43,810 nucleotides of DNA from a virus. Lineage: Duplodnaviria; Heunggongvirae; Uroviricota; Caudoviricetes. Under the pieces are notes generated by a model. The model ran no database searches and had not been told where the DNA came from. It was given only the letters and a program-made list of their open reading frames with translations. Positions 1 to 43,810 of this stretch are shown here, piece after piece. Numbering within the stretch: position 1 is the stretch's first letter; each line of letters opens with the position of its first letter. The stretch lies in the IMG/VR virus record IMGVR_UViG_3300028797_000113; one strand, given 5' to 3'. The position numbers were made by a program, and so were the translations under genes.

Positions 1-511
1 TAATGTTTCCGTGTGTATGACTTGTAGGTGTACGAGAGTCACTTAATCGTGTATCGTTGCCCATAACAACTTGTGTTGTACTTGCATTACCACTTGTCGG
101 AACATCCTTTGTTGATGCCGTACCTAATCCACTTACTTGTGTATTTGCGATTGCAATATCACTAAAGGTTGCAGATATTTGACCATTTGTTTCCGATAAC
201 GCAGTAACTGTTTTACTTGTACTCGGGGTGCCTATTGTTCCACCGTCAAGGGCATTTATTGCACTTGTAATATCGCTTGCTTTGGCAAATGACTCAAATG
301 TTCCTTTAGGTGTAAGGGCCGTAGAAGTGGTTGATCCATCAAAGGAAACCGACGTCCGGGCCACTTTATTACTATCCGAACTGTCAGTAACTACTAACTT
401 ATCCCCACTTGCAATAGTAATATCGTTGGTTTGTAATGTACCACCGTTTTGAATATTGCCATGAGTATGTGAAGTAGGTGTTCTCGCATCGCTTAAACGT
501 GAGTCATTACC
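1..511 (-). repeat. Two copies of an 18-aa fibre repeat GND[ST]RLSD[AS]RTPTSHTHGNI (about 1-61 and 451-511)
   Basis: Directly visible in the hand translation; the DNA copies are diverged at synonymous positions. Confidence 0.85.
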
Positions 512-1198
512 TTGACATGCTGTGTTCGCATCACTACCGTAAGTCACATTAACGGATACTTTATTACCAGTTGCATTAAAGCCTACTGTTGTACCAGTAC
601 CATTAACAAAGTCTACAGCACCAGTAGATATGGCATTACCTAATTTCTCAGTGCCATTAACTTTGATATTTCTCCAAGTATCTGATGTTGTTTCATCGCC
701 CGAAGGAATGAGTAACCAACTGTATGTTGAGCCAGACGGATTATATGATACAAATAAATCCCCTACTTTTGCAGCTTGACTTGCATATGTACCGTCTGTA
801 ATTACTTTGTAAGTATAACCCTCATTAGACGCTGAAGCAGTAGGCAAAGATGTAATTGTACCGCCCGTACCCAAAGTACCTTTCATTACCATAGGTTCGG
901 GAAGATTTGCTATTGCAGTATATACCGCACCAGATGTAACTAAGTCTGCACTTCCTGAAGTAACAGACGTTGTATAATCTTTTGCCGCCGCCGTTCCCAA
1001 AGTGGGTTTGTTCAAGATTTGAGCAAGTCCACTTGAAGCGTTCCAGTCACTTTGAGTATCTGTAAAGACGGCATTGCTGGGGACATCTTTTTCAACAGTG
1101 TGATTATTAACTGTTGCGGAATCGCCGTCGATGTCTCCGTGTATTTTATTTAAAAATCGGGCAACACCCGTAACAATTAAGTTATTTAACTGTGCCAA
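1..1198 (-). CDS. Tail fibre / receptor-binding protein, partial (runs off the window at base 1), TTG start
   Basis: Translated by hand: RBS GAAAGGAGG, TTG at 1196-1198, then an open frame MAQLNNLIVTGVARFLNKIHGDIDGDSATVNNHTVEKDVPSNAVFTDT... for 399 codons to the edge. It is Thr/Ser/Gly-rich with two GND[ST]RLSD[AS]RTPTSHTHGNI repeats. Not in the supplied ORF track. Confidence 0.85.
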   Translation of the reverse strand, partial: MAQLNNLIVTGVARFLNKIHGDIDGDSATVNNHTVEKDVPSNAVFTDTQSDWNASSGLAQILNKPTLGTAAAKDYTTSVTSGSADLVTSGAVYTAIANLPEPMVMKGTLGTGGTITSLPTASASNEGYTYKVITDGTYASQAAKVGDLFVSYNPSGSTYSWLLIPSGDETTSDTWRNIKVNGTEKLGNAISTGAVDFVNGTGTTVGFNATGNKVSVNVTYGSDANTACQGNDSRLSDARTPTSHTHGNIQNGGTLQTNDITIASGDKLVVTDSSDSNKVARTSVSFDGSTTSTALTPKGTFESFAKASDITSAINALDGGTIGTPSTSKTVTALSETNGQISATFSDIAIANTQVSGLGTASTKDVPTSGNASTTQVVMGNDTRLSDSRTPTSHTHGNI

Positions 1199-1215
1199 CT
1201 GTATGTCCTCCTTTC

Positions 1216-3627
1216 TTAAATTTCTTTAAATTCCTGAGATAAAATATAATTTTCGTTGCCAACCGCATATCCATATTTTACATATGGTGTAGCGTGATTT
1301 GATAATTCTATTTTTACATTTCTTAAAAACCATGTGCTTTTATTGGTGCTTGCAGGTTTATCAAAAGGTTGTACACCCAAAGTCAAGTTCCCATACTGTT
1401 GCCATCCCGTTGGGATTTCCCAAGTCATAACGGCTCTTTTGGGACCACCAGAATATTGTAAATAATTGGTAAATGGATATGTTGTTTGGGAAGTCCCAGA
1501 AGCATTAATACCAGTCATAGAACCGTGTATACCAAATCTAACATAATTATATGCGGTTTGACCCATTTCATCTGAGTATCTATCTCCCTCTGCACTTACA
1601 TCATAAGATAGCGTAAGAGACTCTCCAACATGTGCAGTAATAAATTCTGCTGGAATACTGGTATAGCCAGTCTTCTTCACACTGCTACTATATGTGACCA
1701 CACAATCTATGTTATTATCTAAAAGATTCGGATTGACTTGTTTCCCTATCTGAAAATCTCTATCAATTAAATCGTTTTCAATAATATTGGAAAACGAAGT
1801 TACGCCACCTTTATTTATATCTAAATTACTATCACTCTCTGAAATTTCATAGCAATAATAATTTTTCTTATTATCTACTGAAGCAGAAACTTGATACAAT
1901 GCTTTTATGTCGTCTGCCGACAATGCAGTTGCATAAATTCTTACGTCTGAAATATCTCCAACATATAAAGAAGTTTCCATTCCAGTCGCTGATGCTTCTG
2001 CCGCAATACATAAATAATTAGACGCATACTGTATTACACTTGTGGAAGAAACCGAAGCCGTAGACTCTAATTCTCCGTCAATATATAATTTCACACTAAT
2101 GCCGTCAAAAGTACCAGTAATCAAATGCCAATCATTTAAAATTTGAGCCACCGTCGTTGTAGACTCTTGAGACACATAACCTGTTCCATTTACATAAACG
2201 TAAAAAAGAATGCCATTAGTCCCTTGTTTAATACTCCATCCGCCACTCTGAGTACAACTAATAGGTCTATCCCAAGTGGAACATTTTACCCATAAACTAA
2301 CAGTAATTGCATCTTTAGGAAGATAATTATTGACCGTTTGTTGACCTATAAGATATTGGTTTTTTATAAAATGCATACAATTACTATTTCTCACACTACC
2401 ATCCGTAATAGTAGGACTACCTACTGCCGTCGAATGATTATTATATCCACTGGTATCATAGATGGTTGTATCATTTACATCTGCCATAGATAAAGTGTAA
2501 GGTGTGGTTTTATCCCCAGCCTCAATCTTTATCTTGCGAATACTAATATCACCATTTTGGACTAACTGAAACGAAAATTGCGTATAAGAATAAACTGCCC
2601 CACTGGTGTATATTTGCATCATATGTGCTTGTGAAAAGAACTTTGATATTCTTGTCCATTTTCCACTTTCCACATTTGATAAGTCCCAAGTGGGTTCTAT
2701 CCAACCTATTCTTGTACCATTCTCTTGGTAGATTTGCAATGCCCCCAGACATTTATGATTTATTGCAGACACGTCAGGTGTGTATAAATCAAAAGAAACT
2801 GTAACACCATTAGGGTAGTTATTTCCGTCTACTCTCAAAGTAGGAATAAGCCTCTGCCAATTGTTCGTGGTTGCACCAGTTCTGCTATAACTGTACATAT
2901 ACGAACCATCATCTGATACACTTTTAGTCCAACCATTTGCGGCTGTCCAACCAGTAAAATCAAGGCTATTATCAACCATATTAGGCACACCCATACCGTT
3001 ATTATTAAGCGGATAGTGTACAACAAGGCCTTTTGCAAGTTCTTTGATTTCTTTTACAGAAAGAGCGTGATCGTAGATACGTAAATCATTCATACTACCT
3101 TTATAATCAACTATTGTGCCACTTCTGTAATCGTCACCTACTCTTATTTTGGCAGTTGATGTTCGTGTACTAAACCCACCACTTTGAGTGTGGGTATATA
3201 TCAGAGTTCCATTAACATAGAATTTAGCTTGTTCTGCTGTTTTTGTAATCACAACATGACTCCACTGATTTACAGGAAGCGTATTAGTCGGTTGAATATC
3301 AGGGGAACCATTCCACCATAACCTTATTCTTAAAGTTGCGGTCAATTCAAAAGAAACATTACCCGAACCAGCCGCACTATATTCAGAAATAATTATTCCT
3401 CTTTTAGCTTCAGTAGGCTTTAACCACACGGCATAAGAAAAATCATTATTATAAAATGGTCCCAATGCCTTATCAAACTCAAGATATTGCTCATTACCAC
3501 TAAAGGCATAGCATTTTCCTAATTTGCCTGCATTGTCAACCGTTGCACCATTGTTTGTGACTGTTAAATCTTCAAGACCGTTATTCCTTAAATCGCCACA
3601 AAGAGGTAGCCATACTCTTAAACTCAT
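1216..3627 (-). CDS. Receptor-binding/tail protein with two LamG (concanavalin A-like) domains and two carbohydrate-binding-like modules
   Basis: LamG signatures VWLPL/VHYPL, WSHVVITK..AKFYVNG, WHLITGTFDG..VKLYIDG, and the terminal motifs NDLRIYDHALS and SDVRIYATALS. CBM-like endings KIKIEAGDKTTPY and NVKIELSNHATPY. RBS AGGAGG. Confidence 0.8.
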   Translation of the reverse strand: MSLRVWLPLCGDLRNNGLEDLTVTNNGATVDNAGKLGKCYAFSGNEQYLEFDKALGPFYNNDFSYAVWLKPTEAKRGIIISEYSAAGSGNVSFELTATLRIRLWWNGSPDIQPTNTLPVNQWSHVVITKTAEQAKFYVNGTLIYTHTQSGGFSTRTSTAKIRVGDDYRSGTIVDYKGSMNDLRIYDHALSVKEIKELAKGLVVHYPLNNNGMGVPNMVDNSLDFTGWTAANGWTKSVSDDGSYMYSYSRTGATTNNWQRLIPTLRVDGNNYPNGVTVSFDLYTPDVSAINHKCLGALQIYQENGTRIGWIEPTWDLSNVESGKWTRISKFFSQAHMMQIYTSGAVYSYTQFSFQLVQNGDISIRKIKIEAGDKTTPYTLSMADVNDTTIYDTSGYNNHSTAVGSPTITDGSVRNSNCMHFIKNQYLIGQQTVNNYLPKDAITVSLWVKCSTWDRPISCTQSGGWSIKQGTNGILFYVYVNGTGYVSQESTTTVAQILNDWHLITGTFDGISVKLYIDGELESTASVSSTSVIQYASNYLCIAAEASATGMETSLYVGDISDVRIYATALSADDIKALYQVSASVDNKKNYYCYEISESDSNLDINKGGVTSFSNIIENDLIDRDFQIGKQVNPNLLDNNIDCVVTYSSSVKKTGYTSIPAEFITAHVGESLTLSYDVSAEGDRYSDEMGQTAYNYVRFGIHGSMTGINASGTSQTTYPFTNYLQYSGGPKRAVMTWEIPTGWQQYGNLTLGVQPFDKPASTNKSTWFLRNVKIELSNHATPYVKYGYAVGNENYILSQEFKEI

Positions 3628-3639
3628 ATAACTACCTCC

Positions 3640-5100
3640 TTATTCGAATACAAAATCTAAACTTTCTGTTGTTGTGTTGAATTGTAATGTGACACCATTA
3701 TTAATCGTTGTCTTAGTCATCTTAACTGCACCAGTGCTGGGTTGACATTCAAAATTAGGAATGGCATATACTTCTCCAGTCATAGTATTAACTGCCTGAC
3801 CAGAAGTTCCATATTGACCACCAAGTATTACTTTACGCCAAGAATCAGTGGTTGTTGCACTCTGTCTTACCTGAGTATCACTAAAACTCGCATTTGCGGG
3901 TACGTCTGCATTGACAACGTGACCATTGGTTAATTCAACCAATTTGGTACCGTCATACTTATACCAAGGGTTATCTTCATAAAGAACTATTCTACAGCTG
4001 GAAGTCGTACTATCATACACACCGCCAACTAATACATAAATTTTATCTGTTGCATTAGGTGTTTGTGTCCACCATACTTGGTCAAGATAAAATAAACCAT
4101 CTGTTGAATTAATAGTACCCACAAGATAAACAGGAGCATATGGTGTCAAACTATTAGCAGTTAGCGTTACATTAAAGCAATATCTCGCATCAAATAATTG
4201 AGCCATACGTGACCTTGCAGAACCCCAACTACTAATGTTTGTATTGGCATTATAATTAGCACTTGAATAATAGATAGTTCCACCAACTAAAAATCCATTG
4301 GTATTGGCTAATTTTGTTGTGGCTGTAGTTCTATTAGCATTTGTGGCAGTTCCATCAGAAGCGGTACATATATTCTGATATGTCTTGTTTCCGTCTTGCA
4401 TAAATAATGAACCAGCCCAAATGCCTTGAGCGCCAGTCTTTGCACCAAAATAAACCAAAATAGCATCATAGGTGTCGCTGTCACCGGACTCTTGTAAGCC
4501 TCTTGAGTTAGCGTTTGGAGCAGATAAAGAACCATAGTTAGTAGTTCCTGTTCCGGGCCAACTTGCCCACTTGACAGGTGTATCAAGTATGGTTACAGTA
4601 CAATTTTCACACTCATAATAATCTATCTCAAAAGTCCTGTAATTGTTTGCCGTAGTAGGTGCATTACCATTGTAAATACTTATTCCAATTGCGTGTCCAT
4701 ATCCAGCATTAAACCCAGCCTGTTTTAACGGATAGAATGTGATATAAGTATGTGCTGTTGTACTTTGCTCATTCCAATTGGCATAAATCAAACCGTCTGT
4801 TCTGCCACAATAAGTTGCCCAAGTATATGAAAACCAGTTAGCCTGATTAGGGCAAGACGTTTTAACCTTAAATTTGACTCTCCAAGGTTTATACCAAGCG
4901 TCAGGTTTTACAGACATAAAGTACCAAGTTGCATTTGCATAATCATTGGATGTTGCATAGTAACTCGTACTTGCATAAGTCTTACTGATAAGAGGTTTTA
5001 AGTCCTCATCGTGATGCCAATGAGAACTTAAAGAACCACTGTTATCTTTGAGATTATAGGTTGTATTATCGGGCAATTTTACTTGTGTTATATTTGCCAT
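3640..5100 (-). CDS. Tail fibre-like protein
   Basis: Thr/Asn/Tyr-rich. N-terminus resembles that of 5118..6134; C-terminal NGHVVNADVPANASFSDT motif is shared with the fibre at 1..1198. Lies in the fibre cluster; RBS AAAGGGGG. Confidence 0.65.
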   Translation of the reverse strand: MANITQVKLPDNTTYNLKDNSGSLSSHWHHDEDLKPLISKTYASTSYYATSNDYANATWYFMSVKPDAWYKPWRVKFKVKTSCPNQANWFSYTWATYCGRTDGLIYANWNEQSTTAHTYITFYPLKQAGFNAGYGHAIGISIYNGNAPTTANNYRTFEIDYYECENCTVTILDTPVKWASWPGTGTTNYGSLSAPNANSRGLQESGDSDTYDAILVYFGAKTGAQGIWAGSLFMQDGNKTYQNICTASDGTATNANRTTATTKLANTNGFLVGGTIYYSSANYNANTNISSWGSARSRMAQLFDARYCFNVTLTANSLTPYAPVYLVGTINSTDGLFYLDQVWWTQTPNATDKIYVLVGGVYDSTTSSCRIVLYEDNPWYKYDGTKLVELTNGHVVNADVPANASFSDTQVRQSATTTDSWRKVILGGQYGTSGQAVNTMTGEVYAIPNFECQPSTGAVKMTKTTINNGVTLQFNTTTESLDFVFE

Positions 5101-5117
5101 TTAAAATACCCCCTTTA

Positions 5118-6134
5118 TTAACTTACTGTAATTGTTGCCGCATTACCACTAAATGTAGGTGCTGATACATTACCAGTAGGTGTAACAGTGCCATTAATTT
5201 GAACCGTTGTACCAGTGAATGTAGGTGTTGATACATTACCAGTAGGTGTACCACTAACGCTAAGTGTTGCTTCCGTACCACCGAACTGTAAAGCATTAGG
5301 AACTGCGATATTACCAGTAACAAGTCTTACGCCGTTACCACTAAATGTCGGGTCTGTAATTTGGTTTACGCCCGTTGCAACCGTTGTTGCACTTCCAATT
5401 CCCGGAAGCGTACCAGCATTGAAGTTACTGTTAGATATAGTTAAAACTTCCGTTACTGCATTTACAGTAAATACGGGGAATATAGTTGTCGGGTCCCAAG
5501 TAGGTAAAGTACCTTGAGATGTCATACCTTTAATACTCGTAGTATTTAAAGTAACAGCGGTTCCCGAACATACACCAGCGGGTGTGTAAGTATTAGCACC
5601 GCTTGCAGCGGGACTAACTGTCGCCGTCCTATTTTGGTTGCCAGTAATTGTTACACTACCTGCGGGAGTATAGTTGCCCGTCGAAGTTAAAGCGTCGCCA
5701 GAAAATGTAGGTTTATTAAGCGTACCGTGGGGTGTATAGTTACCGCTCGAATTGTTTGTTGCGGTAATTGTAACCGAACTCGGATCACCAGTAAATGTGG
5801 GTTTCGAAACAGTACCTGAAGGTGTATAAGAACCCGAAGCACTGTCTTTATATGCTAAAGCACCTAAGCCACTCAAGTCACCGAACTCTTGCCATACACT
5901 ACCATTGTAAATAAACTCTTTACTTTGATAGTTTGCGATATTGCCTTTCTTAGCAGTTACGCTTTGGCCTTCAATGGTAATCGGGTTTGTGGTACATCCG
6001 TCTGTTAACACGGTAGTTGTAACACCTAAATAATCTGTATATTGTTGCAATTCTGCAATTAAATCTCTTGCCCCTTGGTCAACTATGTCATAAGTATTAC
6101 CACTGGGTAAAGTAATCTGTTTAATGTTAGGCAT
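5118..6134 (-). CDS. Tail fibre-like protein with YTPxG / PTFxG repeats
   Basis: Repeated TPxGxVxxPTF[ST]G units, very Thr/Gly-rich; RBS AAGGAGG. Confidence 0.65.
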   Translation of the reverse strand: MPNIKQITLPSGNTYDIVDQGARDLIAELQQYTDYLGVTTTVLTDGCTTNPITIEGQSVTAKKGNIANYQSKEFIYNGSVWQEFGDLSGLGALAYKDSASGSYTPSGTVSKPTFTGDPSSVTITATNNSSGNYTPHGTLNKPTFSGDALTSTGNYTPAGSVTITGNQNRTATVSPAASGANTYTPAGVCSGTAVTLNTTSIKGMTSQGTLPTWDPTTIFPVFTVNAVTEVLTISNSNFNAGTLPGIGSATTVATGVNQITDPTFSGNGVRLVTGNIAVPNALQFGGTEATLSVSGTPTGNVSTPTFTGTTVQINGTVTPTGNVSAPTFSGNAATITVS

Positions 6135-6144
6135 AATGTCCTCC

Positions 6145-6531
6145 TTACTCTGTTGTTAAAACGAGAATCTCATCTTCAAGTATCTGAGATTCATCACAAG
6201 ATAATTTACCGTTCCAGAAAGTCTTTTCTGTTGTGTTTGTATGAATTGTTAAGTCATCAATATGATTCATTAACATAGATGTGTTGTCCGTTATAAACGG
6301 CATATCAATAAGATACGAAGCGCCATCTCCCACTTTTAAAGCTGGTATTGGATCACCAGTATCGGGATTGTGGTCGTGGTCTGTATATACATAAATCGTA
6401 TTCGCATCAGAAACTAATTGAGCCTGCGAGTTCCAGTTTGCTTCTGTATCTTTTAATATCTTTGGGATAATCGCATCTAGTCTTGTCTTAAACCTCTGCA
6501 AGTGAGGTTTATCTACTAATCCTAATCCCAT
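6145..6531 (-). CDS. Small tail-associated protein with an Mtd-N/hyaluronidase-N-like motif
   Basis: PALKVGDGASYLIDMPF resembles the KxGDGxxxxxxLP[YF] motif of fibre-anchoring N-terminal domains; RBS GGGAGG. Confidence 0.5.
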   Translation of the reverse strand: MGLGLVDKPHLQRFKTRLDAIIPKILKDTEANWNSQAQLVSDANTIYVYTDHDHNPDTGDPIPALKVGDGASYLIDMPFITDNTSMLMNHIDDLTIHTNTTEKTFWNGKLSCDESQILEDEILVLTTE

Positions 6532-6543
6532 AATAAACCTCCC

Positions 6544-8667
6544 TTATCGTAAGTCTTCGTCGCCGTATAAATCGCCATTTAAGAAACCACTCATATACTT
6601 GTAAGTCATCTTATCACACTCGCCCGGTTGACGTTTATAGAGTGAATAGAATGTGTACATCTGAATAGTTGTGGTTCCGTTTTCAAAATCGTGAGAAACG
6701 CTCTGTATAATATAATCATTCTTAATCTTAGAGCCTTTCTTCTTGTAGTCGATTTTCATATAAGGCTTAGCAAACGGCATAAGTTTAGTTGTAATCGTTA
6801 TATTGTCTGTTAATCTTGAGTTTTTCCAGTTTTCATACTGCGCACGTTCAAGAGCCAACTCGTTGGAAGTAATGTTATTAAACTCTCCGTCGCTCTTCAT
6901 GTCCAGAAGTTCGCCCAATTTCTGTACTACATAAGGAGAGTTAGGACACAAGGTTAAAGACACCGTGTCGCAGTTATAGAAAAGTTCAAAATATCTCTGT
7001 GAATATTTATTTACCCATTGCCCGATGCCTGTTACTGGGTCTATATATTGTACCAGTTCTCCAGTGTTTCCGTCTGTTAACACATCGAGAGCGTGTGATT
7101 GTGCGACGCCAACATACCACCATTGGAAATTATAATCTTCAAATTCGGGGCGATATATTCTAACCAATTGGAATACGTGAATATGTGTGCTGTCCAAAAT
7201 GCCTTCTTCGAGTATCTCTCGGGTTTCATTATCGACGATTCCCAAAGGCTCAAGGTCATTAACTTGCATAAAGTCCCACCATTCATATTCTCCCGCAGAA
7301 CTATTTTCAAAGCGAACGCCTATTCTCTTTCCGTTCTGATATTTCGTAAAGCCTTCACACATGATGACAAATCTTCCATGACCACCGCCATATGTTTGGT
7401 CAATGCGTTCGAATACGAATTGTCCACCTACCTGTCCATAGGTCAACTGCATTATAACAGTTCCGGGAGGATATGCCGTATTACCGAAAAACTCTTGTCT
7501 GGTAGCAATGAATTGCAGCGTACCACTTCCGCTTCCGTTGGGAGTATATTTAATTCTTATGCCATGGTAGTCTTTCTCAAGGCTTGAGTTCGCATATATA
7601 TTATATGTCTGAGTTTCCGTTGACGCAGAAGTCCATTCTACTCTGACGCTGGCTTGATAAATATTCTCTTCCGTTGTTCCAGCATAAATATAATATGTGA
7701 TTAATCCACCTTTTCGTACGCCTTCGGCATAATAGTCGGCATCCAGAGCAGAACCCCAGACTTCACATACGTTTCTAACCTTCGTTAAATCTGTCGTTTC
7801 TTGTTCGGATATAAGCATATCCATATAGTCTTCATAATAAAAGTCGTTTTCTTCTGAAAACTCTGTGGGGATCATCTCTACTCTCAGAACACCATCTTCG
7901 TCATATCCAGCGTCATAAGCGGGGTAGAGAGTAACTAATTCATCGAGAACTTCCCATACGGTTGCACCCGCAGAGAACTCAAGGTCATACGGGATTTTAT
8001 TCCATAACGGATGTTTCTTCCTGTACTCTTGATACCCAGTACCACTTTGAGGCATACCGTAATACTCACCTATATCTTGCACGTAATAATTATCTACGTG
8101 TGCAGATTTTAAAGTGTCGATTACTGCTTGTTTAATCGTGGTATAAGCAATAGGCTGCCCGGTCTCAGGGTCTTCTTCATAAGCCTGATAAATGGTGCTT
8201 AATGCGCCACCTATCTGTCCGTTTGTTGTGCCGTCTAATTGTACGGCAAGGTCGGAGAGTTCAATACTTAAGAGGTTGTTCGAAGCGTCAAAAGTAACAT
8301 TTGCATTGTTGTATATAAAAGTACCCATCTTATACCAACGATATGTGCCCTTATAAGAATAGCCATTATGCGTTGTAGTATTGTTTTTATTACTTCTTTG
8401 GTCTAATATACCAACGCAAACTTCAACCCTTTTATTGAGCCAAATAAGAGACTCTTCGCCTATGTTATTAATTTCTTCTGAAGGTGTCAGGCTGAAAGAA
8501 GCCGTTCTCTTTACAGCCGAACCTGAATCTATATTTGTATCACCACCGTTAACTATTCCAGATAATCGTGTGACATCAGTTCCATCGCTATTCTTAACAA
8601 GCACTTCGACTTGTACTTGAATAACGTGTTGTTTTACTATTCGCCAATCTGATTGAGATATTGCCAT
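6544..8667 (-). CDS. Baseplate hub / tail tip protein (DUF5048-like)
   Basis: Lies three genes downstream of the TMP. Motifs KRTASFSL, WLNKRVEVCVG, WYKMGTFI, YIIQSVSHDF are typical of hub-type tail proteins. Start moved to MAISQ (8667) because of the RBS GGAGTGGGG. Confidence 0.6.
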   Translation of the reverse strand: MAISQSDWRIVKQHVIQVQVEVLVKNSDGTDVTRLSGIVNGGDTNIDSGSAVKRTASFSLTPSEEINNIGEESLIWLNKRVEVCVGILDQRSNKNNTTTHNGYSYKGTYRWYKMGTFIYNNANVTFDASNNLLSIELSDLAVQLDGTTNGQIGGALSTIYQAYEEDPETGQPIAYTTIKQAVIDTLKSAHVDNYYVQDIGEYYGMPQSGTGYQEYRKKHPLWNKIPYDLEFSAGATVWEVLDELVTLYPAYDAGYDEDGVLRVEMIPTEFSEENDFYYEDYMDMLISEQETTDLTKVRNVCEVWGSALDADYYAEGVRKGGLITYYIYAGTTEENIYQASVRVEWTSASTETQTYNIYANSSLEKDYHGIRIKYTPNGSGSGTLQFIATRQEFFGNTAYPPGTVIMQLTYGQVGGQFVFERIDQTYGGGHGRFVIMCEGFTKYQNGKRIGVRFENSSAGEYEWWDFMQVNDLEPLGIVDNETREILEEGILDSTHIHVFQLVRIYRPEFEDYNFQWWYVGVAQSHALDVLTDGNTGELVQYIDPVTGIGQWVNKYSQRYFELFYNCDTVSLTLCPNSPYVVQKLGELLDMKSDGEFNNITSNELALERAQYENWKNSRLTDNITITTKLMPFAKPYMKIDYKKKGSKIKNDYIIQSVSHDFENGTTTIQMYTFYSLYKRQPGECDKMTYKYMSGFLNGDLYGDEDLR

Positions 8668-8669
8668 AT

Positions 8670-9449
8670 TTATACCCCACTCCAAAAGTCCTCAGGAACA
8701 TTGATTAACTTATTCTCATATAAGTCTGCTTCCGAATCAACATCTCCGATTTCAAGCCATCCAAATTCAATCTGTCTTGCTCCGTCAATTTCTGCTTGAC
8801 TAAACAAACTTGAATCTGTTATGCCATCCGTCTTAATTCCTACCATCCACATTTCACCAGAAACACTCTTGATAATCTTTGCATTTCCTTCAGTAAGGAA
8901 ATCTTTGAAACTTCTTCTGTATTTCCAGTTGTGTTCGGTTTCAAACGTGATGTTGTTTTCAGGCCCGGTCATCTCTAAGAATGTACCAGTGCAAGTTCCT
9001 TCGTCATAATTGATAGCAGTTACATTGTAGTAACTGGGCTTTCTGGAATAGATTGGCTGATTAACGGCGTATGGTTTTATCGTGTTAAAGTTTATTGGAG
9101 AAATATTTAACGGAGAGTACCAAATAGCATTCGCATCGCAGACCACCAGAACATCGAATTGTGATGCAACATTCACGGTTTCTTCTGCGATCATATTGCC
9201 GTCGGCGTTTAAATAAACCACCTTGTATTGATACGTGTAATTATTTCTACAATATCTGTCTTCATAAGTAAATTGTAATTGAGTAGTGTTACCAATGCTT
9301 TTTGTGTACACAGAGGTAAACGCAAATTCACTTGATATTTTTCTCTTTAAAACAAGTCTTTTGACATCGGTGTATGAATCATCTCCGTTGGATGTAATAG
9401 TGATATATCCATAGTGCGGATGGTTCACAGCATTTAAAGTAATTGCCAT
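8670..9449 (-). CDS. Distal tail / baseplate protein (beta-sandwich N-terminus)
   Basis: Position after the TMP; beta-rich Fn3-like N-half (LKRK...YEDRYCRNNYTYQYKV); RBS AAAGGAGG. Confidence 0.5.
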   Translation of the reverse strand: MAITLNAVNHPHYGYITITSNGDDSYTDVKRLVLKRKISSEFAFTSVYTKSIGNTTQLQFTYEDRYCRNNYTYQYKVVYLNADGNMIAEETVNVASQFDVLVVCDANAIWYSPLNISPINFNTIKPYAVNQPIYSRKPSYYNVTAINYDEGTCTGTFLEMTGPENNITFETEHNWKYRRSFKDFLTEGNAKIIKSVSGEMWMVGIKTDGITDSSLFSQAEIDGARQIEFGWLEIGDVDSEADLYENKLINVPEDFWSGV

Positions 9450-9463
9450 TCGTTTCCTCCTTT

Positions 9464-9832
9464 CTAATAGATACCAAACATGGCGTCTATTTCAGCATTA
9501 GTTATAATATCTTGTGGTGTAATTGACGAACCCGGTCCGTAACTACCACTACCATCGTTCTTTGTTATTTTTGAGTCACCAGTTCTACTACCGATGATAA
9601 ACTTTTTATTGAAGTCGCCATTAGGACAATGAATCCAGACTTGATCGCCACGTTTAAAGGCAACGCCACTGGCATTCGGTATCTTATAACTTGTCTTCTC
9701 GATAGTAACGTGATACACTCCTTCTTCGTCGGCATATTCGATAACACCGCCGATGTCCATATCCATTAAATGTTTGGTTCGTTGTTCTATGGCATAGTCT
9801 ATGGTTTTTAATATATTATCTGTTACCGACAT
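9464..9832 (-). CDS. Small baseplate protein, possible OB-fold
   Basis: First gene after the TMP; GVYHVTI...FKRGDQVWIHCPNGDFNKKFIIG pattern. Start moved to MSVTD (9832) using the RBS GGAAAGGA. Confidence 0.45.
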   Translation of the reverse strand: MSVTDNILKTIDYAIEQRTKHLMDMDIGGVIEYADEEGVYHVTIEKTSYKIPNASGVAFKRGDQVWIHCPNGDFNKKFIIGSRTGDSKITKNDGSGSYGPGSSITPQDIITNAEIDAMFGIY

Positions 9833-9854
9833 AATTATCCTTTCCAAAAGAATA

Positions 9855-9876
9855 GGGGAGGACGTTAATCCTCCCC
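9855..9876 (-). terminator. Hairpin after the TMP gene (GGGGAGGA-TTAACG-TCCTCCCC, then TATTCTTTT)
   Basis: Perfect 8-bp stem 6 nt after the stop codon; the U-tract is imperfect. Confidence 0.6.
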
Positions 9877-9882
9877 ACGTCT

Positions 9883-12800
9883 TTAATTAAAATATTGTGT
9901 TGCTCTTCTTGAGAGCTGTTCAAACTCACGGAATAGGTCGTTTGCTTTGCTTGCATCAGTGATGTTCGGCAAGGTAACATTAAACGTCTGGTTAATCGTT
10001 TGACCACCAGCGGGTGCTACCGCAATTTGACCACTCTTAATTCCGCTTGCTATTCCAACCGCCTGAGCCGCTATCGCATTCTGTAACGGAGAACTTGTTC
10101 CGCTCGCAAACGCGTGTAACATAGCAAACTTCTTCGGGTTAAATTGTTTCATGGGAACATACTTCGATTTAAGAATCTTTTCGGTTTCGTCCCCATTGAA
10201 TACTTTTTCGCCACCTTCCATCTTCATCAAGGTGGGCTTATCTACGATTGAAGCAGTGCCGTCATTGTGAAGTACAATTTCAGGTTTCAATTCACCAACG
10301 AGAGCATCGCCTGACGGTGCAGAATCTGTGCCCGAATACAAAGCCTTAATAAGTTTCTTACTTGCTTCATGTTCTGCATTTTCTCGTGCTTTTTCTGCAT
10401 TTTTCTGTTTCGCAGTTGCATCAGGTATCGAGGCTTTCATGGCTTGATCGTATGCTTTCTGTCCTTCTGCCTCAATATACTTATTACGCGCATCATTTGC
10501 CAGACCTATGGTGGGATATTTTGTGCCGTTAAATTCATACTTATTTTCGGGTTGTTTTGTTTCGGCCCTTTTTTCAGCTAACTTCCCGGGCGTTATGTTA
10601 GAGTTGCCGACATTTCCATTAGAATGTCCTGTCGGTGTGTTTCCACCTCCATTTCCGTCAGTGCCACCTGTACCACCTGTACCGCCTGTGCCTCCCGTAC
10701 CACCACTGGTGTTGACTGTACCACCGCCACTTGGATTGACGGGATTATTGGCTTCGGCCGTTCTTGCATCAAGATAAGCCTGCTTCTGTAATTGTTGCGC
10801 GGTTACGTACTGCTCCGTGAAACTTTCGAGTAGACTCAATCCGTTCATAATATTGGTTTCCCAATCAGGACCCAATATTTCAGTCGCTCTCAAATTATTC
10901 TGCGCTTCTTCGAGTTTGGATGATACCTTTCCCCACGCTTCAGAATACTCGTTGAGTTTCTTGATTTGATCGTCTATCGACTTAGTTTCAGACTCCATCG
11001 CATCTTGCAAAGATTTGATTTGTTTTTCATACTCTGCAACCTGCTTATTAGTACGCGCTTTTCTTAAATTATCTTCAGCGTCCGATATTCCCTGCAAGTC
11101 TGCCGCGTAATAGAAACCTCTCGACTCTGAATACATCAGTTTCGTTCTTTGATTTTGAGCGCGTGCCAATTCGTATTGTGCTTTGCTCAATTCTAAGTTT
11201 CTATCTATTTCGTCATTCTCATCCTGAAGGGCATCTATCTTCTTCTGAATTACTTCAATCTGTTCATTGTACGAGTTTTCGATTGTCTCTTTCTGTTTCT
11301 CTAACGCATCTGTTTCGTCTTGGAATCTCTTTTGTACGGCGCTAATTACCTTATCGTATTGCTGAACCTGTTTCTCATAAAGACTCGCAAGTTCATCATA
11401 ATAATCCTGCGCCTTAATCTTACCATCTCTGTAATACTGTTCGATGATTGCTCTTGACTTATCTACATGCGTCTGGAATGAAATAACGCCCGCATCAAGT
11501 TCGGCATCATACATCGCAAGAATTTTATCAAGGGCTTCCTTAAACGCTTCTCCTGCTTCCGAACCAGCATCTTTTGCAGAGTCAATCGCTCCGCCGTAGT
11601 CAAGGTTCAAGTCCATAGTGTAATCCAAATCAAATTGGTCATTGATTTGTTTGATGACTTCATCACTAATTACACCTACTTGTCCTAAAGCATCATTAGC
11701 CAGTTCTTGTGCCGCCGTAATTGAATTCCACTCTGCAACTGCGGCAGGATTTTTACCCCATATACGACTGTCATTCCCATATCTTGCCACGAATGAACTC
11801 ATCTGGGCATCGGCTACTTTCTTTTTCTCCTCAAAGTTCTGTTGGTTCTCCATCAGATACTTCAATTTACTAACTTGAGCACCGCCGATACCAGCCAACT
11901 TAATCAACTCCATCAAGTATTCGATATCATCTTCGTTTCTCAATGAAGCATCTTTTGCTAATTCTTTCTTCAGGGCAAATGCCGCAACGGCTTGTGCTGA
12001 TTTACCAGACAGGTCTGCCTCTTGCATAAGGAGTACAATTTCTTCTGCGGTAAGTTTATCCAGATTTTCAGTAGAAACAACTAAATCATCTCTACCTTTC
12101 TTCTCTTGAACTTCGGCATTCATTAACTGAAGAGTCGAACGGATTTCTCCTTCGATAGCCTCTTTGTTCTTTAATGCCGCTTCAACACTTTCCTCTGCGC
12201 TTTCTTTGGTAATACCAGATGCAATAAGTTGTTGTTTTACCCACTCCTTATTTTCTTGTGTCAATTCGGATAACGCACTCTGTTGTATTGCATATTCAGT
12301 AACAATATCATCAAAGTAATGTTGTAAATCCTTTTCTCCACTCATTACGGCTTGTTCAAATTCTTTGTAAGAATCTAAATCACCAAATGCATCTTGTATG
12401 CTCGATAAGGTAGAAGCATCAATAAACTCACCATTTTGGAATTTTTCATAAGCGTCTGCGAGATTGTCAACTCCGTTCTTATACGAATTTAGAACATCAA
12501 CTGCATTCTGTTGAGACATCGAATTGATGGTATCAATCATGCCAGATAATGCCTCATCCGCTTCTTCCGCAGATAATCCCAATTCCTCGATCATCTTGTT
12601 ATAAAAATCGTATTCCTTGAGAGTTGTTTCATCGAGTTTGCCTGCTTGTGCCAAACCAACAAGTTCATCTTTGACTTCTTGCCACGTGGTTGAGTAACCA
12701 GCCATGCCGTTAGAAGAAAGCAATTCTCCCAATCCTCTCACCTTGGCGTTCTGCTGAGCCGTGGCAAATGCTTTGTCGATGGCCTCTATGGCTTCGGTAG

Positions 12801-15800
12801 GATTCATAGAAGAATCAATAGCATCCAGAACTAACTGCATATTGTTGGCAGAATAGTCCTTAATCTTATCTTCCAACTCTTGTTTCTTTGTGTCTATCGT
12901 GCCGTTGTCAAGTATCTTTCGGATTTCCTGATTAAACTCATCATCTAATTTGGCATAATCTTCCAAGCCAGACGCTTTCTTTACTGCCTGCAAGAACTCT
13001 TGAGCGTGTTGTCTTTCTTCGTCGGTCGCGTCTTCGCCCAATTGATCCCACACTTGTCCAACGAGTGTGTTATATGCGTCTCCTAATTCTCTATACGTTT
13101 CACGATAATTTGTGTCTTTCGACTTATCTCCATACAACTTAGATAATAAATCTTCGTCCACGCCTTCAGTCCATTTAATAACTTCGTTAGTAAAAGCATT
13201 CATCATAACTTCGTCTGAAGCCATCTCTTGCTTAAATTCATCACTAACGTGACCTATAACAGACTGAGCAATCGTATGTTGATTATCCGACAACTCTATG
13301 TCGCCAATTTCAATATTGAAATCTAAAGTTGCCACAACCGACTGCGTATAATTATTCAGATATTCTTGAAGTTTTCTTCTGTTGTTATCCTGAATCATTA
13401 TCGCTTCTTTTTGAAGTTGAGCATAAGCACTTTCAGAAATTTCGGTCTTATATCCTTCTGACATATCAACAGTCGTGTATTGTGATATGCCTTGGAATTG
13501 TTTATTGCCTTTGAGCAATTCCGTGTTGCCACGCATCATATACGCCAATACATCGGAAAAACTCTTTGCCAATAAGAAGTCTACCAAATATCCTCTAAGC
13601 GGATAATCTCGCATCTGCATTGTGAAATCATCATACGAAGTGTTGAGTATTTGATCCCAAATGGTGTTCGTTCCAGCCTTTATATTGTCATATCCCAGTA
13701 CCTCGGGAGATGAATATGCTTGACGAAGACCGCCCTTTTGGACTACCATCTTTACCGCACTTATGGCTCTCTGATGCCACTTGGGGTTAAGATAATTGTT
13801 TAAGACATCCGCGTTGGCTTGTACGTTCTTAGGGTCTGCTGCTTCTTCAAGTCTTGCTCTTCGATATTCTCGATAGGCTGCTGTCAAACCTTCGACACTA
13901 TCTTTAACATCAATGATGGCATTGCCTTCGTTTGTCCATCCAGTCACCATCTCGGGCATTCTGTCGGCAATCTCGTTAGAAATTTCGTTGTAACGAGCAA
14001 ATTCATCCGCGCTTAGAGAAACATTGTTCCCTAAATCATCAACCTCTTTGCTTAAACGGACATACTCATCAGCGACATCTTTGATGTATTTATCATTGTC
14101 TTTTAATTCGTCAGTAATTTCCTTAATTTTGCTGGATGCTTCTATAGCCTTTTGCTCTAATTCGCTGGTGTATTTCATCAACTTTCTGATTCCGGCTACC
14201 GCTATAGAAATAGCAGCTATAACTGCAATAGTAGATATTGAAGCCATTACGGCATTAAACGCCTTGACTTGTCCTTCTGCTCTTTGTACTTGCGCACTAG
14301 CATTTTCTACGGCTATTCCGTATTCTTTCTCCGAAGTTATTCCTTTCGTCAAAAGCACCTTGGAAGACTGGTTAATTGCACCATCAAGGTCGCCGTGTTT
14401 CTCAATAAATTCGTCAATAGCCTTTGTGGGAATCGCGCCTTCGTATTGACTTAGCACTTTCTCTTGGAAGGTAGCATTGGCATATATCCTGCTCATATCT
14501 GCCGAAAGGGCTTCATTGAAATCAATACCCATCCATGGATTTCCAGCACCCACCCCAGCGAACTTAGCCAGTCCTCTGAACAATCCTTTTCCAGCCAGAC
14601 CGCCCGTCTGAGCGTCTCCAGTGTACGTAATAAATTTCACGGTTTCTTTGTTGAAGTTCGCTACACCGAGGGCAGCAGAACCAAGTAAGGCTATTACCTT
14701 CGGCAAAGCATCTCCAAGGCCGTTGAATATTGACAGCAACGCTGTACCCAAATCAATCGTATCTTTAATCAACTCTGAGTCTAATGCGTTCTGCTCAAGT
14801 TCTTGCAACTCATTCTTGAACTGTTGAGTCTTACCCACAATACTGTCAAGATATTTTGCGTTTTCTTCAGCCGCACTGCCAGCAGAATCAATTGCCGAGT
14901 TGTAAACATTTTCCAACAATTCGGGGTTCATTAAAATGGACGCTGCAATGTTGGAACGTACTTTACCAGCAAGTTCTTCAACCAAACCTTTAGCACGGTT
15001 CGTACCGTACTTTTTATCTTCTTCCTGAATCTCTTTGTATATCTTCGAAATTTCAAGTAAAATCGTGTATGTGTTCTTTAAGTTTCCGTTCGAATCAAGA
15101 ATGTCTACGCCTTGGCCATTGTTGGATGCAACTTTCGTATAATCCATAATGACTTTACGTTTCTTGGCTTCAGTGGAAACCACCCAATCATCCACTTCTT
15201 CTCCGAGTTCTTCGAGTTCTTGACGAATATCGTCATCTCCTTCTTTAACGCCAGCGATACGAAGTGAAATTGTTCTAATACCAGTACCTACTTTATTTGC
15301 GTCTTGGATAATTGCATTACCCGCGGTTACAAGAGCCGCAGCTTCATACAAATCGTTGCCTTGCGTTACCAGTGCCGCAGACGAAGCCTGTAAAGCGGTT
15401 GCTAACTGATCAGTAGCAATCGAATAGTTATTACCGATGTTGTTCAAAACGTCGATAATTTCTGTCTTATCAAGGTCTTTGTATGCCTGAGACATGGAAA
15501 CGAGCGCTTCCGTCGCCTGATTAATATTTTCAAATTCGGAAACATTAAATAGCGTGGTTGCAGCCTTAGCCGATTTCGACGCCTCATCCAGACTTTCGCC
15601 CAATCTCAACCAGTCAGCAGTAGACTGTTGCAACTGGACTGCCGTAGTACCCAACGCACCAGCGGTATCAAATGTTGTCTTCTGATATTCTTTTAACGTC
15701 TTAAGGGACTCATCAGACACTTTTCTCATTTCTGTGAGAGCAGTATCGAGTTCGGTAATTGTAGAAATCATCGAACGCATATAGCGAATAATATCCATGA

Positions 15801-18800
15801 AACTGAAGTAAGTCGCTATAAATTTCGCGTTCATGTCTTTCAATCTTTGGCCAACTTGACCTAAGAAAGTTTTACCAGCCCTTGCGGCTTCCATTTCTAC
15901 CTTGCGGAATGCCTCGGTAAGCCTATCTATAGACTCCTTAGATACATCCGTTTGACCTTCGAGGTTCCTCATCTGAGCAACTACGTCTTTCAGTTGATTC
16001 TGAAGGTCACCGGGCATATAGTTGGTCGCCAACATCTTTTCCGCTTTTGTGATATTTCTTTGCAGAACTGATTTATCACCAGTCAAAATCGCACCGCTCG
16101 GATTTCTCGATTCACTTCTAACTGCATTAATATATGTCAGTTCATCGTTAGTAAGATATTCTCCGTTTGCTTGGCGATTTTGAATCATCGCCTTAGCACG
16201 CGCAACTTTTTCTAAGTATTCGGGCATATAGACATTTCTATCCTTGCCTCTAACTTTACTGGACTCAATCGTCTCAAGGTCTTTTGCCAGCGCATTCATC
16301 TCACGTTGAGCCGCTATAGATGTCTGTATCTCAGCATTAATTTGTTTAAATTCTGCTTCAATAGAATCAAATGTAACAGCGTCTACCTTTCCTTGAGCTT
16401 GAATCTCTTGAAGATTCTCAAGGAACGCTTCGGCAGAAGCACGCGAACTTGCAAGTAAATCAGTATTTTCAAGCACGTTTGCCGTGGATGTTGCCATACT
16501 GTTAATGCGTTTAAATCTGTCTTCATCCGCTTTCTGAGAAGCCTTACGTTCCGCTACGTCTCGTTTATTGAGAGCGTCTTCCCACCAAGCAATATAAGAT
16601 TCTTCGGCTTTCTTCCTATCTTCGATTTCTTTCTGCTTTGCTTTAGCGGATGCTTGTCTTTCAGATACATCTCTGTCGTTTAAAGACTTCTCCCACCACG
16701 AAACATATGAATCTCTCTCTTGTTGTTTCTTTTGCGCTTCCAGTTTTTGTTGTCTTGCTAACGAATTGCGCTCAGCAGCCTCTCTTTCGTTTAAAGACTT
16801 CTCCCACCATGCTACATAAGATTCTCTTTCCTGTTGCTCTTTAGCGTCTCTCTCGTCAAGAGCCTTGGTCCACCAATTAGTATAGTCTTCGTTGGCTTTG
16901 ATGATCGCTTGAGCCTGAGCCTCTCCTTCTGCTTTTAATGCATCGTGAGTTGCCTGATAATTTTCTTCAGCAACACGACGTTTATCGCCTTCCACATAGT
17001 AGTCAATATCTTCTTGTGCGCGTTTCTCTGCTTCTATGGCTTCATATTGTTGCTTTGCTAACTCTTCTTGCGCTTCAATATTTTCCTTGTAACGCCGTTT
17101 GCCTTCTTCCCATTGCTGATTTGCAACGGCTTCTTGCTGTTCGACGCTTTTCTTATATGCATTCGCGCTGGCTTGATATTGCTTTTCGGCTAAAGATTCT
17201 TTTGCCTGCACAGTGTCTTTATATGCTGACAAATCTGCTTCATATTGTTTTTTAGCCGCTTTCTCTTGTGCCTCAATGTCTTTCTTATAGTCTTTATATC
17301 CTTGTGTATCTGCTATCTTTATTACGCCTTTTTGCAATGCCTTTTGTTCAAGTTTCTGATATCCTTCATCATTCAGTCCTTTGCTCTTGGCAAAGTTCTT
17401 CAGAGTTTTATATTTTGAATTTTTGAACTCACTCAGCAAAGCGGCGTATTTATCTCTGGGTTCTTTGTTGTTTCCAGTTGCAACCTGATAACCTTCTTGT
17501 GCAGTCTTGCCACCAACGTCTCCTCCGCCTTGAACGGTCTCTCCCTTTACAACGGCGTTAGCAATAATGCCAACATTTCTGTTGATGTTGCCAAGAAGTT
17601 GTTCAACTGTTCCTGTACTCTTCCCGGATTTAAGACCAAACAACTTGTCAATGTCGCTTAAAGGTACGTTTCTTATATCGTCGAAATCTAAGGTCTTCAT
17701 CCAACTCTTAAACTTGGGAGCCTTTTTACCTTCGGCCGTATATACATCGCTTATTTCTTTCCAAGCCTGTTCCAGATTTCTTTGTAATCCGATTTGTGTT
17801 CTATCAAGCCTGTTTAAATCAGGAAATTCTTTTTGCAATGCTGCTTCATCAACTTCCATCTGAGCATAATACGTCATCACATCTTTGAAAAACTGTTTGT
17901 TTCTCTTGGCGATGTTCATATTAAGGACGGAAATTTGATTTTGAGATGCAATAAACTGCTTGCTGACACCTTCGTCCATCATTCCATAAAAGGTTTGCAT
18001 GTCACCATGAGAAGGTACCGCATAACGAGACGGATGCCAGTGTCCTGCAACATTATAATCGTTGCCCTTAAAATAATCTGTTAAACTATTTAATAATTCA
18101 GCAGAAATACTGCCCGCTAATCCAGTGACACCACTAGGCGTTGCCTGTCCTGTTTTGGAGTTTGCAAACATGGTTCTTTCTCTGTCGTAAGACGCTTGAG
18201 AACCCATTTCCTTTGCAATACGTAACAGAGCATTCTTTTCCACAGCGGTTATAGGATTGTCGGTTTCAGAATCTTTTTCAATCTTAGTGTTGCCTGCAAT
18301 AATGCCAGACTTTATCATGTCCGCAATATTTTTAGACATCTCGCTTCCGCTGGTTAAAGGATTAGACGTGTTGGCAATTTGCTTAACATCTCTCGCAATA
18401 TCAGCAACATCGTTCTTGATAATGTTAATAGGCTCTTCGGGAGTATGTTGGTCTGCCTTTTCTTGAGTCACTTTCCTACGCTTGTTAACATACTCTTGGA
18501 ATTTTTCCTTAGTCGTTTTTTCTTGAGGTTGAGGTTCCTCCACCTTACCCGACAACTGATCGTTGCACTTCTTTACGGCGTTTGCCATTTCATCTAAAGC
18601 AACTGTTGCAATAGAGATGTTTTCGGTGAATTTATCTAACGGAACTTCTGTTGTCGCGGTTTGTTTATCAGTATTCGCAGACAATCTTCCAAGTAAATCA
18701 TACTGCGTAACCATCAAGTTGATAAACTTGCCTAATTCATCTAAGGCTCTAAATGCTTTTTGTAATCCGGTTTGAGGCAAAACCGGTTGCATTTCTCCGT

Positions 18801-20754
18801 TTTGATTTAACACGTGAGTAGGACCAAGAAGTTCATTGGCCAACAATCTCATCTCTGCGATCATTCGTTCTTCGACATCAATTAACTTTAAGGTGTCTTG
18901 CTTAACATCTATTTTTAATTTGTCGATGGTTGCCTGATTCATGTCGATGCGGCCAATGGAAATATGCAAATCTTCCAGCTTGTCTAACGCCCCTTGAACT
19001 ATGTCGTGCAAACTTTCCACGTTCACTTCGGTGTTACCAACATTGAGATTAAACTGCATCTCTTCCATAATTTTTGGAATCTTATTCAGTTCCTGAATAA
19101 ACGCAGCAATATGTTGAGATAAAATATCTCCGGGAACTTCCACTACCTTTGCGGCTTCTCTTTTTGCCTTTTGAATTTCATCGAATTTCGCGCCGACATC
19201 TCCCAGACCAGTAGTAAATTTCTTAAGTTTAGCAGGGTCTTCGCTGGCAGTTAACTGATTAATTGCCTCTACCATCTTCTCTACAGACTTGATAGACGTC
19301 TTCGTAGTGCCGCCAATGGCCTCCATAATGTCATTAAAATACTCATACTGCTTAAAAGTATCTGCCGTCAAATTGCCGTTTCTGGACATTTCAAGAAGGT
19401 CACTTCTAACCTTCGCCCAAGACGGCGCAACTTCCGACATTTTCTTTTTAATGTCGTCGACTTCTTTCTCAACGTGCGCTTTATCTATCGCGTCTTTCTT
19501 AATGGCAATATTTCCGATAGGAAGCGTCAAGGTTCCCATCGCGTTAAGTTCCTTTTGTACTTGCTCAGGACTAATCTTAACATTGACATTAACGGGCTGA
19601 GCCTCTAATTCTTTCTTGATATTAGCGATGGCGTCCTTACTGCCTTCTTGCAATTTCTCAATGTTAGACTTAACGGGAACTTCAATGGGCTTTCTTTTTT
19701 TCTTATTTAACTTGTCTACTATTTCCTCTATTTGAGCTGTTAATTTGGCTTCTTGCCCTTCGGCAACATCGAGGTCCATTTCGACAGTAGTCTTTTTGCC
19801 CTTGCGATAAAGAGTTGCCTTTATTCCATCGAGAACGCTAATAAATTGTTTAGTGTCTCCAGCGCTTGCCTGAAGGTTAGACAATTCTTCTTTGAGAGTG
19901 GCCTCCAACTGCTTAAAGATAGCGTTGTATTCGTACTCCCCAGTCTTTTTGTTCTTTTCGTATAAGGCATCACCTAAGTTTCGGAATTTTTCATCGGCAA
20001 TGTCGGTAATTCTTTCAGCAAAATTATCATCTTTATCTTCTGCCATATCCTTATAGCGAGTAAGAATTTCAAGCAACTCTCTATTAATTGCCAATTTGTC
20101 CGAACCGTCTTTTTCTTGTAGAGCATGGAGTTCGTCAATACGCATAGACATCTTGGACAACATAGACTCCATGTCTGCGTCAGACATTTTTCTCATATCT
20201 TCAGTTACAGACGTCTGTTTGCCAAGGAGGTTCTCCAACTGCTTGATTTTTGCCTTGTCTACTTTCTGCAACCCTTTCGGAGCAACGTCAACGGGAGCAG
20301 AAAGCGTCTGTCTATATGTATTGGCAAGGTCGATTAAAGAATTAAATCCTTCCTCAACTTTCCCGATTTGTTCAAGAATACCGTTAAAGGTCTTCTCGTC
20401 GTTCATTTTATTAACGGCGGTATCTATTCTTTCCATCGTAGCATCAATCTTGGCGTTTTCGGTTGCCAGACTATGTGTCAAGGTAGATACTGCCTTTTTA
20501 ACTTCTTCGATTTTCTTTTCCATCGAAGATATTTCGTCATTCTTAACTTTTTTGGGTTCTGCGCCAAACACTTTTTGCAAATCAGTTAAAGCCTCTTTCA
20601 GAGAGTTTGCCTGATCTGCCAGCGTAGCAAATTGTGTTTCAAGTCCTTCGGCCAGTTTTACTTGTTGGGCCTGTTCTTGTAATTTTTCAAGTTCCCGAAT
20701 AATATCCTTAATTCCAGAAGCCTTGAAATCTATACCAACTTGTCTGTTTCTCAT
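9883..20754 (-). CDS. Giant tape measure protein (3623 aa), TP901/SPbeta YomI-type core, with an embedded JAB/MPN+ domain
   Basis: Helical, coiled-coil rich. TMP core from about aa 1655 (ELDTALTEMRKVS...STADWLRLG...NNIGNNYSIATDQLATALQASSAAL...VGTGIRTISLRI), hydrophobic segments, and a C-terminal YSGTDSAPSGDALVGELKPEIV...GEKVFN motif. RBS CGGAGG. Confidence 0.92.
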   Translation of the reverse strand: MRNRQVGIDFKASGIKDIIRELEKLQEQAQQVKLAEGLETQFATLADQANSLKEALTDLQKVFGAEPKKVKNDEISSMEKKIEEVKKAVSTLTHSLATENAKIDATMERIDTAVNKMNDEKTFNGILEQIGKVEEGFNSLIDLANTYRQTLSAPVDVAPKGLQKVDKAKIKQLENLLGKQTSVTEDMRKMSDADMESMLSKMSMRIDELHALQEKDGSDKLAINRELLEILTRYKDMAEDKDDNFAERITDIADEKFRNLGDALYEKNKKTGEYEYNAIFKQLEATLKEELSNLQASAGDTKQFISVLDGIKATLYRKGKKTTVEMDLDVAEGQEAKLTAQIEEIVDKLNKKKRKPIEVPVKSNIEKLQEGSKDAIANIKKELEAQPVNVNVKISPEQVQKELNAMGTLTLPIGNIAIKKDAIDKAHVEKEVDDIKKKMSEVAPSWAKVRSDLLEMSRNGNLTADTFKQYEYFNDIMEAIGGTTKTSIKSVEKMVEAINQLTASEDPAKLKKFTTGLGDVGAKFDEIQKAKREAAKVVEVPGDILSQHIAAFIQELNKIPKIMEEMQFNLNVGNTEVNVESLHDIVQGALDKLEDLHISIGRIDMNQATIDKLKIDVKQDTLKLIDVEERMIAEMRLLANELLGPTHVLNQNGEMQPVLPQTGLQKAFRALDELGKFINLMVTQYDLLGRLSANTDKQTATTEVPLDKFTENISIATVALDEMANAVKKCNDQLSGKVEEPQPQEKTTKEKFQEYVNKRRKVTQEKADQHTPEEPINIIKNDVADIARDVKQIANTSNPLTSGSEMSKNIADMIKSGIIAGNTKIEKDSETDNPITAVEKNALLRIAKEMGSQASYDRERTMFANSKTGQATPSGVTGLAGSISAELLNSLTDYFKGNDYNVAGHWHPSRYAVPSHGDMQTFYGMMDEGVSKQFIASQNQISVLNMNIAKRNKQFFKDVMTYYAQMEVDEAALQKEFPDLNRLDRTQIGLQRNLEQAWKEISDVYTAEGKKAPKFKSWMKTLDFDDIRNVPLSDIDKLFGLKSGKSTGTVEQLLGNINRNVGIIANAVVKGETVQGGGDVGGKTAQEGYQVATGNNKEPRDKYAALLSEFKNSKYKTLKNFAKSKGLNDEGYQKLEQKALQKGVIKIADTQGYKDYKKDIEAQEKAAKKQYEADLSAYKDTVQAKESLAEKQYQASANAYKKSVEQQEAVANQQWEEGKRRYKENIEAQEELAKQQYEAIEAEKRAQEDIDYYVEGDKRRVAEENYQATHDALKAEGEAQAQAIIKANEDYTNWWTKALDERDAKEQQERESYVAWWEKSLNEREAAERNSLARQQKLEAQKKQQERDSYVSWWEKSLNDRDVSERQASAKAKQKEIEDRKKAEESYIAWWEDALNKRDVAERKASQKADEDRFKRINSMATSTANVLENTDLLASSRASAEAFLENLQEIQAQGKVDAVTFDSIEAEFKQINAEIQTSIAAQREMNALAKDLETIESSKVRGKDRNVYMPEYLEKVARAKAMIQNRQANGEYLTNDELTYINAVRSESRNPSGAILTGDKSVLQRNITKAEKMLATNYMPGDLQNQLKDVVAQMRNLEGQTDVSKESIDRLTEAFRKVEMEAARAGKTFLGQVGQRLKDMNAKFIATYFSFMDIIRYMRSMISTITELDTALTEMRKVSDESLKTLKEYQKTTFDTAGALGTTAVQLQQSTADWLRLGESLDEASKSAKAATTLFNVSEFENINQATEALVSMSQAYKDLDKTEIIDVLNNIGNNYSIATDQLATALQASSAALVTQGNDLYEAAALVTAGNAIIQDANKVGTGIRTISLRIAGVKEGDDDIRQELEELGEEVDDWVVSTEAKKRKVIMDYTKVASNNGQGVDILDSNGNLKNTYTILLEISKIYKEIQEEDKKYGTNRAKGLVEELAGKVRSNIAASILMNPELLENVYNSAIDSAGSAAEENAKYLDSIVGKTQQFKNELQELEQNALDSELIKDTIDLGTALLSIFNGLGDALPKVIALLGSAALGVANFNKETVKFITYTGDAQTGGLAGKGLFRGLAKFAGVGAGNPWMGIDFNEALSADMSRIYANATFQEKVLSQYEGAIPTKAIDEFIEKHGDLDGAINQSSKVLLTKGITSEKEYGIAVENASAQVQRAEGQVKAFNAVMASISTIAVIAAISIAVAGIRKLMKYTSELEQKAIEASSKIKEITDELKDNDKYIKDVADEYVRLSKEVDDLGNNVSLSADEFARYNEISNEIADRMPEMVTGWTNEGNAIIDVKDSVEGLTAAYREYRRARLEEAADPKNVQANADVLNNYLNPKWHQRAISAVKMVVQKGGLRQAYSSPEVLGYDNIKAGTNTIWDQILNTSYDDFTMQMRDYPLRGYLVDFLLAKSFSDVLAYMMRGNTELLKGNKQFQGISQYTTVDMSEGYKTEISESAYAQLQKEAIMIQDNNRRKLQEYLNNYTQSVVATLDFNIEIGDIELSDNQHTIAQSVIGHVSDEFKQEMASDEVMMNAFTNEVIKWTEGVDEDLLSKLYGDKSKDTNYRETYRELGDAYNTLVGQVWDQLGEDATDEERQHAQEFLQAVKKASGLEDYAKLDDEFNQEIRKILDNGTIDTKKQELEDKIKDYSANNMQLVLDAIDSSMNPTEAIEAIDKAFATAQQNAKVRGLGELLSSNGMAGYSTTWQEVKDELVGLAQAGKLDETTLKEYDFYNKMIEELGLSAEEADEALSGMIDTINSMSQQNAVDVLNSYKNGVDNLADAYEKFQNGEFIDASTLSSIQDAFGDLDSYKEFEQAVMSGEKDLQHYFDDIVTEYAIQQSALSELTQENKEWVKQQLIASGITKESAEESVEAALKNKEAIEGEIRSTLQLMNAEVQEKKGRDDLVVSTENLDKLTAEEIVLLMQEADLSGKSAQAVAAFALKKELAKDASLRNEDDIEYLMELIKLAGIGGAQVSKLKYLMENQQNFEEKKKVADAQMSSFVARYGNDSRIWGKNPAAVAEWNSITAAQELANDALGQVGVISDEVIKQINDQFDLDYTMDLNLDYGGAIDSAKDAGSEAGEAFKEALDKILAMYDAELDAGVISFQTHVDKSRAIIEQYYRDGKIKAQDYYDELASLYEKQVQQYDKVISAVQKRFQDETDALEKQKETIENSYNEQIEVIQKKIDALQDENDEIDRNLELSKAQYELARAQNQRTKLMYSESRGFYYAADLQGISDAEDNLRKARTNKQVAEYEKQIKSLQDAMESETKSIDDQIKKLNEYSEAWGKVSSKLEEAQNNLRATEILGPDWETNIMNGLSLLESFTEQYVTAQQLQKQAYLDARTAEANNPVNPSGGGTVNTSGGTGGTGGTGGTGGTDGNGGGNTPTGHSNGNVGNSNITPGKLAEKRAETKQPENKYEFNGTKYPTIGLANDARNKYIEAEGQKAYDQAMKASIPDATAKQKNAEKARENAEHEASKKLIKALYSGTDSAPSGDALVGELKPEIVLHNDGTASIVDKPTLMKMEGGEKVFNGDETEKILKSKYVPMKQFNPKKFAMLHAFASGTSSPLQNAIAAQAVGIASGIKSGQIAVAPAGGQTINQTFNVTLPNITDASKANDLFREFEQLSRRATQYFN
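10600..10745 (-). repeat. Gly/Thr/Asn low-complexity tract (GGT)n near the TMP C-terminus
   Basis: PSGGGTVNTSGGTGGTGGTGGTGGTDGNGGGNTPTGHSNG. Confidence 0.85.
16530..16890 (-). repeat. Four WW-containing repeats in the TMP (consensus ESYxxWWEKxLNxRD)
   Basis: Four copies in the translation; an exact 23-bp direct repeat at 16676-16698 and 16787-16809 (111 nt = 37 aa apart). Confidence 0.9.
17026..17289 (-). repeat. Four 22-aa helical repeats in the TMP (YKxxxExQExxAxxQYExxxxx)
   Basis: YKKDIEAQEKAAKKQYEADLSA / YKDTVQAKESLAEKQYQASANA / YKKSVEQQEAVANQQWEEGKRR / YKENIEAQEELAKQQYEAIEAE. Confidence 0.85.
17790..18250 (-). other. JAB/MPN+ (JAMM, RadC-like) metalloprotease domain inside the TMP
   Basis: HWHPSRYAVPSHGD (18001-18042) fits H-x-H-x7-S-x2-D exactly, with an upstream Glu (ERTMF, 18178-18180). 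Domain boundaries are approximate. Confidence 0.75.
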
Positions 20755-20766
20755 ATTTACCTCCGA

Positions 20767-21264
20767 TTATAGTACGTTATATTGTTCCGCGTTCGCCAAG
20801 ATAATTGCCTTATGCAAAATCGGTTCTGGGGAAGACGCGATTTGTCGTTGTCGTTCTTCAATAATTTCGATAGGAGAAGGTTTCGTAATACGATAAGGAG
20901 CCGACGGTCTGAAATCAAGCTGATTCCAAGCATCCAAACCGTGAAAACCTTCCTCCATGACCAGTTCGAAAATAAATTCTGTACTTCCTCTGTAAATATC
21001 ATCCATGTAGTCGGGAGACAGAATTATTCCACCAGTAAATGTTCTATCGTGGTTGTTTTTATAATATTTTTTGAAACTCTTTTTTTCGAAATTGTAATAA
21101 TGCCTGTGGTATTCAATAGGTTCATAATCATTATAAAACGCTTCTACCGCTTCATATGCGGTTCGTGCTAAATCTTCGCGCGTTTCAATTGCCGCATATC
21201 TGGAAACATTGGCGGCATATTTAACCACGTCTTTTTTGAGTTCATCAAAAATATCATTAGCCAT
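20767..21264 (-). CDS. Hypothetical virion/tail-completion protein (165 aa)
   Basis: Start moved from the ORF-track 21324, which lies inside the tRNA-like RNA, to MANDIF (21264) with RBS AAAGGAGA. FYNDYEPIEYHR motif; directly precedes the TMP. Confidence 0.6.
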   Translation of the reverse strand: MANDIFDELKKDVVKYAANVSRYAAIETREDLARTAYEAVEAFYNDYEPIEYHRHYYNFEKKSFKKYYKNNHDRTFTGGIILSPDYMDDIYRGSTEFIFELVMEEGFHGLDAWNQLDFRPSAPYRITKPSPIEIIEERQRQIASSPEPILHKAIILANAEQYNVL

Positions 21265-21295
21265 AATTCTTTCTCCTTTCTTGTAAAATTTAAAA

Positions 21296-21409
21296 TTGCG
21301 TGGGCGAGGATTTACACCTCGCATGATTTAACAGCGCATCATTCTCACACTCATTACGGCGAGCCACCTACTGTGTTTTGTTAGCGTCTACTTATTCCGC
21401 CACCACGCC
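21296..21409 (-). ncRNA. tRNA-like RNA with a 45-nt insert replacing the anticodon loop
   Basis: Minus strand GGCGTGG TG GCGG-AATAAGTAG-ACGC TAACA [45 nt] TGTTA AATCAT GCGAGG-TGTAAAT-CCTCGC CCACGC AA. It has a Leu/Ser-type D arm, a 6-bp T stem with a 7-nt loop, a 6-bp acceptor stem and no CCA. Confidence 0.75.
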
Positions 21410-21417
21410 AGAGAGCA

Positions 21418-22032
21418 TTACTCCTGAGATGCTCCCACAAATTGTTTAATTGAACTCGCTAAGCCTTTTTTCTCTTCTTCGGGCACAATTTCTTTCATAA
21501 CGGCAGCAGTCTCTGCAAACGTCCTAACTGCCTTATCTACTAACTCAGAAATGTAAGCCCGGCTCGACGAGTGTTCATCGTGCCACGTATCAAGCACTCT
21601 GTTATTTACGAGAATGAGTTCGTTAATTTCTCTTTCTCCAATTAAATCACAGAACACACTGATAATGTCATATTGCTGGAACTGGTCATATAGCCCTATT
21701 ACATCCTGTCTTTTCTTAGTGATAGGTTGTCCCTTGTCATCCAACTTAACATTGCCGTTCTCGTCTTTGACTTCATCAATAGCGATGTCAAGTTGCAAAT
21801 CCGTATAAAGACAAACGATGGCCCAAGTAAAATTAATTTTGTTGGCGATCATATCAATGTATGAAATACCATTGTCTCCAACCTTTACACAACCATACAC
21901 GAATCTCGTAAGTACGGCATTCTTCTCCCCGATGGGAGCATACGTCTTAATTAAATGCTTTTGACACCAGTCCTTTTGAGCTTCGGGCTTATGAAGATTA
22001 TTAAAGCCCTGTACAAATTCGCTTACTAACAT
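21418..22032 (-). CDS. Hypothetical protein (possible tail assembly chaperone)
   Basis: Acidic helical 204 aa, good RBS GAAGGAG, upstream of the TMP; function inferred only from position. Confidence 0.45.
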   Translation of the reverse strand: MLVSEFVQGFNNLHKPEAQKDWCQKHLIKTYAPIGEKNAVLTRFVYGCVKVGDNGISYIDMIANKINFTWAIVCLYTDLQLDIAIDEVKDENGNVKLDDKGQPITKKRQDVIGLYDQFQQYDIISVFCDLIGEREINELILVNNRVLDTWHDEHSSSRAYISELVDKAVRTFAETAAVMKEIVPEEEKKGLASSIKQFVGASQE

Positions 22033-22508
22033 ATTTGATTCTCCTTCTTTTCCTTTAACTGCTGACGCAGTTTTCTTACTTCGTCGCTTAATTCGTGAAC
22101 AGCGTAAGTGTGTTGGCTTGCACGAATGTTCGCGTCCTTTTCTATTTCTTTATCGCTATCCTTCACAACAAGAACATCTCTCTTCCTGTCTTGAAAAGAT
22201 TTCTCATAATACATCTGCTCATCAACCACCGAATACCCGCAAACTCCTTGATACGGAATAATGCCTGAAGGAATGTCTCGACCGGGCATCCAAGCACAAA
22301 TATTATAAATCTTTTCCCAATAGTTATCCGTCAATGTCATTGTCACAACTTTTCTTGAAGGTCTAACACCATCCATTACTTCTATCGTTGCGATAATGTC
22401 CTGTCCTTGTTCGGGAAGATTTACACCGTCGGCAAACTGGACTACGGTATGATAACCGCAGTCCGTCGCACGTATGGATTTCTCATATAAAATAGGTTCC
22501 CACGTCAT
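22026..22508 (-). CDS. Hypothetical protein, DUF551-like
   Basis: LPEQGQDIIATI...ICAWMP pattern resembles the DUF551 LP...VxAWMPLP motif; RBS AGGAG. Confidence 0.4.
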   Translation of the reverse strand: MTWEPILYEKSIRATDCGYHTVVQFADGVNLPEQGQDIIATIEVMDGVRPSRKVVTMTLTDNYWEKIYNICAWMPGRDIPSGIIPYQGVCGYSVVDEQMYYEKSFQDRKRDVLVVKDSDKEIEKDANIRASQHTYAVHELSDEVRKLRQQLKEKKENQIC

Positions 22509-22519
22509 CCTTGTTCTCC

Positions 22520-23617
22520 TTAATACATCGCAACACCAGTTTTAATATCGTTATCAATAATTTCCTGAGGAAGCGCTGCACGTATCTTCTTAAATTCTTC
22601 ATCCCCGCCATATTCCTCCGTTCTAACCTTGTTCATAAAGTCGAAGAAGGTGATTTCAGGAATGATGTCAATAAGGTCTTGCATTTTGCCAGTTCTCTGT
22701 ACGGTGTACATCTTCTGCAATACTTCATCTTCGATTTGTGACTCAATCTGTTTATAACACTCGTGATAGAACCTCTTCGCATTAAAGAAGTTCTGCTCAG
22801 CAAAGACGGGTTTTTTGGCCAAACACTCGATATAAGTAAAGTATTGACCGATCATAATCTCTGTTACAAATCGAATAAGAGCGCCATTGAACGGATTTTT
22901 CTTACGGCAGAACTTAACCGCGTTAATTGCCGCTACCGTTGCTCCCCACTGGCAAAGGTCAAAGTTGTACTGAGGTATTCCTTTGTCATCTATTCCCATA
23001 CGGGTAATTGAATGTTCAGAACCAGTCCTCCAGAAGTAAATAGGTGCTTCAATGACATTAATCTTTAAAGGACTTCCGTCTATTGACATACGTATCTTCC
23101 AGTTGAACTCGCCATCTTCCATAGCACGTAATTCAGAGAACTTAATATCCATCTGCTTAAGGAACTCTACTCTGTACATACGTCCAAATACCCAAGGATG
23201 AAACATATCGTTTCTGGGAACCGTCCTCACTCCCTTAGGATGATTGGTTATTTCCTGATAGAAGATGCCTTGAACTTCAACTACATCCGTTGCTATTCCA
23301 CCTTTTAAATATTCAAGAGAGAATGCAGTAAAGAAAACATCGTCCGCGTCTATCCAAGTAATCCACTCGGTCTTGCACGCGTCCGCACATCGCTGTCTTG
23401 CTAATCCCGGACCAGTATTCTTTTCACAATCCAAGATTGTAATATCAAGGTCGGGGAATCTCTCTTTAACGAAATCGTAGTTATCTGTCGGATTATCTTT
23501 CGCAATAATAACAGATACTTCGTCTTTAATTGTTTGTGTTTGAATTGATGCCAAGCAATCGCTAATGTGATTCTCAGCCTTATAAGCAGGTATTCCTACC
23601 GTTAACCATTTGCTCAT
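22520..23617 (-). CDS. Glycosyltransferase family 2 (GT-A fold)
   Basis: LTVGIPAYKAENHISDCLASI, NTGPGLARQ, WITWIDADD (DxD at 23339-23350), AMEDGEFN; RBS AAAGGAG. Confidence 0.92.
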   Translation of the reverse strand: MSKWLTVGIPAYKAENHISDCLASIQTQTIKDEVSVIIAKDNPTDNYDFVKERFPDLDITILDCEKNTGPGLARQRCADACKTEWITWIDADDVFFTAFSLEYLKGGIATDVVEVQGIFYQEITNHPKGVRTVPRNDMFHPWVFGRMYRVEFLKQMDIKFSELRAMEDGEFNWKIRMSIDGSPLKINVIEAPIYFWRTGSEHSITRMGIDDKGIPQYNFDLCQWGATVAAINAVKFCRKKNPFNGALIRFVTEIMIGQYFTYIECLAKKPVFAEQNFFNAKRFYHECYKQIESQIEDEVLQKMYTVQRTGKMQDLIDIIPEITFFDFMNKVRTEEYGGDEEFKKIRAALPQEIIDNDIKTGVAMY

Positions 23618-23638
23618 AAAAATGTCTCCTTTTTCTCA

Positions 23639-24070
23639 TCATATTTCCTCGATGTCAATTTCGGTTCGAGGGTTCTCTTTGTCATATCCAGCCTTATATG
23701 TTAACGACGTTAAATGATTTGAGTCATCATCAACCATAAACCCAGACTCTACAAAACCATCCAAAATAAATTTAGGCACTTGGTTGTCCAAATCGTGCCG
23801 ACGTCTTGTAGAAAAATATACCGTAAACGTAACTTCAAACTTTTCAAGAAGTTTATTCTGATACCCCATGTCATTTACCCACCAAACAACAAACTCTTTC
23901 CACTTCTGCTTAAGAGCATTCATCTGTGGTCTTTTCATAATAAACCAAATGTTTATTGATGGATGATAAGGATGTTCGATAGGAGGTTTACTTGCTCTGG
24001 GGTGTTGAGAAAAGTAATACGCGTTGTACCTATCAAGTACATCATTGTCTAATATTAACTTCATAGCCAT
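23639..24070 (-). CDS. rusA: RusA-family Holliday junction resolvase
   Basis: RRRHDLDNQVPKFILDGFVESGFMVDDD and C-terminal ENPRTEIDI match the RusA DxDN...K...D...DD pattern. Confidence 0.88.
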   Translation of the reverse strand: MAMKLILDNDVLDRYNAYYFSQHPRASKPPIEHPYHPSINIWFIMKRPQMNALKQKWKEFVVWWVNDMGYQNKLLEKFEVTFTVYFSTRRRHDLDNQVPKFILDGFVESGFMVDDDSNHLTSLTYKAGYDKENPRTEIDIEEI

Positions 24071-24085
24071 TACCTAAAGCAACTC

Positions 24086-24110
24086 AAAAGCCAGACATTG
24101 CATCTGGCTT
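24086..24110 (-). terminator. Probable intrinsic terminator after the endolysin
   Basis: AAGCCAGAT-GCAAT-GTCTGGCTT followed by further T residues on the minus strand. Confidence 0.6.
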
Positions 24111-24125
24111 AAGGCTGCATATTCA

Positions 24126-24962
24126 TTATTTTGTTAAAGCGCTCCATGTCTTCGGGCCTACTATTCCGTCTTTTTGGAGTTTGACACCGTTGGCGTCGAC
24201 ATTTTCACTCTGGAATTTTTCGACCGCAGCTTTGGTTTTCGGACCGAATTTACCGTCCACTTTCCCGCAATTATATCCCTTCTCGTTAAGGATAGACTGA
24301 AGAAGTTTTACATATTCACCAGTCGAACCTTTTTGCAATGTAGGATATTTCTTCTGAGGCGCAGGCTGTGCCGAATTAGGCGCCTTGTCTCCGTAACAAA
24401 TATCCATATCAACGACAGAAACAATACCATTGACTCTGCCTTTACTGGAATACTGCCACATAAACGGATCATATTTGCCTTTACTTGTTGCATAATAAGC
24501 CAGCCACAAAGGATATTCAGACACGTCGTTGAATTTATTCTTGAGATAATCGGGGTTGGCATAAATGCCTACGTTGTAACCGTAGCCACTCATAGTCTCA
24601 AGGAATTTCTTAACCCATGCCGTTCTCTGTGCTTTACTCAGACCGGGTTTATATTTATCAGAATCGTATTCCCAATCAGCCCAGACCTTTAAATTAATCT
24701 TGCTTCTGTAGGGTTCGATAGTTTCCTGACATTTCTTTGCGTTGAGAATAATGTCATTCTCGTTTTTCGCATATAAGAACCAGTAAACACCGATGCCAAG
24801 TCCCTGAGATATTGCGCCTTCGATATACGTTCTGAACATAGGATCGACATTTGTCTTTCCCCAGCCCGCTCTGATAATTACAAAAGTAACACCATCTGCC
24901 TTGACTTTTGCCCAGTCAATCTTGCCTTGGTAATTACTTACGTCAATGCCTTTAGATTCCAT
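24126..24962 (-). CDS. Endolysin: GH25 muramidase plus a C-terminal peptidoglycan-binding (PG_binding_1) domain
   Basis: GIDVSNYQGKIDW, VWADWEY, WQYSSKG (GH25); TLQKGSTGEYVKLLQ...DGKFGPKT...DGIVGPKTW (PGBD). Confidence 0.93.
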   Translation of the reverse strand: MESKGIDVSNYQGKIDWAKVKADGVTFVIIRAGWGKTNVDPMFRTYIEGAISQGLGIGVYWFLYAKNENDIILNAKKCQETIEPYRSKINLKVWADWEYDSDKYKPGLSKAQRTAWVKKFLETMSGYGYNVGIYANPDYLKNKFNDVSEYPLWLAYYATSKGKYDPFMWQYSSKGRVNGIVSVVDMDICYGDKAPNSAQPAPQKKYPTLQKGSTGEYVKLLQSILNEKGYNCGKVDGKFGPKTKAAVEKFQSENVDANGVKLQKDGIVGPKTWSALTK

Positions 24963-24963
24963 A

Positions 24964-25284
24964 TTATTCTCCTTTCTTAAAGAGTTGTTCTAAGGCCTGT
25001 TTTACCTTGTCATAGCCGTTGGTTGCACATAAGAAACCAAGGAATGCAAGAGCGATAGAACATACAAGATAAGAAGCACTAAATGGAATATTCTGGACAA
25101 TCGCATAACCAACGCTCAACGCAGCAGAAAGTACAATGGCAATAATGCTTGCGAGAGTGTTGTCAGGTAAACTCTTTTTATAATCTTTGAGGATTGCTTT
25201 AATCGCCTGTAATGTAAGAGAAGTAAAGAGCGATACTGCCAATAATCCCGTAAAGAAAACTCCACCGTATTGAATAATTTCCAT
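24964..25284 (-). CDS. Holin
   Basis: Three hydrophobic segments, charged C-terminus (YDKVKQALEQLFKKGE), immediately upstream of the endolysin. Confidence 0.8.
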   Translation of the reverse strand: MEIIQYGGVFFTGLLAVSLFTSLTLQAIKAILKDYKKSLPDNTLASIIAIVLSAALSVGYAIVQNIPFSASYLVCSIALAFLGFLCATNGYDKVKQALEQLFKKGE

Positions 25285-25286
25285 GG

Positions 25287-25511
25287 TTATTCTCCTTTCT
25301 TAAGCCATTCATCGTATAAGTCTTTCGTGTCTTCACGACTAAAGACAAATACGATTTTGGGTTCATTTGTTTCAAAATTTCTGGATATATAAATATCCAA
25401 TGGCTCTACGCCACTTGACCAATAGAAAGCGGCCTGTTTTGGATTTAAAACTCGGATACTTCCAGTGGTCTGATATTTCTTATTTCTGTATTCAGAAGTA
25501 ACTTCATTCAT
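25287..25511 (-). CDS. Small hypothetical protein (DUF5659-like)
   Basis: Start moved to MNEVT (25511) using the RBS GGAGAAAAAGGA; the ORF-track start overlaps the upstream terminator. IRVLNPKQAAFY...IVFVFSREDTKDLYDEW. Confidence 0.5.
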   Translation of the reverse strand: MNEVTSEYRNKKYQTTGSIRVLNPKQAAFYWSSGVEPLDIYISRNFETNEPKIVFVFSREDTKDLYDEWLKKGE

Positions 25512-25529
25512 ATCCTTTTTCTCCAAACT

Positions 25530-25564
25530 AAAAAAAGGGCACACATATTTATGTACGCGTACCC
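25530..25564 (-). terminator. Intrinsic terminator after the Zn-finger gene
   Basis: GGGTAC...GTGCCC stem with an inner ACATA/TATGT stem, followed by T7. Confidence 0.65.
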
Positions 25565-25573
25565 TATATTAAA

Positions 25574-25960
25574 TTACTCCGCGCACCCTTCTGCCGGAGC
25601 CATAAGCCCAACAGAAGTATCTGCCTCAGAATCTTCTTTCGACTCTTCGACAGGTGTTTCTTTCTCCTTTGAGAAAGAAGGTTTCTTGTCTTTTTTCTGG
25701 ATTTCTTTTATCTTCTCTTGAATATCATTTTTCAAACTGTCAAATTTAGAAGAATCTAACTGGCCAATCATTTCATTGGCTTCTTCTTTCGTAAGATTCC
25801 CTGCACAATAACTTGAAATAGTTTCAAAAACGGTCATACAAGTTTCATCGCAGAAATTGACGTGCCACTCGGGAAGTGGCCTAGGATTACGTTTATTGCA
25901 TTGGAGGCAGAAATAATACTGTGTGCCACACGCCATGCATTTACAATTAGGCTTTTGCAT
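25574..25960 (-). CDS. Cys-rich (Zn-finger) hypothetical protein with an acidic tail
   Basis: CMAC, CLQC and CDETC cysteine clusters; RBS GAAAGGAG. Confidence 0.6.
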   Translation of the reverse strand: MQKPNCKCMACGTQYYFCLQCNKRNPRPLPEWHVNFCDETCMTVFETISSYCAGNLTKEEANEMIGQLDSSKFDSLKNDIQEKIKEIQKKDKKPSFSKEKETPVEESKEDSEADTSVGLMAPAEGCAE

Positions 25961-25986
25961 TTATTTGCTTCTCCTTTCAATCAATA

Positions 25987-26010
25987 AAGAGGGGCCGTTA
26001 AGCCCCTCTT
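25987..26010 (-). terminator. Hairpin after the major tail gene (AAGAGGGGC-TTAACG-GCCCCTCTT)
   Basis: Perfect 9-bp stem 10 nt after the stop codon, followed by TATT. Confidence 0.65.
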
Positions 26011-26020
26011 ATAATTAATC

Positions 26021-26818
26021 TTACGATTCAGCAACTTCAGGAATGATAATCTGATAGAGAATCTTCTGGTTATCGCAGTAAGACTGCTGACACTGAATTG
26101 TGAAAGGATGGTTACCGTCTGTCGTAAAGCTAAGGTCTACGTTAGCATCGAGTTTTGCGTTAGGGAATACAAGGTATGCGTGAATAAGAGTTGTGGGATC
26201 ACAAACGTCTGCACCAAGGATTTCCATAACGAACTTACCAGCCTTAGGGAAGTTAACAGCGTCACCTGTAACTGCTGTACCAGCCTCAAGGTCATAATCA
26301 TACATAACGAAGATTCTGTCGCCTGCCTGTAATGAGGTAGGAGGAGTAATCTTTACGTTAGTTGAATCATAGAAGAACTCGTCTTCGTCAGCAGCAGTTG
26401 AACTTCTGCCGTATGCAGTACCAAGAGTACCATCACCATTCATCTTGTAAACAGTTGAAGGTGCTGTCTTAGGTGTCCGAGATAATGAGTAAGCAGTTGT
26501 ACCACTTACAAGTGTAATCTCGTCGAACATAGGTGTTGAGATAGGAGCAGCCTGAGTTGCTTCCTGAACTTCTACACCGTTCTGTGCTGCGAACAAACCA
26601 AGGTCAAAGAGAGAGTTCTGTGCAGAGAACTCAGCAGATTTACCTCTGTTGAAAACAGCGATTCTTGAGCCAAGTGCATCAACTGCTTCTGCTGTTTCAG
26701 AAGTGATGTTTAATGAAGGCTCTGTAATCTGGTTGATGGACCACATATATGAACCATCAGCAGTAGAAAACATCATACCACGAAGAACGCGGTCAATAAC
26801 AAAGTTATTAATTTTCAT
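26021..26818 (-). CDS. Major tail (tube) protein
   Basis: Beta-rich; ITEPSLNITSETAEAVDALG...FNRGKSAEFSAQNSLFD and YLVFPNAKL...FTIQ are typical siphophage tube patterns. Strongly biased codons and a downstream hairpin. Confidence 0.82.
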   Translation of the reverse strand: MKINNFVIDRVLRGMMFSTADGSYMWSINQITEPSLNITSETAEAVDALGSRIAVFNRGKSAEFSAQNSLFDLGLFAAQNGVEVQEATQAAPISTPMFDEITLVSGTTAYSLSRTPKTAPSTVYKMNGDGTLGTAYGRSSTAADEDEFFYDSTNVKITPPTSLQAGDRIFVMYDYDLEAGTAVTGDAVNFPKAGKFVMEILGADVCDPTTLIHAYLVFPNAKLDANVDLSFTTDGNHPFTIQCQQSYCDNQKILYQIIIPEVAES

Positions 26819-26867
26819 CTGGTTTTTCTCCTTTATAGATTTTTTAATAACGAGCCTATTGGCTCAA

Positions 26868-27605
26868 CTAACTTCGCCTCATCCAGTCGAAGTTTTTCTT
26901 ATCAATTTTACTCGTATCACAGAAACCACTATAACTTCCTTGCAGAAGCGATGTGGAACTAATATAAATATTAGCGCCTTTTACGGTATCCATAAACTCG
27001 TATAATGTGCATTCCTTTAACTCACTCGATTTATACACGAAACCCGGATATCTCATCATCGCAGAGATGAGAGGTATCAACTGACTTCCTTGCTTTGATG
27101 CATCTTTCATAGCCTTCGCCTTGTCGTCCCTATCAACCATAATCAACACGTTTTTAGTGTCTTTGTTTTTGGCTCGCTTAATCTTGGGTTCAATGCCGTG
27201 AATCTTGCGCAGATAGTTGACAATTTTGTGATAGGCTAATTTGTCGATGGTCTGACCAGTTTGTTCATTCCGCAAACACACTTCGTTATTCTCGGGATTA
27301 ACTTGCACTTCCATATCTTCCAAACTTAAATCTGTAAAGATTAGTTTCAAGTCTTCTTTGTTTAACTTGCGCGTAAGCATTATGAACAAATCAAAGTCAT
27401 CCAAAGTTTCCCAGTCAATTTTCATATCCCATAGCGTACTAATCATATCGCTGGGAATACAAGTTAAATAGTGAACCGCAGAGAAATATCTGTCTTCCCC
27501 GAACTCTATGATGTCTCCAACGGTGGGAGACACCATAGTAATTCCTTCATTCACTTGATACTCATATCCCGCAAAGTACATCTGGAGTTCGTTAAGTTCG
27601 AACAT
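26868..27605 (-). CDS. Conserved tail-module protein (possible tail assembly chaperone)
   Basis: Intact 245-aa ORF between the neck and tube genes; function inferred from position. Confidence 0.45.
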   Translation of the reverse strand: MFELNELQMYFAGYEYQVNEGITMVSPTVGDIIEFGEDRYFSAVHYLTCIPSDMISTLWDMKIDWETLDDFDLFIMLTRKLNKEDLKLIFTDLSLEDMEVQVNPENNEVCLRNEQTGQTIDKLAYHKIVNYLRKIHGIEPKIKRAKNKDTKNVLIMVDRDDKAKAMKDASKQGSQLIPLISAMMRYPGFVYKSSELKECTLYEFMDTVKGANIYISSTSLLQGSYSGFCDTSKIDKKNFDWMRRS

Positions 27606-28158
27606 CGTTATTAATTACCTTCGTTGATTGTTCAGTACGCAAAATGTTCAACGGTGTTTGACTTTGGAATATCAGAGTTCTGCACGCGTATGAGTTATCC
27701 GAAACGGATGTCTTATCCGATACGCATACAATTTGGGTTCCGAAATAATTGCTCCAGTTAAACTGGTCGAGGATAAGGGATGCTATCAAATCATGTCTTG
27801 CCAAACCAGTAGATTCCTCTACTATGTTCTTCTGCTCGCACAGAATGGTAAACACAATTTGATTATATTTTATTACTTCATTGACTCTGCTCACTCTTTC
27901 AAAATTTGTTTCATAACACACATAGTTCTGAACATTCGTCTGAGTGGGATAAATGATGTAATACGGCAGAATATTCACGTAATAATATTCATCAGGTTCC
28001 GCGTCTGCATCTTCCAACTCTTTATTATTTAACACGTGAATGAGAATTTTGTTGCCAAGCAATAATTCTTTAATTTTTTCTTTGATACGAATGTCCTCGT
28101 TATCAATATTGTCCCTCCAAGCAAGGAGTTTCTGTTCGTCCTGTTCAGTCCATTCCAT
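27592..28158 (-). CDS. Putative tail terminator / neck protein
   Basis: Position after head closure; IVFTILC...RHDLIASLILDQFN pattern; RBS AGGAGGAG. Confidence 0.5.
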   Translation of the reverse strand: MEWTEQDEQKLLAWRDNIDNEDIRIKEKIKELLLGNKILIHVLNNKELEDADAEPDEYYYVNILPYYIIYPTQTNVQNYVCYETNFERVSRVNEVIKYNQIVFTILCEQKNIVEESTGLARHDLIASLILDQFNWSNYFGTQIVCVSDKTSVSDNSYACRTLIFQSQTPLNILRTEQSTKVINNDVRT

Positions 28159-28169
28159 AATACTCCTCC

Positions 28170-29396
28170 TTAAAGTGATTTAATATCTAACTCTACACTC
28201 GATTCGACAATGTCTCCGTATATTGAAGCGGTGTTGGTTACAATAATAACCTTGCCTATATTTGAAGCATCGCCGATGAATTTAATTTTAATTTGCTGGT
28301 TCGTTAATCCTTCTGTTGACACTACAAGATATTCGCTATAATCGGGCAGCGGTGTTACCACGCCATTATCCCGGATAGCAAACGTCCACGTGCTTGAAGC
28401 AAAAGGCATTTCCTCTCCATTTTGATAGAACTTGGCCGTGAGTTTTTTGTAAGAACCATTGATTTTTACTTCGGGGGCTACGCCCGCATACAGAATTTCT
28501 GAATGAAGTTCCATCGGTTCTTCTTTTTCTTCATAAGGCTCAGGCTCTAATTGATTCTCTACGTAATAATCTGCCCACATTCCGATAACATTTCCATTGT
28601 CATCCAACTCGATGAAATCTTTATGTGAGTCAAATCTGTCTTGCGCAAGAGTAATTTTGGTTAATCCGTTCGAATCAAGACGGTTGACCTTTGTGATGTG
28701 CCAAGTTCTAGGCTCGGTCAAAACTTTATTGTCTATAATCATTCTCTGGTTATAGTAAAGTTTTTCCGTTTCTCTCGTAAGAGGTAACAGGAACATCTGT
28801 TGGTCTTCGACTTTCTCGATATTGTATTTAATCCAGATACCAGAGTTATAAGAGTTCTGACTTCTCAAAACTCCACACATTTGATACTTGACATTCCGAT
28901 AAATCCATTGAAATACCTTGTCGCATCTCAGCACTTCGTATGTCGAGAATTGCGGATCATTATAGTTTGCCGTATCAACAATAAGCCATTTATTATACAC
29001 ACCGTGATTATCAGGTATAAGAATATACAACCCGGTCGGAAAAGATGCATCGTATCTATCCTGAAATAATTCTTCATAATAAGGCACGAGTTCCGTCTTC
29101 CCGTCTTCACTGGGCTTAAACTGAATATGGTATGTAATATTATCCTTGGCGTATGTCTGCGAACTATAAACCAGATACTTCACGTCTACGGGTACTTGCG
29201 TTGTTTCATCGGGTGTCAGGTCATTCATCTTGAGAGGTTCTGGGTCGTGATAATAATCGAACAGATAACAACGCTTTGTGGCCAAATCATTATACCAACT
29301 GGCTTCTGTAATTTGGTCGGCAATTGTTTTTCTCGCTTGTCCGTTATACTCTCCGTCCTTACGCATTCTCTCAAGATACTTGTCTAAAGAAGGCAT
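28170..29396 (-). CDS. Putative head closure (stopper) protein with an Ig-like C-terminal domain
   Basis: Beta-rich GLYILIP...KWLIVD...YEVLRCD...YYNQRMII...WHITKV core; position in the neck cluster; RBS AGGAGG. Confidence 0.5.
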   Translation of the reverse strand: MPSLDKYLERMRKDGEYNGQARKTIADQITEASWYNDLATKRCYLFDYYHDPEPLKMNDLTPDETTQVPVDVKYLVYSSQTYAKDNITYHIQFKPSEDGKTELVPYYEELFQDRYDASFPTGLYILIPDNHGVYNKWLIVDTANYNDPQFSTYEVLRCDKVFQWIYRNVKYQMCGVLRSQNSYNSGIWIKYNIEKVEDQQMFLLPLTRETEKLYYNQRMIIDNKVLTEPRTWHITKVNRLDSNGLTKITLAQDRFDSHKDFIELDDNGNVIGMWADYYVENQLEPEPYEEKEEPMELHSEILYAGVAPEVKINGSYKKLTAKFYQNGEEMPFASSTWTFAIRDNGVVTPLPDYSEYLVVSTEGLTNQQIKIKFIGDASNIGKVIIVTNTASIYGDIVESSVELDIKSL

Positions 29397-29399
29397 AGT

Positions 29400-29732
29400 C
29401 TACACCTCCTTTATCTTTTGCACTGCGGCGCCCGCATCCAATACAAGTTTTCTGTATTTTTCAAAATCAAATTCGGGCATATATAATTCCCCTCTTGCCG
29501 ACTCCAAGATGCTGAGTATCTCAACGATTTCGGCCGGATATGAGAGCAAACTGTTAAACCCATTGATTTTTACCATTAAGTTATCAAACGCGCTTTTAAT
29601 ATCTACATCGGGATATTGACCTTTTGTGGCAGGGTCAGCCAATAGGAGCAGAAAAAATATCTGCTTTCTCATAGTCTCTTTTGTTTCTCTGATTTGATTT
29701 GTATTAAATGAACCATATTTCTGCTTAACCAT
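29400..29732 (-). CDS. Hypothetical protein (neck cluster)
   Basis: 110-aa helical ORF with RBS GGGAGG, tightly coupled to its neighbours. Confidence 0.5.
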   Translation of the reverse strand: MVKQKYGSFNTNQIRETKETMRKQIFFLLLLADPATKGQYPDVDIKSAFDNLMVKINGFNSLLSYPAEIVEILSILESARGELYMPEFDFEKYRKLVLDAGAAVQKIKEV

Positions 29733-30195
29733 TCTGGCCTCCCAAGTAGGGATTATAGATATATCCCCTGTCGCGAATCAAATCTCTTTGTTTCTTGACA
29801 GTGGAATCATACACCGATTGAACGGTTGCCAGTTGCTGAGCTTGTGAATAAAACTTTGATTCCTTAGAACTGGTAATCATCTGTTGCTGAAGGAGTTTTG
29901 AGTTGAGCATAGGCTCAGTCCACTCAATTAACATTCCTAAAGCAAGCATTTCGATTACAAAATCATTGTCCTGACTGTCGTCGGTCCTTTGATTTAATTC
30001 ATAAGTCATTTCCGCTAACTCATCATCAAGAGAAACAGAAGAAAATAACCTTCTGCAATACGGCTTTGAGAGAGCAGAGTGTAAATACTCTGCAAGTTGT
30101 TCTTCGGCATCTTCTCTGGACACGCGAAGAAAATCATAATCAGTGATTTTTCTCAAAAGAGAACTATTAATTTGCTCATAAAGCAGAGATGCCAT
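29725..30195 (-). CDS. Putative head-tail adaptor
   Basis: Helical, second gene after the capsid gene. Start moved to MASLL (30195) using the RBS GGAGG. Confidence 0.5.
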   Translation of the reverse strand: MASLLYEQINSSLLRKITDYDFLRVSREDAEEQLAEYLHSALSKPYCRRLFSSVSLDDELAEMTYELNQRTDDSQDNDFVIEMLALGMLIEWTEPMLNSKLLQQQMITSSKESKFYSQAQQLATVQSVYDSTVKKQRDLIRDRGYIYNPYLGGQNG

Positions 30196-30214
30196 ATTCA
30201 ACACCTCCGTTCAT

Positions 30215-30880
30215 TTAATTACTTGCTAACTTAAGAAGATTGTTTGTTCCGAAGATTTCATCAAGTGTCTTGATTTTCTTAACACTGTCAAGAGTGCCTT
30301 CATCAATCTGTGTAGCAATAATTCCTTTAATACACTCCTTGCAACCCTTAGGAAGTTTTGCAATTTCTTCAGTCATCTGGTTGTCGGGAAGATTAAGAAT
30401 CGCTTCAAAGTCTCCACCTTCCTGATAGAACTTACTGTAAAACTCTTCGAGTTTAGGGAACTCTTCAACAAAATCGGCATCAACAACAATGAAACGAGGA
30501 TAATACAGATAATTGTTAGGGTTAGCACTTTGTGCTTCTCTCTTCAAATCTTCATATGCCACGTATTCGATTACGCCTTGGTCTTCCCAACGGTAGTTAG
30601 TACCGCTGTTACCCATGTACGAGAGTCCGCCACTCGTCACTGACTTGCAAGGAATCATGTCTTTATCGGAAAACTTTGAAGCAGGCTTCTGGAATGTTTT
30701 TGCCGTGGCCTGCTTCTTCGGTTCTACTTTAACTTCTTCCTTTGCCTCTTCAACCGCATCTTCTTTCTTAGGCTCAGCCTTAGGCTTGGGTGCGGCCTTT
30801 TTAGTAGGCTTAGGTTCGCTCTTTACTTCTTCGCGAATTTCTGCAAACAAATCGTCTTCTGTCTTTTTTGCTTTTGCCAT
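30215..30880 (-). CDS. Hypothetical protein with a Lys/Glu/Pro/Ala-rich N-terminus
   Basis: Directly after the capsid gene; RBS AAAGGAG; low-complexity N-third and globular C-terminal part. Confidence 0.55.
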   Translation of the reverse strand: MAKAKKTEDDLFAEIREEVKSEPKPTKKAAPKPKAEPKKEDAVEEAKEEVKVEPKKQATAKTFQKPASKFSDKDMIPCKSVTSGGLSYMGNSGTNYRWEDQGVIEYVAYEDLKREAQSANPNNYLYYPRFIVVDADFVEEFPKLEEFYSKFYQEGGDFEAILNLPDNQMTEEIAKLPKGCKECIKGIIATQIDEGTLDSVKKIKTLDEIFGTNNLLKLASN

Positions 30881-30902
30881 TTCCTTTTTCTCCTTTACTT
30901 AA

Positions 30903-31988
30903 TTACGAAATTGTCCATACACCAAAGTATTTAGAAAGAAGTGTACCTACACCAATCTTTCTCTGTACTTCGTAAGACTGCATATCGTTGAGTGTTGCAC
31001 CGATTTCATTAACTTCGAGAATTGTCTCGCCACCGTTAATGTACTTGATGAACTTGTTGTCTTCGCCGAGAGGCATAATGAATAACTTAGTGTTATCAAT
31101 AAGTCCGCCAGTTGCAGCAGAGAGGTCTGTGAGATAGTATCTCTGAGGCATCTCAAGAAGGTCTGTGCCTTCATAGTCACCAAGAATACCAGTGTGAGCG
31201 ATAGCCTCTTTCTGTGAAGGAGCCATCCAGTTAACTGCGGTGTTGTTATTAACAAGACCATTGATTTTCTTAAGAGCAGTCTTTGTACCCATAATAACTA
31301 CGGGAACATTGCCATTAAGTGATTCAACGAGTTCGATAATGTGATCGAATTTATCCTTGTTAGCAGCGTTAAGAGTACCTGTCTCCATAAGAGCAGCGGG
31401 CATAGACATTGTTGTTGCACCATTGATGAATTTTGTATAAATCATTTCAATGATGAGGTTAGCAAATGCCTTAACTGTTGCATCAATAAATGCAGACCAG
31501 TCTTTTCTTCCAGTAAGGAAGAGTCTGATGTCCTGACCAACCTTAATTCCATAGTATGCTGTAGGAACTGTGTAAGGTTCTCCGGGAGCAAGTTTCTGCA
31601 TAATGAGGTCGTGATGAGAACCGGAAACTTTCTCAATCTGAAGGTATGTCTCTTTCTCTACCCAGAACTCATTCTTATCGCCGTCAGCAAGGTTGATTTC
31701 CTCAACGTATTTGTTGAAGATGTCAATGCCTTCAAGGCCCTGAGTAACTTTAACTTCGATAATCTCTTCGATAATTGCGAAGAACTCTCTTGCGCCTTCG
31801 CTCTTAAGAGCGCGCTTGATTTCCTTATCTGTGGACTTCTCATTAAGACCAGTGTACTGGAAGCAGAGTTCTCTGATTTTCTTATTAACTTCGTCTTTAG
31901 TCATGACACGATTATTCTCTGTGTCGAAAATTTCAATACCATTAGCGGCATCAAATAAAAGATTTTTTACTGCTACGTCAATTGCCAT
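30903..31988 (-). CDS. Major capsid protein (HK97-like fold expected)
   Basis: 361 aa after the protease and decoration genes; FAIIEEIIE..V..G, YVEEINLADGDKNEF, YGIKVGQDIRLFLTGRKDW; strong RBS GAAAGGAGG and biased codons. Confidence 0.85.
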   Translation of the reverse strand: MAIDVAVKNLLFDAANGIEIFDTENNRVMTKDEVNKKIRELCFQYTGLNEKSTDKEIKRALKSEGAREFFAIIEEIIEVKVTQGLEGIDIFNKYVEEINLADGDKNEFWVEKETYLQIEKVSGSHHDLIMQKLAPGEPYTVPTAYYGIKVGQDIRLFLTGRKDWSAFIDATVKAFANLIIEMIYTKFINGATTMSMPAALMETGTLNAANKDKFDHIIELVESLNGNVPVVIMGTKTALKKINGLVNNNTAVNWMAPSQKEAIAHTGILGDYEGTDLLEMPQRYYLTDLSAATGGLIDNTKLFIMPLGEDNKFIKYINGGETILEVNEIGATLNDMQSYEVQRKIGVGTLLSKYFGVWTIS

Positions 31989-32011
31989 TATTCTTTACCT
32001 CCTTTCCTCGA

Positions 32012-32488
32012 TTATGCAATCACTAACTTCTTGTTAGCAACGGTTGTAATTGCTACGTTAGCGTTAAGGTTATTGAGGTTGCCTTCGAAGCCTAATGCAG
32101 ATACTTCGAAAATGTCGCCTGCATAAAGCTGATGTGCTCTTGCAACGTCACCTGCTTCAAGGAAGAATCTCTTCTCGCCGGAAAGGCTAAGGGGCTCTTC
32201 AACTTCGTTAATAGGTACGTTATAAACTAAGAGTGCGTCAAAGCCGAGGTCTTCCAGAACTTCAACATACCAGTTACCGTCTGCTGCCTGACCTCTAACG
32301 ATACCGTTAAAGGAATTTGCATTTGCTTCGTCATAATTGTCGAAGGTATTGTATGCACCTCTCTTAATAATGTTTCCATTATCAGCAGCGGAGGAGAGGG
32401 TTACATTGTAGATGTGTCCACCGTAGTTAGTTGAAAGCAACTTTGATACGTTGGCGTCAGCGTGATTGTTTGTGAAATCAACTGCCAT
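32012..32488 (-). CDS. Capsid decoration/cement protein
   Basis: 158 aa between the protease and capsid genes; NGNII..G and GDIFEVSALGF motifs; RBS AGGAGG. Confidence 0.6.
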   Translation of the reverse strand: MAVDFTNNHADANVSKLLSTNYGGHIYNVTLSSAADNGNIIKRGAYNTFDNYDEANANSFNGIVRGQAADGNWYVEVLEDLGFDALLVYNVPINEVEEPLSLSGEKRFFLEAGDVARAHQLYAGDIFEVSALGFEGNLNNLNANVAITTVANKKLVIA

Positions 32489-32518
32489 TTGTTTTTCCTC
32501 CTGTAAAAAAATTATTTT

Positions 32519-32540
32519 AAAAAAAGAGCAACACGCTCTT
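32519..32540 (-). terminator. Intrinsic terminator after the protease/scaffold gene
   Basis: AAGAGC-GTGTT-GCTCTT followed by a T run, overlapping the stop codon. Confidence 0.55.
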
Positions 32541-34275
32541 AATTTTCTGATGTGTTTGCAAATAAGTTACCATATCTGCCAACGGGTTTCTTGTAAACTG
32601 AAATACCTTTGTAGTGTTCAGCCTGCGTCTCTTTCTCGGAAAGAAGACTAAAGTTACCATGTTTTGCATAGTTTAAAAGAATAGCATCGGCCTGAGTTCT
32701 TACTTCGTCAATGCTTAAGTCAAAGTGATTCTTCTGTTCCTTGAGAGCCTCATACTCTTTAGTTCCGAATATCTTGGAATACTCTTCTGATTCAAGAATT
32801 TCAATCTTATCCGGCTCTTCTTCGTATTTACGAAGTTTCTCTTTGGCTGCTTCGAACTCAACCTTCTGTGCTTCGATTTCGGCCTTCTGTTCTGCCGTTA
32901 CGAATATCTGGAAGACTTCTACTCTGTCTCCGACAAGAGTATAATTTTCTCCATCAAATTCATATTTCTGGCGATAATTGGAATTAGTTAACCAACCGTA
33001 CATCTGGATATATCCATCTTCTTCGAAGAGGTCAACATCCCACCAATCTTCGTCGCCATAAGTAGCATAAACAAGATTATAAATAGCGCTCATCTTTTCA
33101 GAAACACTTAATCCAAATTCTTTGGTTATGCCGTCGAAGTTAACAGTATAAGCAATTTTCTTTGACTCGGCTGTTTCGTCATCATCAATCTTGATGTCTG
33201 CGTCGCCTTCTCCTGTGGTTGTCTCAGTTGTACCGCCAGTGGTTGTGCCACCAGTGGTTGTACCGCCAGTCTCACTCGTGCCACCAGTCGTAGTGCCGCC
33301 AGTTTCTTCTGTACCACCAGTTTCCGATGTGCCACCAGTTTCACTCGTGCCACCAGTTTCTTCTGCACCGCCATTACCGTCGCCATTACCGTCGCCGTCT
33401 GTACTACCGTCTGTCAAGTCATAGTTCTGCTCAAGTTCCTGATCCTGAACCTGCTCAAATTCTTTCTTCTTCACTTCTTCTACCTCCTTTCCCAAAGAGT
33501 CGTTTATATTAAGGTCATTGAGAACCTTTTGAAGATTCGCAACCGCCTCAACCAATTTTGCACTCTGTTCAAATTGAACAGAATTATTTTGTTCGCTGAA
33601 ATCCACAATGTCTGCGCGAGCGCCTAACATACCCTCCTGAATTTCAGTGCCGTCTGCTTCACTTCCAAGAAGTGTAGAGCCGTTAACATAAAATTTTGTT
33701 AAGTCAAGATATTTCTCCTTAGCGTTATAAGACATTTCGTCAATGCATAATTCAACGCTGTTCTTTGTTCCGTTCTTGCGTTCTATGATTTCCGCAGCCT
33801 TAGTATAGTCTATAGGTATATAACCATAGCAACATATATAAGTTTTGTCCGCTTCTTCGTCATATTCTTTCCACGCGGGTTCGGAAGAGAATGAACCAAC
33901 TTGAGATTCTATGTAATGAATTTCTAAGTCTCCATTTTCGTTTTCAACATATTCCATTTCATGACCTTCGAAGTCCCACGTGCCATCATCGAGCTGATGA
34001 ATGGCCGCAAGGATAGGTCTTTCGGGGATAGTCTTCATCGCCTCGTCAGCAGCCTCTTCCGACACGAAACTTCCGTTTCGATTTAACAACGTATGGAACA
34101 GTTTGAATTTAAGTCTCATCAAACCTCTATGCGTATCGTCAGAATCCTCTGCTTCAAAAGTAGCGGGTACTTTGACCGCCAACTTATATCCCGTTGTGGA
34201 AGATGAAAAAGACTGGAGTTTGTTCTCTTGGCAGAATTTAACTAAATCCTCTAAAGTCAAGATAGTCTTTGTCAT
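32539..34275 (-). CDS. Prohead protease fused to a scaffold region
   Basis: N-terminal domain FHTLLNRNGSF...PILA...HEM...KNSVEL...FYVNGSTLLG...EGMLGA, then a G/T/D/E linker and an acidic coiled-coil C-terminus; lies between portal and capsid. Confidence 0.78.
   Translation of the reverse strand: MTKTILTLEDLVKFCQENKLQSFSSSTTGYKLAVKVPATFEAEDSDDTHRGLMRLKFKLFHTLLNRNGSFVSEEAADEAMKTIPERPILAAIHQLDDGTWDFEGHEMEYVENENGDLEIHYIESQVGSFSSEPAWKEYDEEADKTYICCYGYIPIDYTKAAEIIERKNGTKNSVELCIDEMSYNAKEKYLDLTKFYVNGSTLLGSEADGTEIQEGMLGARADIVDFSEQNNSVQFEQSAKLVEAVANLQKVLNDLNINDSLGKEVEEVKKKEFEQVQDQELEQNYDLTDGSTDGDGNGDGNGGAEETGGTSETGGTSETGGTEETGGTTTGGTSETGGTTTGGTTTGGTTETTTGEGDADIKIDDDETAESKKIAYTVNFDGITKEFGLSVSEKMSAIYNLVYATYGDEDWWDVDLFEEDGYIQMYGWLTNSNYRQKYEFDGENYTLVGDRVEVFQIFVTAEQKAEIEAQKVEFEAAKEKLRKYEEEPDKIEILESEEYSKIFGTKEYEALKEQKNHFDLSIDEVRTQADAILLNYAKHGNFSLLSEKETQAEHYKGISVYKKPVGRYGNLFANTSEN
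33205..33410 (-). repeat. Gly/Thr/Glu tandem repeats in the protease-scaffold linker
   Basis: DGDGNGDGNGGA EETGGT SETGGT SETGGT EETGGT TTGGT SETGGT TTGGT TTGGT TETTT. Confidence 0.9.
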
Positions 34276-34287
34276 TTTGTTCCTTTC

Positions 34288-34461
34288 CTATACACATAAA
34301 GTGTTTGTGTATATTACTTTATTTTTGTCAAAGTCTTTCGTCTTTGACGCCGAGTTGATGAATACAAAATATTTACCCTGCTTGGATAATTCCTGATAGC
34401 CACCATCTCTTAATTTTTGAGCAACTCCTTCGTCAGAAGTTTTTACAAAATATCCATTCAT
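34288..34461 (-). CDS. Small hypothetical protein (57 aa)
   Basis: Start moved to MNGYF (34461) using the RBS AAAAGGAG; the longer ORF-track version overlaps the upstream gene. Confidence 0.55.
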   Translation of the reverse strand: MNGYFVKTSDEGVAQKLRDGGYQELSKQGKYFVFINSASKTKDFDKNKVIYTNTLCV

Positions 34462-34465
34462 TCCT

Positions 34466-34783
34466 TTACTCCTTTTCAGGCGGTTCTGTTGGCAGTTCCA
34501 TAAATGATTTACGAATCCCATCCATAACGCCGTTGAGTCCGAGAGAATGATAGTTTGTATATACATTCTCGAAATTCTCTTTAGCGTAAATAGGCGCATA
34601 TCCAAGGTCTGTGTATTTGTTATAACTCGCGATCATCTCTGCTCTTAACAATGCCTGAATACCATTTCTGATGGCATCCTGTTCGATTTTATACTTCTTC
34701 AGTTTGGTTGCGAAGTATGTAAACATTGCACCGAATACAGCAGTAGGAATACCAAAGTAAGCCAATACTTGCCAAATACTCAT
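34466..34783 (-). CDS. Single-TM membrane protein, holin-like family
   Basis: N-terminal TM helix (WQVLAYFGIPTAVFGAMFTYFA) then ALLRAEMI...YHSLGLNG...MELP. Start moved to MSIWQ (34783) using the RBS AAAGGGGG. Confidence 0.55.
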   Translation of the reverse strand: MSIWQVLAYFGIPTAVFGAMFTYFATKLKKYKIEQDAIRNGIQALLRAEMIASYNKYTDLGYAPIYAKENFENVYTNYHSLGLNGVMDGIRKSFMELPTEPPEKE

Positions 34784-34800
34784 ATTATCTTCCCCCTTTC

Positions 34801-36318
34801 TCAATTATTCCGACTCTTGTCTCCTTCAGGTGTCAAATCTTTGTCGTCTTTTGTGGGCGCACCTTGTCCGGTTTCGGGAGTGTAACCATCTTCTCTTGAC
34901 GTAGTAAATGACGAACTCAAAGGATAAATCATTTTGTCTTGTAGTTTAAGAACTTCGGTTTCAAGATAAATCTGAGCAAGCTGTTCTTTCTCACTTACGC
35001 CAATAAGAGTACCGTAAGCAAGCCTGTTCGCATATCCGTATTGACAACTCTCAAGCATTTGCTTTGCAAGTTCTTCGCGCGTATATACTGAACATTCAAA
35101 GTGCTTTACTTTCGACGGCTTAGTCATCATATAACTTAACTGCATATTGCAGAAGCCATCAATCTGCGGAAGTAAAGGAGAGATAGCAAATTCCGTCTCT
35201 GCTTTCAACCACGCATTAAAGGCAGCAGTGCTTGTAATGTTATTAGCGTTAATAACAGCGCCACCACCAGCCGTCTGTAATATTTGGTTAGAGGAGATTT
35301 CGACACTGTTGGTGTCTTTATCAACACTCTTTTCAAAATCAATTGTTTTTAATTCACGACCGGGAATAACAGCCTTTCCGACATTGTCGGGTATCTGGCC
35401 AGTTTCACTCATTCGATCAAAATACGCACTCGCCAAGTCGGGACTTATTTCAAAGTCATCCGCCTGCTTCGTTCCCGAAAGAACATTCATAGGCATATAT
35501 ATTAATTTATATATTGCAAGGGCGTCAGCTTCAGCCTGAATGTCAACCAAGTCTTCCAATCCCGCCAATTGAAGATACAACGGAAGGAATGGAGGAACAT
35601 TCATGTTAAACGTGTCTGTTCTGAATTTGAAACATACACTGTATTTTGCCGGGCAGTGAACATATTTATGAGACTGGTCTTTCTCGTACTCTTTGTACAT
35701 AGACACCAGAGGTTCCCCAATCATTTCCAATAAGGTCTGCTTCTGAGAAGTTTTCCATTTGGACATATCTATGGAGAAACCATAGCACCCATAAAAGTAT
35801 TTGCCATCAATAACACATTCATCAGGGTCTAACTGATAGAAGAACGAACCCATATCGTCTTGTAACAGAAGACCATAATAAACATCTTCTCTGAAGACCG
35901 TAATCAACGCCTCCAGCATATTCCCCTGAAGGTTAAGAACGTCTAAACAGTTTAAGGTGTTTTGATAAGAACGTAATATTTCTTTGGCCGTAGAATCAGT
36001 CGCTTCTTTCGTAAGGTCATAATTAGGTGTAATCTTACGACAGTCTAAGCAAAACATCGAAGCGTACCAGTTAATAAGCCTAAAATATATATTAGACCTA
36101 TAATATAAATACCTTGATGTATTTCTTAGGTTCTTTTCATTACCGCCAACATTCTGAATCCATCTTTTTACTTCGTCTTTGTTGATAGCACGAACAGTTG
36201 GATTAATAATTTTATTAACGTCACGTAATGATTGGAGCGTTGAATCCATCGCCTTTTTAAACATTACCTGATTATTTGTTTCGACAGCCGCAGGGTTGTC
36301 ATTTAAAATTTCGCCCAT
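34801..36318 (-). CDS. Portal protein
   Basis: 505 aa directly after terL; LRNTSRYLYY.SNIYFRLI, FREDVYYG, PPFLPL motifs; RBS AAGGAGG. Confidence 0.85.
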   Translation of the reverse strand: MGEILNDNPAAVETNNQVMFKKAMDSTLQSLRDVNKIINPTVRAINKDEVKRWIQNVGGNEKNLRNTSRYLYYRSNIYFRLINWYASMFCLDCRKITPNYDLTKEATDSTAKEILRSYQNTLNCLDVLNLQGNMLEALITVFREDVYYGLLLQDDMGSFFYQLDPDECVIDGKYFYGCYGFSIDMSKWKTSQKQTLLEMIGEPLVSMYKEYEKDQSHKYVHCPAKYSVCFKFRTDTFNMNVPPFLPLYLQLAGLEDLVDIQAEADALAIYKLIYMPMNVLSGTKQADDFEISPDLASAYFDRMSETGQIPDNVGKAVIPGRELKTIDFEKSVDKDTNSVEISSNQILQTAGGGAVINANNITSTAAFNAWLKAETEFAISPLLPQIDGFCNMQLSYMMTKPSKVKHFECSVYTREELAKQMLESCQYGYANRLAYGTLIGVSEKEQLAQIYLETEVLKLQDKMIYPLSSSFTTSREDGYTPETGQGAPTKDDKDLTPEGDKSRNN

Positions 36319-36330
36319 GGGCTACCTCCT

Positions 36331-36544
36331 TAATTTTTTTATTAAAGACCCGACGTGGTCCGCATCGTTGAGAGGCGTGTCGGGTACGTATCAAAATTGG
36401 ACTCGACTTTGACGAATGCTTACGCAGTTATGGATTTCACATAAGGATTAAATATGAAAGCATTTTATTTTAACGCAGACTCGGCGGGATTTTCCCTTCT
36501 CCCCACAGTGTTGACTATACAGACTTTGCCTCGGTTACCAACCA
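36331..36544 (-). ncRNA. Candidate structured RNA in the terL-portal spacer
   Basis: No credible ORF. Stems ACCCGAC/GTCGGGT (36348-36385) with inner CGC/GCG, AATGCTT/AAGCATT (36415-36464) with an inner TTCATAT/ATGTGAA hairpin, and GGGA/TCCC. Confidence 0.45.
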
Positions 36545-38296
36545 TTAACGCCCGCGATTAAAACTATGTTTTGCTGGTTTATTGAAGAACTTATTCAATA
36601 ACGTCTGAGTGTCTTCAGCCTTGGGTTTTAATTGCAACTCAAGTTGGGTTGCGCACCAGAAATTATAAGCAATAGACGAATAACGGTCCTTACGCATACC
36701 CGATTGTTCGTGTACTTTTATCTTACCGTCTTTAACTTCGTGTTCGAGTTTGATTAGCTCATAGATAGCAAGAGTAGTCTGTACAAACGGATTCTTAATA
36801 AGTGCCTGTTCCCCATCTGACAACGATTTAAACTTCTTCATTGTCTTCTCAATCTTGTCATTACTTTCAGTCTCGTCAATAAGAAGATTGATTTTGCCGT
36901 TCATGATTCCAGTTCTTAATAAAACACAGATTTCATTGTTGAATGCCGCACTTGCTTTAACAGACCAAACTACCTTGTTGGCTTCTTTAACCTTACATCT
37001 TGCCGCCATGTCTTCATCATTGATACAAGTTAATGCTTTATATACCTTACCCGTTTCGGGATCGTATTGGTCTTTTATAATAAAGTCATATACACCTATA
37101 CCCAGACCTTGTGTATCAAGTACGAGGTCGGTACATTTGTAACAATAAAAGTATCGCATAATAATAAGGCCGAGGGCATCGGTTGTCTTACCCTCGAAAC
37201 TTTCGCCATAACAGAAATTAGATTGGTATGTTGTAGCATCTTGTTGTACCAATTCATTGATAAACAATGACGCCGCATCGTTTTTCTTTTTCTTGGTAGA
37301 CTGCATCAACGCAACGTCGACCGACAATATTCTCTTGCCGTTATCCGATACTCTGGGTACGGGGTTATTGGCATTATAATATTTTAACGGCAATAATGCG
37401 TGTTCAATCTTTCGACAGTGTTTCAGGTCATCAAACTTGAATAGACTATCCCCGTCATCTCCGAACCAGAATGTTTCCATCTCCATCTTGAACAACAGTT
37501 CATTGAAGTTGGTTTCACTCATTTCGTCTTCGATTTGTTCTCTCGAAAGAAGTCCTTCGCGGATTGACAGTTGATACGGAAGACCGACAATAAAATATTT
37601 TCTCTTGTCGTCAAGGAAATTCAAGGTATAACTCTGAACTTTTTTCCAAGCCCACGAACTCTTAAAATAAGCCGAAGACATATAAATCTCTTGGTTACGC
37701 TCCATTAAATGAGCATACTCCGGCTTATTTAAAAAGTCGGGATGTCTTGGTGTTCCCAAGAATCTTCTGATAACCGTATTAAGAATGTTTTCGTCTACCA
37801 TTCTGAACTCATCCACTACGATTAGGTTCGCTCTACCAGAACGAGCATTATCTGTACTAGGTCTTGTTCTTATCCACGAACCGCATTTGAATTTGATTTC
37901 CGCGCTTTGATTGGCCGGAATATTACATTTCGAAATCTCGTTTCTCAAGAACGCAGACTTTGGCATAAGTTCATCTTGAATTTTTAACAGAACTTCGTTT
38001 GCTTGTGGTATGGTTCCCGAACAGACAATGATCTTACTGCCCGGAAACAGAATACATCTGATAACACAAAAAATAGCCGTTAGATATGTTTTACCTAACG
38101 ACCTTGCTGCGATAAATGCAAAGTAATTATAATGCATCATCGCCCATAAAAGAATCTGCTGAAACCACTTAAGGTTTAAATTCAGACAGTCTTTTGCAAA
38201 TCTTTGTGGGTTGGCGCGGTAATAACCCGCGTACCAAGCAACCGTTTCCATTATCTTGTCTTTTTTAAGCTGAGCCTTTTGAGAAGCATTACTCAT
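36545..38296 (-). CDS. terL: Terminase large subunit
   Basis: Walker A AARSLGKT, Walker B LIVVDEFR, coupling motif YMSSA, nuclease acidic residues ILSVDVA / LVLDTQG / KDRYSS. Confidence 0.93.
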   Translation of the reverse strand: MSNASQKAQLKKDKIMETVAWYAGYYRANPQRFAKDCLNLNLKWFQQILLWAMMHYNYFAFIAARSLGKTYLTAIFCVIRCILFPGSKIIVCSGTIPQANEVLLKIQDELMPKSAFLRNEISKCNIPANQSAEIKFKCGSWIRTRPSTDNARSGRANLIVVDEFRMVDENILNTVIRRFLGTPRHPDFLNKPEYAHLMERNQEIYMSSAYFKSSWAWKKVQSYTLNFLDDKRKYFIVGLPYQLSIREGLLSREQIEDEMSETNFNELLFKMEMETFWFGDDGDSLFKFDDLKHCRKIEHALLPLKYYNANNPVPRVSDNGKRILSVDVALMQSTKKKKNDAASLFINELVQQDATTYQSNFCYGESFEGKTTDALGLIIMRYFYCYKCTDLVLDTQGLGIGVYDFIIKDQYDPETGKVYKALTCINDEDMAARCKVKEANKVVWSVKASAAFNNEICVLLRTGIMNGKINLLIDETESNDKIEKTMKKFKSLSDGEQALIKNPFVQTTLAIYELIKLEHEVKDGKIKVHEQSGMRKDRYSSIAYNFWCATQLELQLKPKAEDTQTLLNKFFNKPAKHSFNRGR

Positions 38297-39353
38297 CTAA
38301 CTTCCCAAACATCTTTTCAAATAATTCCTCATTGATTTCATCGTCTTCATACTCAGGCTTAGTAACCGTGTACTTTTGCATAAACCTGTCATATGAGGCG
38401 CTGAAAGCGTTTTTAAGTCCCATCATTTTTGCCAGATGTCCTTTAAAGAACACGTCAATAAGTTTTCCTATTCCATCAACGTCCCTAAATTCTTCTGACG
38501 GCTCAGCTATGGGTCTGGTATGCTCCCACACTTCAATCATTTGAGAAAATGTATTCGAATCTGTAAAAGCGTTGGAGGCATTTTGTGACGGCTTTAACTG
38601 AGCAGAACCCAACAACTCTTGAAGAGTTTTATCCAGTTCCTTTGTGTCCTTTCCGTCTTTCTGTGCCTTGTCAATTTCCAACTCTTTAAAACAAATACGC
38701 TTGAACAACAGTTCCTGAGCTTTGCTGTCGCAGGCATATCTGGCTGTCCAATCCTCGTATTCAGTTTCCAAAAATAAAAGGTCGACATTAGTGTAGTCTC
38801 TGCCAAATCTTTTCCGGGCTTTTCTAAGAAGTTCTTCGTTTTCTTCGAGTTCTTCTTCGTCAAGTTCGGTTGTAGTTATGGAAGAGCCAAAATCACTGTC
38901 GGCCCATGTCTTATCTTGCCACTGCTTGAGTGACATAATAGACGTTATATAAGTGGCGAAGGGGGAGTTTCGAGTCTTCTCTTTAACTCCATCCATCGCG
39001 CCCTTAACACATTGTTCATAAAAAGCATCGTCGTAAGGACGATTCAACATCTGAAGAACCTTCTGAACGCTCTCTTTGGTTTCATTGGGTTCATCTCTGT
39101 CTTTCTGTCTTTGTTCCACCATCTTCAAAAGACATTCCTTGCAGACCGGGTATTTCATTGTAACAAAGCGATTGTCATTATAAAATGACGTTTCGCGTTT
39201 TTTAAACTCCCCGCACTTGGGGCAAAGCACTATGTCCTTGTCAAGAATGGCGTTATAACTGTCGGCGACTTTGGTGTACTCTTCCGAAAGAGTAGTTATA
39301 CCCCGCTTCGCCTTTATCTCCTGAATGTCAGGAGCATACATTAAACTTGCCAT
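38289..39353 (-). CDS. Probable terminase small subunit with a Zn ribbon
   Basis: Overlaps the terL start; CPKC...CKEC; helical acidic C-half (RICFKELEIDKAQ...ELDKTLQELLG). Confidence 0.65.
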   Translation of the reverse strand: MASLMYAPDIQEIKAKRGITTLSEEYTKVADSYNAILDKDIVLCPKCGEFKKRETSFYNDNRFVTMKYPVCKECLLKMVEQRQKDRDEPNETKESVQKVLQMLNRPYDDAFYEQCVKGAMDGVKEKTRNSPFATYITSIMSLKQWQDKTWADSDFGSSITTTELDEEELEENEELLRKARKRFGRDYTNVDLLFLETEYEDWTARYACDSKAQELLFKRICFKELEIDKAQKDGKDTKELDKTLQELLGSAQLKPSQNASNAFTDSNTFSQMIEVWEHTRPIAEPSEEFRDVDGIGKLIDVFFKGHLAKMMGLKNAFSASYDRFMQKYTVTKPEYEDDEINEELFEKMFGKLDE

Positions 39354-39379
39354 TTAAAAATCTCCTTTCAATCCTAAGA

Positions 39380-39454
39380 GCGCGTAGACGGGATTTGAAC
39401 CCGCGACACATCCATTACTAATGGACCGCTCCTGCCGAACTGAGCTACTACGCT
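39380..39454 (-). tRNA. tRNA-Thr(AGT)-like gene with a non-canonical acceptor end
   Basis: AGCGTAG TA GCTC-AGTTCGGCAG-GAGC G GTCCA-TTAGTAA-TGGAT GTGTC GCGGG-TTCAAAT-CCCGT CTACGCG C. Full cloverleaf with anticodon AGT (39417-39419), A1:G72 mismatch, C73, no encoded CCA. Confidence 0.8.
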
Positions 39455-39513
39455 AACCAGAGGAATCGCTCCTCGCCCTTAAGCCGGGCAGACCGTATAT
39501 AACAACGCCAAGG

Positions 39514-39864
39514 TCATTTGTCCTCAACGGAGTTATCGTCATCCCATTTGTATTCGGGATTGGTCAGTATAGCCAGTCGTTCTCCAAATCTTACTGACGG
39601 TTTAAATTTTATAACCGCCTTATAATCAGTCATTGTGTATTTACGATTACGCGCGCTGTAACACATACGCGGTGCTCTCTTTAAAAGATAAAATGAACCG
39701 AAGTTCTTGATGACGATTTCCTTATCATCGAGCATATAATCGATCATAATGGGGAATACGGTCTTAACAACTTCGTCAATATCTTCCCTTCGATACATCG
39801 TTCTCTTACCGAGTTCTCTGCATATATCCTCTAAATACACTTTTTCTTTGTCATCGCCACTCAT
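39514..39864 (-). CDS. hup: HU/IHF-family DNA-binding protein
   Basis: REDIDEVVKTVF...IVIKNFGSFYL..RAPR......VIKFKPS is the HU fold signature. Its position next to yonO mirrors SPbeta yonN. Confidence 0.88.
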   Translation of the reverse strand: MSGDDKEKVYLEDICRELGKRTMYRREDIDEVVKTVFPIMIDYMLDDKEIVIKNFGSFYLLKRAPRMCYSARNRKYTMTDYKAVIKFKPSVRFGERLAILTNPEYKWDDDNSVEDK

Positions 39865-40064
39865 AGTTTTACCTCCGACGTCAGAGGCTTTGTGTCCATA
39901 ACAAAGTATGTATTAATATATTTATATTTTTTATTGCCGTCTTTATCCGTGAACCAGACTTTACCGTCACACTCAGGGTTGGAACAGGCAATAACATTAG
40001 TTCCTTTTATTCGAACGAATGGAAAACCACAGGCTTTACACGTTTGTTCCTTTTTCTCCTTCAT
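39861..40064 (-). CDS. Small Zn-ribbon protein
   Basis: CKAC...CSNPEC; RBS AAAGGAG; overlaps the HU start. Confidence 0.6.
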   Translation of the reverse strand: MKEKKEQTCKACGFPFVRIKGTNVIACSNPECDGKVWFTDKDGNKKYKYINTYFVMDTKPLTSEVKL

Positions 40065-40264
40065 AATTCTTCTCCTTTTAGTCCTAATCGGGCAGGCGAA
40101 TTGCCTCCCTTCTATAAGTCACATTAGTCCATCATTGATTTGTCCAGAAAAATAGGGGCTTCGCGCCACTTTTAATCCGTCTGGTTGGGCAAATAGGTGT
40201 ACAAAAAAACGTAAATTTTACATACTTTTTTAAATTTTTTTGGTGATTTTTTTCTAAAAAACTA
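40065..40264 (-). promoter_or_regulatory. Candidate late promoter and structured leader downstream of the RNAP gene
   Basis: 200-nt spacer with successive A/T tracts (40203-40262), no clear TTGACA/TATAAT pair, and stems CCAGA/TCTGG and CTAAT/ATTAG enclosing a GGGAGGC/GCCTGCCC hairpin. Confidence 0.4.
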
Positions 40265-42859
40265 TTATATTTTATTTCTTTTCATATTATTTCCGTTAGA
40301 TTTAAAACACTCAAGGAATAAATCGGGGTTTACAGTGTATAAAGTCTTTAATAACAACGAGCGATTCTTATTTAATTTAGTCTTAATGGTACTCTTATTC
40401 TTTTGAATCTCCGGCGTAATAAGGAATGCACGGTTGATTAACCATGACATAAGCGCTTTATAATTACGCGATATATACATAGCGCGAATATCTTCAACCA
40501 TTTTATAGAAATCATATTGTAATACCAGATATTCCTCGTCGGCCTGTCCGATATTATACTTAAACACCTGAAGGGAATACTTCTCTATCATCTTCTCGAC
40601 TTTCTTGGACTTTCTTCGATCCGAATCCAGAGCAACTGGTTCAAAGAACTCGCTCATTGGAATGGGCGGTCTGGAATCCCGGACCTTAGAGATGCCCACG
40701 TCATACAAGAAGTTCATCGGGCACTTTAAATCTTTATTTACATTGTCCATATTAAAATTCTTTTTAACGATGGAGAAGAACTTGGGGTATTTGGTTTCGG
40801 TTATTCCCAGTTCTTTTTTAATTCTCTTAATCTCTTGGGGAATGTCTATGTCAAAAGTTCTTTTTGTGTTATCAATGGCGGCCTGAGCCACAACACTTAA
40901 GATACAAACGTAGTCATCATACTTGTCATCGTCAAAATTGTACGTATATGACAAAGATAATTGTGCAAGATTACTAGATTCTCCGATTGCAAGCTGGGCA
41001 GCACCCAATTTATTATCTATGTTGGCAAAATCATCCATGGTATTGTCGTAATGATTCTTCTCCTTAGGAATCATATTAACGATAGTCGGGTAATTTTTAT
41101 AACAATACATCGCGTGTTTAACAATGTCTTCCTGATTAGTTGTATAAATTGAGTCCGAATCCATATCCGAACCGTTATTTCTATCTTGGAAGTCTGTATG
41201 TATCATATTAACCGCGATACAAAGTCTGCCCAGATTAAAATATTTTTTAATAAGCGGGTGCAGATTATTATGTAAACATCCCATATTGTTACGCGAATTA
41301 AATGGCGAGCGAAACTCCGCAAGGTATTCTTTATCCGCGAAACGCTCGGAATAACATTGGATAGCATCCGTTTCGGTCTGGAATGTCGGATCGTCTTCGG
41401 GGTTCTCGCCTACGGCGTGAAGCAGCATAGCATAAGGACTGCCCACGATAGTAAGGTTATCCGCGTTCTGAATACTTCGGCCATTCTTAAAGTCAAGTAC
41501 ATACGCGCGTATAATATCTCTTTTTCTCGCGCGATAATACTCACTTCTCAAAAAGTCGGGGTTACGTCTTACCAATGCAACCAGAACCTCGTGGTCGTTA
41601 CTAAAGTTGGCTGTGCGTTCAAGATATTCCAGAAAGATATAGTCATCCGTCTTTAATCTCTCGATATAGCGTATGCTCTTATCAATGACGTTCGGCATTA
41701 TCTCTTCAGACAATGAATTAATCATCTGGTAAGACATACGTTGTACATTGCCCAGTTTGGAATGGTGGGCTGTCTTAACAATGCCAAACATACAGTCATT
41801 CTTTCTTACCCACTCCGACCAATAATCAAAGCCTAAATTAAACTTAAGCCATTTCATACTCTGGTCTGTGGTTACGAGTTTAATATTCTTAACACGTACG
41901 TCATTACCCCACATATCTTTGACTGTGGCTTTCTCATAGTTATCTCTGAAATAATCTTTAAAGAACATCTGAAGGTTGGTATTAAACGCTGCGCATTTAC
42001 ACATATGATGTCTTAAAAGAATATAACCATCCCCCCACTCAGGGAAGACAGATGAATCAATTAGCCCTTGGCCGTCAAAGATAGTATTCTTAACTTCATA
42101 GTCAGAAATTCTCTCCGCGTAACACTGACGCTCTTTATTTGTCTTTATTGCAACTATATTCGTGGTAAATTTAGAGTCGAAGTCATTTAATACCAAAATT
42201 TCTTCGGGCTTAATGCGAATCTTACCGACAATGGTAGAAGTGATGAGAGATGAATAAGCCCCTATTTCTACAATAGGTGCGTTCTTCTTTTTTAATTTAA
42301 TGCCCATATAAAGAAAGTTGCGGGCTTTTTTATAGAGTTTCTCTCGGATAAACATACATTTACCCGCTTTGGCTTTTCCGGGCGTGCGGTATAACATACG
42401 ATATACGATAGTTTCGTCACCTTTACGGCCGTGATATGTAATAGGAACGCCCTCGTTATAAAAAATATTTCTGATTTCGTCCTTGGAAACCTTTTTATAT
42501 TTCTCGGGATTATTCTTAACTTCCAGATATAAGGTGGCGATTTTCTTTCTGGTCTTATATTTTTCTTCGCCATGGCCAAAAGACTTGGCAATTTTATAAT
42601 TAAGTCTGGCTTCAATGGCGCGCTTCTTCAAATGCTTCAGCTCGTCCTCGGGTCCGCGGGTGCCGTAATTAAAGTCAAGACATATAATATCGCGCGTTGA
42701 GTCTTTTTTAACTGACAAACCGTTCTCCAGTAAGAAGTCGGTAAACAATGAATTGGTTAACATAGCCTCGGTATAATCGTATTGCTCACGCATTCCCATC
42801 ATTACACCGTAAATTGAACCCGCTTCATAGTTATTTATCTTATATCCAAATTCAGACAT
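40265..42859 (-). CDS. yonO: YonO-type single-subunit two-barrel RNA polymerase (homologue of cellular RdRP / multisubunit RNAP core)
   Basis: 864 aa; YRTPGKAKAGKCMFI, NTIFDGQGLID, LLRHHM.KCA, FGIV, SYQMINSL, FRSPF, and catalytic NGSDMDSDS (D565/D567/D569; 41153-41167). Adjacent to an HU gene and upstream of the late genes, as in SPbeta. Confidence 0.9.
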   Translation of the reverse strand: MSEFGYKINNYEAGSIYGVMMGMREQYDYTEAMLTNSLFTDFLLENGLSVKKDSTRDIICLDFNYGTRGPEDELKHLKKRAIEARLNYKIAKSFGHGEEKYKTRKKIATLYLEVKNNPEKYKKVSKDEIRNIFYNEGVPITYHGRKGDETIVYRMLYRTPGKAKAGKCMFIREKLYKKARNFLYMGIKLKKKNAPIVEIGAYSSLITSTIVGKIRIKPEEILVLNDFDSKFTTNIVAIKTNKERQCYAERISDYEVKNTIFDGQGLIDSSVFPEWGDGYILLRHHMCKCAAFNTNLQMFFKDYFRDNYEKATVKDMWGNDVRVKNIKLVTTDQSMKWLKFNLGFDYWSEWVRKNDCMFGIVKTAHHSKLGNVQRMSYQMINSLSEEIMPNVIDKSIRYIERLKTDDYIFLEYLERTANFSNDHEVLVALVRRNPDFLRSEYYRARKRDIIRAYVLDFKNGRSIQNADNLTIVGSPYAMLLHAVGENPEDDPTFQTETDAIQCYSERFADKEYLAEFRSPFNSRNNMGCLHNNLHPLIKKYFNLGRLCIAVNMIHTDFQDRNNGSDMDSDSIYTTNQEDIVKHAMYCYKNYPTIVNMIPKEKNHYDNTMDDFANIDNKLGAAQLAIGESSNLAQLSLSYTYNFDDDKYDDYVCILSVVAQAAIDNTKRTFDIDIPQEIKRIKKELGITETKYPKFFSIVKKNFNMDNVNKDLKCPMNFLYDVGISKVRDSRPPIPMSEFFEPVALDSDRRKSKKVEKMIEKYSLQVFKYNIGQADEEYLVLQYDFYKMVEDIRAMYISRNYKALMSWLINRAFLITPEIQKNKSTIKTKLNKNRSLLLKTLYTVNPDLFLECFKSNGNNMKRNKI

Positions 42860-42870
42860 TTATAATCCCC

Positions 42871-43788
42871 TTATACTATATCCGTTTTTAATTCAATTAA
42901 TACCTCAGAAAGTATTTGTTGCAGTTCCAAATAGTTATCAGGCAAGTCATATTTATTATAGTTCCGTCTTGCCTGCGTATCAATTGCCTTTTTGACCTCT
43001 CCGTTAAGAAGAAATCGCTCGTTCTCCAGAGCTTCAACTACGTGATGCTGGTTATATATGATTTGGTAACATTGGAATACCCCCTCCCAGCACATCTCTT
43101 CTTCAACTATAAGGTTGATCCGTCGATAATATTCTTCTTTTAATTTGGGATTTATATATACCAGATATTCACTCTGTAGATTCAGACTGTTTAACACGCG
43201 CTTCTTTACTTCCAAAATATATTGGTGTTCTTCCAAGTCCGCTATTCGATACTGATATTGTCCGTGCGCGTCCAAATAATATATCTTATACGCATCACTA
43301 TAGTCTATTAATACTCTTTTCTTTAAACTCTTTAGGGATGATTCCAGAATGCTTAAGATTTTTGCGTCGCAGCGTTTATAAAACTCCGCTATATTATATT
43401 CATCCATATTAGGTATTCTTAATAATTTGGTATTATCTTTCTTATACTCGATATATTTATTATTAACTAAACCCAATATTCTTATTAACTCATTTTTATT
43501 TATATATATGGCCGTATTATCTTGTTTAGATAAATAATACAACAATATATTCTGTATGAACTTAGTATATTTAGAATTAACATTACTCGGTATTGGATTA
43601 TCATATATCTCCAGAACAATATATTTATTTCCATCCTTGAGCAAGTCCATATATCTGTCTATTTCATTTAACTGTATTTGCCTGCTCTTCCCGGTCGTAA
43701 CCTTGAGATTTAATAAATCACACAATTCCTTGTAGTTCTTTATTATCATTCCCTCTTGTATCTTGCTTGTATCTAAATGCAGTATCAT
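42871..43788 (-). CDS. Hypothetical phage protein, possibly DNA-binding
   Basis: KNYKELCDLL...GKSRQIQL...DGNKYIVLEIY N-terminal pattern; basic and AT-rich. Start MILHL (43788) preferred using the RBS GAGG; function unknown. Confidence 0.55.
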   Translation of the reverse strand: MILHLDTSKIQEGMIIKNYKELCDLLNLKVTTGKSRQIQLNEIDRYMDLLKDGNKYIVLEIYDNPIPSNVNSKYTKFIQNILLYYLSKQDNTAIYINKNELIRILGLVNNKYIEYKKDNTKLLRIPNMDEYNIAEFYKRCDAKILSILESSLKSLKKRVLIDYSDAYKIYYLDAHGQYQYRIADLEEHQYILEVKKRVLNSLNLQSEYLVYINPKLKEEYYRRINLIVEEEMCWEGVFQCYQIIYNQHHVVEALENERFLLNGEVKKAIDTQARRNYNKYDLPDNYLELQQILSEVLIELKTDIV

Positions 43789-43810
43789 ACATCCCCTCAA
43801 AGAAGAAAAC

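Follow-up and report, generated by a model that had tools for sequence, protein, structure and literature searches.

A predicted JAB/MPN+ metallopeptidase module in the N-terminal extension of a giant phage tape measure protein

Tape measure proteins (TMPs) are usually seen as rulers and channel formers, and few enzymes are known to be carried by them besides muralytic motifs and the RNA polymerase of phage P23-45. The window analysed here, a stretch of 43,810 nucleotides from a virus of the Caudoviricetes (IMG/VR record IMGVR_UViG_3300028797_000113), raises the question of whether a TMP may also carry a JAB/JAMM metalloprotease and, if so, what such a domain would do there. A first-pass annotation had placed a domain of this type at 17790-18250, which corresponds to residues 835–989 of the 3623-residue product of gene P0001. 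The features of this gene are listed in Table 1.

Table 1. Features of the tape measure gene and of its predicted JAB/MPN+ domain (window positions)
Feature	Position	Strand	Basis
TMP gene P0001, 3623 aa, single uninterrupted ORF	9883..20754	-	Pfam, PHROG, tail-gene context, synteny
Accessory N-terminal extension, aa 1-1331, charged and helical, holds the JAB module	16762..20754	-	outside the phrog_4211 match
JAB/MPN+ domain (predicted), aa ~836-989	17788..18249	-	HMM of homologues, AlphaFold model, Foldseek and VIA
E859 codon, predicted JAMM general base/acid	18178..18180	-	invariant in 16 copies; start of strand b1 in model
H905-W-H907 codons, predicted Zn ligands	18034..18042	-	invariant; profile alignment to HTH of Cap3 9ild and to AfJAMM 1oi0
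S915-H-G-D918 codons, predicted oxyanion-site Ser and third Zn ligand Asp	18001..18012	-	invariant; N-terminus of helix a3 in model
Four tandem Trp-Trp repeat units, ~37 aa spacing, aa ~1283-1420	16495..16908	-	WW at aa 1294, 1316, 1353, 1390
Conserved TMP core PF10145, aa 1697-1915	15010..15666	-	Pfam
Strongly hydrophobic membrane-helix-like segment, aa 2163-2194	14173..14268	-	Kyte-Doolittle mean 2.35

The ORF at 9883-20754 is a genuine tape measure protein. Its product matches Pfam PhageMin_Tail (PF10145; E = 4.6e-14) and, over residues 1332–2838, phrog_4211 "tail length tape measure protein" (E = 6.7e-63), which bears out the claim of the first-pass annotation that the domain is embedded in a TMP. 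The gene lies in the tail module, upstream of the distal-tail genes and with tail genes downstream of it, and its product is colinear with P0002, encoded in a syntenic phage locus from a rumen metagenome; a YomU_Tube homologue is present in L001, a locus syntenic with that of P0001. The protein core matches the annotated TMPs of phages Sundance and TR-TP1 and of Tsamsa-like phages, and the loci of the relatives hold YomU/YomW homologues, pointing to an SPbeta-like lineage. The Trp-Trp repeats would be consistent with the ruler repeats of TMPs. The alignment with the Sundance TMP begins only at residue 1607 (Sundance residue 677), and identity between P0001 and P0002 is 28–35% in the N-terminal extension as against 51.5% in the C-terminal 2200 residues. 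No match was found when the whole of P0001 and the Sundance TMP were compared with PDB sequences.

All five residues of the E...HxHx7Sx2D JAMM motif that had been read in this protein are there: E859, in the segment RERTMFANSK that begins at residue 858; H905 and H907, in the segment HWHPSRYAVPSHGD that begins at residue 905; S915; and D918. The pattern H.H.{7}S..D arises in ~0.07% of composition-matched random sequences of 3623 residues, and the requirement for an upstream Glu leaves this rate unchanged because Glu is abundant and adds no stringency. Conservation among homologues is the stronger argument against a chance motif. The survey of homologues that the first-pass annotation had proposed was done by searching exhaustively with HMMER and also with a profile; it found 16 full-length copies in 12 other giant TMP-like metagenomic proteins, with 18–34% identity to the P0001 copy, and the only columns invariant among these copies are those of the five metal and catalytic residues. 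The domain is predicted from its sequence to be a zinc hydrolase that is catalytically intact. That the MPN module is dead or has only a structural role, or that the motif arose by chance, is very improbable: MPN- pseudo-enzymes such as Rpn8 and CSN6 often serve as scaffolds, and half-degenerate copies occur in P0009 and P0014, but all five catalytic residues are intact in P0001 and are the sole invariant columns in 16 divergent copies, and the motif is expected by chance at a rate of only about 0.001.

The AlphaFold model obtained from the homologue alignment has a pLDDT of 76 and a pTM of 0.68, the alignment being shallow (16 sequences); a single-sequence model with a pLDDT of 39 was discarded. 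The order of elements in the model, a1-b1-b2-a2-b3-a3-b4-b5, is the JAB topology, and the layout of the putative active site is that of MPN domains, with the Glu on b1, the HxH ending the central strand, and the S..D opening the next helix. A helix at 916–928 followed by strands at K932–A936 (KQFIA) and I941–N945 (ISVLN) matches the helix and two short strands (KQFIAS and ISVLN) that had been picked out by eye. A fold check had also been proposed at the outset; done with Foldseek and VIA, it gives an MPN fold for the model, with RadC and JAMM proteins as the top matches. Neither a predicted fold other than MPN nor a lack of conservation of the metal ligands, two of the three outcomes named in advance as refuting the domain, was thus observed. 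Rows 1–24 of the VIA list are all MPN/JAB proteins, with Z scores of 9.4 for RadC (2qlc), 9.1 for PfJAMM1, 8.4 for Rpn11, 7.6 for Cap3, and 7.3 for AfJAMM, and CSN5 and BRCC36 are further top structural matches. The top of the Foldseek list is likewise MPN/JAB, with RadC at rank 1 and a probability of 1.0 to both RadC and PfJAMM1, at modest TM-scores (0.45 and 0.56). In the model, RadC and the peptidases of ubiquitin-like proteins (Ubl) tie as the nearest solved structure. Shape matches in the Atlas include a RadC-containing protein (TM 0.67) and a Phage_Mu_F cluster (0.64), and those in AFDB include "Phage minor capsid protein 2" (TM 0.57) and "Mu protein F like" (0.54).

Family assignment by sequence depends on the relatives. 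The P0001 domain has no match in Pfam at E<=10, matches only phrog_17999 in PHROGs (E = 0.05), and gives only noise against the PDB with phmmer (HflX, E = 0.76). Pfam Prok-JAB (PF14464), with no other JAB-clan family, is matched by five of the 10 copies first scanned. Two exceed its gathering threshold of 25 bits (P0009:284-444 with 25.2 bits and P0004:1485-1638 with 26.1 bits; the whole of P0004 scores 32.8 bits), and three additional copies match below it. Matches to the Cap3-type JAB models of PADLOC are weak, with E = 1.5e-4 for the best copy and 0.015 for the P0001 domain, and an NCBIfam scan of all 16 copies returned only noise. Residues ~836–989 are, as judged from homology and the model, a genuine JAB/MPN+ (JAMM-motif) domain, the membership of the window's own domain resting on transitive homology and on a model built from 16 sequences. 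The earlier label "RadC-like form" finds no support in the sequences: no scanned copy matches Pfam RadC (PF04002) at E<=10 or E<=1, and several match Prok-JAB.

These assignments bear on the possibility that the domain is a RadC/Tox-JAB-like enzyme whose substrates are nucleic acids or nucleotides instead of proteins; its target might be host or phage DNA ends, or a nucleotide signal, at DNA entry. RadC and the toxin JAB clades lack the tunnel for the Ubl tail, and a nuclease role has been proposed for them on that ground (PMC5512222; PMC3482391). The domain would enter the cell along with the DNA. RadC heads both structural lists, the Atlas match to a RadC-containing protein points the same way, and language-model feature matches include Toxin-JAB1 and DUF4329. 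Such an activity nevertheless appears unlikely, as no copy matches Pfam RadC, Toxin-JAB1, or DUF4329, the RadC score ties with that of PfJAMM1, a true Ubl-peptidase, and RadC has itself yet to be proven a nuclease.

Every relative found is carried by a TMP-like protein, of 976–3987 residues, and in all nine relatives that have a PF10145 match the module is N-terminal to it. Four relatives have two full copies. P0009 and P0014 each keep one copy that lacks its catalytic half, and P0014 has an unrelated segment of ~290 residues where P0009 and P0007 have the JAB domain, the HxH being absent altogether. The replacement module (P0014 residues 280–580) has G-loop-like, D-L-N-A-G-N, and I-D-M-D motifs suggestive of a kinase-like fold. 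The searches did not bear out an assignment as a kinase: its Atlas feature matches are all below 0.9, and the sole PDB match is an expression-tag artefact. The module is absent from the related TMPs of two cultured phages, Brevibacillus phage Sundance and Thomasclavelia phage TR-TP1, and its flanks diverge faster than the TMP core. Word-index searches, which provide weak negatives, found neither stand-alone JAB forms of 80–315 residues nor further carrier proteins of 1992–6341 residues. No match was obtained for three different copies against 50,697 GenBank phages (tblastn) or for the window DNA against phages (megablast). No part of the first alignment was sufficiently conserved to serve as a search pattern; pattern-based scans of IMG/VR and of GTDB species genomes gave no relatives, and a pattern scan of JGI metagenomes returned a single contig, which was already known via P0011. 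The domain appears to represent a divergent branch of Prok-JAB, found so far only in the N-terminal extensions of giant TMPs, and its carriers appear to be siphophages of the SPbeta type, from metagenomes of rumen and gut.

Because the module is accessory and cassette-like, a role as cargo or effector is favoured over one in core assembly. Our tentative reading, to which we give a probability of roughly 45%, is that the JAB module is an accessory and swappable catalytic cargo of the N-terminal extension, probably a metallo-(iso)peptidase delivered at infection; the case is built on few sequences, many of them from truncated or split genes. H905, H907, and D918 would bind zinc, while activation of water and stabilisation of the intermediate would fall to E859 and S915. 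Belonging to the TMP but not to the length ruler, the domain would be carried by the virion and leave with the TMP through the tail at infection. Its action, on a protein of the host or of the phage, would come early and take place either at the host cell or within it. In a trimeric TMP, three folded domains, each an estimated ~3.3 nm across, would fit only tightly into a tail lumen of ~4–4.5 nm, so that the module is perhaps unfolded or removed by cleavage.

Cleavage is central to a different reading, in which the JAB domain is a morphogenetic protease that cuts the giant TMP itself, trimming or freeing the N-terminal extension, or cuts another tail protein. We regard this as the less probable of the two. 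TMPs are often matured by proteolysis, as in the conversion of lambda gpH to gpH*, and a ruler of 3623 residues would correspond to a tail of ~540 nm, so that removal of the extension is plausible. To our knowledge the only other tail-linked JAB is that of lambda gpK, reportedly described by Iyer, Burroughs and Aravind in 2006, and the proposal made for it, that it trims the ubiquitin-like domain of gpI, is parallel. For polyvalent virion proteins, too, self-processing through peptidases that they contain has been predicted (PMC5512222). The distribution of the module argues against an assembly function, since the related TMPs of Sundance and TR-TP1 assemble tails without it, P0014 has no intact copy, and some carriers have two full ones. 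The NlpC/P60 partner domain is absent from P0001 (Pfam), and nothing convincing in the way of a Ubl-like protein or a conserved Gly-Gly site was found in the module flanks of 12 proteins or in the small neighbouring ORFs.

The position of the domain bears on a third reading, that it cleaves peptide or isopeptide cross-links in thick Gram-positive peptidoglycan, standing in for the transglycosylase and M23 domains usual in SPbeta-type TMPs. We know of no JAB-fold enzyme active on peptidoglycan, and known examples of TMP lysin domains sit tip-proximal, whereas the JAB domain is in the head-proximal N-terminal quarter, the last part to leave the tail. Other tail proteins of the window also remain as possible lysins, and we consider a cell-wall function improbable. 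It would fit with the lack of SLT, M23, and lysozyme domains in P0001 and P0002 by Pfam, with the annotation of the Sundance TMP as a lytic transglycosylase (a domain that could not be located by PDB sequence search), and with the nature of the cross-bridges, which are isopeptide bonds of the type cut by JAB enzymes. Peptidoglycan hydrolase motifs are, moreover, well known in TMPs (TM4, PMC1796659; enterococcal survey, PMC10194240).

A more specific form of the cargo reading makes the extension a swappable effector cassette and the JAB domain a virion-delivered deconjugase that strips host Ubl modifications. Its targets would be Bil/Bub-type tags on tail proteins or the Cap2-type priming of CD-NTases in CBASS, and it would act immediately at injection or on nascent tails. 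We hold this to be a long shot. The 129.7-kb phage genome contains no match to E1/ThiF, ThiS-like Ubl, or Prok-JAB families, a search that a divergent beta-grasp protein could escape, and the Ubl, E1, and Gly-Gly searches identified no candidate substrate; a phage counter-enzyme needs no E1 or E2 of its own. If correct, this would be the first counter-defence on a structural protein against bacterial ubiquitin-like immunity.

The duplication, loss, and swapping of the JAB domain in TMP extensions suggest that large siphophages of gut and rumen deliver variable enzymatic cargo through the TMP. A host ubiquitin-like conjugate as substrate would define a new class of counter-defence, and the TMP itself as substrate would explain the maturation of giant TMP precursors; either way, the activity would belong to a defined domain of ~155 residues with five predicted key residues. 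No literature linking TMPs with JAB, JAMM, or MPN domains was found.

Among known systems, the Prok-JAB enzymes (AfJAMM, 1oi0/1r5x; PfJAMM1, 5ld9; CBASS Cap3, 9ild) share the E...HxH...S..D site and the minimal MPN fold, and the profile of the homologues places its HxH..S..D motif on those of Cap3 and AfJAMM. The solved members are stand-alone proteins of ~110–160 residues that have a Ubl partner and are usually encoded in E1/E2 operons, whereas the P0001 domain lies inside a 3623-residue protein, has extra C-terminal helices, and belongs to a genome with no detected Ubl or E1. The deconjugases Cap3 and BilC are likewise encoded with their cognate E1/E2 (and Ubl). Lambda gpK (JAB and NlpC/P60) resembles P0001 in placing a JAB metalloprotease domain in a siphophage tail module, but there the JAB domain is fused to NlpC/P60 in a small protein of its own that functions in tip assembly and has the Ubl-bearing gpI as its partner. 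In P0001 the tape measure itself contains the JAB domain, a long way from the tip-proximal end, and a gpK-type arrangement is not seen among the neighbouring ORFs, which have no NlpC/P60-type Pfam domains.

The RadC and toxin JAB proteins provide the best structural match and a further instance of a JAB domain in a large multidomain protein of a mobile element or conflict system, but polyvalent proteins with RadC are described from conjugative elements and not from phages (PMC5512222). Polyvalent proteins have at least two disparate effector domains. Pfam detects a single enzymatic domain in P0001, and relatives have two JAB copies or, in P0014, another module in that slot; the paper that describes them makes no mention of TMPs (Iyer et al. 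2017, PMC5512222). MuF/minor capsid protein 2 of Bacillota phages, whose JAB-like C-terminal domains are among the longest-covering structural look-alikes, is similar in that a JAB fold is added to a virion protein; MuF is found in polyvalent proteins, a group predicted to enter the cell together with the injected DNA (PMC5512222). Its carrier is head-internal and not tail-internal, and the relation is by structure only.

The peptidoglycan hydrolase motifs of TMPs are likewise accessory enzymatic inserts that are dispensable for assembly and variable among relatives, but their folds are muralytic and unlike the JAB fold. YomI/CwlP of SPbeta carries SLT and M23 domains. The TMP of mycobacteriophage TM4 has an Rpf-like motif (PMC1796659). 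By analogy, the best precedent for enzymatic cargo fused to a TMP appears to be gp96 of P23-45, a TMP of 5002 residues whose N-terminal part is a virion RNA polymerase believed to reach the host via the tail (bioRxiv 10.1101/2022.12.01.518664). Both are giant TMPs with an N-terminal globular enzyme unrelated to length measuring; in gp96 that enzyme is a two-barrel RNA polymerase whose function has been shown, from another lineage and another host, and in P0001 it is predicted to be a JAB hydrolase.

The JAB/JAMM metalloprotease motif that the first-pass annotation proposed within the 3623-residue protein P0001 is located where it was read, with E859, H905-W-H907, S915, and D918 encoded by nucleotides 18180–18001 of the minus strand. 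Among random proteins matched to P0001 in composition and length, ~0.07% contain a pattern of the form HxH-x7-S-x2-D by chance. The domain alone (residues ~836–989) has no direct match in Pfam or PDB sequences, so that the motif on its own would be only suggestive. When residues 820–1010 were run exhaustively with HMMER against 1.8 billion representative proteins, seven relatives were identified, all internal segments of giant proteins of 976–3987 residues. Six more (proteins of 292–2000 residues, four with a precomputed PF10145 match) were recovered by a profile search, and an HMM built from the found copies located two full copies in each of the metagenomic relatives P0003, P0004, P0006, and P0007. 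An alignment of 16 full copies, which are 18–34% identical to the window's own copy, is invariant in just five columns: E859, H905, H907, S915, and D918. Pfam Prok-JAB, and no other family of the JAB clan, is matched by five of the ten copies scanned first; two segments exceed its curated threshold, and the complete P0004 sequence reaches 32.8 bits. The HxH...S..D block of the family profile aligns with its counterpart in Cap3 (9ild) and in AfJAMM (1oi0) at non-significant E-values, and the PADLOC CBASS JAB models give weak, consistent matches (E = 0.015 for the window's own copy).

The AlphaFold model obtained from the 16-sequence alignment (mean pLDDT 76, pTM 0.68) comprises, in order, a helix, a strand with E859, a strand, a helix, a strand ending in HxH, a helix starting with S915/D918, and two strands, KQFIA and ISVLN; this last helix and the two strands are as anticipated from the sequence. 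In a Foldseek search of the PDB, RadC (2qlc) and Pyrococcus JAMM1 ranked at the top, ahead of BRCC36, AMSH, Rpn11, CSN5, and Cap3. An independent structure search, VIA, gave Z-scores of 9.4 for RadC, 9.1 for PfJAMM1, 8.4 for Rpn11, 8.3 for CSN5, 8.1 for BRCC36, 7.6 for Cap3, 7.3 for AfJAMM, and 6.3 for a bacterial Ubl-deubiquitinase; the alignment is shallow, TM-scores are modest, and the top Z-score is little above the tool's quoted background. Deaminases, which share the parent fold of JAB, rank below these proteins in the VIA list. Because the match list is uniformly JAB and the motif placement is consistent, the predicted fold is taken to be MPN, as had been proposed. Two of the three outcomes that would have told against the proposal, a fold other than MPN and metal ligands that vary among homologues, were thus checked for and did not occur. 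RadC heads both lists, and nucleic acids have been argued to be the targets of the RadC and toxin JAB clades (PMC5512222, PMC3482391); a RadC-like nucleic-acid enzyme is an unlikely identity for the domain. The look-alikes with most coverage include C-terminal domains of MuF/minor-capsid-protein-2 proteins of Bacillota phages; MuF occurs in polyvalent proteins, for which injection alongside the DNA is predicted (PMC5512222).

P0001 itself is identified from its sequence as a tape measure protein (TMP), since residues 1697–1915 match Pfam PhageMin_Tail (E = 4.6e-14), residues 1332–2838 match tape-measure PHROG 4211 (E = 6.7e-63), Trp-Trp repeat units are present together with a single strongly hydrophobic segment (residues 2163–2194), and the core is closest to annotated TMPs of Brevibacillus phage Sundance, Thomasclavelia phages TR-TP1/2, and Tsamsa-like Bacillus phages. 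The loci of two metagenomic relatives also contain YomU_Tube and YomW homologues, indicating an SPbeta-like siphophage tail module. A Gly-rich linker before the last ~250 residues may be a flexible joint ahead of a tip-proximal domain. Several relatives have a TMP gene that is split inside or just past the PF10145 core; the interrupting genes, which include a DUF723 protein (L002) and HNH endonucleases (TR-TP1), are followed by a second ORF of ~2000 residues. These are probably homing-endonuclease or intron insertions, and many matches end at ~1900–2000 residues because of the split. By Pfam, both P0001 and its nearest relative, P0002, lack NlpC/P60, SLT, M23, and lysozyme domains; that the JAB domain substitutes for SLT/M23 as an isopeptidase for peptidoglycan cross-links is improbable.

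Position, divergent flanks, duplication, absence, degeneration, replacement, and rarity mark the JAB module as an accessory cassette within the N-terminal extension of the TMP, one that is rare and can be duplicated or replaced. In relatives with a PF10145 match, it lies N-terminal to that core at a distance of 850 to >1500 residues. P0001 and P0002 are colinear; their identity is 51.5% across the C-terminal 2200 residues but only 28% in the N-terminal 700 residues and 35% in the surroundings of the JAB domain. The alignment with the Sundance TMP begins at P0001 residue 1607 and Sundance residue 677, so that P0001 has ~930 extra N-terminal residues; unfiltered HMM searches of the Sundance and TR-TP1 TMP loci found no JAB module. 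P0009 and P0014 have degenerate copies consisting of the N-terminal third only, through ER..F.NSKTG..SNP, which suggests a separate, non-catalytic role for this part. P0014 has no HxH anywhere, and an unrelated segment of ~290 residues fills the slot of the first JAB domain in its close relatives P0009 and P0007. By eye this segment has kinase-like motifs (G-loop-like SGGLIG...TVLTTK, VDLNAGNLL, IIDMD), and it has weak ESM-Atlas feature matches to APH/RIO1/ABC1 kinase families (scores 0.77–0.80); a PDB sequence search returned a tag artefact only, and the kinase likeness is a lead only. A word-index search among proteins of 80–315 residues found no stand-alone JAB-module proteins, a weak negative, and neither tblastn against GenBank phages nor pattern-based scans of IMG/VR contigs and GTDB genomes found a match to the module. 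Wherever the whole domain is retained, its catalytic residues are held by selection; a dead scaffold is very improbable.

The window corresponds to bases 51670–95479 of a 129,668-bp IMG/VR virus record rated complete by CheckV, and all of its large genes, which together make up a large phage's structural module, are on the minus strand. In the interval from the tube/virion genes to the TMP lies a block of putative holin, endolysin, RusA resolvase, and family-2 glycosyltransferase, unusual cargo for a tail operon. The endolysin-RusA-glycosyltransferase order is shared with the relative locus L001, where Pfam assigns the endolysin as GH25 + PG_binding_1. L001 also repeats the arrangement of a tail protein with C-terminal DUF5048, for which a role in receptor binding or as a lysin is possible. 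ARAGORN found a single tRNA between structural genes and made no call at 21296–21409, just upstream of the TMP operon.

Features of the window and of relatives' loci (window nucleotides unless stated)
Feature	Location	Strand	Remarks
tRNA-Thr (AGT)	39380–39454	−	
Terminase	36545–38296	−	
Portal	34801–36318	−	
Major-head-like protein	30903–31988	−	
Virion protein	26021–26818	−	
Putative holin/endolysin/RusA/glycosyltransferase block	22520–25284	−	
Possible holin	24964–25284	−	hydrophobic 106-residue ORF, judged by eye only
Endolysin	24126–24962	−	
RusA	23639–24070	−	
Family-2 glycosyltransferase	22520–23617	−	
Three small ORFs			no assignment
TMP ORF	9883–20754	−	3623 codons
Trp-Trp repeat units	16495–16908	−	n = 4, ~37-residue spacing, residues 1283–1420
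Gly-rich linker	10636–10728	−	GGGTVNTSGGTGGTGGTGGTGGTDGNGGGN; residues ~3343–3373, near C terminus
Tail proteins			downstream of TMP ORF
Tail protein with DUF5048	6544–8685	−	713 residues; E = 8e-34; downstream of TMP
Half-degenerate JAB copies	P0009:797–857; P0014:802–857		conserved Glu and NSKTGxFSNP retained, HxH/S/D half replaced
P0014 replacement segment	L007:6856–7716	+	residues ~286–572
Split TMP genes	L002:10001–25310; L007:6001–17997; L004 (TR-TP1) 8446–16275		

An intact JAMM site in a predicted MPN fold is found within a TMP, where it behaves as an accessory cassette. [quoted passage not shown] We infer, with a probability of roughly 45%, that the domain rides on the TMP as enzymatic cargo, would act early in infection, either at the host cell or inside it, and would most probably work as a metallo-(iso)peptidase. 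By analogy with lambda gpK, it could instead be a morphogenetic or self-processing protease, a possible but rather doubtful role; the accessory pattern speaks against a core function in assembly, an objection that does not reach self-processing of the accessory extension. Under the cargo reading, a specific anti-Ubl (Bil/Bub/CBASS) role has, overall, a low probability. Searches of the 129,668-bp genome found no E1 (ThiF), ThiS-like Ubl, or second JAB, and neither a convincing Ubl nor a conserved Gly-Gly site was found in the small ORFs adjoining the TMP or in the sequence beside the module.

Full-text literature searches pairing tape measure with JAB, JAMM, MPN, or Prok-JAB returned no description of such a fusion, and the polyvalent-protein survey (PMC5512222) does not mention tape measures. 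A few metagenomic proteins, P0004 for example, would already receive both PF10145 and PF14464 from automatic Pfam annotation, so that the architecture is latent in databases, though undescribed. In P23-45, a 5002-residue TMP has an N-terminal virion RNA polymerase, proposed by the authors to be folded inside the 4.5-nm tail channel and active at the entry pore (10.1101/2022.12.01.518664). The TMP described here joins two known things, the enzyme-bearing TMP and the phage tail-associated JAB domain.

Follow-up and report, generated by a model that had tools for sequence, protein, structure and literature searches.

Mimics of transfer RNA are known from RNA viruses, eukaryotic long non-coding RNAs, organelles and, as Y RNAs, from bacteria. 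For plant mitochondrial t-elements and in mitochondrial tRNA punctuation, cleavage by RNase P and RNase Z at tRNA shapes sets the ends of the neighbouring RNAs. Among phages, T4 produces species 1 and 2 (rnaC/rnaD), which are stable RNAs of its tRNA cluster with tRNA-like ends and are co-transcribed and co-processed with the tRNAs. The mascRNA of MALAT1 is a tRNA-like processing signal as well (PMC8457004). Furthermore, the YrlA Y RNAs (RF02553) are closed at the acceptor end and open into the stem that binds Ro60 (Chen et al. 2014, PMC4201824). No bacterial-phage family of tRNA-like processing signals was described in Rfam 15 or in the literature searched.

The window analysed here is the whole stretch of 43,810 nucleotides from a Caudoviricetes phage. 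The element lies on its minus strand at positions 21296-21409 (114 bases) and resembles the top half of a leucine tRNA from which the anticodon arm is absent (Table 1). Its 5' start is 8 nt past the TAA (21420-21418) of the upstream gene, and its 3' end is 18 nt short of the AGGAG and 31 nt short of the ATG of the downstream gene. The first acceptor pair, G21409 (position 1) opposite A21297, is a G-A mismatch, and the other six are Watson–Crick; in the orthologue L122 the first pair is G:C and all seven pairs are formed. The stack of acceptor and T stems amounts to 13 bp (7 + 6). The initial annotation, made from the letters alone, had recognised this tRNA-like stack, which it gave as 12 bp; the stems and internal pairings that it named (UAACA/UGUUA, ACAC/GUGU, GGUG/CGCC and AUGAU/AUCAU) are all present on the minus strand. 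The length of the insert is about 59-61 nt, where 61 includes the U-A that follows the D arm and the A-U that leads into the T stem, with 57 nt between them. The minimum-energy fold of the single sequence keeps the acceptor, D and T arms, and its energy is unexceptional (z = -1.2), so that the case rests on comparative data.

Table 1. Coordinates of the element, its parts and its flanking features in the window
Feature	Positions	Strand	Detail	Basis
Upstream gene	21418-22032	minus	204 aa, no assigned function	
Acceptor stem, 5' strand	21403-21409	minus	GGCGUGG	sequence, alignment to covariance model R1
U8-G9 and D arm	21384-21402	minus	tRNA-Leu type, GCGG/AAUAAGUAG/ACGC	sequence and family comparison
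Variable insert	21323-21383	minus	in the place of the anticodon arm	sequence, subfamily alignment and pair counts
Insert stem a	21374-21371 with 21334-21331	minus	ACAG with CUGU	
Insert inner hairpin	21368-21365 with 21361-21358	minus	GGUG with CGCC	
Insert stem b	21342-21338 with 21327-21323	minus	AUGAU with AUCAU	
T arm	21304-21322	minus	6-bp stem GCGAGG/CCUCGC, loop UGUAAAU	sequence, family comparison, R1
Acceptor stem, 3' strand, and discriminator	21296-21303	minus	CCACGCA and A	sequence
Leader of downstream gene	21262-21295	minus	U-rich trailer, AGGAG at 21277-21273, ATG at 21264-21262	
Downstream gene	20767-21264	minus	165 aa, no assigned function, directly 5' of tape measure gene	
Tape measure gene	9883-20754	minus	3623 aa	

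The element shares with bacterial class II tRNA-Leu the U8-G9 and the D arm, the 7-bp acceptor stem, G53:C61-type pairs and a hairpin at the position of the variable arm, followed by A-U before the T stem. The D-arm consensus of the family described below, GCGG-AAUAGGUAG-ACGC, is also the D arm of a genuine tRNA-Leu(UAA) (L025), and the element differs from it at a single base, with A21392 where the family has G; in the T loop it has U21314 where the family has C. As in many Bacillota tRNA genes, CCA is not encoded, and a U-rich trailer lies 3' of the A at position 73. Unlike tRNA-Leu, however, the element has no anticodon arm, and both its 6-bp T stem and its 13-bp stack depart from the tRNA. 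The T loop is also different, being UGCAAAU (with G55) in the family and UGUAAAU here. Compared with YrlA, it is likewise a non-coding tRNA mimic with D-arm and T-arm tertiary features, of a kind found in bacteria and phages and sometimes among tRNA genes, but its ends are at the acceptor stem, RF02553 does not match it, and its family is largely unlinked to TROVE/DUF2828. With t-elements and mascRNA it has in common a tRNA shape that does not decode and is embedded in a longer transcript; those RNAs are eukaryotic or organellar, whereas this one belongs to a bacterial phage and its cleavage is a predicted one. The likeness to T4 species 1 and 2 is one of description, and the host phylum differs.

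The only ARAGORN call in the window was a tRNA-Thr, away from the element, and Rfam 15 gave no match on the element at gathering scores nor at E <= 10. In these two checks, which the initial annotation had named, the element is thus uncalled and matched by no characterised Rfam family. Moreover, none of 166 family elements was called as a tRNA by ARAGORN, and no Rfam family covered the element in 8 family loci and 5 further loci, except for the orthologue in L121. A canonical tRNA (RF00005) was rejected: besides the lack of an ARAGORN call and of an RF00005 match at E <= 10, a pseudoknotted insert replaces the anticodon arm. The hallmarks of tmRNA are the G3:U70 alanine identity pair, a tag reading frame and the lack of a D stem. 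This assignment (RF00023) was rejected too, as RF00023 does not match, the D arm is complete and the third of the seven acceptor pairs is a Watson–Crick C:G. The earlier description of a tRNA-shaped, non-decoding RNA that is neither tmRNA nor an intron was accurate.

Relatives of the element were collected by two pattern scans of IMG/VR contigs, one with a 21-nt D-arm pattern and the other, independent of it, with a T-arm pattern without the D-arm letters. The D-arm pattern yielded at least 113 viral loci; two matches overlap ARAGORN tRNA calls, one of them a genuine tRNA-Leu. The full architecture was present in 96 of 115 parsed elements among the matches listed, the window's own element and its paralogue included. 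The T-arm pattern added at least 105 new loci, about 90 of which have this D arm or a close variant; among them are D stems with compensated changes (GCGG/ACGC, GUGG/ACAC and ACGG/ACGU). At least 172 distinct elements of the same architecture were obtained, mostly from IMG/VR contigs, and from phages of Bacillota.

The shared plan consists of a 7-bp closing stem, UG, a Leu-type D arm, the insert, YAU, a 6-bp T stem and a UGCAAAU loop; the stretch CAU-GCGAGG-UGUAAAU-CCUCGC of this element corresponds to the YAU, the T stem and a UG(C/U)AAAU loop of the family. Across the 172 elements, all four Watson–Crick types occur at acceptor pairs 1-6, with G:C at pair 7; covariation is seen at T-stem pairs 2-4, and an encoded CCA is essentially absent. 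The insert varies from 23 to 202 nt with a median of 71 nt. A occupies position 73 in 58% of the elements and U occupies position 74 in 56% (vs 31% U in the flanks), and position 1, unlike that of tRNA-Leu, is most often U or A. In about 20 members the T loop contains an extra hairpin, placed at the corner of the elbow. The shortest members possess a linker and one hairpin abutting the AU-T stem, which is reminiscent of a class II tRNA that has kept its variable arm and lost its anticodon arm.

For 44 aligned elements, chosen with different acceptor stems, 98.2% of the cells were paired compared with 73% when shuffled and about 37% with slid partners, although the 98.2% is partly circular since the parser demanded that most stem positions be paired; the recovery rate of the pattern-only matches is not circular. 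The double changes in this alignment numbered 181 vs 49. In the phage's own genome of 129,668 bp, a second copy of the D-arm sequence was found inside a tRNA cluster; this paralogue differs in its acceptor stem (GCAUAG/CUAUGC), its T stem covaries, and its insert is much longer.

The covariance model R1 was built from the 44 aligned elements, and this element, its paralogues and its orthologues were left out. R1 matched the window at 21296-21409(-) end to end with 73.6 bits (E = 1.2e-16), and the other family members scored 43-79 bits. The genuine tRNA-Leu L025 obtained 47 bits, and the paralogues in the phage's own genome obtained 51.8 bits (L002 1495-1669) and 37.5 bits (L002 1342-1441). Two other R1 matches were rejected, namely the one at 24082-24178 (E 0.03), which falls on a terminator hairpin and does not resemble a tRNA, and the one at 38394-38485 (E 0.21), which is inside a gene. 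At the level of sequence comparison, the element is confirmed as a real conserved RNA and as a member of a large unannotated family in phages of Bacillota. The conservation and covariation for which the initial annotation had proposed to look were found among the homologues: the stems covary and the slot is retained in relatives.

The elbow of the element was also informative. A D-loop AAG goes with a T-loop UGU in 4 of 5 AAG members, and UGU occurs in 3 of 166 AGG members; as the window and L122 are related, they represent a single event, and the independent events of elbow change come to about three. The D-loop G to A thus co-occurs with the T-loop C to U, and the elbow pair is kept as A:U instead of G:C. 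This covariation, as read from the sequences, supports an elbow that is probably formed. It had been claimed that the elbow residues are altered on both sides; the two changes are there, but they are compensatory.

The insert is homologous to the inserts of a subfamily (L008, L029, L037, L074 and L083). Within this subfamily, ACAG pairs with CUGU, and a 4-bp helix just 5' of the T stem appears as GACC/GGUC, GUCC/GGAU, GGCC/GGCU and AGUC/GGCU. Compensatory changes affect 3 of the 4 pairs of this stem b in the subfamily alignment, and its counterpart in the element is AUGAU/AUCAU, offset by one base. The strands follow the order a-b-a'-b', so the helices are compatible as a pseudoknot and do not compete. 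The initial annotation had set TAACA/TGTTA against ATGAT/ATCAT as competing helices; judged by subfamily homology, the long-range helix is instead ACAG/CUGU, in a pseudoknot with AUGAU/AUCAU.

In bacterial genomes, the T-arm scan gave 120 matches, of which 30 had the full architecture; all were from Bacillota where the title names a taxon, and a few were metagenome bins without a named taxon. The remaining 90 were rejected as chance matches, the rest of the architecture being absent. Among the carriers were Bacillus, Heyndrickxia, Exiguobacterium, Pediococcus, Weissella, Lactiplantibacillus, Lachnospiraceae and Clostridia. Members in cultured phages had no RNA annotation, and a few overlapped CDS calls of "hypothetical protein". 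They were found in many unrelated Lactobacillus plantarum phages, in phages of Enterococcus, Listeria, Weissella and Lacticaseibacillus, and in Leuconostoc phages (LN34 and others), where the member is between the HNH gene and the cos end. In Bacillus phage SPP1, a member with an R1 score of 78.8 bits (X89721, positions 3423-3532) stands between the head genes 9 and 11, before the scaffold gene, and the 2018 re-annotation of SPP1 nowhere mentions tRNA (PMC6316719). The member in phi3T (59.8 bits) directly follows yonN. Forrest et al. reported an unannotated non-coding RNA at the head of the YonO late operon of SPbeta (PMC5467207); R1 had no match in the 1.2 kb after yonN of SPbeta, and therefore that RNA cannot be equated with the family. 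Unrelated phages of one host species were found to carry the same 27-nt 3' part, including the T and acceptor 3' strands.

The family occupies many kinds of site, such as tRNA clusters, positions before terS or HNH genes, positions after late activators and the position before the SPP1 scaffold gene; the earlier suggestion of a device specific to the tape measure cistrons is not borne out. The flanking genes run in the same direction as the element. Of 101 genes immediately upstream of an element in small temperate phages, about 25 belonged to the PHROG category of transcription regulation (activator/regulator, Alt-like activator), and the downstream genes were often an HNH endonuclease or the small terminase. 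A genuine tRNA within 600 nt was on the same strand for 46 of 166 elements and on the opposite strand for one. Within 70 nt downstream, 39 of 166 elements had an RBS and a start codon, and within 90 nt downstream, 26 of 166 had an intrinsic terminator. Clustering of the neighbours showed no single partner protein family that recurs near the elements.

The gene order on the minus strand of the window begins with an 864-aa gene (phrog_8308), an HU-like gene and then the tRNA-Thr. It continues with the terminase, portal and head genes, and then a GH25 endolysin and a terminator. These are followed by a RusA-like gene, a family 2 glycosyltransferase, two genes of unknown function and the element, after which come the 165-aa gene, the tape measure gene and the tail genes. 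The RusA/glycosyltransferase block is on one side and the tail block on the other, and the element is therefore at a module boundary. The initial annotation had correctly located it in the tail operon. A single gene separates it from the tape measure gene, and the tape-measure domain PF10145 was found in relatives of this giant ORF. PHROGs and Pfam provided no function for either flanking gene. BLAST of the region against cultured phages gave no match, and neither did single-protein locus searches with the flanking genes in viral contigs. A scan for promoters and terminators found none in the spacer from the stop codon of one flanking gene to the start codon of the other, the matches being no commoner than in shuffles. 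One metatranscriptome run contributed two read-length contigs at 20992-21269, outside the element.

The conservation of the region was evaluated with five related contigs from other samples. No substitution was observed in the 153-nt non-coding stretch 21265-21417 in any of the five, where about six changes were expected from the average rate; the contigs are mostly one sister lineage, so they amount to about one comparison, not five. Four of them span all 1266 nt at about 96% identity; of the 47-52 mismatches in each, 33-38 are in the upstream gene and 13-14 in the downstream gene. The fifth covers 692 nt and has 25 mismatches (6 in the upstream gene and 19 in the downstream gene). The contigs of three metagenome runs were consistent with the unchanged 153-nt stretch. 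The leader of the downstream gene was near-identical across the orthologous loci and had no substitutions in close relatives.

Homologues of the 165-aa protein with 73%, 54% and 44% identity each have a tRNA-like element before the conserved leader AAGAAAGGAGAAAG..UUAUG. At 73% identity (L122, R1 68.5 bits), the arms are as in the element with the first pair formed, and the insert is unrelated and longer. At 54% identity (L120, R1 28.9 bits), the slot contains a 72-nt form with a canonical UUCGAGU loop and a 20-nt linker. At 44% identity (L121, R1 42.7 bits), it contains a tRNA-Leu(AAG) called by ARAGORN, with 39.7 bits for RF00005, a weak anticodon stem and a pyrimidine at position 37. Position 73 is A in the element and in all three orthologues, and L120 and L121 have a terminator-like hairpin directly 5' of the element. 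The slot thus kept its tRNA shape while decoding faded or was replaced, indicating selection on the shape at that place. These sequences suggest that the element descends from a phage tRNA-Leu gene. Within the reach of such comparisons, the predicted structure, the family membership, the selection and the syntenic retention of the element are shown.

The processing of the element and its effect on expression are what we infer from this anatomy and context. The element would be transcribed within the operon RNA, as the spacer offers neither the space nor a signal for a separate promoter or terminator. Its top half, with the acceptor/T stack, the D arm and the elbow, would be recognised by the host enzymes that process tRNA ends; RNase P would cut at the 5' side, and RNase Z after the discriminator A and before the U-rich trailer. 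The operon RNA would then be severed between the early-type RusA/glycosyltransferase block and the tail block. The tail mRNA would keep a short leader with a strong conserved Shine–Dalgarno sequence, and a compact stable RNA of about 114 nt would be freed, the variable insert of which may have its own function. The invariant part is what the end-processing enzymes read and the variable part is what they ignore, so excision would be the simplest account. Among the options of the initial annotation, the processing signal was ranked highest, at a level where it could equally be right or wrong.

Several observations agree with processing, including the operon-internal site, the lack of CCA, the A73 with the U74-rich trailer and the co-orientation with tRNAs. 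A U-rich trailer is reportedly typical of CCA-less RNase Z substrates in Bacillus (B. subtilis). On the other side, RNase P prefers G1, and position 1 is often U or A in the family and is mismatched here. The stack has 13 bp instead of 12, and the Leu-type bases of the D arm are conserved beyond the need of a mere processing signal. The T-loop hairpin of about 20 members, at the corner of the elbow, would hinder enzymes that stack on it. Furthermore, those members that precede a terminator and not a gene imply that setting the end of a downstream mRNA is no universal role. In view of these counter-facts, the excision of the element by RNase P and RNase Z, with the operon RNA split at the module boundary, is held at about even chances, and a role in trans of the released RNA is the main rival.

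This rival regards the released element as a tRNA mimic that acts in trans, by its top half or its insert, on a protein of the host or the phage, either as a decoy or sponge for acceptor-end or elbow enzymes or defence nucleases, or as a scaffold that displays an interchangeable insert, and as a whole it is rather unlikely. The scaffold is constant and the inserts are swapped even among close relatives, as between the element and L122 with their identical arms; the inserts have structure of their own, including pseudoknot stems that covary; like free-standing RNA genes, many members are found in tRNA clusters or stop at a terminator; and the common 27-nt 3' part in unrelated phages of one host species also fits. 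Against it, no partner protein recurs near the element. One form of the idea may be put forward tentatively: the top half of tRNA-Leu (7 + 6 stack, G55) could be a processing-competent, nuclease-resistant scaffold, and its cargo would act in trans on tRNA-handling enzymes or on tRNA-directed defences. It is likewise possible, though not favoured, that this cargo replaces the anticodon arm and sometimes sits in the T loop, and that mRNA punctuation is a by-product. The laboratory trick of the tRNA scaffold offers a likeness. Processing and action in trans are compatible and not exclusive. A more particular partner, the phage's Ro60-like DUF2828 protein, to which the element would bind like a Y RNA, is very unlikely. 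The genome does encode DUF2828 at C1:3532-4323, just upstream of the tRNA cluster of the paralogue, and Y RNAs of the YrlA type mimic tRNA (PMC4201824). However, the element is 68 kb from the DUF2828 gene, its topology is not permuted, and the sole RF02553 match in 8 family loci (E 0.059) is off the element. DUF2828 was found in 3 of 50 carrier records and TROVE in one of 50, and neither in the 19 carrier records that are at least 90% complete; being so rare among carriers, the link to Ro60 is no property of the family, though it may hold for this genome alone.

The remaining explanations are even less probable. The slot called tRNA-Leu(AAG) in L121 and the 72-nt armless form in L120 suggest a real tRNA ancestor, but a decaying and functionless tRNA-Leu pseudogene that is kept by linkage would hardly show zero substitutions vs 3-6% in the flanks, or compensatory changes across the family in every stem and in the elbow pair. 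The derived G55, the 6-bp T stem and the conserved YAU, common to more than 170 elements of distant phages, also make decay improbable. It is scarcely more credible that the element is a leucine-accepting non-ribosomal tRNA, to which CCA would be added, which LeuRS would charge, and whose 13-bp stack would avoid EF-Tu. LeuRS is said to be independent of the anticodon arm, the Leu-type D arm is kept, the conserved A-U before the T stem could give A15:U48, and A73 is present in the element and three orthologues; nevertheless, A73 is far from general in the family, the 7 + 6 stack, the mismatched first pair and G55 may block charging, and we know of no use in phages for such a tRNA. The initial annotation had also considered a regulatory switch formed by two exclusive helices. 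The short distance to a conserved RBS and the terminator-like hairpins of L120 and L121 would suit an attenuator or riboswitch that acts on translation or transcription of the tape measure cistrons. This is highly improbable: the supposed alternative helices coexist, both being conserved, one covarying in the nearest relatives and the two being pseudoknot-compatible; the RBS is not sequestered in the predicted fold; and the surroundings of the members are diverse and unrelated, some members being located where a transcription unit ends.

In the literature searched, no account of the family turned up; it may be among the 10,006 candidate viral RNAs catalogued in 2023 (PMC10690425). At least 172 anticodon-less mimics of tRNA-Leu in ordinary Bacillota phages appear to have gone undescribed so far. 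The carriers include SPP1 and phi3T, which are genetically tractable phages of B. subtilis, a host with conditional RNase P and RNase Z strains, and dairy phages of Leuconostoc and Lactobacillus. If the elements are processed as proposed, phage operons would have a tRNA-type punctuation, and the "empty" spacers at module boundaries would be accounted for. Should the insert prove to be a functional cargo, the family would represent a new class of phage–host RNA interactions.

The tRNA cluster of the phage's own genome was found to contain two further non-canonical tRNA-Leu-like elements, with tRNA-Asn, a CUA suppressor tRNA and tRNA-Gln as their neighbours. One of them combined a long variable arm with a 10-nt loop closed by a 7-bp stem, and the other was a paralogue of the window element 21296-21409, whose insert held a second T-arm-like hairpin, GGGG-UUCGAGU-CCCC. 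In a sub-class of the family, made up of about 20 loci (L021, L027, L028, L057, L062, L097 and L101 among them), the T loop carried an inserted hairpin of 34-93 nt, with the sequence pattern UGA-CUAUACGAG...CUCGU-CAAAU, and the beginning of this hairpin was also conserved.

L120 and L121 are two loci orthologous to that of the element. In both, a hairpin resembling a terminator, with a U run, lay immediately 5' of the tRNA-like element, and in L121 a perfect TTGACA-17-TAATAT promoter was located upstream of this hairpin. In the window, the GH25 endolysin gene was followed by a hairpin resembling an intrinsic terminator (AGCCAGA...UCUGGCU and a U run), and the transcription unit in which the element lies probably begins there.

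Coordinates of the features described
Feature	Coordinates
tRNA-Leu-like elements of the phage tRNA cluster	L002:1342-1441 = C1 (phage genome):5318-5417; L002:1495-1669 = C1:5471-5645
Terminator-like hairpin at the 5' end (in L121 with the promoter), orthologous loci	L121:2286-2384; L120:1350-1380
Terminator-like hairpin, window	24090-24120 (-)
abiF RNA motif, window	36348-36384 (-)
tRNA-Thr(AGU), window	39380-39454 (-)
drum RNA	L008:3449-3554
ROOL RNA	L020:4042-4646
DUF3800-VIII RNA, phi3T	L353:2862-2927
Family member, phi3T	L353:1499-1634
Second small element, SPP1	L352:1614-1665; X89721 about 3541-3592
Region 3' of yonN, SPbeta	L354; NC_001884 59641-60833

Other RNA motifs were also detected. 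Between the genes for the large terminase and the portal, the window contained an abiF RNA motif, matched by Rfam at 39.6 bits against a gathering score of 37. Further orphan motifs lay near family members: drum about 115 nt 3' of the L008 element, ROOL within the L020 tRNA cluster, and DUF3800-VIII in phi3T. In SPP1, a second small element immediately 3' of the family member consisted of a stem, ACGGAC/GUCCGU, around a T-arm-like hairpin, GCGGG-UUCAAUU-CCCGG, with a U run behind it; this element may represent either a terminator or a tRNA minihelix.

The slot immediately 3' of the HU-like gene was occupied by a genuine tRNA-Thr(AGU) in the window, where the HU-like gene comes after an 864-aa gene (phrog_8308), whereas in phi3T the tRNA-like family member filled the slot 3' of yonO-yonN (HU-like). 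In SPbeta, about 1.2 kb 3' of yonN had no annotated genes, and the covariance model of the family (R1) gave no match in this region. Forrest et al. (2017, PMC5467207) nevertheless reported that an unannotated non-coding RNA heads the YonO late operon.

Lactobacillus plantarum phages that are unrelated to each other, among them Lenus, Satyr, LpeD, Sha1, phiJL-1 and ATCC 8014-B2, had the same 27 nt in the 3' part of the element, a stretch made up of T loop, 3' strands and trailer. The inserts of these phages differed widely. This pattern suggests either that phages exchange the sequence or that the acceptor sequence is under a constraint specific to the host.

What the first reader, a model, noticed from the sequence alone, without database searches (positions are those of the whole stretch)
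21296..39454. Two tRNA-like elements share an acceptor signature: possible tRNA-punctuation of a YonO-made late transcript
Seen: both elements (39380-39454 and 21296-21409) are on the coding strand in intergenic gaps, have a 6-bp acceptor stem GCGTRG/CYACGC capped by a purine-purine 1:72 mismatch (A:G and G:A), lack CCA, and end within about 15-20 nt of the next RBS (terS and the pre-TMP gene). Established: animal mitochondria cut polycistronic RNA at tRNAs, and a 1:72 mismatch (as in tRNA-fMet) disfavours EF-Tu binding. Inference: this phage, which has its own late RNAP, may use tRNA mimics as host-RNase cut sites to split and tune a 40-kb late mRNA at module boundaries (packaging, tape measure). 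A dedicated factor might instead recognise the shared acceptor stem.
Basis: inference. Interest (0 to 1): 0.7.

Follow-up and report, generated by a model that had tools for sequence, protein, structure and literature searches.

The report
tRNA-shaped RNAs in phage late operon
A large rumen phage related to Bacillus phage SPbeta carries two different tRNA-derived RNA genes inside its late gene block, each kept at the same gene junction in related phages. They probably act as sites where host tRNA-processing enzymes cut the long late RNA, but the "shared acceptor signature" that linked them is most likely coincidence.

Summary
Both elements are real, on the coding (minus) strand, in two of the few large intergenic gaps. 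They are different things.

**Element 1 (39380-39454)** is a tRNA-Thr(AGU) by Rfam (50.5 bits), with an A1·G72 mismatch and no CCA.

**Element 2 (21296-21409)** is not a tRNA by ARAGORN or Rfam. It is a full-length member (77.9 bits) of a large family of anticodon-less tRNA-Leu-shaped phage RNAs. The family is absent from Rfam 15, but this scan has met it before on other DNA.

**New here:** both junctions are conserved.
- All seven relatives with DNA keep a tRNA-Leu-derived element 28-31 nt before the pre-tape-measure gene.
- In 41 of 79 YonG loci, a CCA-less tRNA of varying identity lies within 150 nt upstream of yonG.
- In this phage's sub-clade the acceptor, D and T arms are conserved with compensatory changes, while the anticodon arm is remodelled.

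**The shared acceptor signature is not conserved.** The match is 3 of 6 in a complete relative, and the element 2 ortholog pairs position 1:72.

**Best reading:** both are excised from the late RNA by RNase P and RNase Z, which cuts the mRNA just before two ribosome-binding sites. Cleavage is untested. A function for the released RNA itself is a live rival, especially for element 2.

The parts
39380..39454 (-). Element 1: tRNA-Thr(AGU)-like gene. It has an A1·G72 mismatch, discriminator C and no CCA, and a canonical 5-bp anticodon stem with a 7-nt loop.
   Evidence: ARAGORN and Rfam RF00005 at 50.5 bits. Orthologs in L132, L133, L134, L137, L138 and L139 keep the acceptor, D and T arms but not the anticodon arm.
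39455..39513 (-). Leader between the HU-like gene and element 1. It holds a conserved TTATATA-like box (39496-39502) and two hairpins (39475-39489 and 39460-39474) that vary in sequence but keep pairing in relatives.
   Evidence: Alignments A3 and A8, read by eye; no formal covariation count was done. A terminator-like hairpin at 39506-39529 with a U-rich tail comes from the consensus scan.
38289..39353 (-). YonG-family gene, first gene of the packaging block. Its start lies 26 nt after element 1, and the large terminase gene follows at 36545-38296.
   Evidence: Homologs carry Pfam YonG_N and YonG_C. It shares 34% identity with SPbeta yonG by tblastn. Terminase PHROG and Pfam hits on the next ORF.
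39514..39864 (-). HU-like DNA-binding protein gene, in the position of SPbeta yonN, upstream of element 1.
   Evidence: Pfam Bac_DNA_binding at 9.2e-12 and phrog_379. Same synteny in L132-L134 and in SPbeta.
40265..42859 (-). Candidate YonO-like single-chain RNA polymerase (864 aa).
   Evidence: Synteny with SPbeta yonO-yonN. Weak collinear BLASTP match to SPbeta YonO: 19% identity over 647 aa, E 0.019, with a DxDxD motif aligned. phrog_8308, no Pfam hit. This is an inference, not shown.
21296..21409 (-). Element 2: a member of the anticodon-less tRNA-Leu-shaped phage RNA family. Features: a 6-bp acceptor plus a G·A mismatch, a class II Leu-type D arm, a 61-nt insert in place of the anticodon arm, a 6-bp T stem, T loop UGUAAAU, and no CCA.
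   Evidence: Covariance model R1, built without this sequence, scores it 77.9 bits, E 2.9e-18, full length. True tRNA-Leu genes score 36-45 bits. No ARAGORN or Rfam hit.
20767..21264 (-). Gene preceding the tape measure gene (165 aa, no family). Its start lies 31 nt after element 2. The 3623-aa tape measure ORF follows at 9883-20754.
   Evidence: ORF list. RBS and start are conserved in four relatives. Downstream genes in relatives hit PhageMin_Tail.
21418..22032 (-). Upstream co-directional ORF (204 aa, no family). Its TAA stop lies 8 nt before element 2.

Best explanation
The window is the late (packaging, head, tail) block of a 130-kb SPbeta-like phage from ruminant gut. It has the gene order YonO-like, HU, YonG, terminase, portal. 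Two unrelated tRNA-derived RNA genes sit in it in the sense orientation, at junctions that relatives also occupy with tRNA-derived elements.

**Element 1** belongs to a lineage-wide habit of keeping a CCA-less tRNA 25-40 nt upstream of yonG, at the head of the late block. In this phage's sub-clade only the top half is conserved: acceptor pairs 2-7, the D arm and the T arm.

**Element 2** is a member of the large uncatalogued family of tRNA-Leu frames whose anticodon arm is replaced by a variable insert.

**Proposed mechanism (inferred, not shown):**
1. Both elements are transcribed as part of the late RNA.
2. Each folds into a tRNA-like L shape.
3. Host RNase P cuts at the 5' end.
4. Because they lack CCA, host RNase Z cuts after the discriminator.
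5. This releases a small stable RNA and unavoidably severs the mRNA about 26-31 nt before the start codons of yonG and of the pre-tape-measure gene.
6. Each downstream segment is left with a short, defined leader.

Whether selection acts on the cut (mRNA segmentation or leader trimming), on the released RNA, or on both is unresolved. The similar acceptor stems are most likely coincidence or shared descent.
For: **Identity of the elements**
- Element 1 is a tRNA.
- Element 2 scores 77.9 bits against model R1.
- The family shows strong covariation: 10 of 16 pairs change on both sides, and 99.6% of cells pair against 35-42% when the structure is slid. The seed was chosen for pairing, so the paired percentage is partly built in.

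**Conserved position, element 2 junction**
- L129 scores 78.2 bits, L131 43.3, L130 28.5, L217 50.1, L218/L219 26 and L220/L221 27.5 (the last cut at the contig end). G002 scores 59.2 bits about 18 kb downstream of yonG.
- Where the start is mapped, the element ends 28-31 nt before it.

**Conserved position, yonG junction**
- 41 of 79 YonG loci have a same-strand tRNA ending within 150 nt upstream of yonG; 19 are within 40 nt.
- The identities vary: Thr, Gly, Met, Pro, Asn, Lys, Ser and Trp.

**Top-half selection**
- In seven distinct sub-clade sequences the D stem is invariant.
- Acceptor pairs 2-7 are always paired, with four pairs changed on both sides.
- The T stem has two compensatory pairs.
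- The anticodon arm exists in three different forms.

**Fit as a processing substrate**
- None of 26 yonG-proximal tRNAs, and only 2 of 64 family members, encode CCA.
- B. subtilis RNase Z cuts CCA-less precursors after the discriminator, and RNase P cuts them in vivo (PMC1874595).

**Placement across the family**
- 22 of 94 members start within 12 nt of a co-directional stop.
- 18 of 94 end 19-33 nt before an RBS plus start codon.
- Flanking genes are diverse.
- All 90 neighbouring tRNAs are co-oriented with the element.

**Transcription and host**
- SPbeta late genes form one YonO operon that starts after yonN, upstream of an unannotated ncRNA (PMC5467207).
- A Bacillota host is suggested by a Lachnospiraceae MAG homolog of YonG.
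Against: - No RNA end data exist. The one metatranscriptome holds only low-depth contigs.
- About half of the YonG loci lack a tRNA at the junction. These include G001 (14-nt gap), L135 and SPbeta itself. Cutting there cannot be essential to this phage type.
- Many of the 79 loci are near-identical, so the counts are not independent.
- Element 2's family also occurs in free-standing ncRNA and tRNA islands. Some members lie beside ROOL or drum RNAs or have their own terminators. It keeps an unusual G55 T loop and a 13-bp acceptor-T stack. This points to a function of the RNA itself beyond being a cleavage site.
- Those same deviations could weaken RNase P or RNase Z recognition.
- In this genome element 1 has a fully canonical anticodon arm, and ACU is a common codon: 312 of 978 Thr codons. 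It may simply be a working tRNA.
- YonO homology is weak.
Confidence: 0.55

Rival explanations
1. The released RNAs are the point. Element 2, and perhaps the degenerate element 1 lineage, would be trans-acting tRNA mimics. They could bind or titrate a factor that reads the tRNA-Leu elbow and acceptor, such as LeuRS, a modification enzyme, a tRNA-targeting defence nuclease, or a phage protein. In this reading they sit in the late operon only to be expressed late, and cutting the mRNA is a by-product.
For: - The family's D arm and T arm are near invariant across very diverse phages, while the acceptor and insert vary.
- The conserved G55 T loop and the extra T-stem pair are not needed for mere processing.
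- Two thirds of members have no tRNA within 1 kb, and some have their own terminators. Others lie beside ROOL or drum RNAs.
- The same genome has two more copies in its tRNA islet.
- From my own knowledge, not checked here: the retained parts (acceptor, D arm, T arm) are those that E. coli LeuRS needs, while the anticodon and variable arms are dispensable.
Against: - No partner has been identified.
- The discriminator base varies: A 29, U 18, G 8, C 8 of 63. That argues against uniform LeuRS charging.
- The strict conservation of the junction and of the 28-31 nt spacing to the start codon in relatives is not explained by a purely trans role.
Confidence: 0.3
2. Nothing special: element 1 is an ordinary decoding phage tRNA-Thr, and element 2 is a decayed tRNA-Leu pseudogene. 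Both merely sit in tolerated intergenic sites.
For: - Element 1 has a canonical cloverleaf with U33 and A37 at 50.5 bits.
- ACU is common in the late genes.
- Relatives L131 and L217 carry near-canonical tRNA-Leu-like genes at the element 2 junction.
- Phage tRNAs are often scattered among genes.
Against: - A pseudogene would decay evenly. Here the top halves stay invariant or compensated while the adjacent proteins drop to 44-76% identity.
- Element 2 matches a family of more than 100 members with strong covariation.
- Orthologs of element 1 have 3-, 6- or 8-nt anticodon loops and cannot decode normally.
- Element 1 lacks the G1-C72 and C2-G71 pairs. From my own knowledge, these are ThrRS identity elements in E. 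coli.
Confidence: 0.12
3. Element 2 is a Y-RNA-like (YrlA-type) partner of the phage's Ro60-like protein, like the two tRNA-shaped RNAs beside that gene elsewhere in the genome.
For: - An earlier scan report (e1-1848766) reads elements A and B, next to a DUF2828/vWA gene, this way.
- B belongs to the same family as element 2, at 61.7 bits.
- YrlA RNAs mimic tRNA and can be cut by RNase P (PMC4201824).
Against: - YrlA has a permuted order: Ro-binding strand, then T, a closed acceptor-like stem, then D. It also has a GNCGAAN0-1G motif. Element 2 has the normal tRNA order, an open acceptor and no such motif.
- Rfam YrlA gives no hit.
- By Pfam the protein is DUF2828 + DUF7788/VWA, not TROVE.
- tblastn finds no homolog of that protein in 118 family loci.
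- Element 2 lies about 68 kb from that gene.
Confidence: 0.08
4. A dedicated phage or host factor reads the shared GCGURG/CYACGC acceptor with its 1:72 mismatch on both elements.
For: - The two acceptors are identical at 5 of 6 positions in this genome, while none of 63 family acceptors reaches that.
- One ortholog of element 1 (L138) has exactly element 2's stem.
- Position 1:72 is unpaired in 5 of 7 element 1 orthologs.
Against: - In the complete relative G002 the two stems match at only 3 of 6.
- Element 2 orthologs pair 1:72: G:C in L129, U:A in L131 and L217, U·G in L130.
- Stems drift by compensatory change in both lineages.
Confidence: 0.04

Closest known systems
tRNA-mRNA co-transcripts such as the E. 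coli thrU-tyrU-glyT-thrT-tufB operon and the phage T4 tRNA cluster (from my own knowledge)
   Same: tRNA genes lie upstream of, and in the same orientation as, a protein gene. They are made on one transcript and removed by tRNA-processing nucleases, which defines the mRNA's 5' end.
   Different: In this sub-clade the tRNA has lost a conserved decoding arm but keeps its top half. A second, non-decoding tRNA frame sits deep inside the structural operon. Co-transcription and cleavage are not shown.
tRNA punctuation of animal mitochondrial polycistronic RNA (from my own knowledge)
   Same: tRNA-shaped units lie between coding regions on the coding strand, with very short spacers: 8 nt upstream and 31 nt downstream for element 2. 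RNase P and RNase Z are the expected cutters.
   Different: Only two or three junctions out of about 35 are punctuated. The elements are optional in the lineage, and the downstream RBS must be kept.
MALAT1-mascRNA and MEN-beta tRNA-like 3'-end processing (Rfam RF01684; mechanism from my own knowledge)
   Same: A non-decoding tRNA-like top half is used as an RNase P/RNase Z site inside a longer transcript. Conserved structure immediately upstream, here two hairpins before element 1, could cap the upstream product.
   Different: That is a eukaryotic nuclear system. There is no sequence relation, and mascRNA scored only 14.8 bits on an unrelated spot. The hairpin role is pure inference.
Anticodon-less tRNA-Leu-shaped phage RNA family, reported earlier by this scan on other DNA (e1-3450235, e1-1616849, e1-5441308 and others). 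Those reports compare it with the T4 rnaC/rnaD and T5 RNA1/RNA2 stable RNAs.
   Same: Element 2 has every defining feature: the Leu-type D arm, a 6-bp T stem, T loop UGYAAAU, a covarying acceptor and an insert in place of the anticodon arm.
   Different: This copy is wedged in a tail operon at a syntenically conserved junction, not in a tRNA or ncRNA island. Its 1:72 position is mismatched, and its T loop has U56 in place of C56.
YrlA-type bacterial and phage Y RNAs (PMC4201824)
   Same: They are tRNA mimicry by a non-coding RNA with D-like and T-like arms. At least one member is an RNase P substrate.
   Different: YrlA has a circularly permuted order, a closed acceptor-like stem, a Ro-binding motif and a neighbouring TROVE gene. 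None of these is found for element 2.

Membership tests
Canonical tRNA (Rfam RF00005) | Covariance-model score above the gathering threshold of 29 bits | tested here: met
   Element 1 scores 50.5 bits. Element 2 has no hit even at E<=10, so it is not a member.
Canonical tRNA (Rfam RF00005) | 5-bp anticodon stem with a 7-nt loop, U33 and a purine at 37 | tested here: met
   Element 1 has GUCCA / UUAGUAA / UGGAU. Its orthologs fail this test, with 4-bp stems and 7-8-nt loops lacking U33, or 3-nt loops. Element 2 has no such arm.
Canonical tRNA (Rfam RF00005) | Seven paired acceptor positions including 1:72 (elongator type) | tested here: not met
   Element 1 has A1·G72. Position 1:72 is unpaired in 5 of 7 distinct orthologs.
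Canonical tRNA (Rfam RF00005) | Aminoacylation and use in decoding | not testable with these tools
   Only indirect data: ACU makes up 312 of 978 Thr codons in the window's ORFs.
   Element 2 scores 77.9 bits over model positions 1-116. Family members score 57-89 bits and true tRNA-Leu 36-45 bits. Element 1 has no hit at E<=1.
   Element 2 has the D arm (exact pattern match), T stem GCGAGG/CCUCGC, loop UGUAAAU and a 61-nt insert.
   Element 2 has six pairs plus G1·A72. A 1:72 mismatch occurs in 5 of 63 distinct members. Ortholog L129 has all seven pairs.
YrlA-type Y RNA | Permuted order: 5' Ro-binding strand with GNCGAAN0-1G, then the T arm, a closed acceptor-like stem, the D arm, then the 3' strand | tested here: not met
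   Element 2 has the normal tRNA order with an open acceptor. Its GGCGGAA does not fit the motif. There is no Rfam RF02553 hit.
YrlA-type Y RNA | Encoded within about 4 kb of, and on the same strand as, a TROVE (Ro60) gene | tested here: not met
   The nearest candidate is a DUF2828 + DUF7788/VWA protein about 68 kb away, and Pfam does not call it TROVE. No homolog is found in 118 family loci.
tRNA punctuation or processing signal in a polycistronic RNA | A sense-strand tRNA-shaped unit between co-directional genes, at a junction conserved in relatives | tested here: met
tRNA punctuation or processing signal in a polycistronic RNA | Cleavage at the 5' and 3' ends of the unit in vivo | not testable with these tools
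   Only assembled metatranscriptome contigs at depth of about 3 were available.
SPbeta-like phage with a YonO-transcribed late operon | Synteny of yonO, yonN (HU), yonG, yonF (terminase) and yonE (portal) | tested here: met
SPbeta-like phage with a YonO-transcribed late operon | Homology of the 864-aa protein to YonO | tested here: inconclusive
   19% identity over 647 aa, E 0.019, with the DxDxD motif aligned. No Pfam family.

The most novel reading that the evidence does not exclude
In this SPbeta-like lineage, tRNA top halves have been domesticated as dedicated RNase P/RNase Z cleavage modules. They would trim and segment the single late transcript at the heads of the packaging and tail-assembly blocks. 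This would be a bacterial-virus counterpart of mitochondrial tRNA punctuation and of mascRNA-type 3'-end formation. The anticodon half, freed from decoding, would then be open to remodelling or to carrying cargo domains.
Probability: 0.25. Interest if true: 0.8.

Novelty: new variant of a known kind. Interest (0 to 1): 0.55.

Why it matters
- It would give a concrete, testable case of tRNA-shaped processing signals shaping phage late gene expression in Bacillota.
- It would suggest at least one job for a very large, uncatalogued family of tRNA-Leu-shaped phage RNAs whose function is unknown.
- The comparative pattern shows that selection can act on a tRNA gene for something other than decoding: the junction and top half are conserved while the anticodon arm is free.
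- It also flags a trap for annotation. ARAGORN calls such as "tRNA-???", "tRNA-Ile" or "tRNA-Thr" at these junctions may not be decoders.

Tried and rejected
- **blastn against the phage collection.** Both junctions gave no DNA match.
- **Thermodynamic stability.** Single-sequence folding gave insignificant z-scores (-1.2, -0.6 and -1.0). Stability is uninformative here; covariation carried the argument.
- **ARAGORN with intron or relaxed settings.** It produced several doubtful calls, for example an intron-containing "tRNA-Ile" overlapping the HU gene next to element 1. These were not pursued.
- **RNA evidence.** The single metatranscriptome run (X24) gave only short contigs at depth of about 3. 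One spans roughly 21073-21270. Contigs cannot show RNA ends, so nothing is concluded about cleavage, transcription or read-through.
- **Back-translated searches with the pre-tape-measure protein.**
  - In IMG/VR they found nothing.
  - In the metagenome collection they found one locus.
  - Relatives therefore came from the protein database plus contig look-ups. Two of those look-ups returned no DNA.
- **YrlA/Ro60 reading.** Considered and set aside; see the membership tests.
- **SPbeta itself.** It has no tRNA-like element in the yonN-yonK gap.
- **Literature searches.** None found a description of the element 2 family. This is not proof that none exists.

Full report
**What is in the sequence**

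Every sizeable ORF in the window runs on the minus strand. Only five gaps between the accepted ORFs reach 100 nt: 21265-21417, 34276-34800, 36319-36544, 39354-39513 and 40065-40264. Two smaller ORFs were left out of the 34276-34800 gap.

Element 1 (39380-39454, minus strand):
- It is called tRNA-Thr(AGU) by ARAGORN.
- It matches Rfam's tRNA model at 50.5 bits.
- The alignment shows A1 opposite G72, acceptor pairs 2-7 GCGUAG/CUACGC, discriminator C and no CCA.
- It ends 26 nt before the next start codon.

Element 2 (21296-21409, minus strand):
- It has GCGUGG/CCACGC with G1 opposite A72 and no CCA.
- It starts 8 nt after a TAA stop.
- It ends 31 nt before the start of the gene that precedes the 3623-aa tape measure ORF.
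- ARAGORN does not call it, and Rfam finds nothing even at E<=10.

So the description is accurate, but "two tRNA-like elements" hides the fact that they are different objects.

**What element 2 is**

Its first 22 bases recur in the phage's tRNA islet 67 kb away. The window is part of a 129,668-bp IMG/VR virus record.

Only about eight of these are ordinary tRNA-Leu genes. The rest share one architecture:
- a variable 7-nt 5' acceptor strand;
- UG, then the class II Leu-type D arm;
- an insert of 8 to about 200 nt in place of the anticodon arm, usually ending CAUG;
- a 6-bp T stem with loop UGCAAAU (G instead of U at position 55);
- the complementary 3' acceptor strand.

Covariation in the family:
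- I aligned 32 non-redundant members, excluding element 2 (A2).
- 10 of 16 pairs change on both sides, and each variable acceptor pair (six of the seven) shows three or more pair types.
- 99.6% of cells pair, against 35-42% when the structure is slid.
- The seed was chosen for pairing, so the percentage is partly built in. The diversity of the acceptors is not.

Scores against the covariance model R1:

| Sequence | R1 score |
|---|---|
| Element 2 | 77.9 bits, full length |
| Element B in the tRNA islet | 61.7 bits |
| Element A in the tRNA islet | 37.2 bits |
| Family members in general | 57-89 bits |
| True tRNA-Leu genes | 36-45 bits |
| Element 1 | no hit at E<=1 |

Rfam 15 has no model for the family. 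Some members lie directly beside ROOL and drum RNAs. This scan has reported the same family on other DNA several times, always with unknown function. I reached it independently and then found those notes.

**How the family sits in genomes**

I examined 94 members:
- 22 start within 12 nt of the stop of a co-directional ORF.
- 18 end 19-33 nt before an RBS plus start codon.
- Element 2 does both (8 nt and 31 nt).

The flanking genes are unrelated to one another: DNA polymerases, an HNH endonuclease, Erf, endolysins, SSB, primase and a head morphogenesis protein. This argues against a gene-specific cis-regulator.

About a third of members have a tRNA within 1 kb. All 90 such neighbouring tRNAs are on the same strand as the element. 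Only 2 of 64 distinct members encode CCA.

**The element 2 junction is conserved**

Homologs of the 165-aa downstream protein led to contigs at 42-73% protein identity. Every one that yielded DNA has a tRNA-Leu-derived element just upstream:

| Locus | Protein identity | R1 score | Notes |
|---|---|---|---|
| L129 | 73% | 78.2 bits | Same acceptor and T arm as element 2, different insert, position 1:72 is G:C |
| L131 | 44% | 43.3 bits | ARAGORN tRNA-Leu(AAG), canonical T loop |
| L217 | 44% | 50.1 bits | Canonical T loop |
| L130 | 54% | 28.5 bits | 6-nt anticodon loop |
| L218/L219 | 42% | 26 bits | 6-nt anticodon loop |
| L220/L221 | 48% | 27.5 bits | UGUAAAU-type element, cut by the contig end |

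The complete relative G002 has a 59.2-bit member about 18 kb downstream of yonG, in front of the same conserved RBS. The trailer and RBS are nearly invariant in the four relatives aligned. The element ends 28-31 nt before the ATG wherever the start was mapped.

**The element 1 junction is conserved more widely**

The downstream gene is YonG-family, and the upstream gene is HU-like, as yonN is in SPbeta.

In 80 IMG/VR loci found with a YonG alignment, ARAGORN gave these results:
- 41 of 79 usable loci have a same-strand tRNA ending within 150 nt upstream of yonG.
- 19 of these are within 40 nt.
- The identities vary: Thr(UGU), Gly, Met, Pro, Asn, Lys, Ser and Trp.
- Many loci are near-identical, so these are not independent counts.

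None of the 26 proximal tRNAs I inspected encodes CCA, and most trailers inspected are U-rich.

In the sub-clade nearest to this phage (YonG identity 65-76%; L132-L134, L137/L152, L138, L139, L141), the tRNA shows this pattern:
- The D stem is invariant.
- Acceptor pairs 2-7 always pair, with four pairs changed on both sides.
- The T stem has two compensated pairs.
- Position 1:72 is unpaired in 5 of 7 distinct sequences and is A:U in the other two.
- The anticodon arm comes in three forms:
  - a 4-bp stem with a 7-8-nt loop lacking U33;
  - a 5-bp stem with a 3-nt loop;
  - the canonical arm, found only in this window.

This is selection on the top half, not on decoding.

**The shared signature**

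Within this genome the two stems match at 5 of 6 positions. No other family acceptor does as well (0 of 63). One ortholog of element 1 (L138) even carries element 2's exact stem.

Against this:
- In G002 the two stems match at only 3 of 6.
- The orthologs of element 2 pair position 1:72.
- Both lineages drift by compensatory change.

I read the resemblance as chance or shared descent. I give a dedicated acceptor-reading factor about 4%.

**Context and mechanism**

The gene order is: a YonO-like 864-aa protein, a small ORF, HU, element 1, YonG, terminase, portal. This mirrors SPbeta. The match to YonO is weak but collinear, with the DxDxD motif aligned.

[quoted passage not shown] In this window a terminator-like hairpin with a U-rich tail overlaps the end of the HU gene. 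It is followed in all relatives by a conserved TTATATA-like box and two hairpins that keep pairing while changing sequence, and then by the tRNA (read by eye).

Element 1 is therefore probably in the 5' leader of the late transcript. Element 2 lies about 18 kb further into it.

In B. subtilis, RNase Z cuts CCA-less precursors right after the discriminator, and RNase P cuts them in vivo (PMC1874595). A Lachnospiraceae MAG homolog of YonG and the bovine and sheep gut sources point to a Bacillota host.

If these elements fold as their conservation implies, they will be excised. That necessarily cuts the RNA 26-31 nt before two start codons. This step is inferred, not shown.

**Rivals and limits**

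- For element 2 especially, the unusual conserved T loop, the 13-bp acceptor-T stack and the many free-standing copies suggest that the released RNA has a job of its own. The two ideas are not exclusive.
- Element 1 may still decode ACU in this phage.
- Roughly half of YonG loci, including SPbeta itself, have no tRNA at the junction. The arrangement is therefore optional.
- The only RNA data were low-depth assembled contigs. These cannot show RNA ends.

Noticed in passing
window 36348-36384 (-): An abiF RNA motif (Rfam RF03085, 39.6 bits, above its threshold) sits in the 226-nt terminase-portal gap and ends about 25 nt before the portal start codon. This is the same layout as the two tRNA-shaped elements. 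Many unrelated metagenome contigs match only this 37-nt piece (loose ends at 36347 and 36385).
   Followed up: partly
L136 5973-6038 (SPbeta, NC_001884.1, yonN-yonK gap): A DUF3800-VIII RNA motif (RF03075, 47.5 bits) lies in the 1.7-kb unannotated gap where Forrest et al. place the YonO start site and an unannotated ncRNA. It may be that ncRNA.
   Followed up: no
G000:C1 5318-5417 and 5471-5645 (L002 1342-1441 and 1495-1669): Two further tRNA-Leu-shaped elements lie between tRNA-Asn and a CUA-anticodon tRNA. B is a family member with a nested canonical T-arm hairpin in its insert. A scores only at the tRNA-Leu level and has a 10-nt anticodon loop. The neighbouring 500-aa gene is DUF2828 + DUF7788/VWA by Pfam, not TROVE.
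   Followed up: partly
L220 1-82 and G000:C1 5471-5645: The element at the pre-tape-measure junction of relative L220 has the 3' acceptor strand CUAUGCA, the same as element B in this phage's tRNA islet. This hints at exchange between islet and operon copies.
   Followed up: no
L131 about 2785-2815: Read by eye: a good sigma-70-type promoter (TTGACA, 17 nt, TAATAT) about 70-100 nt upstream of that relative's tRNA-Leu-like element. In some relatives the tail-assembly block may therefore have its own host-type promoter.
   Followed up: no
L083 667-1385; L076 2-335: Family members lie directly next to a ROOL RNA (260.7 bits) and a drum RNA (72.3 bits) in other phage contigs.
   Followed up: no
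window 40065-40264 (-): A 200-nt AT-rich gap lies between the YonO-like gene and the next small ORF. It has no recognised element and was not examined further.
   Followed up: no
window, whole; G000:C1 5779-5852: TAG ends 4 of 34 complete ORFs in the window, while the genome carries a tRNA with anticodon CUA. An earlier scan report already treats this.
   Followed up: no
window 21324-21383 (read laying joints, run X3): Contigs of another bovine gut sample match only the conserved 5' and 3' ends of element 2, with other sequence in between. This is consistent with family members carrying different inserts in the same habitat.
   Followed up: no
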